From positions 62,001-126,000 of the forward strand of contig MCFE01000192.1 of the NCBI GenBank assembly GCA_002104905.1: a DNA stretch of 64,000 bases, in the 5' to 3' direction. The position numbers were made by a program, and so were the translations under genes. The notes under the pieces are model-generated. The model did no database searches, had not been told where the DNA came from, and was given only the letters and a program-made list of their open reading frames with translations. Each line of letters begins with the position of its first letter. Position 1 is the stretch's first letter. This document shows positions 1 to 64,000 of this stretch, in pieces. The DNA comes from Basidiobolus meristosporus CBS 931.73 (lineage: Eukaryota > Fungi > Basidiobolomycota).

Positions 1-1113
1 AACAGATTCGGCCGTAAGTGGACGCTTATATGCAACAATGCCTTCTTCATTGTCGGTGCTATCCTTGTTGCCACTGCTACCACCGTGGCTCAGTTCGTGG
101 CTGGCCGTGTGATCATCGGTATTGCTTGTGGTGCGGCCTCCGTAGTGGCCCCAATGTATGTTGCCGAGATCTCCACCAATGGAGCTCGTGGCATCCTCGG
201 AACCATGTACCAGCTTTTCACGGTGATTGGCATCTTGGTTGCCAACTGCGCCGGTATTGGATTGACCAGCGTTCCAGGATGGAGATACTTGTTCGGCATT
301 GCCATCTTCCCTCCCATCCTCCAAGTGATCCTTCTGTTGTTCTGTACTGAGTCGCCAGGATATCTGCTGTCCAAGAACAAGGTCGATGAGGCTAGGGTTG
401 CGTTGCAAAAGCTCCGCAGTGGATGCGTGATTGACAACGAGTTCAACGAGATGATCAGTGCTGCTCACAGTGAGGAAGGAAAGGAAGAGGCACTCAACAT
501 CGTCCAGGTGCTCAAGAACAGCCGTCTCTGCAAGCTCTTCATCGTTGCCATGATCATGCACGCCTACCAACAGCTCTCCGGCATCAACAGTGTCATCTTC
601 TACTCCACCAACATCTTCAACGACATCTTCGGTGTGGACAACTCCCAGTATGTCACAGTCGGTGTCGGGTGCCTCAACCTGGTGATGACCCTTGTCTCGG
701 TAGCCCTGATCGACCGTGTTGGCAGAAAGCCATTGTTGTACACCAGTGGTATTGGCATGTGCGTGTGCTCAGTGCTGATTGTGATTGCCTCCATCTATGG
801 GGTCAACACACTCATGGTTGTCGCTGTGATGCTCTTCGTGGCTACCTTCGCTGTCGGCCTTGGTCCAATCCCCTGGATGTTGATGCCTGAGCTCATTCCC
901 ACCTATGCCATCGGAGCTGCCAGCTCCACTGCCACTGCCGTCAACTGGCTGTTCAACTTTGTCATCGGTCAAACCTTCCCTCCAATGAAGGATGCACTTG
1001 GCAACTACTCCTTCCTTCCCTACGCTGTTATCTGTGCCCTTGGCATTGTGTATACCTTCTTCCTAGTCCCAGAAACCAAAGGACGCAACCCCAACGAAAT
1101 CCCCAGAGACTAA
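1..1113 (+). CDS. GLUT-like MFS sugar porter, copy 1 (5' end lies upstream of the window)
   Basis: Frame 1 is open from base 1 (NRFGRKWTL...) to TAA at 1111-1113. Sugar porter motifs present: QQLSGINSVIFYS, DRVGRK, GLGPIPW, VPETKG. Confidence 0.95.
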   Translation, partial: NRFGRKWTLICNNAFFIVGAILVATATTVAQFVAGRVIIGIACGAASVVAPMYVAEISTNGARGILGTMYQLFTVIGILVANCAGIGLTSVPGWRYLFGIAIFPPILQVILLLFCTESPGYLLSKNKVDEARVALQKLRSGCVIDNEFNEMISAAHSEEGKEEALNIVQVLKNSRLCKLFIVAMIMHAYQQLSGINSVIFYSTNIFNDIFGVDNSQYVTVGVGCLNLVMTLVSVALIDRVGRKPLLYTSGIGMCVCSVLIVIASIYGVNTLMVVAVMLFVATFAVGLGPIPWMLMPELIPTYAIGAASSTATAVNWLFNFVIGQTFPPMKDALGNYSFLPYAVICALGIVYTFFLVPETKGRNPNEIPRD

Positions 1114-1179
1114 GCATTACAGTAATTGGTTTTCATTGCATTCACTCACCATCATATCATAATACATCTGCGCTTGATT

Positions 1180-1192
1180 TATAAATAATAAA
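1180..1192 (+). terminator. Putative polyadenylation signal of copy 1
   Basis: TATAAATAATAAA about 67 nt after the stop codon; a related motif follows every transporter copy. Confidence 0.55.
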
Positions 1193-2789
1193 TTTGACAT
1201 TTCCATTCAGCTAATTAGAATTATTTTCTACGAGGCATAATAAATAACTACGATACTTATCTAACCTCTGTATATAACGATCTTAAGGTTGATAATATAA
1301 CACCGCGGCCATGTAAATTACCACATTACTATATTCGAGCACTTTAGATTTACATGGTCGCGTACACATAAGTTAGAATAGCACGTGTGTGAGGTGAAAG
1401 TGTAAGAAATCCCGAGAATACAAATTTCTGTACTCTAAAATTTATACATATTGGTAATCCCAGAAGTAATCATCTTCAGCAGTTAACAAACTTGGCACCA
1501 GCTGCATGATTGCACTTACCACTTTAGTCAATCTCCGCTATAAAAAGCCAATTATTCGTGAGGCATTCGCGACAACGAACCTCTTCCCAAACTTCTAGAG
1601 TCCGCAATCCGTTTAAGGAAATTCATGGGTAGCTACTCAGCATTTCATAGGGATTTTGGAACATCTTTTCAGAGCAGTTCGGACGTTCTATTATGGTTAA
1701 TCAATGCCTATAACTTGAATAATTGCCCACTTTCCTAGGTTTTGGTGGAGACAATAATTTACACTGAGGTATGAGATCTCTGGCTTCTCGAGACACCATA
1801 TTCTACGCCATCATATTCTAGGAAATGGCTCGGTGTAATTTGGATTCTGGCTAGGCTGTACTTTGCGATGGATTCACTTGTTCGTTGTCCTATACCATTT
1901 GAGCATCTTGAAACCATTTCAACATTGACCGCTCCGCTCCCAAATACCCCGAATCCGTGCTCATTAAGTCCTAAATTGGCAGAGATTATAGCCATCTTAC
2001 GTCTCCACATACCAATTGAAATATGGGCCATCAGTTTATTGGTGTTTGACCTAATTTGTTAGAGCTGGATTAGTCGGGAACTAGCTGGAGTAAAAGCATC
2101 TTCTACCTCTCCTGCCTAGCTCTCAGAGTCAAGTGAGCGTATTTCTGACGTGCCACAAGGTAGGTGTCCTGAATGTACTCTGCCAGCTCTCAGATTGACC
2201 TTTACTCGCGAGAAGCCATTCAAACTCTGGTAAACCAATATCTTGGATGGGATTCAAATTCCCTGGAATATCAAATCCCTCACTCAGTTCTGCCCTCGAA
2301 TCCAGATCGTATATCTAGAATATATGGATTTGGATGGAACATTCCATTGGTGAATCTTTACGGGCTCTGAGGTTTCACTCTTCCATAATGGAAATGGTTT
2401 CATTGGAAGCGGTGTTTCAGCGCCCGATTTGGGCACCTTTTCGATCGAGCGGTATTCGCGCTACCTGAGCATAGATTTGCTATTGGATTTTCGGGTACCG
2501 ACCCGCTTTTGGTGATGGAATTTATTTCTCGAGGCCCTCTGCTCGTATTGAGGTTGGTGCATTCACCCCGTTGGATGAGTGTCCAGAATTTAGGCCCTCG
2601 GTGGGTCGTATGGTAAGTTTAAAGTGGCCAAATCATCTATTTCGTGCCTCATATGAATTTAGTAACCGCTGAAAAATTCTAGATGACTATATTGAATAGA
2701 GATCGCGGTTAATCTAATGCACCCAAACAGGGGTGAGTTACCCTAGTGAGTCGGAGTTGGTAGCCGAAAAAGTGCAGTCGAAATCCCCT

Positions 2790-2797
2790 TATAAATA
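2790..2797 (+). promoter_or_regulatory. TATA box of hexokinase
   Basis: TATAAATA 50 nt before gccATG at 2847; similar spacing to the TATA boxes of the transporter genes. Confidence 0.6.
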
Positions 2798-2846
2798 CAT
2801 CATGGCTCGCGGCGTTGAAGGCAGATCAAATCCAAATACCTCCGCC

Positions 2847-4235
2847 ATGTCTCCAATCACCCTTAGCGAGAATCAAATGTCTGCCTTGGTTGAGCTTGAA
2901 TCCCAATTCAAGCTCTCCGAACAGAAGCTCAGAGAGATCGTGGATGCTTTCATCTGTGACATGGAAAAGGGCCTAGCTACTCCAGGCAGAGATATGGCCA
3001 TGATTCCTTCTTTCGTTACTGGACGTCCCACCGGTCAAGAAACTGGTTCGTATTTGGCTTTGGATCTTGGAGGTACTAACTTCCGTGTGTGCTTGGTTGA
3101 ATTAAAGGGAAACAGCGATTTTTCCATCTCTCAACACAAGTACACTGTTTCGGATGAGTTGAAGAGCGGTGACGGTAAACTCTTGTTCGACTTCTTTGCC
3201 AAGTGCATTGATGATTTCATCACCCTCCGCCCCGAGACTGAAGATCTTCGTCATGCTCCACTTATTCCTCTTGGCTTCACTTTCTCATTCCCTATCAACC
3301 AGACCGCTATCAACCGCGGTAAGCTCTTATGCTGGACTAAGAGCTTCACCGCTACCAATGTTGTGGGTCATGATGTAGCTCAATTGCTGCAGGACGCCTT
3401 GAATCGTAGACACATGAGCAACATTAAGGTTGCTGCCCTGGTCAACGATACCGTCGGAACTATGTTGGCAGCCGCCTATGCCGAGCCCTCGACCAGTGTT
3501 GGAGTCATCTTTGGTACTGGTACCAATACTGCTTACATCGAGCGCATTGAGAACATCCCTAAATGGCAAGGATCCATGGAGGACGCAGAGATGGCCATCA
3601 ACATGGAATGGGGGGCCTTCGGTAATGACAAGAAGGTTCTTCCAGTTACACAGTACGACAACCGTCTGGACAACTCATCACCTGAGCCATTCCACCAGGT
3701 GTTCGAGAAGATGATTTCCGGACTGTACCTTGGTGAGATTACTCGTAACATCCTGATCGACTTGATCGACAGAAACATCCTCTTCAGAGCACGCTGCTCG
3801 GTGGAGATGAACCAACCCTTCAACTTTGACACAGCTTATGTGTCATCGATCATCTCCGATAACAGTGCGGATTTGGAGGAAATCAAGTTGATTCTAGAGA
3901 ACACCATGGGAATCCCTGAGACCACTGCTAGCGATCGCCAGTTGGTCAAGTCGGTCGCCCAGTTGGTAGCTGAGCGTGCAGCTCAATTGAGTGGTGCCGC
4001 ATTGTCTGCCGTTCTTCTCAAGAGAAAGGATCTCCTTACTCAACAAGTGACCGTTGGTGTCGATGGTAGCGTGTTCCAGTTCCTTCCAGGCTTCTCGGAA
4101 CAATTGAAGAAGTGTTTGACCCAAATCCTTGGTGAGGAATTCGCCAGCAATGTCAAGACCGCCATGGCTAAGGATGGTAGCGGCGTCGGAGCCGCCTTGA
4201 CCGCTATGATGGCCTGTAAAAAATCCGCCAACTAG
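2847..4235 (+). CDS. HXK: Hexokinase, intronless, about 462 aa
   Basis: Motifs LALDLGGTNFRV, LGFTFSFP, VNDTVGT, GVIFGTGTN, INMEWGAF, FEKMISGLYLGE, DGSVF, DGSGVGAA. Start placed at ATG 2847 (Kozak-like, downstream of the TATA box); ATG 2802 is an in-frame alternative. Confidence 0.95.
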   Translation: MSPITLSENQMSALVELESQFKLSEQKLREIVDAFICDMEKGLATPGRDMAMIPSFVTGRPTGQETGSYLALDLGGTNFRVCLVELKGNSDFSISQHKYTVSDELKSGDGKLLFDFFAKCIDDFITLRPETEDLRHAPLIPLGFTFSFPINQTAINRGKLLCWTKSFTATNVVGHDVAQLLQDALNRRHMSNIKVAALVNDTVGTMLAAAYAEPSTSVGVIFGTGTNTAYIERIENIPKWQGSMEDAEMAINMEWGAFGNDKKVLPVTQYDNRLDNSSPEPFHQVFEKMISGLYLGEITRNILIDLIDRNILFRARCSVEMNQPFNFDTAYVSSIISDNSADLEEIKLILENTMGIPETTASDRQLVKSVAQLVAERAAQLSGAALSAVLLKRKDLLTQQVTVGVDGSVFQFLPGFSEQLKKCLTQILGEEFASNVKTAMAKDGSGVGAALTAMMACKKSAN

Positions 4236-4539
4236 ATTCGAGCTCATTCCCAATTTTGTCACGTCATTCCTAATTTTCCAATATGAAAATTACCTTTCAT
4301 ATGTAATATATTTCAATAAAGTCTAGATTGATCGATACCCCGAGTGACCAGTAATTTACGTAAGTGCAAATTTGTGGTTCAGTCACCAAGTGTCGCACGT
4401 GGAATTAAGCGGGATGGTGTATAGACCTGCCAACTATACGGATTTACACACGCTTTTGTTATCAGTGTCCATACTTAGGTCCCGAGTATTATGTAAGATC
4501 GTCATGTGTCAAGTATTTGCACTTTTCTATACAGGTTAA

Positions 4540-4768
4540 AGGTATCAAAGAGATCAGCCGAAGTTCAACAGCTTCACAATGAGCAGACAGAAGCGATCAC
4601 AATAAGCCATGCAAAAATATACTTCAACACCATTGGTATACAGGGATACCTTTCTTCCAATACGGCAAAAGAGGGTCATCAACAGATCGAGGCATCCAAC
4701 GTCAACTATGACATATTGTGACCCGATTGCCCCGAAGATATCGTTGAAACTGGATGAAGTAGAGAATG
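4540..4768 (-). pseudogene. Degraded sugar porter fragment (TM7-TM10 region)
   Basis: FNDIFGAIGSQYVIVDVGCLDLLMTL..RIGRK aligns to FNDIFGVDNSQYVTVGVGCLNLVMTL..RVGRK of the intact copies, with deletions and no start. Confidence 0.8.
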
Positions 4769-5496
4769 CCAATGTTACAATAGGCGTACAACAAAGACCT
4801 TTTCACCGTACAAAACGCCAATGTCCAGTTTGTATACGTTTGAAAAGATGCCGCCAAAACCAGATACGAATACACTCAGATCATACATTAAAGTCACCGA
4901 AAAGCAAACGCCTACATCAGATACAAGTTCCGAAATAAAGGAATCCCAGTGGTGTTAGTGGTAAAATGGTCACTCTGGCGAAGAGGCTATTGGACAGTGT
5001 AGTTTTTTTAGTACTATTTCTCTGGGTCATCGTTGATGGCGCGAATAGCCAAGTCCTACACCATAGACGCTTAGGGGTAAGCGGGTGGGTCAGTATTGGT
5101 AAAGGTTTGATATGTTTCAGTTAAGAACCAGAAGATTGAACACGTTCATATAGTGGTCCAAGTTGAGCCAATTTTCCAGAATTAATATCATACTGGTATC
5201 TAGACAGAAACAATGTCCATCAATTCCAACTCGATCAAATCATTGCTTGCGGAATCGTGATCGAGTAATTTATGTGAAGTAAATTCTGTAATAAACTTAG
5301 GATATCCGACTCCATGGATGTGTAAATGAAAGTGCCATTGGTGAACATCGCATGAACAAGGGAGATGTGACATGTGAGTGGAAATCACTATCGCCATGCC
5401 AATAATAGTAGAACCAATTTCCACATGTACTGGGAGAGTAAACTCAATGTTTCCAGATATCAGCGGTCGACCTCACCAATTGAAGATTGGTAAGTG

Positions 5497-5509
5497 TTTA
5501 TTATATACA
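5497..5509 (-). terminator. Putative polyadenylation signal, copy 2
   Basis: TGTATATAATAAA on the minus strand, downstream of the stop codon. Confidence 0.55.
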
Positions 5510-5575
5510 ATGTGATTATTTCCGAAGATGATAGGTAGAGGATGGGTTATATCAGGGGGTTATTCCACGAAATAT

Positions 5576-6985
5576 TTACTCCTTGACCATCTCATTTGGG
5601 TTGCGACCCTTGGTCTCAGGGACAAGGAAGAAGGTGTACGCAATACCAAGGGCACAAATAACTGCATAGGGAAGGAAAGAGTAGTCACCAAGTGCGTCCT
5701 TCATTGGAGGGAAGGTTTGACCGATGACAAAGTTGAACAGCCAGTTGACGGCAGTGGCAGTGGAGCTGGCAGCTCCGATGGCATAGGTGGGAATGAGCTC
5801 AGGCATCAACATCCAGGGGATTGGACCAAGGCCGACAGCGAAGGTGGCCACAAAGAGCATCACAGCGACAACCATGAGTGTGTTGACCCCATAGATGGAG
5901 GCAATCACAATCAGCACTGAGCACACGCACATCCCAATACCACTGGTGTACAACAATGGCTTTCTGCCAACACGGTCGATCAGGGCTACCGAGACGAGGG
6001 TCATCACCAGGTTGAGGCACCCGACACCGACTGTGACATACTGGGAGTTGTCCACACCGAAGATGTCGTTGAAGATGTTGGTGGAGTAGAAGATGACACT
6101 GTTGATGCCGGAGAGCTGTTGGTAGGCGTGCATGATCATGGCAACGATGAAGAGCTTGCGAAGTCTGAAGTTCTTGAGCACCTGGACAATGTTGAGTGTG
6201 TCCTCCTTGCTCTCCTCACTGCGAGCTGCGCTGGTCAGCTCGTTGAACTCGTTGTCAATCACACATCCGCTGCGGAGCTTTTGCAGGGCAATTCTGGCCT
6301 CGTCGACCTTGTTCTTGGACAAGAGATAGCCTGGGGTCTCAGTGCAGAATGGCAACAGGATCACTTGGAGGATGGGAGGGAAGATGGCAATGCCGAACAA
6401 GTATCTCCATCCTGGAACACTGGTCAACCCGAGACCAGCACAGTTGGCAGCCAAGATACCGATGACCATGAACAGCTGGTACATGGTACCGAGGATACCA
6501 CGAGCACCTGAGGTGGAGATCTCGGCAACATACATCGGGGCGACCACAGAGCCAGCACCGCAAGCAATACCAATGATCACACGACCGGCCACGAACTGGG
6601 CCACGGTGGTAGCAGTGGCCACGAGGATGGCACCAGCGATGAAGAAGAAGTTGTTGAACAGCAGGGTCCACTTACGGCCGAATCTGTTGGCAGCTGGACC
6701 GGCACTGAGGCCACCAACGAGACCACCAATGGCGAGGATACCCACGGCAAGGCCCCAAGTACCAGACGACATGGGAAGACAGGCAGGGAGGCCACCATCA
6801 CCATGGGCACTCATGTCACAGTTTCTGATGACTGACTCGGGAGTGTTGGGGGCGGCACTATTGAATCCAGCGGCGAATGAAGCCAAGGCAGCGGTGATGC
6901 CGCACAACCAAATGTAAGGAGTAAACTTGACATCCTTGGAATCACAAGTAGTGATATCGGAGTTATGAATTTTTTTGTCGGTCAT
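5576..6985 (-). CDS. GLUT-like sugar porter, copy 2 (469 aa)
   Basis: Full-length intronless ORF; start set at MTDKK (6985) to match the paralogs and the TATA box position. Confidence 0.96.
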   Translation of the reverse strand: MTDKKIHNSDITTCDSKDVKFTPYIWLCGITAALASFAAGFNSAAPNTPESVIRNCDMSAHGDGGLPACLPMSSGTWGLAVGILAIGGLVGGLSAGPAANRFGRKWTLLFNNFFFIAGAILVATATTVAQFVAGRVIIGIACGAGSVVAPMYVAEISTSGARGILGTMYQLFMVIGILAANCAGLGLTSVPGWRYLFGIAIFPPILQVILLPFCTETPGYLLSKNKVDEARIALQKLRSGCVIDNEFNELTSAARSEESKEDTLNIVQVLKNFRLRKLFIVAMIMHAYQQLSGINSVIFYSTNIFNDIFGVDNSQYVTVGVGCLNLVMTLVSVALIDRVGRKPLLYTSGIGMCVCSVLIVIASIYGVNTLMVVAVMLFVATFAVGLGPIPWMLMPELIPTYAIGAASSTATAVNWLFNFVIGQTFPPMKDALGDYSFLPYAVICALGIAYTFFLVPETKGRNPNEMVKE

Positions 6986-7038
6986 AAATGTAAGGATAAA
7001 TAATATTGGATGATGCACCTAACGGCGATGCATACTTG

Positions 7039-7046
7039 TATTTATA
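7039..7046 (-). promoter_or_regulatory. TATA box, copy 2
   Basis: TATAAATA 54 nt upstream of the ATG. Confidence 0.6.
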
Positions 7047-7697
7047 CTGTGGGATGTGGAGGAGGATGGAAGCTAGAACACATCATCATAGTAGCACAAG
7101 CTGAATAGTGCTTTCGAAGCAAACAGATATTTGGCATCGGCTCATCTTCAATATCAACAAAAGGGGTAATCATTGGATCAGTATGGAAGCTGGTGTTCGC
7201 GAATCTCGAAAGGATGGTGAATGCAAAATAATGATCAAATCAAACCTTATTGAACCCCGATTCAGATATCCATCCCAAGTTGGTTATTGTCTCATTTAGC
7301 TACTTCAAAAACTCTCCAAAGCTACATATCAGGGGGGAACAAAGTTCCATCAAGGAGAATAAAATATATTAGCGTAAATAACAGCCAAAAGGTCAATATT
7401 ACCTCCGAAACTAGAACTGATAGCATCAGACGCTGGGGCATAAGTCTAAATGTTTCTGGAGAACGCTTCGATTGGTTGCAGGGATGGTGTGGATGAATTA
7501 GACATATTAACCGAGAGGCAATACATTCAATTTGTTGAGCGACCAATATCTGGATATGATGTTATTTCGAAATTTAGTGGAAAATTGTCTGAAAATCAAC
7601 CATCATTGTTACGTTTTCCCACGAATTATTAGTAAAGGCTCAAATCGGTGCCATAGAAAATCATTCAAGAGCACACAAAAAGTGGGTGCGAAGTGTG

Positions 7698-7710
7698 TTT
7701 ATTATGTACA
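7698..7710 (-). terminator. Putative polyadenylation signal, copy 3
   Basis: TGTACATAATAAA on the minus strand. Confidence 0.55.
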
Positions 7711-7789
7711 ATGCTAATGTTTCCAACCACGGTAGACGATGGGTGGAGTTAGGTAAAGAAGTTCGTTGTATAAAACATTTAGCAATCAA

Positions 7790-9199
7790 TTACTCCTTAA
7801 CCATCTCATTAGGGTTACGACCCTTAGTCTCAGGGACCAGGAAGAAGGTGTACGCAATGCCAAGGGCACAAATGACTGCATAGGGAAGGAAAGAGTAGTC
7901 ACCAAGTGCGTCCTTCATTGGAGGGAAGGTTTGACCGATGACAAAGTTGAACAGCCAGTTGACGGCAGTGGCAGTGGAGCTGGCAGCTCCGATGGCATAG
8001 GTGGGAATGAGCTCAGGCATCAACATCCAGGGGATGGGACCAAGGCCGACAGCGAAGGTGGCCACAAAGAGCATCACAGCGACAACCATGAGTGTGTTGA
8101 CCCCATAGATGGAGGCAATCACGATCAGCACTGAGCACACACACATGCCAATACCACTGATGTACAGCAATGGCTTTCTGCCAACACGGTCGATCAGGGC
8201 TACCGAGACGAGGGTCATCACCAGGTTGAGGCACCCGACACCGACTGTGACATACTGGGAGTTGTCCACACCGAAGATGTCGTTGAAGATGTTGGTGGAG
8301 TAGAAGATGACACTGTTGATGCCGGAGAGCTGTTGGTAGGCGTGCATGATCATGGCAACGATGAAGAGCTTGCGAAGTCTGAAGTTCTTGAGCACCTGGA
8401 CAATGTTGAGTGTGTCCTCCTTGCTCTCCTCACTGCGAGCTGCGCTGGTCAGCTCGTTGAACTCGTTGTCAATCACACATCCGCTGCGGAGCTTTTGCAG
8501 GGCAATTCTGGCCTCGTCGACCTTGTTCTTGGACAAGAGATAGCCTGGGGTCTCAGTGCAGAATGGCAACAGGATCACTTGGAGGATGGGAGGGAAGATG
8601 GCAATGCCGAACAAGTATCTCCATCCTGGAACACTGGTCAACCCGAGACCAGCACAGTTGGCAGCCAAGATACCGATGACCATGAACAGCTGGTACATGG
8701 TACCGAGGATACCACGAGCACCTGAGGTGGAGATCTCGGCAACATACATCGGGGCGACCACAGAGCCAGCACCGCAAGCAATACCAATGATCACACGACC
8801 GGCCACGAACTGGGCCACGGTGGTGGCAGTGGCCACGAGGATGGCACCAGCGATGAAGAAGAAGTTGTTGAACAGCAGGGTCCACTTACGGCCGAATCTG
8901 TTGGCAGCTGGACCGGCACTGAGGCCACCCACGAGACCACCAATGGCAAGGATACCCACGGCAAGGCCCCAAGTACCAGACGACATGGGAAGACAGGCAG
9001 GGAGGCCACCATCACCATGGGCACTCATGTCACAGTTTCTGATGACTGACTCGGGAGTGTTGGGGGCGGCGCTATTGAATCCAGCGGCGAATGAAGCCAA
9101 GGCAGCGGTGATGCCGCACAACCAAATGTAAGGAGTAAACTTGACATCCTTGGAATCACAAGTAGTGATATCGGAGTTATGATTTTTCTTGTCGGTCAT
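7790..9199 (-). CDS. GLUT-like sugar porter, copy 3 (469 aa)
   Basis: Intact ORF, near-identical to copy 2. Confidence 0.96.
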   Translation of the reverse strand: MTDKKNHNSDITTCDSKDVKFTPYIWLCGITAALASFAAGFNSAAPNTPESVIRNCDMSAHGDGGLPACLPMSSGTWGLAVGILAIGGLVGGLSAGPAANRFGRKWTLLFNNFFFIAGAILVATATTVAQFVAGRVIIGIACGAGSVVAPMYVAEISTSGARGILGTMYQLFMVIGILAANCAGLGLTSVPGWRYLFGIAIFPPILQVILLPFCTETPGYLLSKNKVDEARIALQKLRSGCVIDNEFNELTSAARSEESKEDTLNIVQVLKNFRLRKLFIVAMIMHAYQQLSGINSVIFYSTNIFNDIFGVDNSQYVTVGVGCLNLVMTLVSVALIDRVGRKPLLYISGIGMCVCSVLIVIASIYGVNTLMVVAVMLFVATFAVGLGPIPWMLMPELIPTYAIGAASSTATAVNWLFNFVIGQTFPPMKDALGDYSFLPYAVICALGIAYTFFLVPETKGRNPNEMVKE

Positions 9200-9255
9200 A
9201 TTTGAAACCTAGATCTGAAGTATTTTGATTGATACTCAGATTAGAGTTGATGGGA

Positions 9256-9263
9256 TATTTATA
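9256..9263 (-). promoter_or_regulatory. TATA box, copy 3
   Basis: TATAAATA 57 nt upstream of the ATG. Confidence 0.6.
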
Positions 9264-9926
9264 TGCATGAGTGCGTAGTGTCCAGGTACTAGAATGTGTT
9301 ATCGCGATTGAATTAACTACTTATCTAACTGATGGGCGATCTAATCATGCCATTTGTGAACATTTCTAGAATTGCTTGTTGCGGAGTAGTGAGACACTAT
9401 AGCTCCAGGCTACAAGTCCCTATACGAAATGAAACAAGCATTTTAAACATATCCGGTGCTACTTCACTGGGCGCTTGTAAGGTCAAGCCCAAGTGATAAA
9501 TAAGGTAACCACCATATTCAGACCCCACGAACAGAGAAATCCAGACCAATTTGAAACCTACCAAAATTTCTGGGTTAAATGCGTCTGCCCATTAAACAAC
9601 CCAGTCAAATTTGAACACTTGAAGCTACCAACGCTGGATGATCGAGGAACAATGGATTTGGAATACAATTGTTTGTTGCGGCAAATTTTCGGAGCGATTC
9701 GAGGAATGCTACAATTTAGGGATTAATGCTGATTTAGAGGAGCCACTAGGCCAGATGCGCGCACGTTAGCCCAACACATGGTGCAAAAGAGTTCAACTTT
9801 GATCCTGCTGATCAAAATCTCCATTGCAGAAATACAGATCTATTATACTAGGTGTACACGATTAAAAATCAATGATTTGACACAATAGAAATTGCAATTG
9901 ATGTATGGCTGGTGAGATATTTGTGA

Positions 9927-9939
9927 TTTATTATGTACA
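9927..9939 (-). terminator. Putative polyadenylation signal, copy 4
   Basis: TGTACATAATAAA on the minus strand. Confidence 0.55.
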
Positions 9940-9994
9940 TTAAATCATTAATTATTAGTGCAGTAACAAAGTGATGAGTTGGTGGGTAAGATAT

Positions 9995-11404
9995 TTACTC
10001 CTTCACCATCTCATTAGGGTTACGACCCTTAGTCTCAGGGACCAGGAAGAAGGTGTACGCAATGCCAAGGGCACAAATGACTGCATAGGGAAGGAAAGAG
10101 TAGTCACCAAGTGCGTCCTTCATTGGAGGGAAGGTTTGGCCAATGACAAAGTTGAACAGCCAGTTGACGGCAGTGGCAGTGGAGCTGGCAGCTCCGATGG
10201 CATAGGTGGGAATGAGCTCAGGCATCAACATCCAGGGGATGGGACCAAGGCCGACAGCGAAGGTAGCCACAAAGAGCATCACAGCGACAACCATGAGTGT
10301 GTTGACCCCATAGATGGAGGCAATCACGATCAGCACTGAGCACACGCACATGCCAATACCACTGGTGTACAACAATGGCTTTCTGCCAACACGGTCGATC
10401 AGGGCTACCGAGACGAGGGTCATCACCAGGTTGAGGCACCCGACACCGACTGTGACATACTGTGAGTTGTCCACACCGAAGATGTCGTTGAAGATGTTGG
10501 TGGAGTAGAAGATGACACTGTTGATGCCGGAGAGCTGTTGGTAGGCGTGCATGATCATGGCAACGATGAAGAGCTTGCGAAGTCTGAAGTTCTTGAGCAC
10601 CTGGACAATGTTGAGTGTGTCCTCCTTGCTCTCCTCACTGCGAGCTGCGCTGGTCAGCTCGTTGAACTCGTTGTCGATCACACATCCGCTGCGGAGCTTT
10701 TGCAGGGCAATTCTGGCCTCGTCGACCTTGTTCTTGGACAAGAGGTAGCCTGGGGTCTCAGTGCAGAATGGCAACAGGATCACTTGGAGGATGGGAGGGA
10801 AGATGGCAATGCCGAACAAGTATCTCCATCCTGGAACACTGGTCAACCCAAGGCCGGCACAGTTGGCAGCCAAGATACCGATGACCATGAACAGCTGGTA
10901 CATGGTACCGAGGATACCACGAGCACCTGAGGTGGAGATCTCGGCAACATACATCGGGGCGACCACAGAGCCAGCACCGCAAGCAATACCAATGATCACA
11001 CGACCGGCCACGAACTGGGCCACGGTGGTGGCAGTGGCCACGAGGATGGCACCAGCGATGAAGAAGAAGTTGTTGAACAGCAGGGTCCACTTACGGCCGA
11101 ATCTGTTGGCAGCTGGGCCGGCACTGAGGCCACCAACGAGACCACCAATGGCGAGGATACCTACGGCAAGGCCCCAAGTACCAGACGACATGGGAAGACA
11201 GGCAGGGAGGCCACCATCACCATGGGCACTCATGTCACAGTTTCTGATGACTGACTCGGGAGTGTTGGGGGCGGCGCTATTGAATCCAGCGGCGAATGAA
11301 GCCAAGGCAGCGGTGATACCGCACAGCCAAATGTAAGGAGTGAACTTGACATCCTTGGAATCACAAGTAGTGATATCGGAGTTATGATTTTTCTTGTCGG
11401 TCAT
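9995..11404 (-). CDS. GLUT-like sugar porter, copy 4 (469 aa)
   Basis: Intact ORF, near-identical to copies 2 and 3. Confidence 0.96.
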   Translation of the reverse strand: MTDKKNHNSDITTCDSKDVKFTPYIWLCGITAALASFAAGFNSAAPNTPESVIRNCDMSAHGDGGLPACLPMSSGTWGLAVGILAIGGLVGGLSAGPAANRFGRKWTLLFNNFFFIAGAILVATATTVAQFVAGRVIIGIACGAGSVVAPMYVAEISTSGARGILGTMYQLFMVIGILAANCAGLGLTSVPGWRYLFGIAIFPPILQVILLPFCTETPGYLLSKNKVDEARIALQKLRSGCVIDNEFNELTSAARSEESKEDTLNIVQVLKNFRLRKLFIVAMIMHAYQQLSGINSVIFYSTNIFNDIFGVDNSQYVTVGVGCLNLVMTLVSVALIDRVGRKPLLYTSGIGMCVCSVLIVIASIYGVNTLMVVAVMLFVATFAVGLGPIPWMLMPELIPTYAIGAASSTATAVNWLFNFVIGQTFPPMKDALGDYSFLPYAVICALGIAYTFFLVPETKGRNPNEMVKE

Positions 11405-11460
11405 ATTTGAAACCTAGATCTGAAGAATTTTGATTGATTATTTGGTTGAAATTTAAGGGT

Positions 11461-11468
11461 TATTTATA
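11461..11468 (-). promoter_or_regulatory. TATA box, copy 4
   Basis: TATAAATA 57 nt upstream of the ATG. Confidence 0.6.
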
Positions 11469-12289
11469 TTATTATATGCTAGAGCCACATCCCAATATTG
11501 GGAGTGTGGAATTGAATCAATATTCCAAATAAAGCAAGGAATTTACAGTGCGACACACGCTTTTGGACGGAAAATGGATCTCAATCAAACCTAAATGAAT
11601 GATTCTAGAATCATACATCAATGAAACAAGATTGCTCCAGACAAAAGCGCGCCAAAAGGAGCTCTACCAGGGAACATTAATTTATTTACTATCACTAATT
11701 ATGGTTGCCCACCTCTAACTCTATTTCTCAACTGAGGGGAAGTATACCAACCCAAACAGTATTGTATATATCTGTATATGAACCTATGTAACGAGTTTGT
11801 CTATTTATCTTGTCAGGAGAGTTATAGAACGATCTTGGTATTGCCAAAAAGGTTAAGTGTCTTAGTTGTTGAAAGAATACATGTTCGTACCCCCTTCAAT
11901 AGCTTTGAAAGATACGTTCAACGCGATGGCTACGCGTGTACTGAAAATCACACTTGCTTCGAAATGTATAGTCACATGTGTCTTGCATTGGGGTGTTAGG
12001 ATACAAACAGATTCTAGTATCACAACCATCATCTGAAACGCTTCATGCCGATAGTTACTAGATGAAATTATGAATGTTCTTAATACAGGAAAAAACAACC
12101 CGTTACATGAGTAATTATGAATGCACCTCGCGTTAGTTCAGTGTATTTTATTCGTTGCATAAAATTATAAGCATATGTATTATTACATACCATTACATTG
12201 ATATTTGTAGTAAGTCCTTGACTATTTCTTTGAGTGTATGGCATTTGGGTAATAACAAAGTGAAACGAATAATTCATAGTTTTGATTGT

Positions 12290-12510
12290 GGAATTGGTAG
12301 CTCAAAAGGTGTATGTGGGGACGAGCTTGGGCATCAACATCGAAGGGATTGGGCCAAGGCCGATAGCGAAGGTGGCCACAAAGAGCATCACAGCGACAAC
12401 CATGAGTGTGTTGCCGGATGGTCTAATGAACCCAAAGGTGATAATGGTCTCCTAAATGTAAGCAAGGAGAGAGAACATGATTACCTTGGTCTTTCAAGTA
12501 GCAATATCGC
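12290..12510 (-). pseudogene. Internally deleted sugar porter relic
   Basis: About 12330-12413 closely matches the NTLMVVAVMLFVATFAIGLGPIP-coding DNA. 12435-12510 resembles the N-terminal DITTCDSK..PYIW region, joined with most of the gene missing. Confidence 0.75.
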
Positions 12511-13315
12511 AGCTGTATATCGTTATATCCAGCATCATCGGAAGTTACAGATAATAAAGGTGGAATGATATTCCAGGCGATGAAGATTCTATCTGCTTGT
12601 GAATGCATAGTAAGCACTTGATCGTACAGATCGTTCGAAAACCAGGTATTCCTCAAATGACTGTTCCACGCTTTAAGTAGGTTTAATTTCTCCGGATTTG
12701 GATGATTCCAAATTATGGATTTTTCCTCATAATGGAACTATCAATGGACAAGCGTTATGTAGCAAAGGGGTGGGGGGGGGCTATATATGTAATAATGCTT
12801 CCAAAGTTGGTTTTTAAATTTGATTTTGCTCGATATATGATGATGCACTCGCTCAAGAAGGGCGATCGGTATTAGAATAGATAGACCACTGGGAATTTAT
12901 CGGGATGAATCTTGCGGATACGAAAAAGCCATCCAGGAGATCCTGTCCCATCCAGATGTAGCATTATTCTGAATCCTTGCAGTATTCGTTAGATGAATTT
13001 GCCATCCATGAACTGATCACCATATCGTGTTTCTTGGATCAACATCAGAGATGGCAAATGAATGAAGGAATTAAATATCTACACAGTGAATCCCAAGAGG
13101 TATGTTCAATTCAGATAATTATCTATACAACTGGAGTGCCACAAACTGTAGCATGAGAATCAGTATTCGAAGAATAATGGGCGTCGGCCAACAGTAGCAA
13201 CCAATTTTTAAAAACGTATGGTGATTTCCAAATTATCAACGCGAAAAACGTTCAACTTCGAAAAGCAAATTATGATTGAATGTCAGGTTACCATAAACAA
13301 TTTAAATCAAGCATG

Positions 13316-13328
13316 TTTATTATGTACA
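13316..13328 (-). terminator. Putative polyadenylation signal, copy 5
   Basis: TGTACATAATAAA on the minus strand. Confidence 0.55.
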
Positions 13329-13373
13329 AAGCTGTTTGCTACTAGTGGATTGCATAAACTGTTAAAATACTGA

Positions 13374-14783
13374 TCACTCTTTAACCATCTCATTAGGATT
13401 GCGACCTTTGGTCTCCGGGACCAGGAAGAAGGTGTACGCAATACCAAGGGCACAAATGATTGCATAGGGAAGGAAGGAGTAGTCACCAAGTGCATCCTTC
13501 ATTGGAGGGAAGGTTTGACCAATGACGAAGTTGAACAGCCAGTTGACGGCAGTAGCAGTGGAGCTGGCAGCTCCGATGGCATAGGTGGGAATGAGCTCAG
13601 GCATCAACATCCAGGGGATGGGACCAAGGCCGACAGCGAAGGTAGCCACAAAGAGCATCACAGCGACAACCATGAGTGTGTTGACCCCATAGATGGAGGC
13701 AATCACAATCAGCACTGAGCACACGCACATCCCAATACCACTGGTGTACAACAATGGCTTTCTGCCAACACGGTCGATCAGGGCTACCGAGACGAGGGTC
13801 ATCACCAGGTTGAGGCATCCGACACCGACTGTGACATACTGGGAGTTGTCCACACCGAAGATGTCGTTGAAGATGTTGGTGGAGTAGAAGATGACACTGT
13901 TGATGCCGGAGAGCTGTTGGTAGGCGTGCATGATCATGGCAACGATGAAGAGCTTGCGAAGTCTGAAGTTCTTGAGCACCTGGACAATGTTGAGTGTGTC
14001 CTCCTTGCTCTCCTCACTGCGGGCAGCGCTGGTCAGCTCGTTGAACTCGTTGTCAATCACACATCCGCTGCGGAGCTTTTGCAGGGCAATTCTGGCCTCG
14101 TCGACCTTGTTCTTGGACAACAGATAGCCTGGGGTCTCAGTGCAGAATGGCAACAGGATCACTTGGAGGATGGGAGGGAAGATGGCAATGCCGAACAAGT
14201 ATCTCCATCCTGGAACGCTGGTCAACCCAAGGCCGGCGCAGTTGGCAGCCAAGATACCGATGACCATGAACAGCTGGTACATGGTACCGAGGATACCACG
14301 AGCACCTGAGGTGGAGATCTCGGCAACATACATCGGGGCCACCACCGAACCAGCACCGCAAGCAATACCAATGATCACACGACCGGCCACGAACTGGGCC
14401 ACGGTGGTAGCAGTGGCCACGAGGATGGCACCAGCGATGAAGAAGAAGTTGTTGAACAGCAGGGTCCACTTACGGCCGAATTTGTTGGCAGCTGGGCCGG
14501 CACTAAGGCCACCAACGAGACCACCAATGGCGAGGATACCTACGGCAAGGCCCCAAGTACCAGACGACATGGGAAGACAGGCAGGGAGGCCACCATCACC
14601 ATGGGCACTCATGTCACAGTTTCTGATGACTGACTCGGGAGTGTTGGGGGCGGCGCTATTGAATCCAGCGGCGAATGAAGCCAAGGCAGCGGTGATACCG
14701 CACAGCCAAATGTAAGGAGTGAACTTGATGTCCTTAGAGTCACAAGTAGTAATATCGGAGTTGTGGATCTTTTTGTCTGACAT
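13374..14783 (-). CDS. GLUT-like sugar porter, copy 5 (469 aa)
   Basis: Intact ORF, MSDKK-type N-terminus. Confidence 0.96.
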   Translation of the reverse strand: MSDKKIHNSDITTCDSKDIKFTPYIWLCGITAALASFAAGFNSAAPNTPESVIRNCDMSAHGDGGLPACLPMSSGTWGLAVGILAIGGLVGGLSAGPAANKFGRKWTLLFNNFFFIAGAILVATATTVAQFVAGRVIIGIACGAGSVVAPMYVAEISTSGARGILGTMYQLFMVIGILAANCAGLGLTSVPGWRYLFGIAIFPPILQVILLPFCTETPGYLLSKNKVDEARIALQKLRSGCVIDNEFNELTSAARSEESKEDTLNIVQVLKNFRLRKLFIVAMIMHAYQQLSGINSVIFYSTNIFNDIFGVDNSQYVTVGVGCLNLVMTLVSVALIDRVGRKPLLYTSGIGMCVCSVLIVIASIYGVNTLMVVAVMLFVATFAVGLGPIPWMLMPELIPTYAIGAASSTATAVNWLFNFVIGQTFPPMKDALGDYSFLPYAIICALGIAYTFFLVPETKGRNPNEMVKE

Positions 14784-14838
14784 TGTTGTGATTCTGATGC
14801 GAAGTACTTTGAATGATTAAGCATATCAGTGGCTATGA

Positions 14839-14846
14839 TATTTATA
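14839..14846 (-). promoter_or_regulatory. TATA box, copy 5
   Basis: TATAAATA 56 nt upstream of the ATG. Confidence 0.6.
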
Positions 14847-15614
14847 TTCATGGTGATCATTCCAATATATGAACCAGAACCTGCAACAAAGGTCGCACGA
14901 GCCGATCAAGTGGTACGAAACAATCCCGAACACCACATTTAGATTCGGAATGACTGTGCCTCGCCGATTTCAGCGAAGAAAAATTTTATTTCATTTTGCC
15001 TTTTATGAGTATTCTAGAAATCCATTACAGTGGAGTAGTGAAACAACTTCACTCCAGTTCAAATACTCTCTTTATGGAAGTATGCCCAATGGTCAACATA
15101 ATATTCCAGGCCGTGCACAGAGATCCGCTACCTATTGGTGAGTGTTTCACAACGGAGTTGCCATGATTAGTTCCTATATTGAGATTGAACTTTAACCATA
15201 GATGTGAGTTCGCAATTGTCTCAGTACGATTGGGTTATCATGGTCGAGAGCCATTGTTTCCAGAGTTACCTGGTCCCTTAAATATCTGAAAGAATATGTA
15301 TTTGGAAGAACGGGAGATTTCGCAATTCCCATAAACTGAATTCCTTGATTGTTGGGTAGACTATTCCTACTGAGACATTTTACCTGTTGCATATTGAACG
15401 GAGTCACCCAAAATTTGGTTCCATTTAGGCATGGCTACTAAATTCAAACCATGAATTTGATCTTCAATGCGACGATATTGAGAAACAAATACCTTTGTTC
15501 AGCCACGTTGTTGAGTAATACGACATAGCCACTGAACCTCCCATACGCTCCATACCATCTCATTTTGACTGACATTCTAACATCACAAAGGTATATGTAT
15601 GTTTATAAGATAGG

Positions 15615-15627
15615 TTTATTATTTACA
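15615..15627 (-). terminator. Putative polyadenylation signal, copy 6
   Basis: TGTAAATAATAAA on the minus strand. Confidence 0.55.
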
Positions 15628-15722
15628 TAGTGTTGGTGACCGATTAGCATGCTTGGATATTGATTTGTGAGTTACACGATGAGTAGTAGCTCGGTCACCA
15701 TCGTATTAGGACTATTAGATCC

Positions 15723-17132
15723 TCATTGCTTCACCATCTCATTGGGATTGCGACCCTTAGTCTCGGGTACCAAGAAGAAGGTGTACAAAATACCAAGAGC
15801 GCAAATGATTGCATAGGGAAGGAAGGAGTAGTCACCAAGTGCGTCCTTCATTGGAGGGAAGGTTTGGCCAATGACAAAGTTGAACAACCAGTTGACGGCA
15901 GTGGCAGTGGAGCTGGCAGCTCCGATGGCATAGGTGGGAATGAGCTCAGGCATCAACATCCAGGGGATTGGACCAAGGCCGACAGCGAAGGTAGCCACAA
16001 AGAGCATCACAGCGACAACCATGAGTGTGTTGACCCCATAGATGGAGGCAATCACAATCAGCACTGAGCACACGCACATGCCAATACCACTGGTGTACAA
16101 CAATGGCTTTCTGCCAACACGGTCGATCAGGGCTACCGAGACGAGGGTCATCACCAGGTTGAGGCACCCGACACCGACTGTGACATACTGGGAGTTGTCC
16201 ACACCGAAGATGTCGTTGAAGATGTTGGTGGAGTAGAAGATGACACTGTTGATGCCGGAGAGCTGTTGGTAGGCGTGCATGATCATGGCAACGATGAAGA
16301 GCTTGCGAAGTCTGAAGTTCTTGAGCACCTGGACAATGTTGAGTGTGTCCTCCTTGCTCTCCTCACTGCGAGCAGCGCTGGTCAGCTCGTTGAACTCGTT
16401 GTCAATCACACATCCGCTGCGGAGCTTTTGCAGAGCAATTCTGGCCTCGTCGACCTTGTTCTTGGACAAGAGGTAGCCTGGGGTCTCAGTGCAGAATGGC
16501 AACAGGATCACTTGGAGGATGGGAGGGAAGATGGCAATGCCGAACAAGTATCTCCATCCTGGAACACTGGTCAACCCGAGACCGGCACAGTTGGCAGCCA
16601 AGATACCGATGACCATGAACAGCTGGTACATGGTACCGAGGATACCACGAGCACCTGAGGTGGAGATCTCGGCAACATACATCGGGGCCACCACCGAACC
16701 AGCACCGCAAGCAATACCAATGATCACACGACCGGCCACGAACTGGGCCACGGTGGTAGCAGTGGCCACGAGGATGGCACCAGCGATGAAGAAGAAGTTG
16801 TTGAACAGCAGGGTCCACTTACGGCCGAATCTGTTGGCAGCTGGACCGGCACTGAGACCACCAACGAGACCACCAATGGCAAGGATACCTACGGCAAGGC
16901 CCCAAGTACCAGACGACATGGGAAGACAGGCAGGGAGGCCACCATCACCATGGGCACTCATGTCACAGTTTCTGATGACTGACTCGGGAGTGTTGGGGGC
17001 GGCGCTATTGAATCCAGCGGCGAATGAAGCCAAGGCAGCGGTGATGCCGCACAGCCAAATGTAAGGAGTGAACTTGATGTCCTTAGAGTCACAAGTAGTA
17101 ATATCGGAGTTGTGGATCTTCTTGTCTGACAT
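15723..17132 (-). CDS. GLUT-like sugar porter, copy 6 (469 aa)
   Basis: Intact ORF; protein identical to copy 7 in the ORF track. Confidence 0.96.
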   Translation of the reverse strand: MSDKKIHNSDITTCDSKDIKFTPYIWLCGITAALASFAAGFNSAAPNTPESVIRNCDMSAHGDGGLPACLPMSSGTWGLAVGILAIGGLVGGLSAGPAANRFGRKWTLLFNNFFFIAGAILVATATTVAQFVAGRVIIGIACGAGSVVAPMYVAEISTSGARGILGTMYQLFMVIGILAANCAGLGLTSVPGWRYLFGIAIFPPILQVILLPFCTETPGYLLSKNKVDEARIALQKLRSGCVIDNEFNELTSAARSEESKEDTLNIVQVLKNFRLRKLFIVAMIMHAYQQLSGINSVIFYSTNIFNDIFGVDNSQYVTVGVGCLNLVMTLVSVALIDRVGRKPLLYTSGIGMCVCSVLIVIASIYGVNTLMVVAVMLFVATFAVGLGPIPWMLMPELIPTYAIGAASSTATAVNWLFNFVIGQTFPPMKDALGDYSFLPYAIICALGILYTFFLVPETKGRNPNEMVKQ

Positions 17133-19099
17133 ACTTAAAACTAGAATGGAAAACCTTTGATGATACTTAGCTATATAAATAAGATACTCATCTCAGGTGC
17201 AAGGGCTAGAATTAGATGAATTAACAATTAATAGTGTACCGTATATGTGATTAATCTTGCCATATTTGTACGGATCTAGAAATAACGAGATACTGAATTT
17301 GAGTTTACTGGGCTTCACCTTTAATTTCCGGATTTGTTCGGAGTTCATTTGGTTTTGTACTTTTGCCACTACGTTGTGATCCACCTCACCAATGAATCTA
17401 CCTCTTTGGATTAGAGTGTTGTTAGTGGCTTGTTGGTCTTTGCTACATTTAGATGGTGAGAATGTGTTTTATCTCAGCTGGATAACTTGACCTGGATAAA
17501 TTTGATACATATCTCCTGGGATCTTCGGAGATTGGAATGTACTATGACTGTGATTTATGTACAGTGTACTGAAGGATAGCCAGCTCATCATACACAGTGC
17601 TTGGCTAATCGAAGAAAGCGTACTGAGATCAATACATTACAGGGGGAAGGTCCAAATTATCAATTCTCAGCATTCTTGAAGTTATTTTGGGGTCGACCAG
17701 TCCAGATATTCAATTTTTGAAGTTATTCGTGTATCTAAAATTGGCATTTAGGTTTAACGTTGTATTGTGATGATCTGACGTGTAATGTTGCGCCAAACCC
17801 TTACGATGTGTTTTTTGTGATACTTTATATGCAGCCAATAGGACCTTGTAGTTTAAAACCTTCAATATCCGGAATAACCATGTACAGCATATCATCGGTT
17901 GAGTTCTACCCCTGGCCACCCCTTGCCTAGAGTATGAATCGATGCTTTAGTCGCTCATGCATGAACTATGGTAATGCCTGAAGTTCTGGCCAAAATATAC
18001 TATATTTCGATCGATATATTAGAGTTTGTTACTGTATAGAGGAAGCATACCCTTTGTTGGTGCGACCTTTTCATGATTGCATATCTTTCTGTGTATATAC
18101 GGACCATCTAGTTTCAACTGCCATATGATCCTGTATCTAGCAATACCAGTGGCTTGAATTAAGTAGTAGGCAACAATATGGTTAAGTATAGTTTTGGCGC
18201 TAGGTCTAGGTTCGTAGGACCTACAAACGAGTGGTCAAAAATTGCTTATCCTACTGTTTCTTCATCCATGTCGTGTGTTGAGTGCTGCATATCAAAGAAG
18301 AACTGTAAATGAACTTGTCGATAACCTCCGTGTAGTTGCATAATATGCAGTTTTTACTAATATTACTACTGGAGCCTAGCTTTTCAAGACATACAATCGA
18401 TCCTTTCACGTTACAAACGAAATATTGACTTTGAAAGTTTGGAAACAACACCAAGTGATATACTCCCATACTTTTTCAATCATTTAGGATTCCGCCTCAA
18501 AGTACAGTTTACTAAACGTAAATAGTCGAAGGTATCCATCGTACTGATGTATCTTCCACTCTACAAGAACTCACAGACTCTAACTATCTTTGATATACTT
18601 GTCCACATGCATTTGATGAACCCTACTAGGTTTTTACGTATCGGTGCAATGATACCTTACGAAAAGTGAGTATTCAAATAACGGTGTGTTTTCTGGAGCG
18701 CTTATTCAAGTAGAACAAACCCTACCGGGTAAGTCTCAATAATACCTTCACTCTAACGCACTGATACCTTCTATTTTAGAGAGCTCATTTTACCTTTACA
18801 AATCCCACTAATGGTTCGCCAAAGTAGTGAGGAATTATATCACATTTGGCGCAATGTTTCTTTCATTTTATAAATACGGTAATTGCTATTTAACTACACT
18901 CGGCACGCACTCGATATGGCAATTGGCTTTGGAGCACATTCCATTAAAGGAACGAATCCTTGATTCTGGAATCATCCAAATCTGGAGGAATCAATCCTAC
19001 CTAGAGCATACATGAGTAATTTGGGTAATAGTCGGGCTTTTGAGCGCCTCATGCAGGTATATTTCATTTTCCATTACACTTGGACGAAAAGATTGCTAC

Positions 19100-19107
19100 T
19101 ATAAATA
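19100..19107 (+). promoter_or_regulatory. TATA box, copy 7
   Basis: TATAAATA 58 nt upstream of the ATG. Confidence 0.6.
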
Positions 19108-19164
19108 CCAGATCATCATTGGTCTTGAGCATCATTCAACAATTATTACTTCTTACCTACTGAA

Positions 19165-20574
19165 ATGTCAGACAAGAAGATCCACAACTCCGATATTACT
19201 ACTTGTGACTCTAAGGACATCAAGTTCACTCCTTACATTTGGTTGTGCGGTATCACCGCTGCCTTGGCTTCATTCGCCGCTGGATTCAATAGCGCCGCCC
19301 CCAACACTCCCGAGTCAGTCATCAGAAACTGTGACATGAGTGCCCATGGTGATGGTGGCCTCCCTGCCTGTCTTCCCATGTCGTCTGGTACTTGGGGCCT
19401 TGCCGTAGGTATCCTCGCCATTGGTGGTCTCGTTGGTGGCCTTAGTGCCGGTCCAGCTGCCAACAGATTCGGCCGTAAGTGGACCCTGCTGTTCAACAAC
19501 TTCTTCTTCATCGCTGGTGCCATCCTCGTGGCCACTGCCACCACCGTGGCCCAGTTCGTGGCCGGTCGTGTGATCATTGGTATTGCTTGCGGTGCTGGCT
19601 CTGTGGTCGCCCCGATGTATGTTGCCGAGATCTCCACCTCAGGTGCTCGTGGTATCCTCGGTACCATGTACCAGCTGTTCATGGTCATCGGTATCTTGGC
19701 TGCCAACTGTGCCGGTCTCGGGTTGACCAGTGTTCCAGGATGGAGATACTTGTTCGGCATTGCCATCTTCCCTCCCATCCTCCAAGTGATCCTGTTGCCA
19801 TTCTGCACTGAGACCCCAGGCTATCTGTTGTCCAAGAACAAGGTCGACGAGGCCAGAATTGCCCTGCAAAAGCTCCGCAGCGGATGTGTGATTGACAACG
19901 AGTTCAACGAGCTGACCAGCGCTGCTCGCAGTGAGGAGAGCAAGGAGGACACACTCAACATTGTCCAGGTGCTCAAGAACTTCAGACTTCGCAAGCTCTT
20001 CATCGTTGCCATGATCATGCACGCCTACCAACAGCTCTCCGGCATCAACAGTGTCATCTTCTACTCCACCAACATCTTCAACGACATCTTCGGTGTGGAC
20101 AACTCCCAGTATGTCACAGTCGGTGTCGGGTGCCTCAACCTGGTGATGACCCTCGTCTCGGTAGCCCTGATCGACCGTGTTGGCAGAAAGCCATTGTTGT
20201 ACACCAGTGGTATTGGCATGTGCGTGTGCTCAGTGCTGATTGTGATTGCCTCCATCTATGGGGTCAACACACTCATGGTTGTCGCTGTGATGCTCTTTGT
20301 GGCTACCTTCGCTGTCGGCCTTGGTCCAATCCCCTGGATGTTGATGCCTGAGCTCATTCCCACCTATGCCATCGGAGCTGCCAGCTCCACTGCCACTGCC
20401 GTCAACTGGCTGTTCAACTTTGTCATTGGCCAAACCTTCCCTCCAATGAAGGACGCACTTGGTGACTACTCCTTCCTTCCCTATGCAATCATTTGCGCTC
20501 TTGGTATTTTGTACACCTTCTTCTTGGTACCCGAGACTAAGGGTCGCAATCCTAATGAGATGGTGAAACAATGA
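19165..20574 (+). CDS. GLUT-like sugar porter, copy 7 (469 aa), divergent from copy 6
   Basis: Intact ORF on the opposite strand. Confidence 0.96.
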   Translation: MSDKKIHNSDITTCDSKDIKFTPYIWLCGITAALASFAAGFNSAAPNTPESVIRNCDMSAHGDGGLPACLPMSSGTWGLAVGILAIGGLVGGLSAGPAANRFGRKWTLLFNNFFFIAGAILVATATTVAQFVAGRVIIGIACGAGSVVAPMYVAEISTSGARGILGTMYQLFMVIGILAANCAGLGLTSVPGWRYLFGIAIFPPILQVILLPFCTETPGYLLSKNKVDEARIALQKLRSGCVIDNEFNELTSAARSEESKEDTLNIVQVLKNFRLRKLFIVAMIMHAYQQLSGINSVIFYSTNIFNDIFGVDNSQYVTVGVGCLNLVMTLVSVALIDRVGRKPLLYTSGIGMCVCSVLIVIASIYGVNTLMVVAVMLFVATFAVGLGPIPWMLMPELIPTYAIGAASSTATAVNWLFNFVIGQTFPPMKDALGDYSFLPYAIICALGILYTFFLVPETKGRNPNEMVKQ

Positions 20575-20631
20575 AGATCTTGCGCAGATTTCAAGCCCAC
20601 CTGTGTACCTTTGACTAATTATAATCCATAC

Positions 20632-20644
20632 TGTAAATAATAAA
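20632..20644 (+). terminator. Putative polyadenylation signal, copy 7
   Basis: TGTAAATAATAAA downstream of the stop codon. Confidence 0.55.
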
Positions 20645-21915
20645 TTCTGTCACCAGCACAACGATAACAAGATCCCACAGATTTGCTTAGAATAGTATTG
20701 AAGTACAGTATTTCACCAGTGATAACACTTGGTATTTCTCCAATTGCTATGTATCCCGCACCATAAATAAGAATAGAGGCTTATAGGACAGAACTACTCT
20801 TCCAGGTGCTCCAAAATGTTGGTGCCTACCAAAAAAATCAAAACACTCATACATTTACCAACACTAATATAGCTATGAAAGTTGTCGAGTCTTGGTCCAC
20901 TACTCACTTAGTACGGGGCTTCGGACCTAAACATACCCCATTGTTCAGAAAAGCGGAAGTATTCGGGTGATAGAGAAATTTTGGATCCGCCATTCAACTT
21001 TTTAAAACCCTTCAAAACGGACTGACCCGGCCAACTACGAGTATTTACCCAATGTAAAGCAATCCTCGTGTCAGAAAGTAATCTGGATGCTAGATCCATT
21101 CCACATGCCACCACATCAGTTATTTTATGGATGAAAATGCTGGTGATTGGGAATGGATCAAATCAGTGTGCCAACTATCAATCAGAATTCACACGAATGA
21201 TTTGCTATCGCTCTCCGTAATACAGGACTACGAGGCAACAGGGCGAGCAGAGATGCTTTACTTAAGACTGTTGGCAATACGGAAAATCATGAGGAAGACG
21301 AAATAACGGCATTCTGTCTCCAACCAGGTGAAAATGAGTATTATTGCGCAACCTTGGATAATGAAACAAAGTGAATCTCCACTTATAAATCACTTGCATC
21401 AAGCACATGTGTGTGGGGCGTATCTTTCCTCAAGACACATGGTTCAGCCATTGTTTCATGCTACTCCGTCCCTTGGGCAGAATGACATCGAGCGCCTAAA
21501 CAGGGTGGCAGATCCATGTCTCAATGACCAAAAATTTCCGAAGCGCATATATATAGGACGCAAAGATCAGCAGCAGCTCAATATGCATCCTTTCAGATGA
21601 TGAATCCCTTTGGTCATCACTTTGTAGGATTCGAACGAAATGATAGGCTGCAGAGGATGTTTTAATCATGCCTCACAAACTGTACCACCGATCAGGAAAC
21701 CACCTGTCTCTTGAAACCGCCCTCACTACCAGGTTTTGAAATGCGCTGAAACTGTTTTCGGTTGTTGAAATGAAACAGCTTCCTAAATAGTAAAGATGCA
21801 GGGTGGATTGTAGCGGTAAGCGGGAAGCGCGAATACAGGAACTCAGCCATTAGCATAAAAGGAACCCAATCTTGCTTCGAAATCCTGATCAATTCACCAT
21901 ACAATTATTAGTGAC

Positions 21916-23387
21916 ATGCCTGAGAAAAAAAGTTCGGGTGTTCATGACGTTACTACTCGTGATTCCCGAGATATTTCGTTTACTCCCTACATCTGGCTGT
22001 GCGGGGTGACGGCCGCCCTGGCATCCTTCACGGCCGGCTATAATAGCGCGGCCCCAAACACTCCGGAATCAGTGATCAGAAATTGCCAATCCGAAGGTAG
22101 CGGAGGTGGACTTCCGCCGTGCATCTCCATGAGCTCGGGTACCTGGTAATACTGTTGCGCGGCTGGCTATTTCGAATGGATACTAATCAGTCAACCGTTG
22201 GTAGGGGGCTTGCAGTTGGGATTCTTGCGATAGGTGGTCTGGTAGGAGGATTGTGTGCTGGAACGGCTGCCGACCGACTTGGACGGCGATTGACTTTGCT
22301 CTTGAACAACTTCTTTTATATTGTGGGCGCTGTACTGGTGGCCACCGCCACCACCACTGCCCAGTTTGTGGTTGGTAGAATCATCGTTGGTATCGGTTGT
22401 GGTATAGGCTCCGTCGTGGCTCCCCTGTATGTCGCCGAAATTGCGACGGATGGTTCTCGCGGAGTGCTTGGAACGATGTATCAGCTGTTCATGGTCATCG
22501 GGATCTTGGTTGCCGACTGTATCGGTCTCGGCCTTTCCAATATCCCAGGGTGGAGGTATCTCTTCGGCATCGCTATCTTCCCACCGATTCTACAGATCAT
22601 CCTACTATCGATGTGTACTGAGACGCCAAGCTACCTACTCTCTAAGCACAAGCCAGATGAGGCTAGAATGGCCCTACAGAAGTTGCGAAGAGGCTGTGTG
22701 ATAGATGAGGAGTTTCAGCAGCTTCAATTGGCGATGGGTAGAGAAGATCAAAGCGAATCCGAGAATCTCAACCTGTTGCAGGTGATTAAGAACTCCCATC
22801 TCCGAGGGCTGTTTGTCATCGCGTTGCTGATGCATGCGTATCAACAGTTATCCGGCATCAACAGTGTGATCTACTACTCAACCTCGATCTTCAACGACAT
22901 TTTCGGGGTCAGCAATTCCCAATACGTCACCGTTGGCGTCGCGGGGATCAACCTGGTCATGACTCTGGTGTCGGTGGCCCTGATCGATCGTGCTGGTAGA
23001 AAGCCACTGTTGTACTCGAGCGGGGTTGGCATGTGTATCTGCTCAGTGCTGATTGTGCTCGCCTCGGTGCTTCATATCGATGTGCTCATGGTCATTGCCG
23101 TCATGCTATTTGTAGCTTCGTTCGCCGTGGGTCTTGGGCCTATCCCGTGGATGTTAGTCCCCGAGTTGGTCCCCACATACGCGGTCGCTGCCACCAGCTC
23201 CACCGCGACTGCAGTAAATTGGCTCTTCAACTTCGTCATTGGACAAGTCTTTCCACCGATGAAGGATGGCCTAAAGAATTACTCTTTTCTGCCGTTCGCG
23301 GTGATATGTATTTGCGGCACCTTGTTCGTGATGTTCTTTGTCCCCGAAACCAAAGGTCGGAAGGCATCCGGTGCCCCAGGACAGTAG
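21916..23387 (+). CDS. Divergent GLUT-like sugar porter, copy 8; join(21916..22145,22205..23387), 470 aa
   Basis: Two ORFs overlapping in different frames are joined by a GT-AG intron that restores SSGTW-GLAVG; the spliced length of 1413 nt is in frame. Confidence 0.92.
22146..22204 (+). other. 59-nt spliceosomal intron
   Basis: GTAATA donor, TACTAAT branch point at about 22181, TAG acceptor; phase 2 within the Trp codon. Confidence 0.88.
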
Positions 23388-23424
23388 GCTGACTCTAAAG
23401 CGATTTGTAGTGGCATCTCATACC

Positions 23425-23433
23425 TGTAATAAA
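23425..23433 (+). terminator. Putative polyadenylation signal, copy 8
   Basis: TGTAATAAA 38 nt after the stop codon. Confidence 0.45.
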
Positions 23434-23561
23434 GTCGCATCTGTTTCATTCCATATGGAAATTGCGTTTGTATCCCGAATAATACCCATCGACAAGTACT
23501 TAACCAAGGGGATAAGCTACTATCCCTCTACCTATACATAAGATTGCTTACTCAGTAGATT

Positions 23562-23700
23562 GGGAGTGTTGGTATTTTTGTACTCATACCCAAATATTAC
23601 ATAAACTTGGTCACTTAGATCATAACCTCTACTATTTCCTGGCCATGTCCTTGATAGGAAACTCGATGGTGTTTTGGCTACTCTTACTGCATGATGCCAA
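23562..23700 (+). repeat. Remnant PPT plus LTR start of copia family A
   Basis: gggag|TGTTggtatttttgtac...cttggtcacttagatcat resembles gagtgggag|TGTTgtaaaaatttgt...cttagtcacttagatcat at 47872-47938. Confidence 0.6.
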
Positions 23701-23754
23701 AATCCCAAAATGCAATGACACAACAGCTGTGGAAAAAAATGGGGTGGATACTCT

Positions 23755-24265
23755 CCCTATGCAAAATAAATGTGATGATCCTTTGAAAAGGCTGTCACAA
23801 AATTGAAATCCTATGGCCAAGAGGCATTGGTCCATCAGGATACTGTGCAAAGAATGTAAAAAAAATTGCACCCCAAATCTAACTTGGCTAAAAGTATTTG
23901 TCACAACAATACATAAGGGGCTTTTAATTGGATCTCTGCCAATTCTCTCACTTTCTTACCCTGGAACCTCATTCATATCCTACATATATGTGCATTGATT
24001 GGCTATTACCTCCTTGTTATACATCTAACTTCCTGACTCAACTAAAGCTCTTACTTTTCACGGGTACAAATTGGTTTATTTCCATTCAATCTTTAGTTGC
24101 AACTTCAGTTGTACCTCAATTGCCAATTGTATTGACCTATACAAGTCCCTGTACCCAAAACCAAAATTAAGCCCAACCCCACACTGAACAAGTAGCTCCA
24201 TTAAAATTCATAATTCAATAAGTATCACTACTGGAACACCCTTTTTCCATGACTTTGGCAGGAAC
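23755..24265. mobile_element. CACTA-like element fragment (ORF1-side terminus)
   Basis: Starts ccctatgcaaaa and aligns with 25060-25570. Confidence 0.7.
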
Positions 24266-24268
24266 TCT

Positions 24269-25059
24269 TGCTATGAGAAAAAATTTGGTCCTGCAAGTGG
24301 ATCTAGTCCAGATCAGCCATCAGAATCATGCAGTGAGTTTGTCAGAATACTGGCAGCTTGGAATTATTTACCCTCAACACAATCTTATGATGGGATTGCA
24401 ACAGCATTTTGCTGATTTTACTGCCAAATAAAGTAAAAAACATGTTGGTGTTTAAGCAATCTTTTGGCAAGAATTGCATGGCATTCCAATGGTTTTAGTG
24501 AGCTCTTCATCTATTTCAGTGGACCTAGCCAGCCAATGCATCCAATTGCCTTATATGGCAAGAAAGTTGACAGTGTACCAATTTACCAAATGGCATTTTC
24601 TTTTTCTACCTCCCCTTGCGCCATTTATATATTCCACTGTAGAATTACCTCTCTTTATTTGCTTACTCACTAGCACCTTGGGTATTCCACATATAGTTTG
24701 AATCAAAAAAACTGTAGCCTCTTGCTTACTAACCTTTACCTATGCACGCACCCACTGCAATTGATGCACTTCTATCACCCTAACATTACAGCTTTTTAGC
24801 ATGATACTTGCAAAGTTGCCATACACCTTGTATTGCTGGTAATATAGACATCTTGCAAACATATGCTTGATTGCCACCACTATTCCTATGAATATCTCCT
24901 GAATATCTGTAAAGAACTTCCTGGTACTTAGCCAATATACTCCTTTACCCTGCTAGATTCTAGTCCCCCTTCTAGGTGCACTCTGGCTCTTGTGTTTGTG
25001 AATTCCATACTGAATGGTGTAGAAATTGGCTTGTGACCAGTAGAAACCTAGCATACTTT
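24269..25059 (-). mobile_element. Older CACTA-like copy (transposase 3' end and terminus); continues at 30069-30140
   Basis: Degenerate TIR (ctatgagaaaa) and similarity to 36193-37130; split by the 25060-30068 insertion. Confidence 0.75.
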
Positions 25060-25433
25060 CCCTATGAAAAACTATTGTGAGGATCCCATCAAAAGGCTAT
25101 CACAAATTTAAAGTCCTGTAACTAAAAGATATTGATCTTATCAGGACATCATGCAAAGACCATCAAAAAATAATTGCCCCCAGATTTCACACAAAACTTA
25201 GTCCAGATTTTTCATCACAACAATACAAAAGTGGCTTTTGATAGGTTCTCTGCCAATTGTCCTACTTTCTGATCCCAGACACTCCATTACCTGCTATGTT
25301 TGTGTGCATTATTTGGCTATTGCCTCTTCTTCACACTCCTTACTTCCTGACTCAACTGTTTCTCTTACCTTTCATGCATAACATTGTTTTATTTCTGTTG
25401 ATACTTCAGTTGTACCTCAATTGCCAATTGTAT

Positions 25434-27393
25434 TCACCTATACATGTCTCTATACCCTTCACTAACATGAAGCTCAACCCCACACTTGTCAAGTAGCTCC
25501 ATTAAAATCCACCACCAAATAAGTAGTTCTGCTGTAACACTCTGTTTCCATTGATTTGGCAGCAACCCTATGGCTTTATGCCACTGTTCATTCACTGATT
25601 CCCATCTGTCCTGGACTTTACCCAGCACTGTAAGGTCTAGCACCTCATCAGCTAGTCTTTGCAATAAATCCTTGCAATATTTATGTGCATTTTCTGAAGC
25701 ACTACTCTTGAATGAGTGCTGCAACCTCTTGGTGTGCCTATAATGTTCCAAAATTTCACTGAAGGCATTGTGATAGCCTCTTGAGTTCTTGACATTGTTA
25801 CTTTGTCTGTTGGTGGGATCTCTACTCTGTAAACAATGGAGGACATGGAGGCTGTGGTATACAAAGTGCCTTTCTCTGCAAACACAACTACCTCAATGGA
25901 GTGTAGCTCAACTGGCTGCACTTCCAACTCTTGTGAACACAACTGTTTTCTTGCTGGTAATTCTTCTTGGCTATGGTGGCATTCAGTCTGCTTTTCTCTT
26001 ATGCTTCCCTGTCTCTGGCTTGGGTAGACTTTTCTCTCATTACCTTATCCTTCATCACTTCAAGGTCTTTCACTGCTACTTTAACTGAGTGCTTCATGTA
26101 TTGGACTACATTTTCTCCTTGATAAATGCTGCTCTTATGCATTTGTCTTGGCCTGTTTGTCCTTTGCTGGCACTCTGCAGGCAACCTGGCACTTCTTTCC
26201 TGCTGGTCTTGAGCTCTCAGCCCATGCTGTAACAGGCTCCTAAGGTAACCACAGATTTTATCATTACCAGGTCCTTCACTGCTACTTTGACTGAGTGCTT
26301 CTTGAGTGGAACTTCACCTTTTCCTTGCAAATAATGTGCTGGTGCATCTGTGTCTGCCTGCTTTCCCCTTATTGGCATGCTGCCAGCTACCGGATGTCAC
26401 TTTGACACTTGTTTGGGGCTTTTGGCCCTGCTTGTAACCAGCTCTTGAGGAAGCCACTGGTTTTTAGCCATTGCACCCTTGTTCTTCTGCTGTTGACAGT
26501 TTCTGCTATTCTTGAGGTACTTTCTTAGCATACCATTGCTGGCCCAGAATCCATTGGCTTGTTTGAATCCAGGACAATGCACATGGAACAAGCCAAGCAC
26601 ATTCTGCCTGGCCTTTAGTTCCTGGTGGTCCTGTGATATGCCAGCCCAGGGGCCATGGTGTGCTGGACTTCTAACAGCCTCTTGAATATTAGCCTACTCT
26701 TCATCATTGCACTCAGCAGCATCACCAATCTTCAATATCATTTGATTTTTGGGCTTTGATATAAACACTACAACTTCTCCCTCCCATTCTGTGATAGGCT
26801 TTTCTGTGGGCATTATCTTTGGGCACTGTTGTCATGCTTCAAAGACTGTACTGTATTCCTCTACTGTTACATCAGGAAATGGCTTAATTCTCAGCTGTGA
26901 TATTGAGCTACTTGAGTTCCTTTGTTGCAGCAAACATACTGCTTTCTCTACCTGGGATTTTGCTTGCTCTACACCTACAACTGCTTATCCTATTTCTAGA
27001 CTATTTCCTGACTTCTCTGGGCCATTGCATCTATCCCATCAGTCACTGCCCTTAGCTGCCTCATCAATGCTTTGGTATGAGCTGACAACATACTTGCTAA
27101 TACAGGTTGTTGTGATATTATGACAGCCACCTGCCAGCATTATGGCCAGCTTGCTGCTCTGCAGAGATTCCCAATTGCCTACCAGACTGAGAGCCTGATG
27201 AATCCACATTATTACCTTCAGTAGGCACACTGTCCATAGGGCCTTTTTTGGCTGTAGCCCTGCTTGTTACACAGAATTTCAAAGTAAGCTTTTGTCCAAC
27301 CATTCTTCTGCTGCTGTCAGCAGTGGGGTTTGGTTGGGAACCAGACAACTTTGCTTTATTTTTTGGCTTCATATATAAGTGGAAGTGGGTCAA
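25434..27393 (-). pseudogene. Accessory ORF1 of the CACTA-like element (frameshifted)
   Basis: Fragments (MLGLFHVHCPGFKQANGFW; LADEVLDLTVLG..KAIGLLP) match the plus-strand copy at 40.4-42.2 kb. Confidence 0.7.
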
Positions 27394-27595
27394 ACCAAAA
27401 GGGAAATGGTGTTATATATATGTGTTTATGCGGTACCACAACCTTATTTGTAATGTTTACTATGGCAGGTCATTACTGAATTGCACATTCATGTAAGTGG
27501 AATGTCTCAAGTACAAGACTGTCTAAAATTTGCATGGGCACTGACAGAAAATGATATACTAGCATAACATTGTTGAGTGTCAAACTGTTAGCCCC

Positions 27596-29700
27596 ATGGA
27601 CAAGTTTACCTTGATTCAACACTGTAAGAGAAGAGAAAAAAGACCATGCTGCTATTGCGGCAAGCCTCTCAGCCATGTAGCACACAGATACTGGAGGAAG
27701 TATTACAAGGATAACTGCCAGTGTTTTGCTACACAAGTCATATTTAACCATTCACCAGTCACTACAGTGCCTACAATATCTTGCTGGCTATTTGCAACTT
27801 ACCATATACATGGTATAAACAGACAACTGTCATGTATCTAGCAACATATGACCTAAGGACTTTCCTGATACCAGCATGTTTTAACAGTAGCATGGTATTC
27901 ACATCAGGAAATGCCACCATTGCAAGGTATCCAACTTGTTAGGAATCCACCATTGGGGGAAAATATTGATCACACTACAAATATATCTGGGTAATACCCC
28001 ATCTAAAAAAGCTCATGCAGTCCAATAAATATTGCAAAGCTATAAATTACAGCACTCAGTATCAATCAGGCAAAAATATATCTGATATATTTGATGGCAA
28101 ACATTACAAACAGCTGAGTAGTAAGGACTACTTTGAAGGTATGTGTGACCATGCCTTTGCCTTAGCACTTGATGGACTCTCATTAAGCAAGTACTCTATC
28201 AGCAAATCCTGCTGGCTACTGATTTTCATCAACCTGAATCTGCCATCTATCTTACAGTATCAGAGCAGAAATCTGATAGTAATCTTACTGGTATCTGGGC
28301 CTAAATCACTGTCCAGCCTGGATAGTTACATGTATCCATTACTGGATGAATTTTGTATGCTTTCCAGCAGATGACAGTCAATGGCTGTCATGTCAAAGCA
28401 CATATTATTATCTGCATTGGTGATACCCCAGCTATCAGCAAGATAGCTGGCTTTTCTGGGCACAATGCATGGAATTATGGTCAAATATGTGAGAGCCAGG
28501 GGACTTTCTCCATAACCAACACACATTATTACTACCTAAACACCAAAACTAAGAACATCATTTTTCTGCATAGAGAATGTAGAGAAGTCAGCATGCATAC
28601 CAGAGAAATTGAAAGAATTGGCAACGTATTACAGAGTATCTGCTAACCTAGGTACTTCTCATATGCTTCAATCAACATGCTTACACACATGCAACAGTTC
28701 AAGTGCAAGGACTAGATGAACTGGAAATGTATTTGTTCAAGTGGCTTTCTGGGGCCATTGAGGCCAAGAGTACATTGGAAGCATTGGGAGTCATATGTGG
28801 ACATTGTAGGAATACTTATCCAGAAGCAGATTACTAGTGCCCACTTGACCCATCTACAGCTTTTGTGTAAGGAGTTTGTGACAGGATTTGAGAGGCTATA
28901 CTACAAATGTAAAGCTGAACATGTAGATCTCTACTGCTACTGTATCTATTCTCTACCCCATCTTGCTTGGTCTGAGGTGAATATTGGGCCTTGCTTCACC
29001 TTTTGGGAGTTTCCAATGGAGTGGATGTGTGGGGAGATAGGAAGACAAGTTGAGTTGCAAGTACTGCCTTATTCAATCTGATCAGAAATATTACCTTCAT
29101 GTCTGTCATAGATGTGATGAGTTGGTACATGGAGGGCAGCCAGGAAGAGTTAGAACATACTGGAATATGTGTGCACATGGAGACACATATGCCTATGGCA
29201 TTGAGAAGCTAGGCAGCCCCAATGCATGGGTAATCAGTTGAGTGATGCAAAGTTGGGTTGAACAAGAGCCAGAACACACTTATATGGGGGGCTAGAATCT
29301 AGCAGGGAGAAGGTATATATTGGCTAAGTACCAGAAAGTTCTTTGCAGATACTCAGGTGGCATTCATGGCAGAAATGGTGGCAACCAAGCATATGTGTGC
29401 GAGATGTGTATGTTACCAGCAATACAAGGTATACAGCAACTTTGCAAGTATCATGCCAAAAAGCTGTGAAGTTGAGGTGATAAAAGTATGTCAATTGCAG
29501 CAGGTGTAAGTGTTTGTAGAGAATAGTAAGCAGGAGGCCATAGCTTTTTTGATTCAAACTACATGTGGAACACCCAAGGTGGTAGTGGGGAAGCAAATAA
29601 AGAGGGGTGATTCTACAATGGAATGTATGAGTTGTGAAAGGGGAAGTAGAAAAAGGAAATACTATTTGGTAAATTGGTATGGTAGCATTATAGAGAACTA
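27596..29700 (+). pseudogene. Tnp2-type (CACTA/En-Spm) transposase, broken by stops and frameshifts
   Basis: Motifs SDIFDG, LALDG, INLNLP, SGPK..LDSY.YPL.DE, IGDTPAI, HWKHW, FERLYY, IYSLPHL, GPCFTFWEFPME.MCG. Family assignment is from motif recognition; no HMM was run. Confidence 0.8.
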
Positions 29701-30289
29701 GCTATTGACTGCAGCAATGCTGTTACAATACTACCAGAGGCTTGCAATGAAGCCAACAATACACAGTCATGTTTTCTGCCATATAGGGCAATTGAACTAG
29801 CTGGCTGGTTATATCCACTAAAATAGTTGTATAGGGCACTAAGACCATAACAATGCCATGCCACCTCTGCCAAAACACCACCTAAGCATCATAATGTTTT
29901 TAACCTTATTTGGTTGTAAAATTGGCCTAACACTTTTATGATACTGTCATAAGATTGTGTAGAGAGTTGTTAATTCCAAGATGCTGGTACTATTATGATC
30001 TCCTGATGGGATTGTGACAGCTGATCTGGATAAGATTCACCTGTGGGTCCAAATTATTTTTCATAGGGTTTAGTAAAGCTGTCCTAATAAAAGTTAGTTG
30101 CTTGTTGCACCCAACCCAACTTTGCTTTACTCAACTGATTAGCACTCATAACTGCCAGAATGATGTTTCTTCCTACTCCCCCCTCCTCATTCTGTATCTC
30201 TACCAGTTTCTTTGGATTCAGCCATTTTACCAATCAAAGTTGATTTCTTCAACCATTTACTACTATTGGTACCATTCCTGAGGACACAA

Positions 30290-32705
30290 TCTTCATTATT
30301 ATGAGGTTTCCACTTAATGATAAATTGAATGTAAAGTGATATTTATACTTTTACATAGTCTAGGCATAACAAACATGTTGAATAGATTTAGGAAGCTCTC
30401 AAGAATATGTGTGTAAGGTTTGGGGCTGTTTGGATGCTGACTAGTCCTAATTCTGTCTCTAGCTGATGGTATAGTAAATAAGTCTGCAATCATTTCATCT
30501 GAAGGACAGTAAACTAAGCTAACTAGGCTATTATCTATAGCTTCACATATGAAATGATGCCTAATATTTATGTGATTAGCTCTAGCATGAAAAGTTGGAT
30601 GTCTACCTAATTGTATATATCCCTGATTATCTTAAAATAAAGTATAAGGCATTTTTCAATGTAGGCCTAAAGCTGTGAAAGCTTTTTTGACCACATTGCT
30701 TCTTTTGTAGCTTTACAAGCTGACATATACTCTGCCTCTGTGGTAGAAAGTACTACAGTTGGTTGCTTTCTTGAATTCCATGTATTTACTCATTGACTGT
30801 GAAAAAGGTGTATCCTATGGTGAATCTTGTGTCTTCTAAATTTTGTCCCCAATCAGCATCATAGTATCTTACAAGATCCTGTTCTGAGTCCTTTTAAGTG
30901 TGTCTAAAGCAAATATCAGCAGTTCCTTTTAGATATCTAAAAGTCTGTTTAACTGCTGCAATATGATCAGATCCATAATTCTGATTATGCTGGCTGACAA
31001 CTCCTACTGAATATGCAATATTTGGATGTGTTCCATGTACTATATACATTAGACTACCAACCATGGACTAGGAGTAGTAGTCAGAACTTTGAGATAGCAC
31101 CAAACTCACTTGTCTATGGAGAACTTTGTCCCAAAGTTGTAATTGAGCACACCAATATTGGACATCATGAACTCCTTAAATAGACTGGGTTTAGTCTCCT
31201 CTAAGATTTCTAGGTTATTTGCAGCTATATTAAGATCATATACATGTAGATCTAATAGAACTGGACTTGCTCCATCTGCATTATAGTCAATGCTGTAGTC
31301 ATTTGTACTCCTTTGGAAACTCAACGATTCCAAATTGGAATCTATTTTGCAATTCCAGGCTCTTGGTGATTTTAAAGACCATAGAGAGATTTTGTAAGTA
31401 CACAAACCAAAGGGGGGTTACCTTGGTCAACAAGCCCATCAGCCTGGTCCATGCACATGTCCTCATCTAATTCCTCACTGTGAATGCAGTCTCTACACCC
31501 ATGTGGTGTAAAAAAACTTATACTTAGCTGCAATATCTAATGCTAGTCTGATGGATTCAAACTTGGCTACAAGTGCCAAGGTGTCAGATATAGTCAGGTC
31601 TTTTTGATTGAGAGTATCCTTTGGCCACAATTCTTGCTTTAACTCTTTGATAATACCATCAGCCTTGTATTTTGTCATTAGCACCCATCTGCATCATATT
31701 GACTTTTGGTTGATTGGTAACTTGAATTAGTCACAAGTTTGATTCTCCATAAGTCCTGCTACTCCCAAGTCAATACACATCTCCAAGACCTTGACTGAAA
31801 GCTATTTAGGGCCTCCTTTTCAGCTTGCAGATCATCAATATGGACTGAATAGGTATAGGCTAAGTTTGTATAACAATCATTGTCATCATCATGTGTCATT
31901 TTTGGTCAAAAATCTGTTTTGCATCAAACAGCACAAATCTGGACTTAGTCAGCTTCTTAGGTTCAGCATTGTAGAGCTTGTATAGCATACTCTTATTGCT
32001 GTAGCCCAACAATATGCATATTACACTTTTTGACTATAATTTTGACTGATTTCCAGGCAGTTTTCTTGCTTACAACATACACCCAGATATTCTCAGAGGT
32101 TCTGCAATTGATATGTGTCCATACCATGCCTCAACTGAAGTTAATTTGCAAAGTATTTGACTATAACATCAGGTATGCAGCTGATGCAACTGCTTGTGCC
32201 CAAATATCTGCTGTAAAAGTCTTGGAGATATTGGAGGTGATTTGGGAGCACAAGTAAATTATGTTGTTTTCACTTAATGATTTATTGAACGCAAGAGTAG
32301 TATTTATACTTTTGCATGGTCTTGGCATTGCAAACATGCTGAATAGGTTAAGAAAGGTCCCAAGAACATGTACACACAGTTTGGGGCTCTTTGGAAAACT
32401 TTGAGAACTTTTATGTTCTAGGTACCTGTTATTTTAGTGAAAAATATTCTAGGTAAATCCCAAAAAGGAATTTGGTCAGTATTCCCTAGGATTTGAAGGT
32501 AACAATCTAAGTGACTAGTTCAGGTGACTATATAGGTGGATTACAAATTTTTACAACAATATCATGGGACAATTTTGGATTATGGATCACCATTCATGCC
32601 ATATCAGTAGTTGATCTGTTTGCACATTCTGCCACTCCATTATGATGATATGTGTATGGTACAGTGGTCTCTTGCTTCATCCTAAGATTCTTGGATTCTA
32701 CAATG
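30290..32705 (-). mobile_element. Degraded copia family A element (partial 3' LTR, RNase H, RT, integrase)
   Basis: Reverse-complement similarity to 45.6-48.2 kb; ORF 31106-31405 (KSPRAWNCKIDS) is RT-like. Confidence 0.85.
32209..32558 (-). repeat. Solo LTR of copia family A, 350 bp
   Basis: TG...CA ends, homologous to 43700-44048, flanked by ATATC on both sides. Confidence 0.88.
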
Positions 32706-33139
32706 TGATATATAAATGGTACAATTGGCCATAGCAAAAGGAAATACCATTTGATGAATTTGCATGGTAGCATTATACACCACTAGCTGTAGTCTGCGGT
32801 ACTGTGGCTATAATGCAACAGATGTTGGTACTAAATCCATCAACATAGCACCATGTATTTTTCCATACATGGCATTTGAATGTATTGGCTGGTTGGGTCA
32901 GCTCAAATTAGTAAGGGCTGCAATAAGACCATCAGAATGTCATTGAAAACCTGTTGAAGAGCCACCTAAACACTGTGCACCTTACCTACCTATATAGCAA
33001 AAACACCATATAATCCCATCATATGATTGTAAAGAGGGTTAGCAATTCCAAGCTGCTGGCATTATAACAGCCTCATTGCAGGATCTCAGCAGCTGATCTG
33101 AATTGAATCCACCCACCAGAACAAGTTGTTCTCATAGGT
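32706..33139 (+). mobile_element. CACTA-like terminal fragment (transposase side)
   Basis: Aligns with 29630-30068 and ends in ctcatagg. Confidence 0.65.
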
Positions 33140-33299
33140 CTATAGAACCAAATGAGCAATACGTTTAGTAGTAGATAATGTCCTGTAATGCTAAAGAGGT
33201 GTCATGCTTCCAGACAATATCACCAACAGGGGCTTTGAGAGCTTGCTCCTACTTATTACTAAAGCTATTCAGGATGCAATAACCCACTTACATAATCCA

Positions 33300-35230
33300 G
33301 ATGGACTTCTGCAGTGCAGCTAGCAAAATATCATGCTGATATTATCCTTATACTGCTATTTGTCAATAGTGACATGACATTTATATCAGAGAATGCCAGC
33401 ATAGCAGAGTCCCAAACTTGCATCAAATCACCACCATATAAGTAAAGAATTGGTTGCATTCTGGTATATTCAATCAATACCTCTACTTAAGAAGCTCATG
33501 CAATCCCACAAATATTGTGATTATATAGAGTACTACACTCAATAATAATCAAGTTTATACATTTCTTATAAGTTTTTTAGCAAACATTATAAGCAGTCAA
33601 CCAGTGCAATGGATGGTACTGCTCTTAGATGTGTAATATTTGGGGCACTTACTCCATTATGCACACACCCACATTGATTTTACCTCAACACCAAAGCTAC
33701 AAATACCTTCTGTCTGCAGGGAAGATGTACAGAAGTCACCATGCAATTGCAATAAAGCTGGCAAGCTATAAGCCATTGGCCAGAATACAAACTAACTGAG
33801 AATCATAGATACAGAGAATTTGATGGGGCAAACACTTTACACTGGGAAAAATGCATTTGGACCTTGTGAGAACTCAGCTACGGATAGTTAAGTTGCACAG
33901 GGCACAGCTTAATATCAATAAGCTCTTTGAGGTGGTATTGAAGCTGGAAAGAATTCACAAAACATCTCATTGTATCTATTCCCCAGGATACATCTCAGTG
34001 ACTCCAGCTAAAGCTGTTGCAACTATGTAATAATGCAAATACAGCAATTGCATGAGCTGAGTGTGTATTTAATAAAGGTATGTTGTGAAGCAATTTCTAT
34101 ATAGATCACAGTTTAAGCATTGAGGCTTCTATGTCAACATTGCAGGGATATTAATCACAGAGTAGCTCACTAATACCAATTTTGAGCACCTACAACTTTT
34201 GTGCAAGGAGTCTGTAATAGGATCTGAGTAGCTTTACAACAGGCACAAGCTGAAATGATAGATCTTCACCACTACTGTATCCAGATTCTAATATGCTGTG
34301 CTTGATGTATAGAGAACATTGCCTATGCCTCACCTTTTGGAAGTTTCATATGGAGAAGATGTGTACGGAGATGGGGGAAAAGTCAGGTTCAAACACTGCA
34401 ACATTTATTTGCATCTTACTATTTCCTTCAAGTCTGTCATGGGCTTAATAAACTGGCACATTTAGGATAGCCCCAGAAAATTGAAATGTAAGGAGCAAAG
34501 ATGTGAGCATACTGACACATAGGCCTGTGGTGTTAGGAAGCTAGGCAGCCTCTACACATGGGTATTCAGTCATGTAGACCAAGGGTAGATTAAAACAACA
34601 AGCAACTAGTATAAGTAAGAGCAACTTCACCAAGGTTAGGCAGATATCTCCTTGGGAGAGTCAAATCACCACAGCTTTCAACATCAAATTATTATAAAAA
34701 AGAATTATGTACATCTATAAGTTCAACTAAAGTCTAGAAGGGCAAAGTAGTATACAGTCTAAGTACTGAGAGTTATTTTGCAGAGATTTAAGAGATAATC
34801 ATGGCCAAAGCAGTGGCAACCAAGTACACACCTGCAAGATGGGTATATTGCCAGCTATTCAAGATATATGACAAATTTGCCAGTATCATACTGAATGGCT
34901 GTAAAGTCAAGGAAATACAAGTCTATTAATTGCTGCATATGTGCACACTTATAGATATTGATCAGCATGAGGCTCTAGTACCTTGCAACTATATCTGGGA
35001 CTCCCATATTGTCAGTGGGTAATCTCACTTAGAGGTATGATTTACAGTGGAATATATGAGTGAGAAAAAGGAAGGTAAGTAAGTTAGTTACCATCTGATA
35101 AGCAGCTATGTAGACATTTTGTAGAACCAGCAGTAGGCTGCCAAGTTGCTGTGGTAAAGCCTATAGATGCTGGCATACAGGCTAGCAAAATGCCATTAAG
35201 ATTCTTGCCTTATAAGATAACCATATTTAA
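33300..35230 (+). mobile_element. Highly decayed CACTA-like transposase region
   Basis: Patchy similarity to 27800-29800. Confidence 0.6.
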
Positions 35231-35269
35231 AGGCTAGGTAGGTCTTGTCAGATACATCCAGGATACATT

Positions 35270-36192
35270 GCCTATGAAGAATTATTGTGATGATCTCATC
35301 AAAACACTGTTGCAAAATCTGAATCCTATAACTAAGAGGTGTTGATGTCATCAGGACCTAATGCAAGCAACCATTAGAAAATTTCACCTCAGACTTCACA
35401 GAAAACTTGGTCAAAATCTTTGAGCACATCAGTATATAAGTGGCTTTTGATATGTTTTCTGTCCATTGTGTCACTTTGTGATCTTAGACACTTGATTGCC
35501 TCCAACACTTGTGTATATTGTTGGCAATTGACTTTTTTCACCCTCCTTACTTCCTGACTCAAATATTGCTCATATTTATCATTCATCCAAACTTGTTTGT
35601 TTCTGTTCAGTCTTCAGTTGTCACTCAATTCCAATTTTACTGACATATAAGTCCCTATACCCAACACTAACATTAAGCCCAACCTCTCACTCATCAAGTG
35701 ACTCTATTAGAATTCACTATTCAATCAGTATTTCTACCATCACACTCCTTACCCATAATTTAAGCAGGAACACTATGGCTATATGCCAGTGTTCAATCAC
35801 TGATTCTCATATGTCCTGGTATTCACCTGGCTCTGCAAGGTCTGGCATCTCAGCTGCCAGTTCTTGCACTACATCATTTCAGTATACAAATCTATTTTCT
35901 TAAGCACTACTCTTGAAGTGCTTCAACCTCTTGGGTGCCTATTAAGGTTCCAAAATTTCACCGTAGGAATTATCATTGTCTTCTGAGTCCTTCATGATGT
36001 TGCTTTGTCTGTTGGCAGGATCTCCACTCTGACTACAATGCAGGATGTGGAGGCTGTAGTAGACAGATTGCCTGTATCTGCTAGCTCATGTATAGCACTG
36101 GAGTGCAGCTCAACTAGTGGCACTTCTAACTCTTGAGAAAGAAGCTGTTATATGGTTGCAACATGCTCCTGGTGTTTAGCTGCAGGACACTT
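35270..36192. mobile_element. CACTA-like fragment (ORF1-side terminus and ORF1 3' part)
   Basis: gcctatgaagaattattgtg terminus; aligns with 25060-25960. Confidence 0.7.
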
Positions 36193-38503
36193 CCCTATGA
36201 AAAATAATTTGGTCCTGTGGGTGGATCCAATCAGGATCAGCTGTTAGGATCCCATTAAGGGACCATCATAATACCAGCAGCTTGGAATTAGTGACCCTCT
36301 TAACAATCTTATGACATGATCACAACAGCATTTGCTAATTTTCCTACAAAATAAAGTGTTAAAACTTGATAGGGCTTGATTGGTGCTGTGACAATAATTG
36401 CATGTATTGTTGTGGTCTTATTGCGCTCTACAACTATTGTAAATGGATCCAACTGGCCAGGTTATCTAATTGCATTATATGGCAAGATATTTCAAAGTAT
36501 CTTAGTGATCTCTAAACAAAACTCTGATAGTATTATATCAGCAGTATGGCAGCCTACAGCTAGCTCAGTATAATGCTACCATACTAATTTACCAAATGGA
36601 ATTTTCAATTTCTACCTCCCCTTGTGCAGTTTATATACTCCACCATAGAATCACCACTCTTTATTTGCTTACCCACTACTACCTTGGGTATTCCACATAT
36701 AGCTTGAATCAAAAAAACTATGACCTCCTGCTCACTAACCTCTACAAATGAGCACTCCTGCTGCAATTGATATACTTCAATCACCTCAACTTTACAGCTT
36801 TTTAGTGTGATACTTGCCAAGTTGCCATATACCTTGTACTGCTGGTAACATATACATCTTGCAAACATATGCTTGGTTGTGTGACTTCTGCCATGAATAC
36901 CTCCTGACTATCCACAAAGAACTTCTTGGTATTTAGCCAATTTATTCATTCTCCCTGCTGGATTCTAGTCCCCCTTATGGGTGTGCTCTGGCACTTGCTT
37001 GTGTGGATTCCAAATTGCATGGTGTAGAAGTTGGCTTATGACCAGGAGAAATCTGGCATACCTTGGTAGAGTTTACCTAATATAAATTAGTTGCTTGTGG
37101 CACCCAACCCAACTTTGCATTACTTAACTGAATACCCACACCTTGGGGCTGCTTATCTTCTTAATGCCATAGGCATATGTATCTCCATGTGCACATCTGT
37201 CCTGAGTATTTTCCAACTCCTCCTGGCTGTCCTTCATGTGCCAACACATCACATCCATGACAGACTTGAAGGTAATATTCTTGATGAGATTGGGATATGA
37301 TAGTACCTGCAACTTGGCTTGTTTTCATATCTCCCCACACAACCGCTCCATAGGAAACTCCCAAAAGGTGAAGCAAGGCCCAATATTATCCACACACTGT
37401 GCAAGATGGAGTAGAGAATGGATACAGTAGTGATAGAGATCTATGCATTCAGCTTTATATTTGTAGTATGGCCACTCAAATCCCATTAAAAACTCCTTGC
37501 ACAACAGCTCTAGATGTGTCAAGTTAGGATTGGTGATCTGCTTCTGGATAGTTATTCCTACAGTGTCCACATATAACTCCCAATGCTGCCAATGTACTCT
37601 TGGTAGAAATGGCTTCAGAACACCACTTTAATAAATACATATCTAGTTCATCTAGTTGTTGCATTTGTATTGTTGCATATGCATATGAATATTGATTGGA
37701 GCCTGTGAGAAGTACTAAGGGTAGTGGATACTCTATAATATCTTGCCAGTTCTTTCAAATTTCTCCAGCATCTTGAAGGGCTCATATAGCTTAAAATGCC
37801 CCATGTACAACTTGGTCATCAGTATAGGGATATTGTTGAAAAGCAAGTGCATTGCTCCCAGTGGAAAGCCTTAGCTCTGACAGATACCCTCAATGTCTAG
37901 TATATCTGGTTTCCAATTGATTCCATATTTCAGCCAATGGCTTATAGCTTGTCTACTTTGCTGCAATTGCATGCTGACTTCTGTTTGTTCTCTCTGTGGA
38001 AAGATAATGTTCTTGGTGTTGGTCTTTAGGTAATAATAATGTGTGAGTTAAGGAGTATATCCTGGATCTCACACATTCAACAGCAATACCATCCATTGTG
38101 CCCAAAAAACCTGCTATATTGCTGATGGCTGGGGTATTTCCAATGCAGATAATAATATGCACTTTTACATGACAGTCATTTACTGTTATCCTACTGAAAA
38201 GCATACAAAATTCATCCAGTAATGGATACAGGTAGCTATCCAGGTTGGAGAGTGATTTAGGCCCAGATACCAGAGAGACTACCATCAGATTATTGCTCTA
38301 ATACTGTAAGATGGGTGGAGGATTCAGATTGATGAGAATCAGTGGCCAGCAGGATTTGCATGTAGAGTACTTGTTTAATGGCAATCCATCAAGTGCTAAG
38401 GCAAAGGCATGGTCATACATACCTTCAAAGTAGCCCTTGCTTCTTAGCTGTTTGTAATGTTTGCCATCAAATATATTGGATATATTTGCACTTGATTGAT
38501 ACT

Positions 38504-39234
38504 AGACATGTTCCATTGGATAGTGCCACACTGAGCCATGAGTACCAAATGATGCCATAGTGTGCCAGGGAGGCAAAATGAACCTATACTTGGCCACAGA
38601 GTGTGAAACAGAGCTCTGCATCTTCATGTAAAGCAGCCCTTGTGTTTCACCTATGACACAGGCAAAAGTCCATTTTTGACCTTTTTTTTTAGGTCAATGT
38701 TGTGCAGGATGTGTAAGAGCACAGAAGAACTGAAGACATGCATCAGGTATTCAATACCCATGGCACTCAGAATCTAACTCCTGTGGCTTGTAACATGTCA
38801 CAAAAATACATGGCACTATCTTGGTCCACTGGGACTATCTGGCACTATATTTAATTATTAGCCCTAAAGTAAGATCTATACAAAGCACTTATAGTGCCAG
38901 AAAGTCCCAGTGGACCAAGATAGTGCCATGAATTTTTGTGACATGTTACAAGCCACAGGAGTTAGATTCAGAGTACCATGGGTATTGAGTACCTGATGCA
39001 TGTCTTCAATGCTTTTATGCTCTTACACATCCTGCACAACATTGACCTAAAAAAAAGGTCAAAAATGGATTTTCTCCAACACTATGGGTGAAACACAGGG
39101 GCTGATTTGCATGAAGATGTAGATTTATGTTTCACACATTGTGGCCAAGAATATGCTTATTTGGCCTCCCTGGCACACTATGGCATCATTTGGCGCTCAT
39201 GGCTCAATGTGGCACTATCCAACAGAACAAGTCT
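38504..39234. mobile_element. 731-bp foldback/MITE-like palindromic insertion
   Basis: Inverted arms of about 345 bp around a spacer of about 40 bp; ACT on both sides. Removing it restores gatACTgag as in the uninterrupted transposase copy. Confidence 0.85.
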
Positions 39235-40459
39235 ACTGAGTGCAGTACTGTATAGCTTTGCTATATTAGTTGAGCTGCATCAGCTTCCTCAGACAGGGTA
39301 ATATTGGAGTATATCCAGAGTGTGAACAATGTTTTCCCTCAATTGTGGTGGATTCCTGACAATTTGGACACATTGCAATGGTAACATTTTTGGATGTGAA
39401 TGCTATCAACTGTTAACACATGCTGGAATCAGGACAGTCTCTGGATCATATGTTGCCAGCTGCATGATGGTTGTCCACTTGTACCATGTACATGGTAAGT
39501 TGCATTCCAGAATGATTTAGGCAAGAAGTAGCAGTAAATCCCCAAAGCCCACATTACTGATATTAGCAGAAATACATCACTTCTCCAGTCACAGCATTAC
39601 ATCACTCACCAGTAGATGGATTACTGGGCTCACTTAGCTCCATAAAGTATCCTTGGCATTTGTTTCAACAGGTGTTGTCTCATTGCATATTAGAATCTGA
39701 CTGGGCTCATAAGTGGTACTGTTGCTGGGGAGATAGGCTCACAATCCATCAGTGAACCTTCTTTGTCAGAGCTATCACTCTGTGTACCATATTCAGAAGG
39801 CGGAGGCAAGCCTAAAGGCATCACACACTCACCTGACTCAGTTTGCGTAATGTGACAAAGACAGCCTGGTGCCAATGTAGAAGTATCAACTGGCCGGCAA
39901 GTTAATGTAGGTACAGTAGTGACCAATGAATGGTCAAATATGACTTGTGTAGCAAAACACTGGCTGTGATCCTTGTAATACTTTCTATGCTGTCTGCGTG
40001 CTTCATTGCTGGGTGGCTAGCTACAATAGCCATAAAGTCATTATTCTCTTCTCTTTCAGCATTGAGTCAAAGTAGTCTTGTCCATGGGGCAAACAGCTCA
40101 ACATTCAATAATGTAACACTTTTATATCACTTTTTGGTCAATACTCATGTGAATTTGGGACATTGTACCTATAGAGTAAGCATTTTGACTAAAGTTGTGG
40201 CACCACATACACATGTATATATAACACTATTTCCCCTTTGGTTTGACACACTTCCATATATATGCCACCAAAAAATAAAGCAAAGTTGTCTGGTTTCTAA
40301 CTAAACCCCACCACTGATGGCAAAAGAACAACAATGAGACCACAACTTGCTTTGACATTCAGTGCAACAAGCAGGGCTACATCCAAAAAAGAACATGTTT
40401 ACAGTGTGCCCACTGAAGGTAATAATGCGGACGCCTCAGGCTCTCAGTCAAGTAGGTAA

Positions 40460-42230
40460 TTGAGAACCTCTGCAGAGCCACAAGCTGACTGTTATGCCCA
40501 GGCAGATGAGAATGTAGCAAACACAGTCCCCTCAGTTGAAGACCTGCAAGTGGCTGTCATAACATCACCACCACCAACATTAGCAAGTATGTTGTTGGCT
40601 CACACCAAAGCATTAATGAAGCAATTAGATGCAGTGGCTGACAGGATAAATGCAATGGCGTAGAGAAGTCATAAAATAACCCAGAAACAGAATGAGCAGA
40701 TAATATGTGTAGTGCAATCAATATCCCTGGTAGAGAAAGCAGTATCTTTGCTGCAAAGAAGGAACTCAAGTATGTCAACGTCACAGCCAAGAATTGAGCC
40801 ATTTCCCAATGTAACAGCAGAGGAACACTGTAGAGCCTTTTAAGCAAAACAACAGTCTTTGAAGCAAAACAACAGTGCCAAAAGATAAGGCCACAGAAAA
40901 GCCTATCACAGCATGGGAGGGAGACAATGTGGTGTTTATACCAAACCCTAAAAATCAAAAGACATTGAAGATCCATGAAGCCGCTGAGTGCAATAATGAA
41001 GAGTGGGCAAATACTCAAAAGTCCATCAGAAGTCTAGCATGCCATCACCTTAAGGCTGGCAAACCATGGGACCACCAGGAACTCAAGGCCAAGCAGAATG
41101 CACTTGACTTGTTCCATGAGCATTATCCTGGATTCAAACAGGCAAGTGGATTTTGGACCAGCATTGGTATGCTAAAAAAGTATCTTAAGAGTAGCAGAAA
41201 CTATCAAAGGCAGAAGAACAAGGGTACCATGGCTAAATACCAGCGGCTTCCTCAAGAGCCTGTTACAAGCAGAACCAAAAGCTCCGGACAAGTGTCAAAG
41301 AGATGTCAGGTAGCTGGAAGAGTGCCAATTAGGGACAAGCAGGCAAACACAGATGCACCAGGACAACATTTATCAAGGAAAAAGCTTAGTACCACTCAAC
41401 AAGCCCTCAGTGAAAGTAGCAGTGAAGGGCTGGCAGTGATAAAACCAGTGGCTTTTACAGGAGCCTGTCACAACTACAGTTGAGAGCTCAAAACAAGCAG
41501 AAAAAAAACATCAGTTTACGGGAAGAGTGCCAACAAGGGACAAGCTGGCCAAAACAGATGTGTCAGAGCAGAATTTATCAAGGAGAAAATGTAGTTCATT
41601 ACAAGAAGCACTCAGACAAAGTATCAATGAAAGACCTGGCAGTGATTAAGGAAAAGGTAAAGGGAAAAATGTATACCAAAGCCTGAAACAGGGAGGCACG
41701 CAAAAAAAACTGCAGTTCTTGCCAATTAACACTGCAAGCCTTATTCAAACTGAATCCTTTCATAGCCAAGAAAATTACCAGCAGGAAAGAAACTGTTTTC
41801 ACAAGAGTTGGAAGCACAGCCAGTTGGGCTACACCTCAGCAAGATAGATGAGTTTGCAGAACAAGGCAATATGTCTACCACAGCCTCCACATCCTCCATT
41901 GCTGACAGAGTCAAGATCCCAATGACAGACAAGGCTACAACTTCAAAAACTCAAAAGACTATCACAATGTCTTCAGTAAAATTTTGGAACATCATAGGAA
42001 TACTAAGAGATTGCAGCACTTCTTCAAGAGCAGTGCTTCAAAAAATTCACTTGAATATTGCAAGGATTTATTGCCAAGACTGGCAGATGAGGTGCTAGAC
42101 CATGCAGTGCTGGCTGGAGACCCAGACTTGTGGTGACCAGTTAATCAACAGCGGCATAAAGCCATTGGGATTCTGCCAAAGTCATGGAACCAGAGTGTTA
42201 CAGCAGAAATACTTATTGAGTGGTGGATTT
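40460..42230 (+). pseudogene. Accessory ORF1 of the CACTA-like element, best-preserved copy
   Basis: ORF pieces 40460-40663, 40875-41483, 41480-41686 and 41808-42098 are collinear with the minus-strand copy at 25.4-27.4 kb. Confidence 0.7.
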
Positions 42231-42599
42231 TAATGGTTTTACTTATTGAGTGTGGCATTGGGCTTCATGTTTGTGTAGAGTATAGGGACTTACATAGGTC
42301 AATACAATTGGCATTTGAGCTACAACAGAAGTTTCAATGGAAATAAATAAATTGCACACATGAAAAGTAAGAGAAGCGGTTGAGTCAGGAAGTAATGAGT
42401 ATGAAAAAGAGGCAATAGCCAATCAATACACACAAACATAGGAGGTGAAAGAATGTCCAGGATCAGAAAGTTTACAAACTGGTAGGGAACCAATCAAAAG
42501 CAACTTACACATTGTTGTGATAAATATTTTTGACTAAGTTTCTTGTGAAATCTGGGGAACAATTATTTTTGAATGGACTCTGGATGGTGCACTGAAAAA

Positions 42600-43288
42600 A
42601 TAGAGTACTGTACTCAGTATCTATCAAGTGGAAAAATTACAAACAGCTACAAAGCAAAGGCTACTTTGCATATATGCATGACCATTCCTTTGCGTTAGTG
42701 CTTGATGGATCTTCAGCAAGCTAGTACTCCACCTGCAAATGCTGTTGTCCACTGATTCTCATCAACCTGAATCAGTTTCCAATTTTATTATAGCAAAGCA
42801 GAAGTTCTATAGTTGTCTCTGGTATCTGGGCCTAAATCACCACCTAATCTGGATAGTTACCTGTATACATTCTTGGGGGATGTTGCATGCTTTACACCAG
42901 GACACTGGCAAATGGCCATTATATCAAAGTATGTGTTATTGCATGCATTGGAGACCCCCCATCCATCATCAAGACAACTAACTTTTTTGAGCATAATGAA
43001 TGGTATTGCTGTGAATTGCATGAGATTCAGTGCAGTTGCTTCATAACTCATCCCTTGATATTATACAAATACCAATACTAAGAACATAACTTTCCCACAA
43101 AGAGAATGCGCAAAAGTCAGCATGCAATTGCAGCAAGGTGACAAGCTTTAAGCCATTGGCCAGATTATGAAATTTATCAAAAACTAGAGATACTTACAGC
43201 AGAGGAGATCTGTTAGAGCATAAGTTTCCACAGAGAGCAATGCCCTTGCTCTCCAACAATATGCCTACTCTAATGACCAAACTATACT
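42600..43288 (+). mobile_element. CACTA-like transposase fragment
   Basis: Aligns with 28040-28640 (SGPKSPPNLDSYLY, IGDPP). Confidence 0.7.
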
Positions 43289-43699
43289 TGTTATCAACAT
43301 TTGTCATACACCTAGATGTTCACCTGACTCAGTCATTACTTGCAGCTCTTTGTAAATACCAACCAAATCTCTTGTAGGGATTTAGAATATTTTGTCCAAA
43401 ACATCAGATACCCATATTACAAAATTTCTCAAAGTTATCTAAACCACCCCAAGCATTGCTCATATGCTCCTGGGACCTTCCTAAAAATACTTGAAATGTT
43501 TTTTATTGCAAGACCATGCAGATGTATAAATACTACTTTACATCAGATAAATGAGTTCCACATAATCTAATAGCTCTCCCAAACACTTCCAATATCTCCA
43601 AGACTCTCAGACAGAGTATGGACCCAAACCTGTGACTCTCTGCAATGGTGACTACTGCCATATTTGAATTTCCCCTCTGCTGAAAATTTGATTTGATCT
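43289..43699 (+). mobile_element. 5' LTR (43289-43613), PBS and leader of an older copia family A element
   Basis: Diverged LTR ending ctcagaca, PBS-like gagtatggaccc, leader homologous to 44049-44135. Confidence 0.75.
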
Positions 43700-44048
43700 T
43701 GTTGTAAAAATTTGTACTTCCACCTAAATATTCACCTAACTTAGTCACTTAGATCATTTTCTTCAAATCCTAGAGAATGCCTACCAAATTCCTTGTTGGG
43801 ATTTGCTTAGAATATTTTCACCAAAATGCCAGGTACCCACAACATGAGAATTCTCAAAGTTGTCCAAACAGCCCCAAATTTTGCACAAATGTTCTTGGGA
43901 CCTTGCTCAGCCTATTCTACATGTTTTTAATGCTAAGACCATGTAAAAGTATAAATACTACTTTTACATTCAATAAGTAATTAAGTGAAAGCCACATAAT
44001 CTACTTGTCCTCCCAATCACTTCTAATATCTCCAAGACTCTTACAACA
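43700..44048 (+). repeat. 5' LTR, copia A
   Basis: TGTTGTAAAA...TTACAACA; roughly 10 percent diverged from the 3' LTR by eye. Confidence 0.93.
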
Positions 44049-47000
44049 GGTTATGAGCCACAAGCTGTCACTCTCTGCAATGTCTACTACTGCTAATACT
44101 GGAATTTTACCCTCTGCTGAAAAGTTGGAAGGATCTAACTACCAAGTGAGAAGGTGAAGATGAAAATGCTGCTACAAGAAAGAGACCTTTGGAATATTGT
44201 CATGGGAGAAAAATGCCCTCCTAAAAATGTGGGAGGGGAAGCCTTAAAGTACCAGAAGAAAGAACAAATTGCCTTTAACTGCATTTGCCTCAATGTTAAG
44301 GACAGATTGATAATTGAATGCTCAAGAGCAAATATGGCCAAGAATGCCTTCCAGGCATTAGAAGACACCTACCAGTCATGTTCAGCTGCTAAGAAAATGT
44401 ATCTGAGACAAAAATTCTTTACTATGAAGATGCTGCCAGGAGAAGAAATGAAAAATCTAATTGACAGAATTACCCTGCTGGTAGATGAAGTGGAATCTGT
44501 GGGCATACCAACTACTGATGAGGATGTAATAGTTATCATCCTGAATAGCCTGACAGATGATTTTCAGGGCCTGTATCAACCCTAGAGTCCAGAACTGAAG
44601 ATTTGATCTTATATTACGCATATGGAAGGCTCCTGGATGAAGAATTAAGAAAATCAAGCGCCAATAAAAAGGAAGAAAAATATGCTTTGATAAGCAATGA
44701 TAACCAGCAAAGGAGGCACCCAAGACCCTACAATGGCAACAACAATCTGTTTTGCAACTATTGCAAAAGGAAAAGACACACATTAGACTGGTGACTCAAA
44801 AAGAGATAATAAGCAAAAGAAGCCTGAATATGGAAATGCTGCAACAACTGAAGATAGACTATTCATATTTGCACTCAATATGATCACAAACACTTGATGC
44901 AGTGGCCAAAGGAACTATCCAAGTATACCTTAGAAGCAGGGAAGGAAGCCATACACTGACCTTTAAAGAAGTACTCTGTGTACCAGAAATAGCCAAGAAC
45001 CTACTATCTGTAAGCAAGGCCACAGCCGAAGGACTCAGTTTCAGCTTTGACAATTCTGGATGCCAGATCACTGATCAAAATGGTACCCATATTATTTTGA
45101 GTATCAGACACCAGAATCTATACAAGTTGACTTATATTCCATCATATTTGAAAGCCAATATAAGTAACTTAAATGAAGAAACACCAATACTTTGGCACAG
45201 GATATTTGGGCACATCAATTTTGATTATTTGTGCAAAATGATCAAAGATCAGCTAATTTCTGGATTAAAAATTGATCCCCCAGCTAGTTTGGAGCACTGT
45301 GAAGCCTGCATATATGGGAAACAAGCCAGACAACCGTTCAAGAGCTCTGGGTTAATTTAAACTAAGAAAAAATTAGATCTAATTCACTCAGATCTGTGTG
45401 GACCTATGCAAAATTTATCATTAGGTGGAATGAAGTATTTAATCACTTTTATTGATGATTATACAAGACACATGTGGGACTACTTCATGGAGAGAAAGGA
45501 GGAAGCTCTGTCTAGGTTCAGGGAGTCTAAAGCCATGGTGGAGAGAGAAACTGGTGAAAAAATCAAGGAAATTTGCTCTGACAATGGTTGAGCATATACC
45601 TCAAAACTCTTCATCCACTTCTGCATAATTCATGGGATAAAGCAAGAGACTACTGTACCATACTCCCCACAGCAAAATGGAGTAGCAGAATGTGCTAACA
45701 GATCAGTAACTCATATGGCAAAACCTATGATCCATGATCAAAAATTATTCTATGATTTTTGGGTGGAATCAGTTGCTAGAGCTGTACACCTTGAAAATAG
45801 GAGTTATAACGGAATGCTTTGTGATTAAACTCCATTTGATGCATGGAATGGACACAGGCCAAGTGCAGAACATCTAAGAATATATGGGTGTACAGTATAT
45901 GCCAAGAAACTGCCCTCAAATCAGTCAAATTTGAGTCAAAAAGTGTAGATGCATATTTTTGGGCTACCGCAATGAGAGTAAAGCATACAGACTCTACAAT
46001 ACCAAAGCAAAGAAGCTAATCAAGTCCAGGGATGTGTTGTCTGATGAATATTCAAAATTTTCACAAAAAATGCCGTTAGATGATGACAAAAATCTGATCT
46101 CAAGTCCACCAATTGTCAGGATTGAGTCAGAGCAAAACAATGAAACTTTTTTGCTCCAGAGGACTCTACAACCATGGTTCAGCCAGGATCGGTGCCCTGG
46201 AATATCCCAGATGTTATTATTCCAGTATCAAATGGCCAGAGATCCACTTGGAAAGAAATAGCCCAAATTGCTATATCAATGAGTGTACAAACTTAGCCTA
46301 TGCCTATTTGGTCCATATTGATGAGCCCCAGACTATAAAAGAGGCCCTAAATAGCCCTCAGACAAAGTTTTGGGGATATGCAATGACTGACAAATATCAG
46401 GCCCTGATGGAAATTCAAACTTGGACTTAGTCAAATTACCTATCAACCAAAAACCAATTGGATGCAGATGGGTCTTCAAGACAAAATACAAGGCCAATGG
46501 TACAATTGAAAGATACAAAGCAAGCCCTGTGGCCAAAGGATACTCTCAAACAAAAGAACCTGACTATACTGAGACCTTTGCACCAGTAGCCAAGTTTAAT
46601 TCCATTTCATTAATATTGGCTATTGCAGTCAAATGGATGTAAAAACTGCATATTCAAATGGAGAACTTGATAAGGACATGTAGATGAACCAGCCTGATGA
46701 ATTTGTTGACTAAGATGACCTCCATTTGGTCTGCAAGCTTAAAATGTCACTATATGGTCATAAGCAATCACCAAGAGCCTGGAATTGCAAGATAGACTCT
46801 GATTTGGAATCTTTGAGTTTCAAAGGGAGTTATGTTGACTATAGTGTATACTTTAAGGCAGATAGAGCAAGTCCAGTTCTATTAGCCCTATATGTTGATG
46901 ATCTTGTTATAGCCGCCAATAACCTAGAAACATTGGAAGAGACTAAATCCAGCCTATCTAAGGAGTTCAAGATGTCTGTTCTAGGAGAACTCAGTTACTA

Positions 47001-47880
47001 CTTAGGGATAAAGTTCCCCATAGACAGAAGTACCCAGACTACTGCTCTAAGCCAATCCAAGTCTATTCAAGATATACCAAAGAAGTACAAAATGGAAGAC
47101 TGTACACCGGCAGCTACCCCAATGGAGACAAACCTCCACTTGATCAAAACTTAATAAAATCAAGAGAACCTGGTGCCATCTGAAAGCCCCAACTTTCCTC
47201 ATCAATCTATGGCCGGCAGTCTGATGTATATCATGCTTGCAACATGCCCAGGTATCTCATATTCAGTGGGAGTTGTCAGCCAGCATAATCAGAACTATGG
47301 ATCTGATCATATTGCAGCAGTTGAGCGGATTTTTAGATACCTGAAAGGAACTGCTGATATCTACCTGAGATACACTTATAAGAACTCAGAACAGGATCTT
47401 GTGGGATACTCTTATGCTAATTGGGCACAAAATTTGGAAGTCAGAAGATTCACCACAGGATACACCTTTCTTGACTGTAAAGGAGCAATATCATGGAAAT
47501 CAAGAAAGCAACCCACCGTAGCACTTTCTACCACAGAGGCAGAGTATATGGCAGCCTGTGAAGCTACATAAGAAGCAATGTGGTAAGAACACTGCTTACA
47601 GACTTGGGCATATGTCAAAAAATGCCTATTACTTTATTTCATGATAATCAAGGATGTACACAATTAGGTAGAAATCCAACTTTCATGCTAGAACAAAGCA
47701 CATAGATATTAGACATCATTTCATATGCAAACCTATAGAGAATAACTTAATTAGCTTAGTCTACTGTCCTACAGATGAGCTGGTTGCAGACATATTTACC
47801 ATACCATTATCTAGATAAAAGTTTGAATATCTTGGGTCAAAATTAGGACTAGTGAGCATGATCATTTGGCTGAGTGGGAG

Positions 47881-48228
47881 TGTTGTAAAAATTTGTATTT
47901 CCACCTAAAAATTCACCTAACTTAGTCACTTAGATCATTACCCTCAAATCCTAGCAAATACCAACCCAACTCCTTGTTGGGATTTACTTGGAATATTTTT
48001 ACCAAAATACCAGGTACCCAGAACATGAAAATTCTCAAAGTTGTCCAAACAGCCCCAAACTTTGCACACATGTTCTTGGGACCTTCCGTAACCTATTCTA
48101 CAAGTTTGTAGTGCCAAGACCATGTAAAAGTATACATACTACTTTACATTCAATATATCATTAAGTGATATCCACATAATCTACTTGTCCTCACAATCAC
48201 TTCCAATATCTCCAAGACTTTTACAACA
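47881..48228 (+). repeat. 3' LTR, copia A
   Basis: Direct repeat of 43700-44048, preceded by the PPT. Confidence 0.93.
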
Positions 48229-48490
48229 GATCTAACTACCAAATGAGGAAGGAAAAGATGAAGAGGCTGCTACAGGGATTAGATCTTAGAAATATTGCTA
48301 TGGAAGAAGAATGCCGCTCTAAAAATGTGGGAGAAATAGCCTTCAAGTACCAGAGGAAAGATCAAAGTGCATATAACTGCATTTGCCTTACTGTTAAGAC
48401 AAAGTGTAAGCTCAATGTTCTAGAGCAAACAAGGGTATGAATACCTGGAAGGCACAAGAGGACACCTACCAGTCAAGTTCAACTGCTAGT
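48229..48490 (+). pseudogene. gag fragment of the older copia A element
   Basis: Resumes at gatctaactacc, homologous to 44132-44390. Confidence 0.75.
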
Positions 48491-49601
48491 ATGTGATATA
48501 TAAATATCATATATTACAAAGAAGCTGTTGTGGTGGTGTATAAGTCCAAGTGTGTTGTACATCCAACACTGCTCAATTTTTTGCATGTGGGTTATTCACT
48601 GGGTGTAATAGCCTCTGGCAAAAGCTTGCTAGGAATACCTGAGTTCTGTCTCTACTCTAATGTGATGGGGACTGAAGCCACAGGCATGTCAAGGGAAAAA
48701 TATTGAGCAACGATCACCAATTTAATTGGCATCTTAACAAATGTACATGCTGAGCTCAGCATCCTTCAAGTTGACAACATACTAAAGCTTCCAAAGTCAA
48801 GACAACTGTAAGCTTCACCAGCAGGGACATGAAAAGAATGCAGCTATGGTCTATAGTTACAAAGACAGAAAGTATATTTGCCTGTGCAAGAGCAAACTAG
48901 GGGAAGAATAATATATAATAAAGATATCTACTCTAAGTATTCCTCACAAGTAGTGCCTCCAAGGTCAGTTGGCAGTCAGCATGGTTTCCTAGGATTGTCC
49001 TGTGGTCTGGGGTGGGATGTCCAGGTAGCAGGGATCACACTAATTAACAAGTCAGTATATTGACAAAAGGGATGATGATTTATTGCTGAGGGATTGCTCC
49101 ACCATATACTTTTCTCACTGGCTTAGTAATTACTAATCACAGTGTTCCAGAAGGTTCTGGATATCAATAGAACTCCAAAAAACATTGGAATTAGCTAAAA
49201 GTGTTTTAAGTAGATGTCATAAGGTTTTAAGAGGCATGGCACACTCAACCAATCAGGGGTCAGTACTCTAAAACTTCTGTAACATAGGGATACTGTACAT
49301 GGAGTGAAAATGGTAGTGATGGTGACAGGACTTGATCTTGTGTTACAGGTCCTGGCATGAGTACTTGACCAGTGTGGAAGCACTTATACCTAGTAGTCAT
49401 ACATATAGTGAGGGATAGCAAATGCAATAAATCAGCAGGTCTCATAGCTAACAGGCTTATGTAATAGTACTGATCAGTTAAGACATATGAGATAAAATCC
49501 AAACTAGGGTAGTTGAGATTCAGGGAAGTAATAAATATGAGGATGGGCACATCTGTCAGTGGGTGTCATTATGACCCCACTACTCCATCAGTGGAAGATA
49601 T

Positions 49602-49971
49602 TGTTGCAATATAAGAAGCAGCTTGGATATAAGGAACTTATCAAGATATAGTAATAATAGTTGAACTGTTGTTTATTCATAAAGTGGATCAGTATTTAAA
49701 CCTTTGTAGAAGTAATACAGCTGTAACACTAAGAAAGGGGGGTTTCTTAACATTCAGGAGCATTCTGTAACAGTTTCAGGGTTAGTACATAATGTTTGGT
49801 AAAAAGTGTTTATTTAATCTTAACTATAGGGGAATAATCATAGGATCATAGATGTGAAGAAACTGGCAAAGTTGGGGCTGCAATCAGGTCCTACAGTGAC
49901 CAAGACTACTCTAGAAATGCTAAGTAAACTCTTAGCCGCTGAATGATACCAAATAGTCTAATATTGCAACA
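49602..49971 (-). repeat. 3' LTR, copia B
   Basis: TG...CA ends; direct repeat of 53517-53886. Confidence 0.93.
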
Positions 49972-52900
49972 CTCCTCCTCAACTAAATAATTTCTTAATC
50001 CTAATTCCTCTCTGAGATTCTCAAATTGTCGTCTAGCTAGTGGTTTTGTCAATATATCTGCCACCATTTTGTCAGTTGGACAGTAAACTAACTCTATTAG
50101 GTTATTTTCTACAGATTCTCTCACAAAGTGGTGTTGTATATCTATGTGATTAGTTCTGGCATGATTAGTAGGATTCCTAGCTAATGCAATACAACTTTGA
50201 TTATCTTTATAAATATATGTTGGCTCATCTGAATTAAAGCCTAAGTCTTTGAATAATTTCCATAGCCATATAGCCTCCTCAGTTGCTTGGCAAGCAGCCA
50301 TATATTGAGCTTCAGTTGTAGATAGGGCCACAGTTAGTTGATTCTTGCAAGTAATGGCTTCACCAGCATAAAAAAGTAAATACCCAGTAGTAGAGCATCT
50401 GTCAATCAGATCTCTACTCCAAGCCAAATCACTATAACCATCATATTTCTGCCTATTAGCTGCTCCAGAGTGTTCCAGTACCATATTTATGGTATCTTGT
50501 AGATATCTGAAAATCTGCTTAACTGCTGTAATTTGATCTGATAAATAGTTCTGCATGAATTGACTGACTATTCCAACAGCCACTGCAGTATCACAACATG
50601 TAGACACCATCAAGTACATGAGGCTACCAACCATTGATTGATAGGGAAAGTTTTGGTTCATATTTGAGCCATTCTTACCTAAACTGGCTGAGACTTGCTC
50701 AATTTTAGATTTTTGTCCGCGGGGGTAACTACAGGCTGGCAATTTTCCATTTTGAAGCGTCTAAGAATGTACCTGATGTACTTGAAATGATTCAGCACAA
50801 TTTTCTGCATAGGTATGTCAAAATTCACTCCAATTCCAAGAAAAGAGCTTAATTTTCTAGGTTTTTTCATCTCAAACTTGCTAAAGAGATCTGATTTTGT
50901 CAGTTTAAATGCCTCCTGATCACTTGTAGCCTTTTTTAGGTTGTCCACATACAGAACTAGGATGATTGTACCCTTTTTGAGCTGTTTCACAGATTTACTG
51001 TGATATGCAGTGCTACATGCAAATCCAATCTCCTCTAGATATGTGTCAATTTTGTTATGCCATGCTCTAGGTGCCTGCTTAAGCCCATACAACCATTTCC
51101 TGAGTCTATACACCTTATGGGGCCTTTATGATTGGTAAAACCTTCTGGTTGCTCCATGTATAAAGTTTCTTGCCAATCCCCGCTTAGAATGGCTGTCCTG
51201 ACATCCATTTGGTATAGATCCAGACTGTGTACAGCTGCCAGGGCTAGAACTGTCCTAATGGAGTTAAACTAGCAACCAGAGCAAGTGTTTCCTCAAAGTC
51301 TATTGCCTGGATCTGGGAATAGCCTTTAGCCACCAATCTTGCCTTGCACTTGTCAATGGTACCATTTGAGGTTATCTTGATCTTGTAGACCCATCCACAA
51401 CCTAATGGCTTTCTCACATCTGGTAAATTAACCAGTTCCCAAATTTTTGCTTTGATCAGCAATTGGCACTCCTCCTGCATGACCTGTTACCACATAGTAG
51501 CATCTGGACTCTGCATTGCCTGTTCCAGATTCTGGGGTTTGGCACATAAGGCAAGATAAGCTTCTTTATGATCATTGGATGTCTGCCAACAGGATCCACA
51601 GGCATTTCATATTCTGGTAGATCTCCTAACTGTGATACTCTGCTCTGATTTGGGACTAGTAGAAATATCTTCTGTATCTGGCTGAATTTGGTACGTATTT
51701 TCTTCATAAGTGTTGATTGCATCATCAGGCAGCCGGCCAATTATTTTGGTGGCTTTCTGATCTGAATTTTCCTCAAATACAATTTCACAGCTCTTGATCA
51801 GCTTCTGAATCTTGCCATCATTCATGCTATAACCTTTAGTATCATCACAATACCCAAGAAAGCTTCTTTTCTACACTTTGGTTCCAGCTTTGAGTGTTTT
51901 TTGTCAGGGATGTAATAGAAGACCTCACTGTCAAAGATTCTGAGGTGCTGGAGGTCAGGTTTCCTGCTTGTATATGTATCAAAGAGTGTACAATCCTGTA
52001 GGGCTGTTGTTAGGCATGTATTCCTGATTTATACTGTGTTAGCAACAGATTTAGCACAGAAGTTGTAGCTCATTCCTTTATCATGTAGCTTAGATCTTCC
52101 CATCTCTACTATTGTTCTATTTGCATGTTCTGCTACTACATTTTGCAGTGGAATATGTGGAACAGTGGTCTGCCAAATTATACCAGTAGATGTGTAGTAT
52201 TTTGCAAACTCCCTTGAGCAGCATTCCCCCCAATGTCACTTTGAAGTATATTCAGTTTACACCCAGTTTGTGCTTCTGCCATGTTCTTGAAGTATTTAAA
52301 CATCTCTAAAGCCCCATCCTTTGTTTTGAGGAAGTATACACATGTATATCTTGTCTTGTTATCAATAAATGTCATAAACATTGCCTAGCTTGTTTGCCAT
52401 ATGAACATCCCATACAGACACTCAATTTAATTGTAATTAAGTACTTTAGGCCTGAAACAAGCTTGTTTTTCATCAATTGGCTCATTTTCTGCTCCCCAAT
52501 GTGTCTTAGCCTCCTATGCCATGTCTCCCAGTTTGTTTCATCAGTTTCAGTAAAGGTGGCATACCCAGGTACAATGATCTTGCATTGCAAATTGTGTATA
52601 TATTGTGATCACTCATTCCCAAAGCTAATTTTTGTCCATTTTCACTCAATATCAAGCCGCTCAGCTTATTAAAAGTATATTTCAGTTCCTGAGCAGTTGC
52701 TTTACTGACTGAGAGTTCTTAGCTATTCCAGGGATGCAGAGTACTTCAGTCAGTTTTGCTGCTGTAGCCCCTGATATGTCACTCATATTTAGCTGTATAG
52801 ACCCACTGGGGGTAGCTTTCAATGCAGGATTGTCTCCCAGATAAACCTTCCTTATGGGAGTAGTCTTCAAGTTGCTGAAACACTCCATTATACCACAAAT

Positions 52901-53516
52901 AAGCTGTGATGCTCAAGAGTCAAGATACCATTCATTACTTTGATCACTTGCACTCTCTTGTACAGTTACAAATAACTGTTCATTAGTAGTAATATTATTT
53001 GCCTGCTCCAATTTCTTTTTTTTTGTCTGCTTGTTTCTTGTTGCATTCTCTTGCCCAGTGTCCTGGCTTCTTGGAGCAGTTACAGCAACCAGGCTTTAGT
53101 ATGTCTTCATCTGGCTTCTTCCTCATGTTGAAGAATTTTTGTTTCAGATAAAGCTTGTTTGATAATGATTTTGCTCTAAAGATCTTCCCTAAGGATTCCA
53201 ATGCTGCTTTGGCAATACTTGAAGCATGGATTCCTTCAATAAAGGAATCTTGCACATTGACACATATAGGATTAAAGGCCTTTCCCTCCTTCTCTTGAAA
53301 CTTCTACACTTCTTCTGCTGTTCCCTTGGGCTCAACATCTTTTCCTGTTACTATATTCCAAAGCATTCTTTCCTCATGGTGGATCAGCATTTTGAATCTT
53401 CAAAGTCAATAGTTCTTCCCATCAAATCTCTCTTCTACTGGAAAGATGTTTGTATTGTTTTGTTAGCTGGTAGAAGACATCATTAGGATGGGTTAAGGCA
53501 ATTAGGGCTCATAACT

Positions 53517-53886
53517 TGTTGCCATCTAAGAAGTGATTTGGATATAAGGAACTTATTAAGATATAGTGATAATAGTTGAACTGTTGTTTATTCATAAAGT
53601 GGATAAGTATTTTTACCTTTGTAGAAGTAATACAGCTGTAACACTAAGAAAGGGGAGTTTCTTAACATTCAGGAGCATTCTGTAACAGTTTCAGGGCTAG
53701 TACATAATGTTTGCTAAAAAGTGTTTATTTAATCTTAACTATAGGGGAATAATCATAGGATCATAGATGTGAAGAAACTGGCAAAGTTGGGGCTGCAAAC
53801 AACTCCTACAGTGACCAAGACTACTCTAGAATTGTCAATTAAGTTTTTAGCTGCTGAATGATACCAAATAGTACAGTATTTCAACA
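53517..53886 (-). repeat. 5' LTR, copia B
   Basis: Direct repeat of 49602-49971, adjacent to the PBS. Confidence 0.93.
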
Positions 53887-53934
53887 GATATAATATCTGA
53901 TAAACAGATTTATATTTATTGTTAAACTTAATGT

Positions 53935-54348
53935 GCTAGCTACCTTTCAGGACAGTCTGATAGACACATTGCAGGGTCTTGCATCAGCACCAGATCCAGA
54001 ACTGAAGAACTGACCCTAAATTATGTTTATGTAGTGCTTCTGGTTGAGTAATAAAAAATCAGTGCCAGTACAAAGAAAGATGAAATTTCTTTTATGAGCA
54101 ATCACCACCAACAAAGGAGGCACCAACAGCCCATTGAAGGCAAAAGCAACCTGTTTTGCCATTGAAGCAAAAGGAATGGTCAAACGTTAGCTCAAGGCTT
54201 AAGAAAGACAGATAATCTGCAAAAAAGCCTGAATAAATGTATGCTGCAAAAACTAATGATGGACTTGTCATATATGCACTGAACATGACCTCAAATAATG
54301 ATTCTCAGCTATGATGTATTGACTGTGGATCATTTCAACACTTTATAC
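53935..54348 (+). pseudogene. gag/protease fragment of a copia A element
   Basis: Homologous to 44545-44885 and includes a degenerate (W)CIDSG-like protease motif. Confidence 0.7.
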
Positions 54349-55263
54349 TGTTATAAGTCTTGGTATAAGAGTTGTAGAGGAATAGGGAGTTTAGCTAGTA
54401 TTGTATTCACTAAAACTAGAACTAATTTTTATTGAGGTTCCAGCAGCTCCTTATATACATTTTGTCAGATCAATTGCTGACTAATTGTATTTCCTAATGT
54501 AGGTTGTGGCTGATGACTCATTTGATTGCATCATCATCACCCAATAAGATCCTACTTAATATAACTATTTCTGTCTGATAAGGATCTGCTGATTCATTTG
54601 CTGACTAATGCTACTGATTTCATAGACAATACTGATATTCTGATAACCTAAACATATACTAATTGATTTGACTAAAAACTGATCTAACTTAAACATTCAA
54701 GCAGCAGATCATAACATTCTCCCCTACTAAAGATGAGAGGGTTCTCCAGAATCTCTTTTCTTGTGATACCAATATCTTGATGGTTCAGTATTATCAGCAA
54801 GTCTTGCAAGCTTGAGTCTGTCCCTATGCACTAAGTCTTCCCGGATATTGCCTTGTTTGTCCACCAGTTGGTAAGTTGCAAACAGACATTCTCTGATGAT
54901 CTTGAATGGTCCTATCCATTGTGGCTCAAACTTCTTCCAAGTGCTGTTTCTTAGCAATACAAAGTTCCCAACTGTCAATGCTTCTGGTGCTATAGTCTTA
55001 TCAAATCTCTGCTTCATCTTTTCTGCACTTTGAGATACTTTGGTCTGTGCCTCTTGACGTCTTTGTTCCAGTTGCTGGTGTCTACTTGGCAGACTAAGTT
55101 CATCTTCTAAGGCATCTGTAAGCATGGGTTGTGTGAGATCTCCTGGAATCCTTGGCTCACATCCATACACCAAGGAAAATGGTGATTGCTGGGTGGTGTT
55201 ATGTACTCTGACTCTGCATGCAAAGAGTGCTTGGTCTATATACTCATCCCAGAAAATGGACAT
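54349..55263 (-). mobile_element. Ty3/gypsy 3' end: integrase C-terminus (54727-55263), PPT and 3' LTR (54349-54716)
   Basis: SPFSLVYG, PQWIGPFKI and VHRDRLK motifs; PPT GTAGGGGAGAA; LTR matches 62511-62879. Confidence 0.88.
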
Positions 55264-55908
55264 GCTGTAGGATAAATGGGTAGTGTACTATGGATTGTGC
55301 CCAGTCAGCACAGCTATTGTACTGATGGCTCAGGAATCTCCACTGCAGTTAAGAATATGCTCTTTGACATTATAGCTATGTAATAGTTTCCTACTGATTA
55401 GCATTGAAGACTCATCCATCAGTGGATACTGGTAGATATTCAGGTTAGAGGGTGAATTTGGCCCATGATATCAATGTCAATACCATCAGAAACTTGCTCA
55501 TAGACTGTGAGACTGGTGGCAGATTTAGGTTGATGAAAGTCAGTGGCCAGCAGGTTATGCTGGTAGAGTACTTATTGAATGCAATTTGATCAAGTGCCAA
55601 GACAAAGGCAGATCACTTATATTTTTAAACCAGCCTTTGCCTCTTAGTTGCTTGTAATACTTCCCATTAGTTATATTGGAGATATCTATACTTGACTGAT
55701 ATTGAGCACCATACACTGCTGCTTCACAACATCTTACAAACTGCTTGTGCTTTTTTAGCCAGGTGTAACTAGAATATACCTGGTGTCAGTAGTGTCATGT
55801 ATGACAACTTCAATGGTGAAATTTTCTGATGTGAATGCTGCTTGACTGTGAATACATGGTGGTACCCGCAAAATCTATAGGCCATGAAAATAGTAAGTTG
55901 CAACTTAG
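55264..55908 (-). mobile_element. CACTA-like transposase fragment
   Basis: Reverse-complement similarity to 27800-28500. Confidence 0.65.
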
Positions 55909-57110
55909 TGCTACAAGTCTTGGTACAAGAGTTGCACAGGAATAGGGGGTATAGCTAGTATCTGAATTCACTAAAGCCTGAACTGACTTTTATTGATGCT
56001 CCAGCAGCTTCTTATAAACATTTTGCCAGATCAATTGCTGCCTAATTGTATTTCCTGATATAGGTGAGAAGGTTCTCCTGAATCTCTTTGCTTGTGATAC
56101 CAGTATATTGATGGTTTAGTATTATCAGCAAGTCTTGCAAACTTGAGTCTGTCTCTATGAACTAAATCTTCCCAGATATTCCTTATTTTGTCCACTAATT
56201 GGTAAGTTTCAAATGCACATTCTTGAATGATTTTTAAAGTTTCTGTGCATTATGGCTCAAACTTCCTCCAAGTATTGTTTCTCAACAATACAAAGTTCCC
56301 AGCGGTCAATGATTCTGGTGATATAGTTTTATCAAATATCTGCTTCATCTTTTCTGCACATTGATACACTTTGGCCTGTGCCTCTTAATATCTTTGTTCC
56401 AGCTGCTGGTATCTACTTGGCTGACTGAGCTCATCTTCTATGGCATATATAAGCTTTGGTTGTGTGAGATCTCCTGGAATCCTAGGTTCATATGCATACA
56501 GTGACTAAAATGGTGATTGTTGGATGGTGTTATGTACTCTGATTCTGCATACAAAAAGTGCTTGGTCTATACACTGATCCCATCTACTGACAGCTCTATT
56601 TGCATACTTGGTCAGCATTTTTCTAAATGATTTATTAAACCACTCAGTGACTCCATTAGTTCTAGGGTGATATGCCAAGGTTTTTGAGTGTATGATGTGC
56701 TGCATTTCCAGGTAAGCTTCCAATGGTTTTCCCATAAAGTTTGCTCCTCTATTGGATAGAATCTCTACAGGGCCTCCAAACTTCATAGTAATCTCATGGT
56801 ATATAATGCTTGCAACTTCTTCTTCACTGGTTACAGATACTGCATTGGCCACTGGCTAATTAGTGGCAAGATCAATTGCTACTAGGATCCAATAGTTGCA
56901 TTTCCTGGTAGTTGGCAGTCTTCCAATAAAGTCAATTCCCCATTTTTCAGATGGTCTTACAGGCTCCAAGGGAAAGAGTTCAGCAATTCTCTATGGTTGG
57001 CATTGATTGATTTAGCAATTTGGGCATGTTTTCACTATCTTCTTGAGGTCTTATGACATGCGTTGCATTTTAATGGTCTTAAGGTGATCCACAGACACAT
57101 GCCAATTTAT
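55909..57110 (-). mobile_element. Ty3/gypsy integrase region fused to a half LTR (55909-56060)
   Basis: WGIDFIGRLP, ILSNRGANF and YHPRTNG rve-like motifs; LTR half homologous to 54349-54500. Confidence 0.85.
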
Positions 57111-57149
57111 TCTCTTACCAATAATTAGAGTGGGAATTTGAGGTATTAT

Positions 57150-58295
57150 TTGAACCAAAAGAATCTATGATCTCCTGCTTACAAGCCTTTGCATATGTGC
57201 AAGCTATCTAAAGCTGATATGCTACTATTGCCTTAACATTAGGACTTTTCAGTTTGATAATTGTAAAATTGCCATATACCTTGAATTGTTGTTAACACTC
57301 ATCTTTAAAGCATAAGCTTAGTTGCTGCCACTTTTACCATGAATACCTCTGGGATTTCTGCAAAGAAGCCTTTGGTACTTAACCAATGTATTTATTCTCC
57401 CTGCTGTGTGCTATTCCTCCTTACAGGCATGCTCTGGCTCATGTTTGTGTGAGCTCTACACTGAAAGATGTAAAAACTGGCTTGTAACCAGCAAACATTT
57501 GGCATACATTGGTAAATATGCTTTAATTATGATTAGTTGTTAATTGTGTACAACTCATCCTTGCATAACCTGACTTATTACAATGCACTGTGGGTGCTGA
57601 GGTATTCAGTGCAAAAGATATATGTGTCTCCATTTGTACTTCTGTAGTCAGTATTTCTTACCACTTCCTGGCTGTTCTTAGTATAAAAGCTCCTCACATT
57701 CAGAATGGACTTGAAGATTTTATTCTTGATGTGATTGTGATATGGCAGTCCCTCCAACTTGACTTGTTTACTTATTTTCTCCCCTACCACATAGAAAGCT
57801 CCCAAAAGGTGAGGCAATACCTGGTATTATCCACACACTAAGCAAGATGGAGTAGTGATTGGATACAGTGATAGCAGGTATCTAGGAGCTCAGCTTTATT
57901 TGTGTTGTATAGCCGCTTGAATCCCCTTCCTAATTACTTGCAACAAAGCTGCCAGTGTATCAAACTGGTATTTATGATCTACTTCTTGATTAATATGCCT
58001 GCAATGCCTACATATGACACCCAATACTTCCAATGAGCTTTAGGCACATATTGCTTCCAAAGGCCACTCAAGTAAATGTTTATCCTATTCATCTAGTCCT
58101 TGTGTTTTTATTGTTTGCATATGCATATGAATATTAACTGGAGCTCATGAGAGATACTCTGGGTGGTGAATATACAGTACCACTCTGCTGATTCTCTCAA
58201 AGATCTTTGGTATCTCCAAGAGCTGATTTGGCCTAGAATTCCCTGTACACAACTTTGGCATTAGCCCAGGGATATTGATCTAGGATCATCAGAGA
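57150..58295 (-). mobile_element. CACTA-like transposase fragment
   Basis: Reverse-complement similarity to 28650-29500. Confidence 0.65.
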
Positions 58296-58299
58296 ATGC

Positions 58300-58790
58300 T
58301 CATTGGAACTTACCAACTAGTGGACAAACAAGGTAACATCAGGGAAGATTTAGTTCATAGAGACAGACTCAAGCCTACAAAACTTACTGGCAAAACTGAA
58401 CCATCAAGATGGTAGTATCATGAGAAAAGAGATTCAGGTGAACCCTCTGAACTTTGGTAGGAGAGAATGTTATGATCTACTGATTGAATGCTTAGGTTGG
58501 ATCAGCTTTTTAGTCCAATCAATAATTTTTATGTTCAGCCTATCAATATAGCATTGTTATTTATCAAATCAGTAGTATTGGTTAGCATATAAGTTAGCAG
58601 ATTGTTGTTGGACAATAAGAGGTATATTAAGCAGGATCTAATTTGGTGAAGATGATGCAATCAAATGAATCAGCAGCCACTACCTACATTAGGAAATAGA
58701 ACCAGTGCGCAATTGATCTGGCAAAATATATATTAGGAGTTGCTGGAACCTTGTTGAAAATCAGTTCAAGTTATAGTGAATGCAATAGTA
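58300..58790 (+). mobile_element. Ty3/gypsy pol end, PPT and truncated 3' LTR (from 58468)
   Basis: YQLVDKQGNIREDLVHRDRLK-coding DNA, then ggtaggagagaa|TGTTATGATC. Confidence 0.8.
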
Positions 58791-58829
58791 AATTACCCAT
58801 GCCAACTTAACTCATCCACAGCTTTTGTG

Positions 58830-60007
58830 CAAAGAGTGTGTGAGAGGACTTGTGTGGCTAACCTACAAACATAAAGCTGCACATGTATATCTCTGCGGCT
58901 ACTGTATTCATTTGCTACTCCATCATGCTTGGTGTGCTGATAATATTGGACTTTGCTACATCTTTTGGAGTTTCCTATGGAGTTTATGTGTGGGAAGAAA
59001 GGAAAATGAGTCAAGTTACAGGTATTGCCATATCTCAATTTCATCAGAAAAACTACTTTCAAGTCTGTGATGGATGTGATGAGTTGGCACATGCAGGACA
59101 GCTAGGAATAGTTGGAAAATACTGAGGAATGATGTGTATATGGAGACACATATGCCAATGGCATTGAAAAGCTAAGCAGCCCCAATGCATGAGTAATCAG
59201 TTGAGTGATGCAAAGTTGGGTTGGGTGCAACAACCAACTAATTTCATCAGGAAGACATTACAAAAGTATACTGGTTTCTCTTGGTCACAGGCCCATTTCT
59301 GTACCATTCAATATGGAACTCACACACAAGAGCTAGAGCACACCTGTAAGAGAGACTAAAACCTAAAAGGAGAAGGAACATATTGGCTAAATAGTGAGTA
59401 GTTCTTTGCAGATATTCAGGAGGTATTCATGGCCAAAGTGGCTGCAACCAAGCATATGTATACAAGATGTATATGTCACCAGCAATACAAGTTATATGGC
59501 AACTTTGTAGGTATCCCACTAAAAGGCTGGAAAGTTGAGGTGATAGAAGTAAAGAGGGGTGATTCTACAGTGGAATATACAAATTGCACAAGTGGAGGTA
59601 GAAAAGGAAATACTGTTTGGTATATTGGTACAGTAGCACTAAACAAAACTAGCCGTAGACCACCACAATATCAAAATAGCACCATTGGAGGCTCACAAAG
59701 AGGTCATCTAAACACTGCTAAGTTTTTTGCCATATAAGGCAATTAGGGTCAGATCCACTTGAATGGATATAGAGCACACTAAGATTGCAACAATGCCATA
59801 CTACCCTTAACAAATATAGTACAAACACTATTATGTTTTTAACTTTATTTGGCTGTAAAATAAGCCAAACAATGTTGTGATCCTATTGCAATATTGTGTA
59901 TATGGTCATTAATTCCAAGCTGCGGACTTTATTGAGGTTTCTCAGCAGGATCTTGACAGCTGATCTGGATTGGATCCACCCAAGGGACCAAGTAATTTTT
60001 CATAGGG
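58830..60007 (+). mobile_element. CACTA-like transposase 3' half with terminus
   Basis: Aligns with 28860-30068 and ends TTTTTCATAGGG. Confidence 0.78.
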
Positions 60008-60359
60008 GAAAGTTTTGGTAAGCTTTAACTGTACTTTCTGATCAAGTTGACTTAGTAAGCACCAAGAGACTGGTTTAACTGAAATCAGTTTGTGTGCTAA
60101 TAGGTGCATAAGAGGAGTGAGTATTGCATCATCAATCAGCTGATTTCTTGATAACTGCTAAGTGGTTAGATAGATCTCCAATGACTGATCCCTTGGAAAG
60201 GCCTAGCATATCAGTTGAGGACATAATGACTGCATGAAAGTTGGTCATGTGTGCAAGCTAAAAATAGTTTCTGAGAAAAGATGAAATAAAGAATAACAGG
60301 ATTAGTATTGTTGGGGTTAGGGAAAACTGGTTATGGCACTAGATTTTGTGACAGTGCAA

Positions 60360-62448
60360 AAATGGCAAAGTTTCAAGTGTTGATGCACAACACCCTTATG
60401 CAGTGATATAATTTTTGTGCGCTCTTTTTTTGAGGTATTATTGCTATATTTCAAAGACACACCAGTGTTCCTCTGCCGTTATATTGGGAATTAGCTCAAT
60501 TCTTGGCTTTCACATTGAGCTACTTGAATTTTCTCCTTGCAGCATGGATACTGTGCTCCTTACCAGGAATATTGATTGCTATACATGGATTATCTGCTCA
60601 TCCTATCTCTGGACTGCTTCCTGACTTCTCAGGGCCATTGCATCCATCCCATTAGCCACTGCACCTAATTGCCACACTAGATCTTTGCTGTGAGCTGACA
60701 ACATACTTGCTGAGTAATGGTAGCAGTGCCGTTATCACAGTCATTTGCTGGTCCTCCACCAGTGGTACAGTGTTAGCCACAATCTCATCTGTCTGCAAAT
60801 TGTGGCCAGCTTGTATCTCCACAGACATTTATTGAGTGACTACCAGACTGAGAGCCTGAGGAGTCCACATTATTACCACCAGTGCTCATACAGCCAACGT
60901 ATTCTTTTTTGGATATAGCCCTGCTAATTGCATTAAATGTCAGAGCAAGCTGTTGTCCAACCTTTTTTCTGCTATTTTCAGTGGTGTGGCTTGGTTGGGG
61001 ACCATAGAACTTTGCTTTATTTTTTGCGGGTATATGTATATGAGTGAGTCAAGCTATAAGGAAAATATACTACTTGTATGTATATATGTGGTGCCATACC
61101 TTCTCATAATACTTACTTTATTAGGTTATCATTGAATCTTATGTTCATGAAGGTGTATTGTCTCAAATATTGACTGTCTTGAAATCATAGAAGTACTGAC
61201 AAAAAGTGACATATGAGCATTGTATTGTTCAGTGTCAAGTAGTTGGCCCCATGGACAAGACTTCTTTGATTAAATGCTGTAAGAGAAGGGAAAAGCAACC
61301 ATAAGGCTATTGTAACATGCCTCTCAGCCATGAAACACACATACTGTATAATAAGTATCATAACAGTCATGGTCAGTGTTTTCCCAAACAAGTCATATTT
61401 CGACATTCATCCATCTTTGCTGTACCAACAATATCTTGGCAGCCACTTGATACTTTGATAATGGCTCCTAGCTGTACTGGTCACATTGTGTAAGTCAATT
61501 AAGGAGAGTTTATGATATATTTGGGCTCACCTCAGCTTTCTGTAGGAGTATTTGTCCAGAAGCATATCACCAATGCCAACTTGACACTTTGACAGCTTTC
61601 ATGCAAGGAGTTTGTGATGAGACTTGTGCAGCTATACTACATGAATAGAGCTGAATATGCAGATCTCTACCACTACTGCATCCATGTTTTACTCCATCTT
61701 GCTTTGTGAGTAGAGAATATTGTACCTTGTTTTTCCTTTTGGGAGTTTCCTGTAGGGCAGATGTATGGGGAGATAGGAAGATATGTTAACTTGCAAGTAC
61801 TACTATACCCAAATCTCATCAAGAGTATAACCGTCAAGTCCGTCATGATTGTGATGAGTTTTCACATAGAGGACAGCTGGGACAAGTTGGAAAGTATTGT
61901 GGAGAGCTGTGCATATGGAAACATCTAGGCCTTTGGCATTAAGAAACAAAGCGGCCCCAATATGTGGGTTTCAGTTATGCAATGCAAAGCTGGGCAGGAC
62001 GCAACAAGCAACCAGATCTTATTAGGATAACCGTATCAAAGTATTCTGGGTTTCTGTTGAGCACAAGCTGATTTCTTTACCTTTCAGTACAGATTTCATA
62101 CAAACAAGAATCACATTGTATGTGCAAAGGGGACTAGAGTCCAGTAGGGAGAAGGAATATGTTGGATAAGCACTAAGAAGTATTTTGTAGATATTCAAGA
62201 AGTATCCAAGGCAAAAGTGGTGGCAACCAAGCAGATGTTTGCCAGATGTATATGTTGCCTGTAATACAAGGTGTTTGGTAACTTTGCAAGTATTGCACTA
62301 AAAACCATAAGTTGAGGTAATAGCAGTGTGTCAATTGCAGCAGCTGTGTATGTTAGTACAGGCTAGTCAGCAGGAGGCCAAGTTTTTATTAATTCAACCT
62401 ATGATCTGGATTGGATCTACCTGTGGGACCAAATTATTTCTCATAGGG
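60360..62448 (+). mobile_element. Internally deleted CACTA-like copy (ORF1 5' part, intergenic spacer, transposase pieces, terminus)
   Basis: Collinear with 26850-27790, then 28800-29560; ends TTTCTCATAGGG. Confidence 0.72.
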
Positions 62449-62510
62449 GTAAGATTCAATGAACACCGGCCCTAGAAATCATTATAAATAAAGCTGTAGC
62501 TTTACATACA

Positions 62511-64000
62511 TGTTATGATCTACTGCTTGAATGTTTAAGTTAGATCAGTTTTTAGTCAAATCAATTAGTTATATGCTTAGCTTATCAGTATGTCAGTATT
62601 ATCTATCAAATCAGTAGCATTAGTCAGCAAAAGAATCAGTAGATCCTTATCAGACAGGATTAGATATAATAGGTAGGATCTTATTGGGTGATGATGATGC
62701 AATCAAATGAGTCATCAGCCACAGCCTACATTAGGAAATACAACTAGTCAGAAATTAATCTGGTAAAATGTATATAAAGAGCTGCTGGAACCTCAATAAA
62801 AATCAGTTCAAGTTTTAGTGAATACAATACTAGCTAAACTCCCTATTCCTCTTGAACTCTTATACCAAGACTTGTAACATTGGTATCAGCAATAACCAGT
62901 AACCTCCCTCCTGACAAAAGAAGAAGCCTCCCTTAAGATGTCCAAAATCTAGAATGGAAAAATGCTATGCAACAAATCCTGGCCCAGCAGCAACAGTTAC
63001 TCCAGATCCTTAGCAAGCAGCAACAAGGAATGACTATCATGGCCCAAAGCCAGCAAAACCCTGTCAAGAGCAACTTTAATGTGAAGGTCAACTGGTACCA
63101 TGGTAGAGTTAATGAAAACCTGGGAACTTGGCTCTTCCAGATTGAAGAAGCTTTCTAGGCAAAGGGTATTGCTCCAGAAAGCAAGTTACATTATGCAGCC
63201 TCTTACCTGGCAGATGCAGCTTTACAGTGGTACCACAACAAGATCAGGTCAACCACCATGATGGGATGCTCTACAATCTCTACCTGAGATGCGTTTATGT
63301 TGGAAACTCAGGATACTGCTGAGCCCCCTCACCAACAGACATTACTCAGAAGAAAGTTGAAGACACTCAGACAGAAAGGAAAGGTCCAAAAGTTCATCTA
63401 TGAATATAGATGTCTACTTGGACAAATTGCAAGATTGGACCCTCTGGATCATGTTGAATACTGTATTGATGGGTTGAAAGTAAGAACACATAAGGAGGTG
63501 AATTATCTAAGACCTCAGACTATTGAAGTAGCCATCAAAATTGCCATTGACTATGACTCAGCTATGTTTGGAATTGGGAAGCCCACAATGACTAATCAGA
63601 GAGGCTACAATCACCATGAAAGAAGACAATTAGAAGCAGTGCCAGTGGAAATAGATGCTATGCAGAAGGATCCTACCTCAGAAGAATGTAAGAAGAAAGG
63701 ACCTTGCTTAAATTGCCACCAGCAGAGGCATATTGCAAAGTACTGCCCTCAAAGAAGAAATGGACACCAGACATTGAGAGCCTTTAATCATATTGAAGCC
63801 CTGGAGCATAGTAACATGGAGGATGAGCTTGAAGAAGACTTAGAATGCACCTTCTATTCAGGAGAAGAATACATATCCCAGATGACCTCAAACTCAGGAA
63901 AGCTATTATACTTGAATGGAGTAATCAATGGAGTACCTGCCAAGATCATGATTGACTCAGGAGCATTGCATGAGTACATGTCGGAGCAATTTGCTTTGAA
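62511..64000 (+). mobile_element. Ty3/gypsy 5' part: LTR 62511-62879, PBS, gag, protease (runs off the window)
   Basis: TG...CA LTR, PBS TGGTATCAG, retrotransposon-gag-like WLFQIEE / AALQWY, zinc knuckle CLNCHQQRHIAKYC, protease IDSGA; in-frame stops present. Confidence 0.9.

Follow-up and report, generated by a model that had tools for sequence, protein, structure and literature searches.

A Basidiobolus-specific cluster of GLUT-like transporter and hexokinase genes as a candidate locus for hexose uptake and trapping

Fungal metabolic gene clusters mostly serve secondary metabolism and the utilization of alternative sugars (GAL, MAL, GlcNAc), and to our knowledge no earlier cluster is known for the entry step of glycolysis itself. 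Basidiobolus meristosporus, a gut fungus, has hexokinase genes embedded among genes for GLUT-like sugar carriers, which raises the question of whether the entry and the phosphorylation of hexoses are united at this locus as a working unit or were brought together by the history of the genome. The analyzed window is a stretch of 64,000 nucleotides on contig MCFE01000192.1 of strain CBS 931.73, whose assembly was produced from PacBio reads (PMC7466969). Its map was obtained by tblastn with one transporter and the hexokinase (HK) as queries and contains the following features:

<1..1113, plus strand: transporter T1, cut by the window edge, with its 3' 370 codons inside the window
2802..4235, plus strand: hexokinase HK-B, 477 aa as annotated
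3390..3721, plus strand: tract of 332 bp inside HK-B, identical between HK-B and HK-A
4611..4781, minus strand: transporter relic A, matching residues 294-355 with 47% identity (tblastn)
5576..6985, minus strand: transporter T2, 469 aa, intronless
7790..9199, minus strand: transporter T3, 469 aa, intronless, used as the reference in searches
9995..11404, minus strand: transporter T4, 469 aa, intronless
12245..12412, minus strand: transporter relic B, matching residues 368-423 with 70% identity (tblastn)
13374..14783, minus strand: transporter T5, 469 aa, intronless
15723..17132, minus strand: transporter T6, 469 aa, intronless
19165..20574, plus strand: transporter T7, 469 aa, intronless
21916..23387, plus strand: transporter T8, 470 aa, with an intron

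The initial annotation of this DNA had counted one hexokinase, eight intact transporters and two relics, and this count is correct by the tblastn map, Pfam and the NCBI gene calls; the latter also show no gene besides the hexokinase that is not a transporter in these 23 kb, as had been claimed. The cluster is nevertheless larger than first described. T1 starts 297 bases before the window and is intact on the contig (469 aa), where it belongs to subgroup II together with the upstream copies Ta and Tb, and the upstream half of the cluster, beyond the left edge of the window, contributes a further three transporters and, on the minus strand, the second hexokinase HK-A of 457 aa. The whole cluster comprises two hexokinases and 11 transporters at contig positions 51695-85387 (33.7 kb), within which the NCBI gene calls contain no other gene. 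Both strands are used in a mixed orientation, with the hexokinases embedded among the transporters; T6 and T7 are arranged head-to-head and encode identical proteins, and relic B is joined to T5 by splicing in the NCBI model.

The product of the hexokinase genes is predicted to be a canonical 50-kDa eukaryotic hexokinase. It covers the Hexokinase_1 (PF00349, positions 3-201 of 201) and Hexokinase_2 (PF03727, 2-242 of 242) profiles with E-values of 1e-76 to 1e-82 and scores 355 bits against the structure of K. lactis Hxk1. The ATP- and sugar-binding motifs of hexokinases, DLGGTNFR, LGFTFSFP, NDTVGT, GTGTN, and EWGAF, with the catalytic Asp in NDTVGT (N-D-T-x-G-T), are found intact in each of the four B. 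meristosporus paralogues, namely HK-A, HK-B, and both hexokinases of a second locus described below. The real start of HK-B is probably Met16 at position 2847.

All intact transporter copies contain the Sugar_tr domain at full length, as a 12-helix MFS domain (PF00083, profile positions 3-447 of 452, E-values of 1e-97 to 1e-114 in Pfam), and the solved structures closest to T3 are GLUT3 and GLUT1 (E about 5e-82; 4.8e-82 for GLUT3). More distant Sugar_tr paralogues, e.g., P0128 and P0145, exist in the same genome. The proton-coupling site in TM1 corresponds to Asn29 of GLUT1 and Asp27 of XylE, the symporter having Asp at this position (PMC5491310). Asn42 of T3 is aligned with GLUT1 Asn29 and with the equivalent Asn of GLUT3, and such a neutral residue at the coupling site fits uniport; the carriers may be regarded as GLUT-like and of the predicted uniporter type, as the initial annotation had it, and their physical clustering with canonical hexokinases is real. 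The Basidiobolus carriers and the animal class I GLUTs (SLC2A1-4) have in common the TM1 Asn and the QQLSGIN, GRR/K and PETKGR motifs, the animal GLUT homologues being 35-39% identical to the Basidiobolus transporter. They differ in that the PESPR motif of GLUT1 is replaced by TETPG in T3, and the equivalent of GLUT1 Glu380 by Ala.

Both gene families are, by sequence comparison, old fungal lineages of vertical origin. Transfer of GLUT and hexokinase genes from an animal to the fungus was considered because human GLUT1/3 and HK1 are the best PDB matches and the genes have no introns; it was rejected, as the nearest single-domain relatives outside Basidiobolus come from early-diverging fungi, with transporter identities of 44-49% and hexokinase identities of 50-51%. 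The high scores of vertebrate hexokinases arise because these proteins have two domains (about 41% identity), and the fungal-type intron of T8 and its relatives likewise runs counter to an animal origin. In a quick version of the transporter tree, with SH-aLRT support only, the transporters fall, with an SH-aLRT of 98, into a clade of early-diverging fungi (Zoopagomycota and Mucoromycota) that neighbors the animal GLUTs. The hexokinase and transporter clades are each Basidiobolus-specific and monophyletic.

On balance, we consider it probable that the locus is a Basidiobolus-specific genomic cluster that unites the first two steps of hexose use, with a function deduced in part from the encoded proteins. 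Facilitative GLUT-like carriers from the MFS sugar-porter family would admit hexose, and a canonical hexokinase would then trap it as hexose-6-phosphate. The carriers would transport glucose or a related hexose by uniport, the many transporter copies would raise uptake capacity, and the linkage would have been kept since the two steps function jointly, with phosphorylation as the sink that drives uptake, perhaps inside a common chromatin or regulatory domain. An "uptake-and-trap" cluster, as proposed in the initial annotation, is plausible in this sense, with putative co-regulation and a putative dosage effect. The stronger proposition, that the locus constitutes a true eukaryotic uptake-and-trap module in which the linkage has been selected, the genes are co-regulated, and the transporter has been amplified and homogenized to set uptake, is put forward tentatively, as possible rather than probable.

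The comparison with relatives that the initial annotation had suggested gave a divided answer. The pairing recurs within the genus: the second B. meristosporus locus (MCFE01000080.1) contains two hexokinases on the minus and plus strands followed by a transporter on the plus strand, and in B. ranarum a hexokinase is followed by a transporter, both on the plus strand of contig L006. The gap between hexokinase and transporter is 2.65 kb in the former and 2.66 kb in the latter, and another B. ranarum contig (L009) has an intronless array-type fragment head-to-head with the T8 orthologue. All members of the transporter clade from B. meristosporus in the database fall in the two loci, and all four hexokinases of the clade and 12 of the 12 intact B. 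meristosporus transporters found are still linked. These arrangements indicate that the hexokinase-transporter neighbor pair predates the split of B. meristosporus from B. ranarum, orthologues of the two species being saturated at synonymous sites, and that the pair was copied to the second locus. Beyond the genus, the adjacency is absent in all four outgroups checked (Neoconidiobolus, Calcarisporiella, Dimargaris, and Rhizopus). In Rhizopus microsporus, a Sugar_tr gene lies 2.6 kb from a hexokinase; this gene belongs to a different subfamily (about 30% identity to T3 and 22-30% to its GLUT-like relatives), and an ancient linkage common with Mucoromycota was rejected as this neighbor is non-orthologous.

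The same distribution would be expected if a hexokinase and a transporter had once happened to be neighbors in the Basidiobolus ancestor and the arrangement was then copied by segmental duplication and tandem amplification, with no regulatory or selective meaning, the linkage persisting owing to the short distance of 1-3 kb between the genes. The two monophyletic, Basidiobolus-specific clades fit a single origin of the pair; the lack of adjacency in the four outgroups also speaks for this account, and the repeated linkage may reflect one ancestral juxtaposition multiplied by segmental duplication, not repeated selection for clustering. All cases of linkage can be derived from one juxtaposition, inheritance being the simplest account, and do not constitute independent evidence of selection. 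Against such an accident, the adjacency and the nearly equal spacing in the two species have survived saturation of synonymous sites amid otherwise unalignable spacers, and every hexokinase and intact transporter of the two clades found has stayed linked despite inversions and birth-and-death of copies; moreover, consecutive steps of one pathway are unlikely for random neighbors, which is a post hoc argument. We regard a purely historical origin as possible, if somewhat doubtful.

The promoters also bear on this choice. The sequence TATAAATA occurs at positions -59 to -65 in eight copies, a TATA box lies about 60 nt 5' of the ATG of each gene, and a TGTAnATAATAAA-like poly(A) signal follows each stop codon. 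The genes use both strands, and a TATA box and a poly(A) signal belong to every one of them; they are not transcribed as one shared mRNA and are separate transcription units rather than an operon. A k-mer scan of the hexokinase and transporter promoters revealed no specific common motif except the TATA box, as the accidental origin would have it; TTCTAGAA gave a weak, post hoc signal (three occurrences in the window vs. 1.65 expected). A 44-nt element upstream of the second-locus transporter is conserved in both Basidiobolus species and absent from the main cluster.

Another explanation concerns the substrate; neither it nor the kinetics can be read from the sequence. The cluster could serve a different sugar, for instance fructose, mannose, galactose or glucosamine released in the animal gut or from insect cuticle, its hexokinases and carriers being specialized paralogues and housekeeping glucose entry being encoded elsewhere. 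A long stem of 1.03 changes per site does separate the hexokinase clade from the other hexokinases of early-diverging fungi, the Ala noted above replaces a residue that contacts sugar in GLUT1, and the distant paralogues P0128 and P0145 provide further Sugar_tr proteins in the genome. The glucose-contact residues of GLUT1/GLUT3 are Gln161, Gln282, Gln283, Asn288, Asn317, Glu380, Trp388, and Asn415. Seven of these eight are conserved in T3 (including the equivalents of Gln161, Asn317, Trp388, and Asn415, together with the QQLSGIN motif), Glu380 being the exception, and the sugar- and ATP-binding motifs of the hexokinases are all intact. Furthermore, amino-sugar catabolic genes (deacetylase, deaminase) are absent in and beside the cluster, and a further B. 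meristosporus hexokinase was not seen among the top matches. Dedication to another sugar seems improbable.

The initial annotation knew of no described cluster of hexokinase and GLUT-like transporter genes, and in the literature searched we likewise found no report of one. The closest parallel in logic comes from Zymomonas, where the uniporter Glf is genetically linked to a kinase that traps the glucose taken up and is coordinately expressed with it (PMC2651186, citing Barnell et al., 1992). Both systems link an MFS sugar-porter uniporter to a kinase with the same uptake-and-trap logic. In the bacterium, the glf-glk genes form a polycistronic operon that comprises a single transporter, a glucokinase of the ROK/bacterial type and two Entner-Doudoroff enzymes; the Basidiobolus genes, in contrast, are eukaryotic and monocistronic, occupy both strands, and encode 11 transporters and two eukaryotic hexokinases. 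Among fungi, the GlcNAc cluster of Trichoderma reesei (hxk3, dac1, dam1, ngt1, ron1, and nag3), co-induced through RON1, similarly combines a hexokinase-family kinase with an MFS transporter of the same pathway (PMC4950302). The giant GAL clusters of Torulaspora, in which GAL1-10-7 are joined by GAL2, HGT1, PGM1, MEL1, and GAL4, resemble the Basidiobolus cluster in pairing a sugar kinase with an MFS transporter and in their tandem copies, relics and rearrangements, and hexokinase and glucokinase represent steps outside the GAL cluster (PMC7898345). Both ascomycete clusters serve alternative sugars and contain more catabolic enzymes and a dedicated transcription factor, whereas the Basidiobolus cluster consists of canonical hexokinases and GLUT-like carriers only, with no gene for a regulator or another enzyme and with far more transporter copies.

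If the proposed function is true, the uptake-and-trap module would parallel the Zymomonas glf-glk operon in a eukaryote, and a cluster of facilitative hexose carriers and canonical hexokinases would carry the idea of metabolic clustering as far as the step with which central carbon metabolism begins. Such a cluster would further offer a natural system in which to ask whether uniporter flux and the phosphorylation sink are co-tuned via gene dosage. Early-diverging fungi retain a lineage of GLUT-like carriers close to the animal class I GLUTs, and the Basidiobolus carriers could serve as simple, intronless models for GLUT-type transport.

The copies themselves bear on how the transporter became so numerous. 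The similarity inside transporter subgroups is 96-99%, while the oldest copy pairs are saturated at synonymous sites, and dN/dS values of about 0.02-0.1 point to strong purifying selection. Homology between copies, as detected by blastn, begins between -69 and +1 of the ATG and stops within about 10 nt of the stop codon. The spacers, of 0.8-2.0 kb, are each unique and unalignable even for copies with a dS of 0.05, because of which a recent tandem amplification was rejected: near-identical coding copies sit between wholly unalignable spacers. Identity also changes abruptly along the genes, from 78-87% over the 5' two-thirds to 96-98% over the 3' third between T1 and T3 (sliding window) and from 80% in the first 50 codons to 99-100% thereafter between Ta and Tb. 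By these patterns, the transporter copies arose from old duplications, and gene conversion that is restricted to the coding sequence has kept them similar. HK-A, which lies upstream of HK-B on the opposite strand at a distance of 11.7 kb, has a perfect 332-bp run in common with it, which is likewise to be read as a gene-conversion tract. Repeated conversion has homogenized the transporter coding sequences and the cores of both hexokinase genes, and at the main locus the transporter reached at least 13 copies (10 intronless intact copies, the intact T8 and two relics).

Neighboring, near-identical sugar-porter genes homogenized by recombination or gene conversion are also found in the yeast HXT6/HXT7 and HXT3-6-7 and trypanosome THT1/THT2 tandem arrays, and such arrays of hexose transporters are usually interpreted as a means of higher uptake capacity. 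The Basidiobolus array resembles them in its adjacent homogenized copies and differs in that identity ends at start and stop codons, spacers are unalignable, orientations are mixed and hexokinases are embedded; we know of no hexokinase inside the yeast HXT or trypanosome THT arrays. Gene conversion that stays within the limits of the start and stop codons is seen in clear form at this locus, where it extends to the two hexokinase genes, inverted relative to each other and separated by 11.7 kb. An assembly artefact, in which a repeat was over-expanded or mis-joined, is very improbable: copies that are 96-99% similar within subgroups are of the kind that confuses assemblers, but each copy carries private substitutions and is set off by a unique spacer of 0.8-2.0 kb that cannot be aligned, two diverged relics and the old paralogues Tc and T8 are interspersed, fragments of the same arrangement occur independently in B. 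ranarum, and the assembly was built from PacBio reads (PMC7466969), so that the array may be taken as real, as first annotated.

The last gene of the array provides evidence on the ancestral gene structure. T8 is an old paralogue with 68% nucleotide identity to the array, and its orthologue in B. ranarum is P0123. It was considered as a frameshifted pseudogene, which was rejected as a clean 59-nt intron restores the frame; this intron (22146-22204, phase 2) has GT..AG ends and a TACTAAT branch site, and splicing yields a 470-aa frame exactly as in the NCBI model P0124. The T8 intron is ancestral, and at the main locus the transporter shed its single intron. Retroposition as the origin of the intronless copies is unlikely because each copy has its own TATA box and homology stops at the stop codon and does not run on into a 3' UTR or a poly(A) tail; one intron loss long ago is the better explanation.

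Gene order in the window, established by tblastn (queries: one transporter and the hexokinase) together with Pfam, confirms the initial annotation of a hexokinase within an array of eight GLUT-like, putatively uniporting carriers: the count of eight intact transporters (T1 to T8, the T8 frame being restored by an intron), two relics and one hexokinase (HK-B) is correct. The cluster is, moreover, larger than first noted. On the 136,784-bp contig MCFE01000192.1 (assembly GCA_002104905.1; contig position minus 62,000 gives window position) of strain CBS 931.73, for which PacBio sequencing was used (PMC7466969), the complete cluster spans 33.7 kb (contig 51695-85387) and contains two hexokinases, 11 intact transporters and two relics. 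According to NCBI gene calls, no further gene lies inside it, an unrelated Mem_trans gene lies beyond HK-A, and at least 10 kb after T8 are devoid of called genes.

Genes of the cluster (window positions unless marked as contig positions)
HK-A, contig 51695-53068, minus strand, second hexokinase (457 aa), head-to-head with Ta (NCBI gene calls)
Ta, Tb and Tc, upstream of the window, plus strand, three further transporters (NCBI gene calls)
T1, <1..1113, plus strand, transporter, truncated at the window edge, complete on the contig
HK-B, 2802..4235, plus strand, hexokinase
Relic A, 4611-4781, minus strand, transporter relic, 47% identity
T2, 5576..6985, minus strand, transporter
T3, 7790..9199, minus strand, transporter
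T4, 9995..11404, minus strand, transporter
Relic B, 12245-12412, minus strand, transporter relic, 70% identity
T5, 13374..14783, minus strand, transporter
T6, 15723..17132, minus strand, transporter
T7, 19165..20574, plus strand, transporter
T8, 21916..23387, plus strand, transporter with one intron

The NCBI model of T5 (window 12302-14783, 515 aa), in which relic B is spliced onto an ORF with its own stop codon at 13374, is likely a mis-annotation. The rest of the window (23388-64000) is gene-poor, with a GC content of 37-42% and decayed copia-type fragments, including gag_pre-integrs at 44902-45360 and a weak integrase C-terminal match at 54727-55263.

The predicted combination of a GLUT-like facilitator and a canonical hexokinase is well supported by sequence, through the domain matches and the motifs and residues that are retained. 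The transporters match Sugar_tr over its full length (Pfam, E about 1e-114), and their closest solved structures are human GLUT3 (E 5e-82) and GLUT1 (E 5e-80). They keep the motifs QQLSGIN, GRK and PETKGR, as well as residues corresponding to GLUT1 Gln161, Asn317, Trp388 and Asn415; departures from GLUT1 are Ala at the Glu380 equivalent and TETPG in place of PESPR. GLUT1 Asn29, which aligns with T3 Asn42, is replaced by Asp27 in the proton symporter XylE, a difference regarded as central to whether a carrier works as a uniporter or a symporter (PMC5491310); the substrate and transport mode assigned to the cluster carriers are putative. The cluster hexokinases match both hexokinase domains (Pfam) and contain DLGGTNFR, LGFTFSFP, NDTVGT (including the catalytic Asp), GTGTN and EWGAF.

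Within the genus, the hexokinase-transporter adjacency is kept at a second B. meristosporus locus and in B. ranarum. The other two B. meristosporus hexokinases of the same clade are arranged head-to-head on contig MCFE01000080.1 (L004), one of them with a same-clade transporter (P0125, 72% identity to T3) 2.65 kb downstream. This layout recurs on B. ranarum contig L006 (hexokinase and transporter both on the plus strand, 2.66 kb apart), and on contig L009 of that species the T8 orthologue is head-to-head with an intronless array-type fragment (88% identity to T3). Because synonymous sites are saturated between orthologues of the two species (dN 0.09-0.12), the arrangement is old. In the species examined from other genera the adjacency was absent: the best transporter homologues of Neoconidiobolus thromboides and Calcarisporiella thermophila have no hexokinase closer than 10 kb, and in two Dimargaris cristalligena assemblies the hexokinase has no transporter nearby. 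In Rhizopus microsporus (KZ303848.1, L012 5444-11593), a 541-aa Sugar_tr gene lies divergently 2.6 kb upstream of the hexokinase orthologue; an orthologous adjacency is ruled out, as this neighbor, about 30% identical to T3, is a member of another sugar-porter subfamily.

The genomic premise of the "uptake-and-trap" cluster proposed in the initial annotation is sound, because the genes are linked on the gene map, have kept this linkage within the genus, and are intact and under selection. The functional reading itself, with putative co-regulation, dosage and glucose uniport, is reasonable. A neutral history is a serious rival: every Basidiobolus adjacency may derive from a single juxtaposition that was copied later, and the comparison is evidence of persistence, not of repeated origin. 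Full-text searches of the open-access literature, where absence is no proof of novelty, retrieved no paper on a Basidiobolus hexokinase or the present cluster. Among described systems, those closest to this cluster are the Zymomonas glf-zwf-edd-glk operon (PMC2651186), the Trichoderma reesei GlcNAc cluster, in which a kinase of the hexokinase family is joined by the transporter NGT1 (PMC4950302), and the giant GAL clusters of Torulaspora, for which the original study names hexokinase and glucokinase as the unclustered steps (PMC7898345).

The array and its hexokinases bear the signature of old duplicates homogenized by gene conversion confined to selected coding sequence, as indicated by CDS-bounded homology, unalignable spacers, mosaic identity and perfect runs between hexokinases. 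Coding identity is 96-99% among T2-T7, 96-98% among Ta, Tb and T1, and 87-88% between these subgroups, while Tc and T8 are 74-75% and 64-69% identical to the remaining copies, respectively; dS is 0.05-0.15 within subgroups, about 0.45-0.55 between them and saturated for Tc and T8, with dN/dS of about 0.02-0.1 among transporter copies. When gene units with 800-bp flanks are compared by blastn, homology is confined to a stretch that opens at -69..+1 relative to the ATG and closes no more than about 10 nt from the stop codon; this is true even of T6 and T7 (98.9% identical). The spacers of 0.8-2.0 kb do not align between copies. T1 and T3 are 78-87% identical in the first two-thirds and 96-98% in the last third; Ta and Tb are 80% identical over the first 50 codons and 99-100% thereafter; and Tb and T1 are 98.4% identical despite the 74%-identical Tc in between. 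HK-A and HK-B, on opposite strands 11.7 kb apart, show 58-73% identity in the 5' third, yet are identical over an uninterrupted 332 bp (HK-B window 3390-3721). The head-to-head pair at the second locus (L004 5834-11383) has a perfect 320-bp run, with about 100% identity in the central and 3' parts and 59-68% in the 5' third, which is gene conversion between inverted genes. The GC3 values (0.64-0.68 in converting copies, 0.52 in non-converting Tc, 0.61 in T8; 0.63 in the converted core of HK-A versus 0.55 in the whole gene) fit GC-biased gene conversion or codon selection. The same CDS-bounded, mosaic pattern with unalignable spacers argues against both recent amplification and assembly error as sources of the array.

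The T8 intron (22146-22204; 59 nt, GT..AG, phase 2) lies within the Trp codon of GTW|GLAV; its excision yields the 470-aa frame of the NCBI model (P0124), and T8 is thus not frameshifted. The second-locus transporter has this intron at the identical codon, as do the two B. ranarum transporters that are full-length, whereas it is missing from Ta, Tb, Tc, T1-T7 and the array-type fragment of B. ranarum. It was therefore lost a single time, before the species split and before array expansion.

Each copy resembles a functional transcription unit in its own right, since each has its own promoter element and polyadenylation signal. Despite the unalignable spacers, TATAAATA occurs in eight transporter copies at positions -59 to -65 relative to the ATG; TATA-like variants are found at comparable distances in Ta, T6 and T8, and a TGTAnATAATAAA-like poly(A) signal lies 40-105 nt past the stop codon of every gene. 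HK-B probably begins 15 codons downstream of its annotated start (2802, 477 aa), because TATAAATA lies at -12 from the annotated ATG and at -57 from Met16 (window 2847), a spacing resembling that of the transporters, and because HK-B from Met16 begins with MSPITL, the N-terminus of the second-locus paralogue. No specific motif common to hexokinase and transporter promoters was found. All cluster copies of the palindrome TTCTAGAA are located 165-236 nt upstream of the start codons of T3, T4 and T5 (window 9364, 11603 and 15012, respectively) and T1 (14368 in L003, the sequence holding the region upstream of T1), a pattern spotted post hoc and without significant enrichment window-wide (3 observed versus 1.65 expected). 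Some 300 nt before the second-locus transporter, B. meristosporus (L004 13701-13744) and B. ranarum (L006 3561-3604) share a 44-nt patch with 88.6% conservation despite saturated synonymous sites; this candidate cis-regulatory element does not occur in the main cluster.

Import of either family from animals is rejected, the nearest relatives of both being early-diverging fungi. Vertebrate hexokinases head the match list only because they are two-domain proteins, at about 41% identity versus 50-51% for Kickxellomycotina and Mucoromycota hexokinases. The nearest non-Basidiobolus transporter matches (41-49%) are from Calcarisporiella, Neoconidiobolus, Bifiguratus, Gamsiella, Piptocephalis, Ambispora and Umbelopsis, followed by animal GLUTs (35-39%) and oomycete HT1. 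In a quick maximum-likelihood tree, the cluster transporters fall in a Basidiobolus-only clade (SH-aLRT 99) nested in an early-diverging-fungal clade (SH-aLRT 98) adjoining animal class I GLUTs; the hexokinases likewise form a Basidiobolus-only clade, with a long stem.
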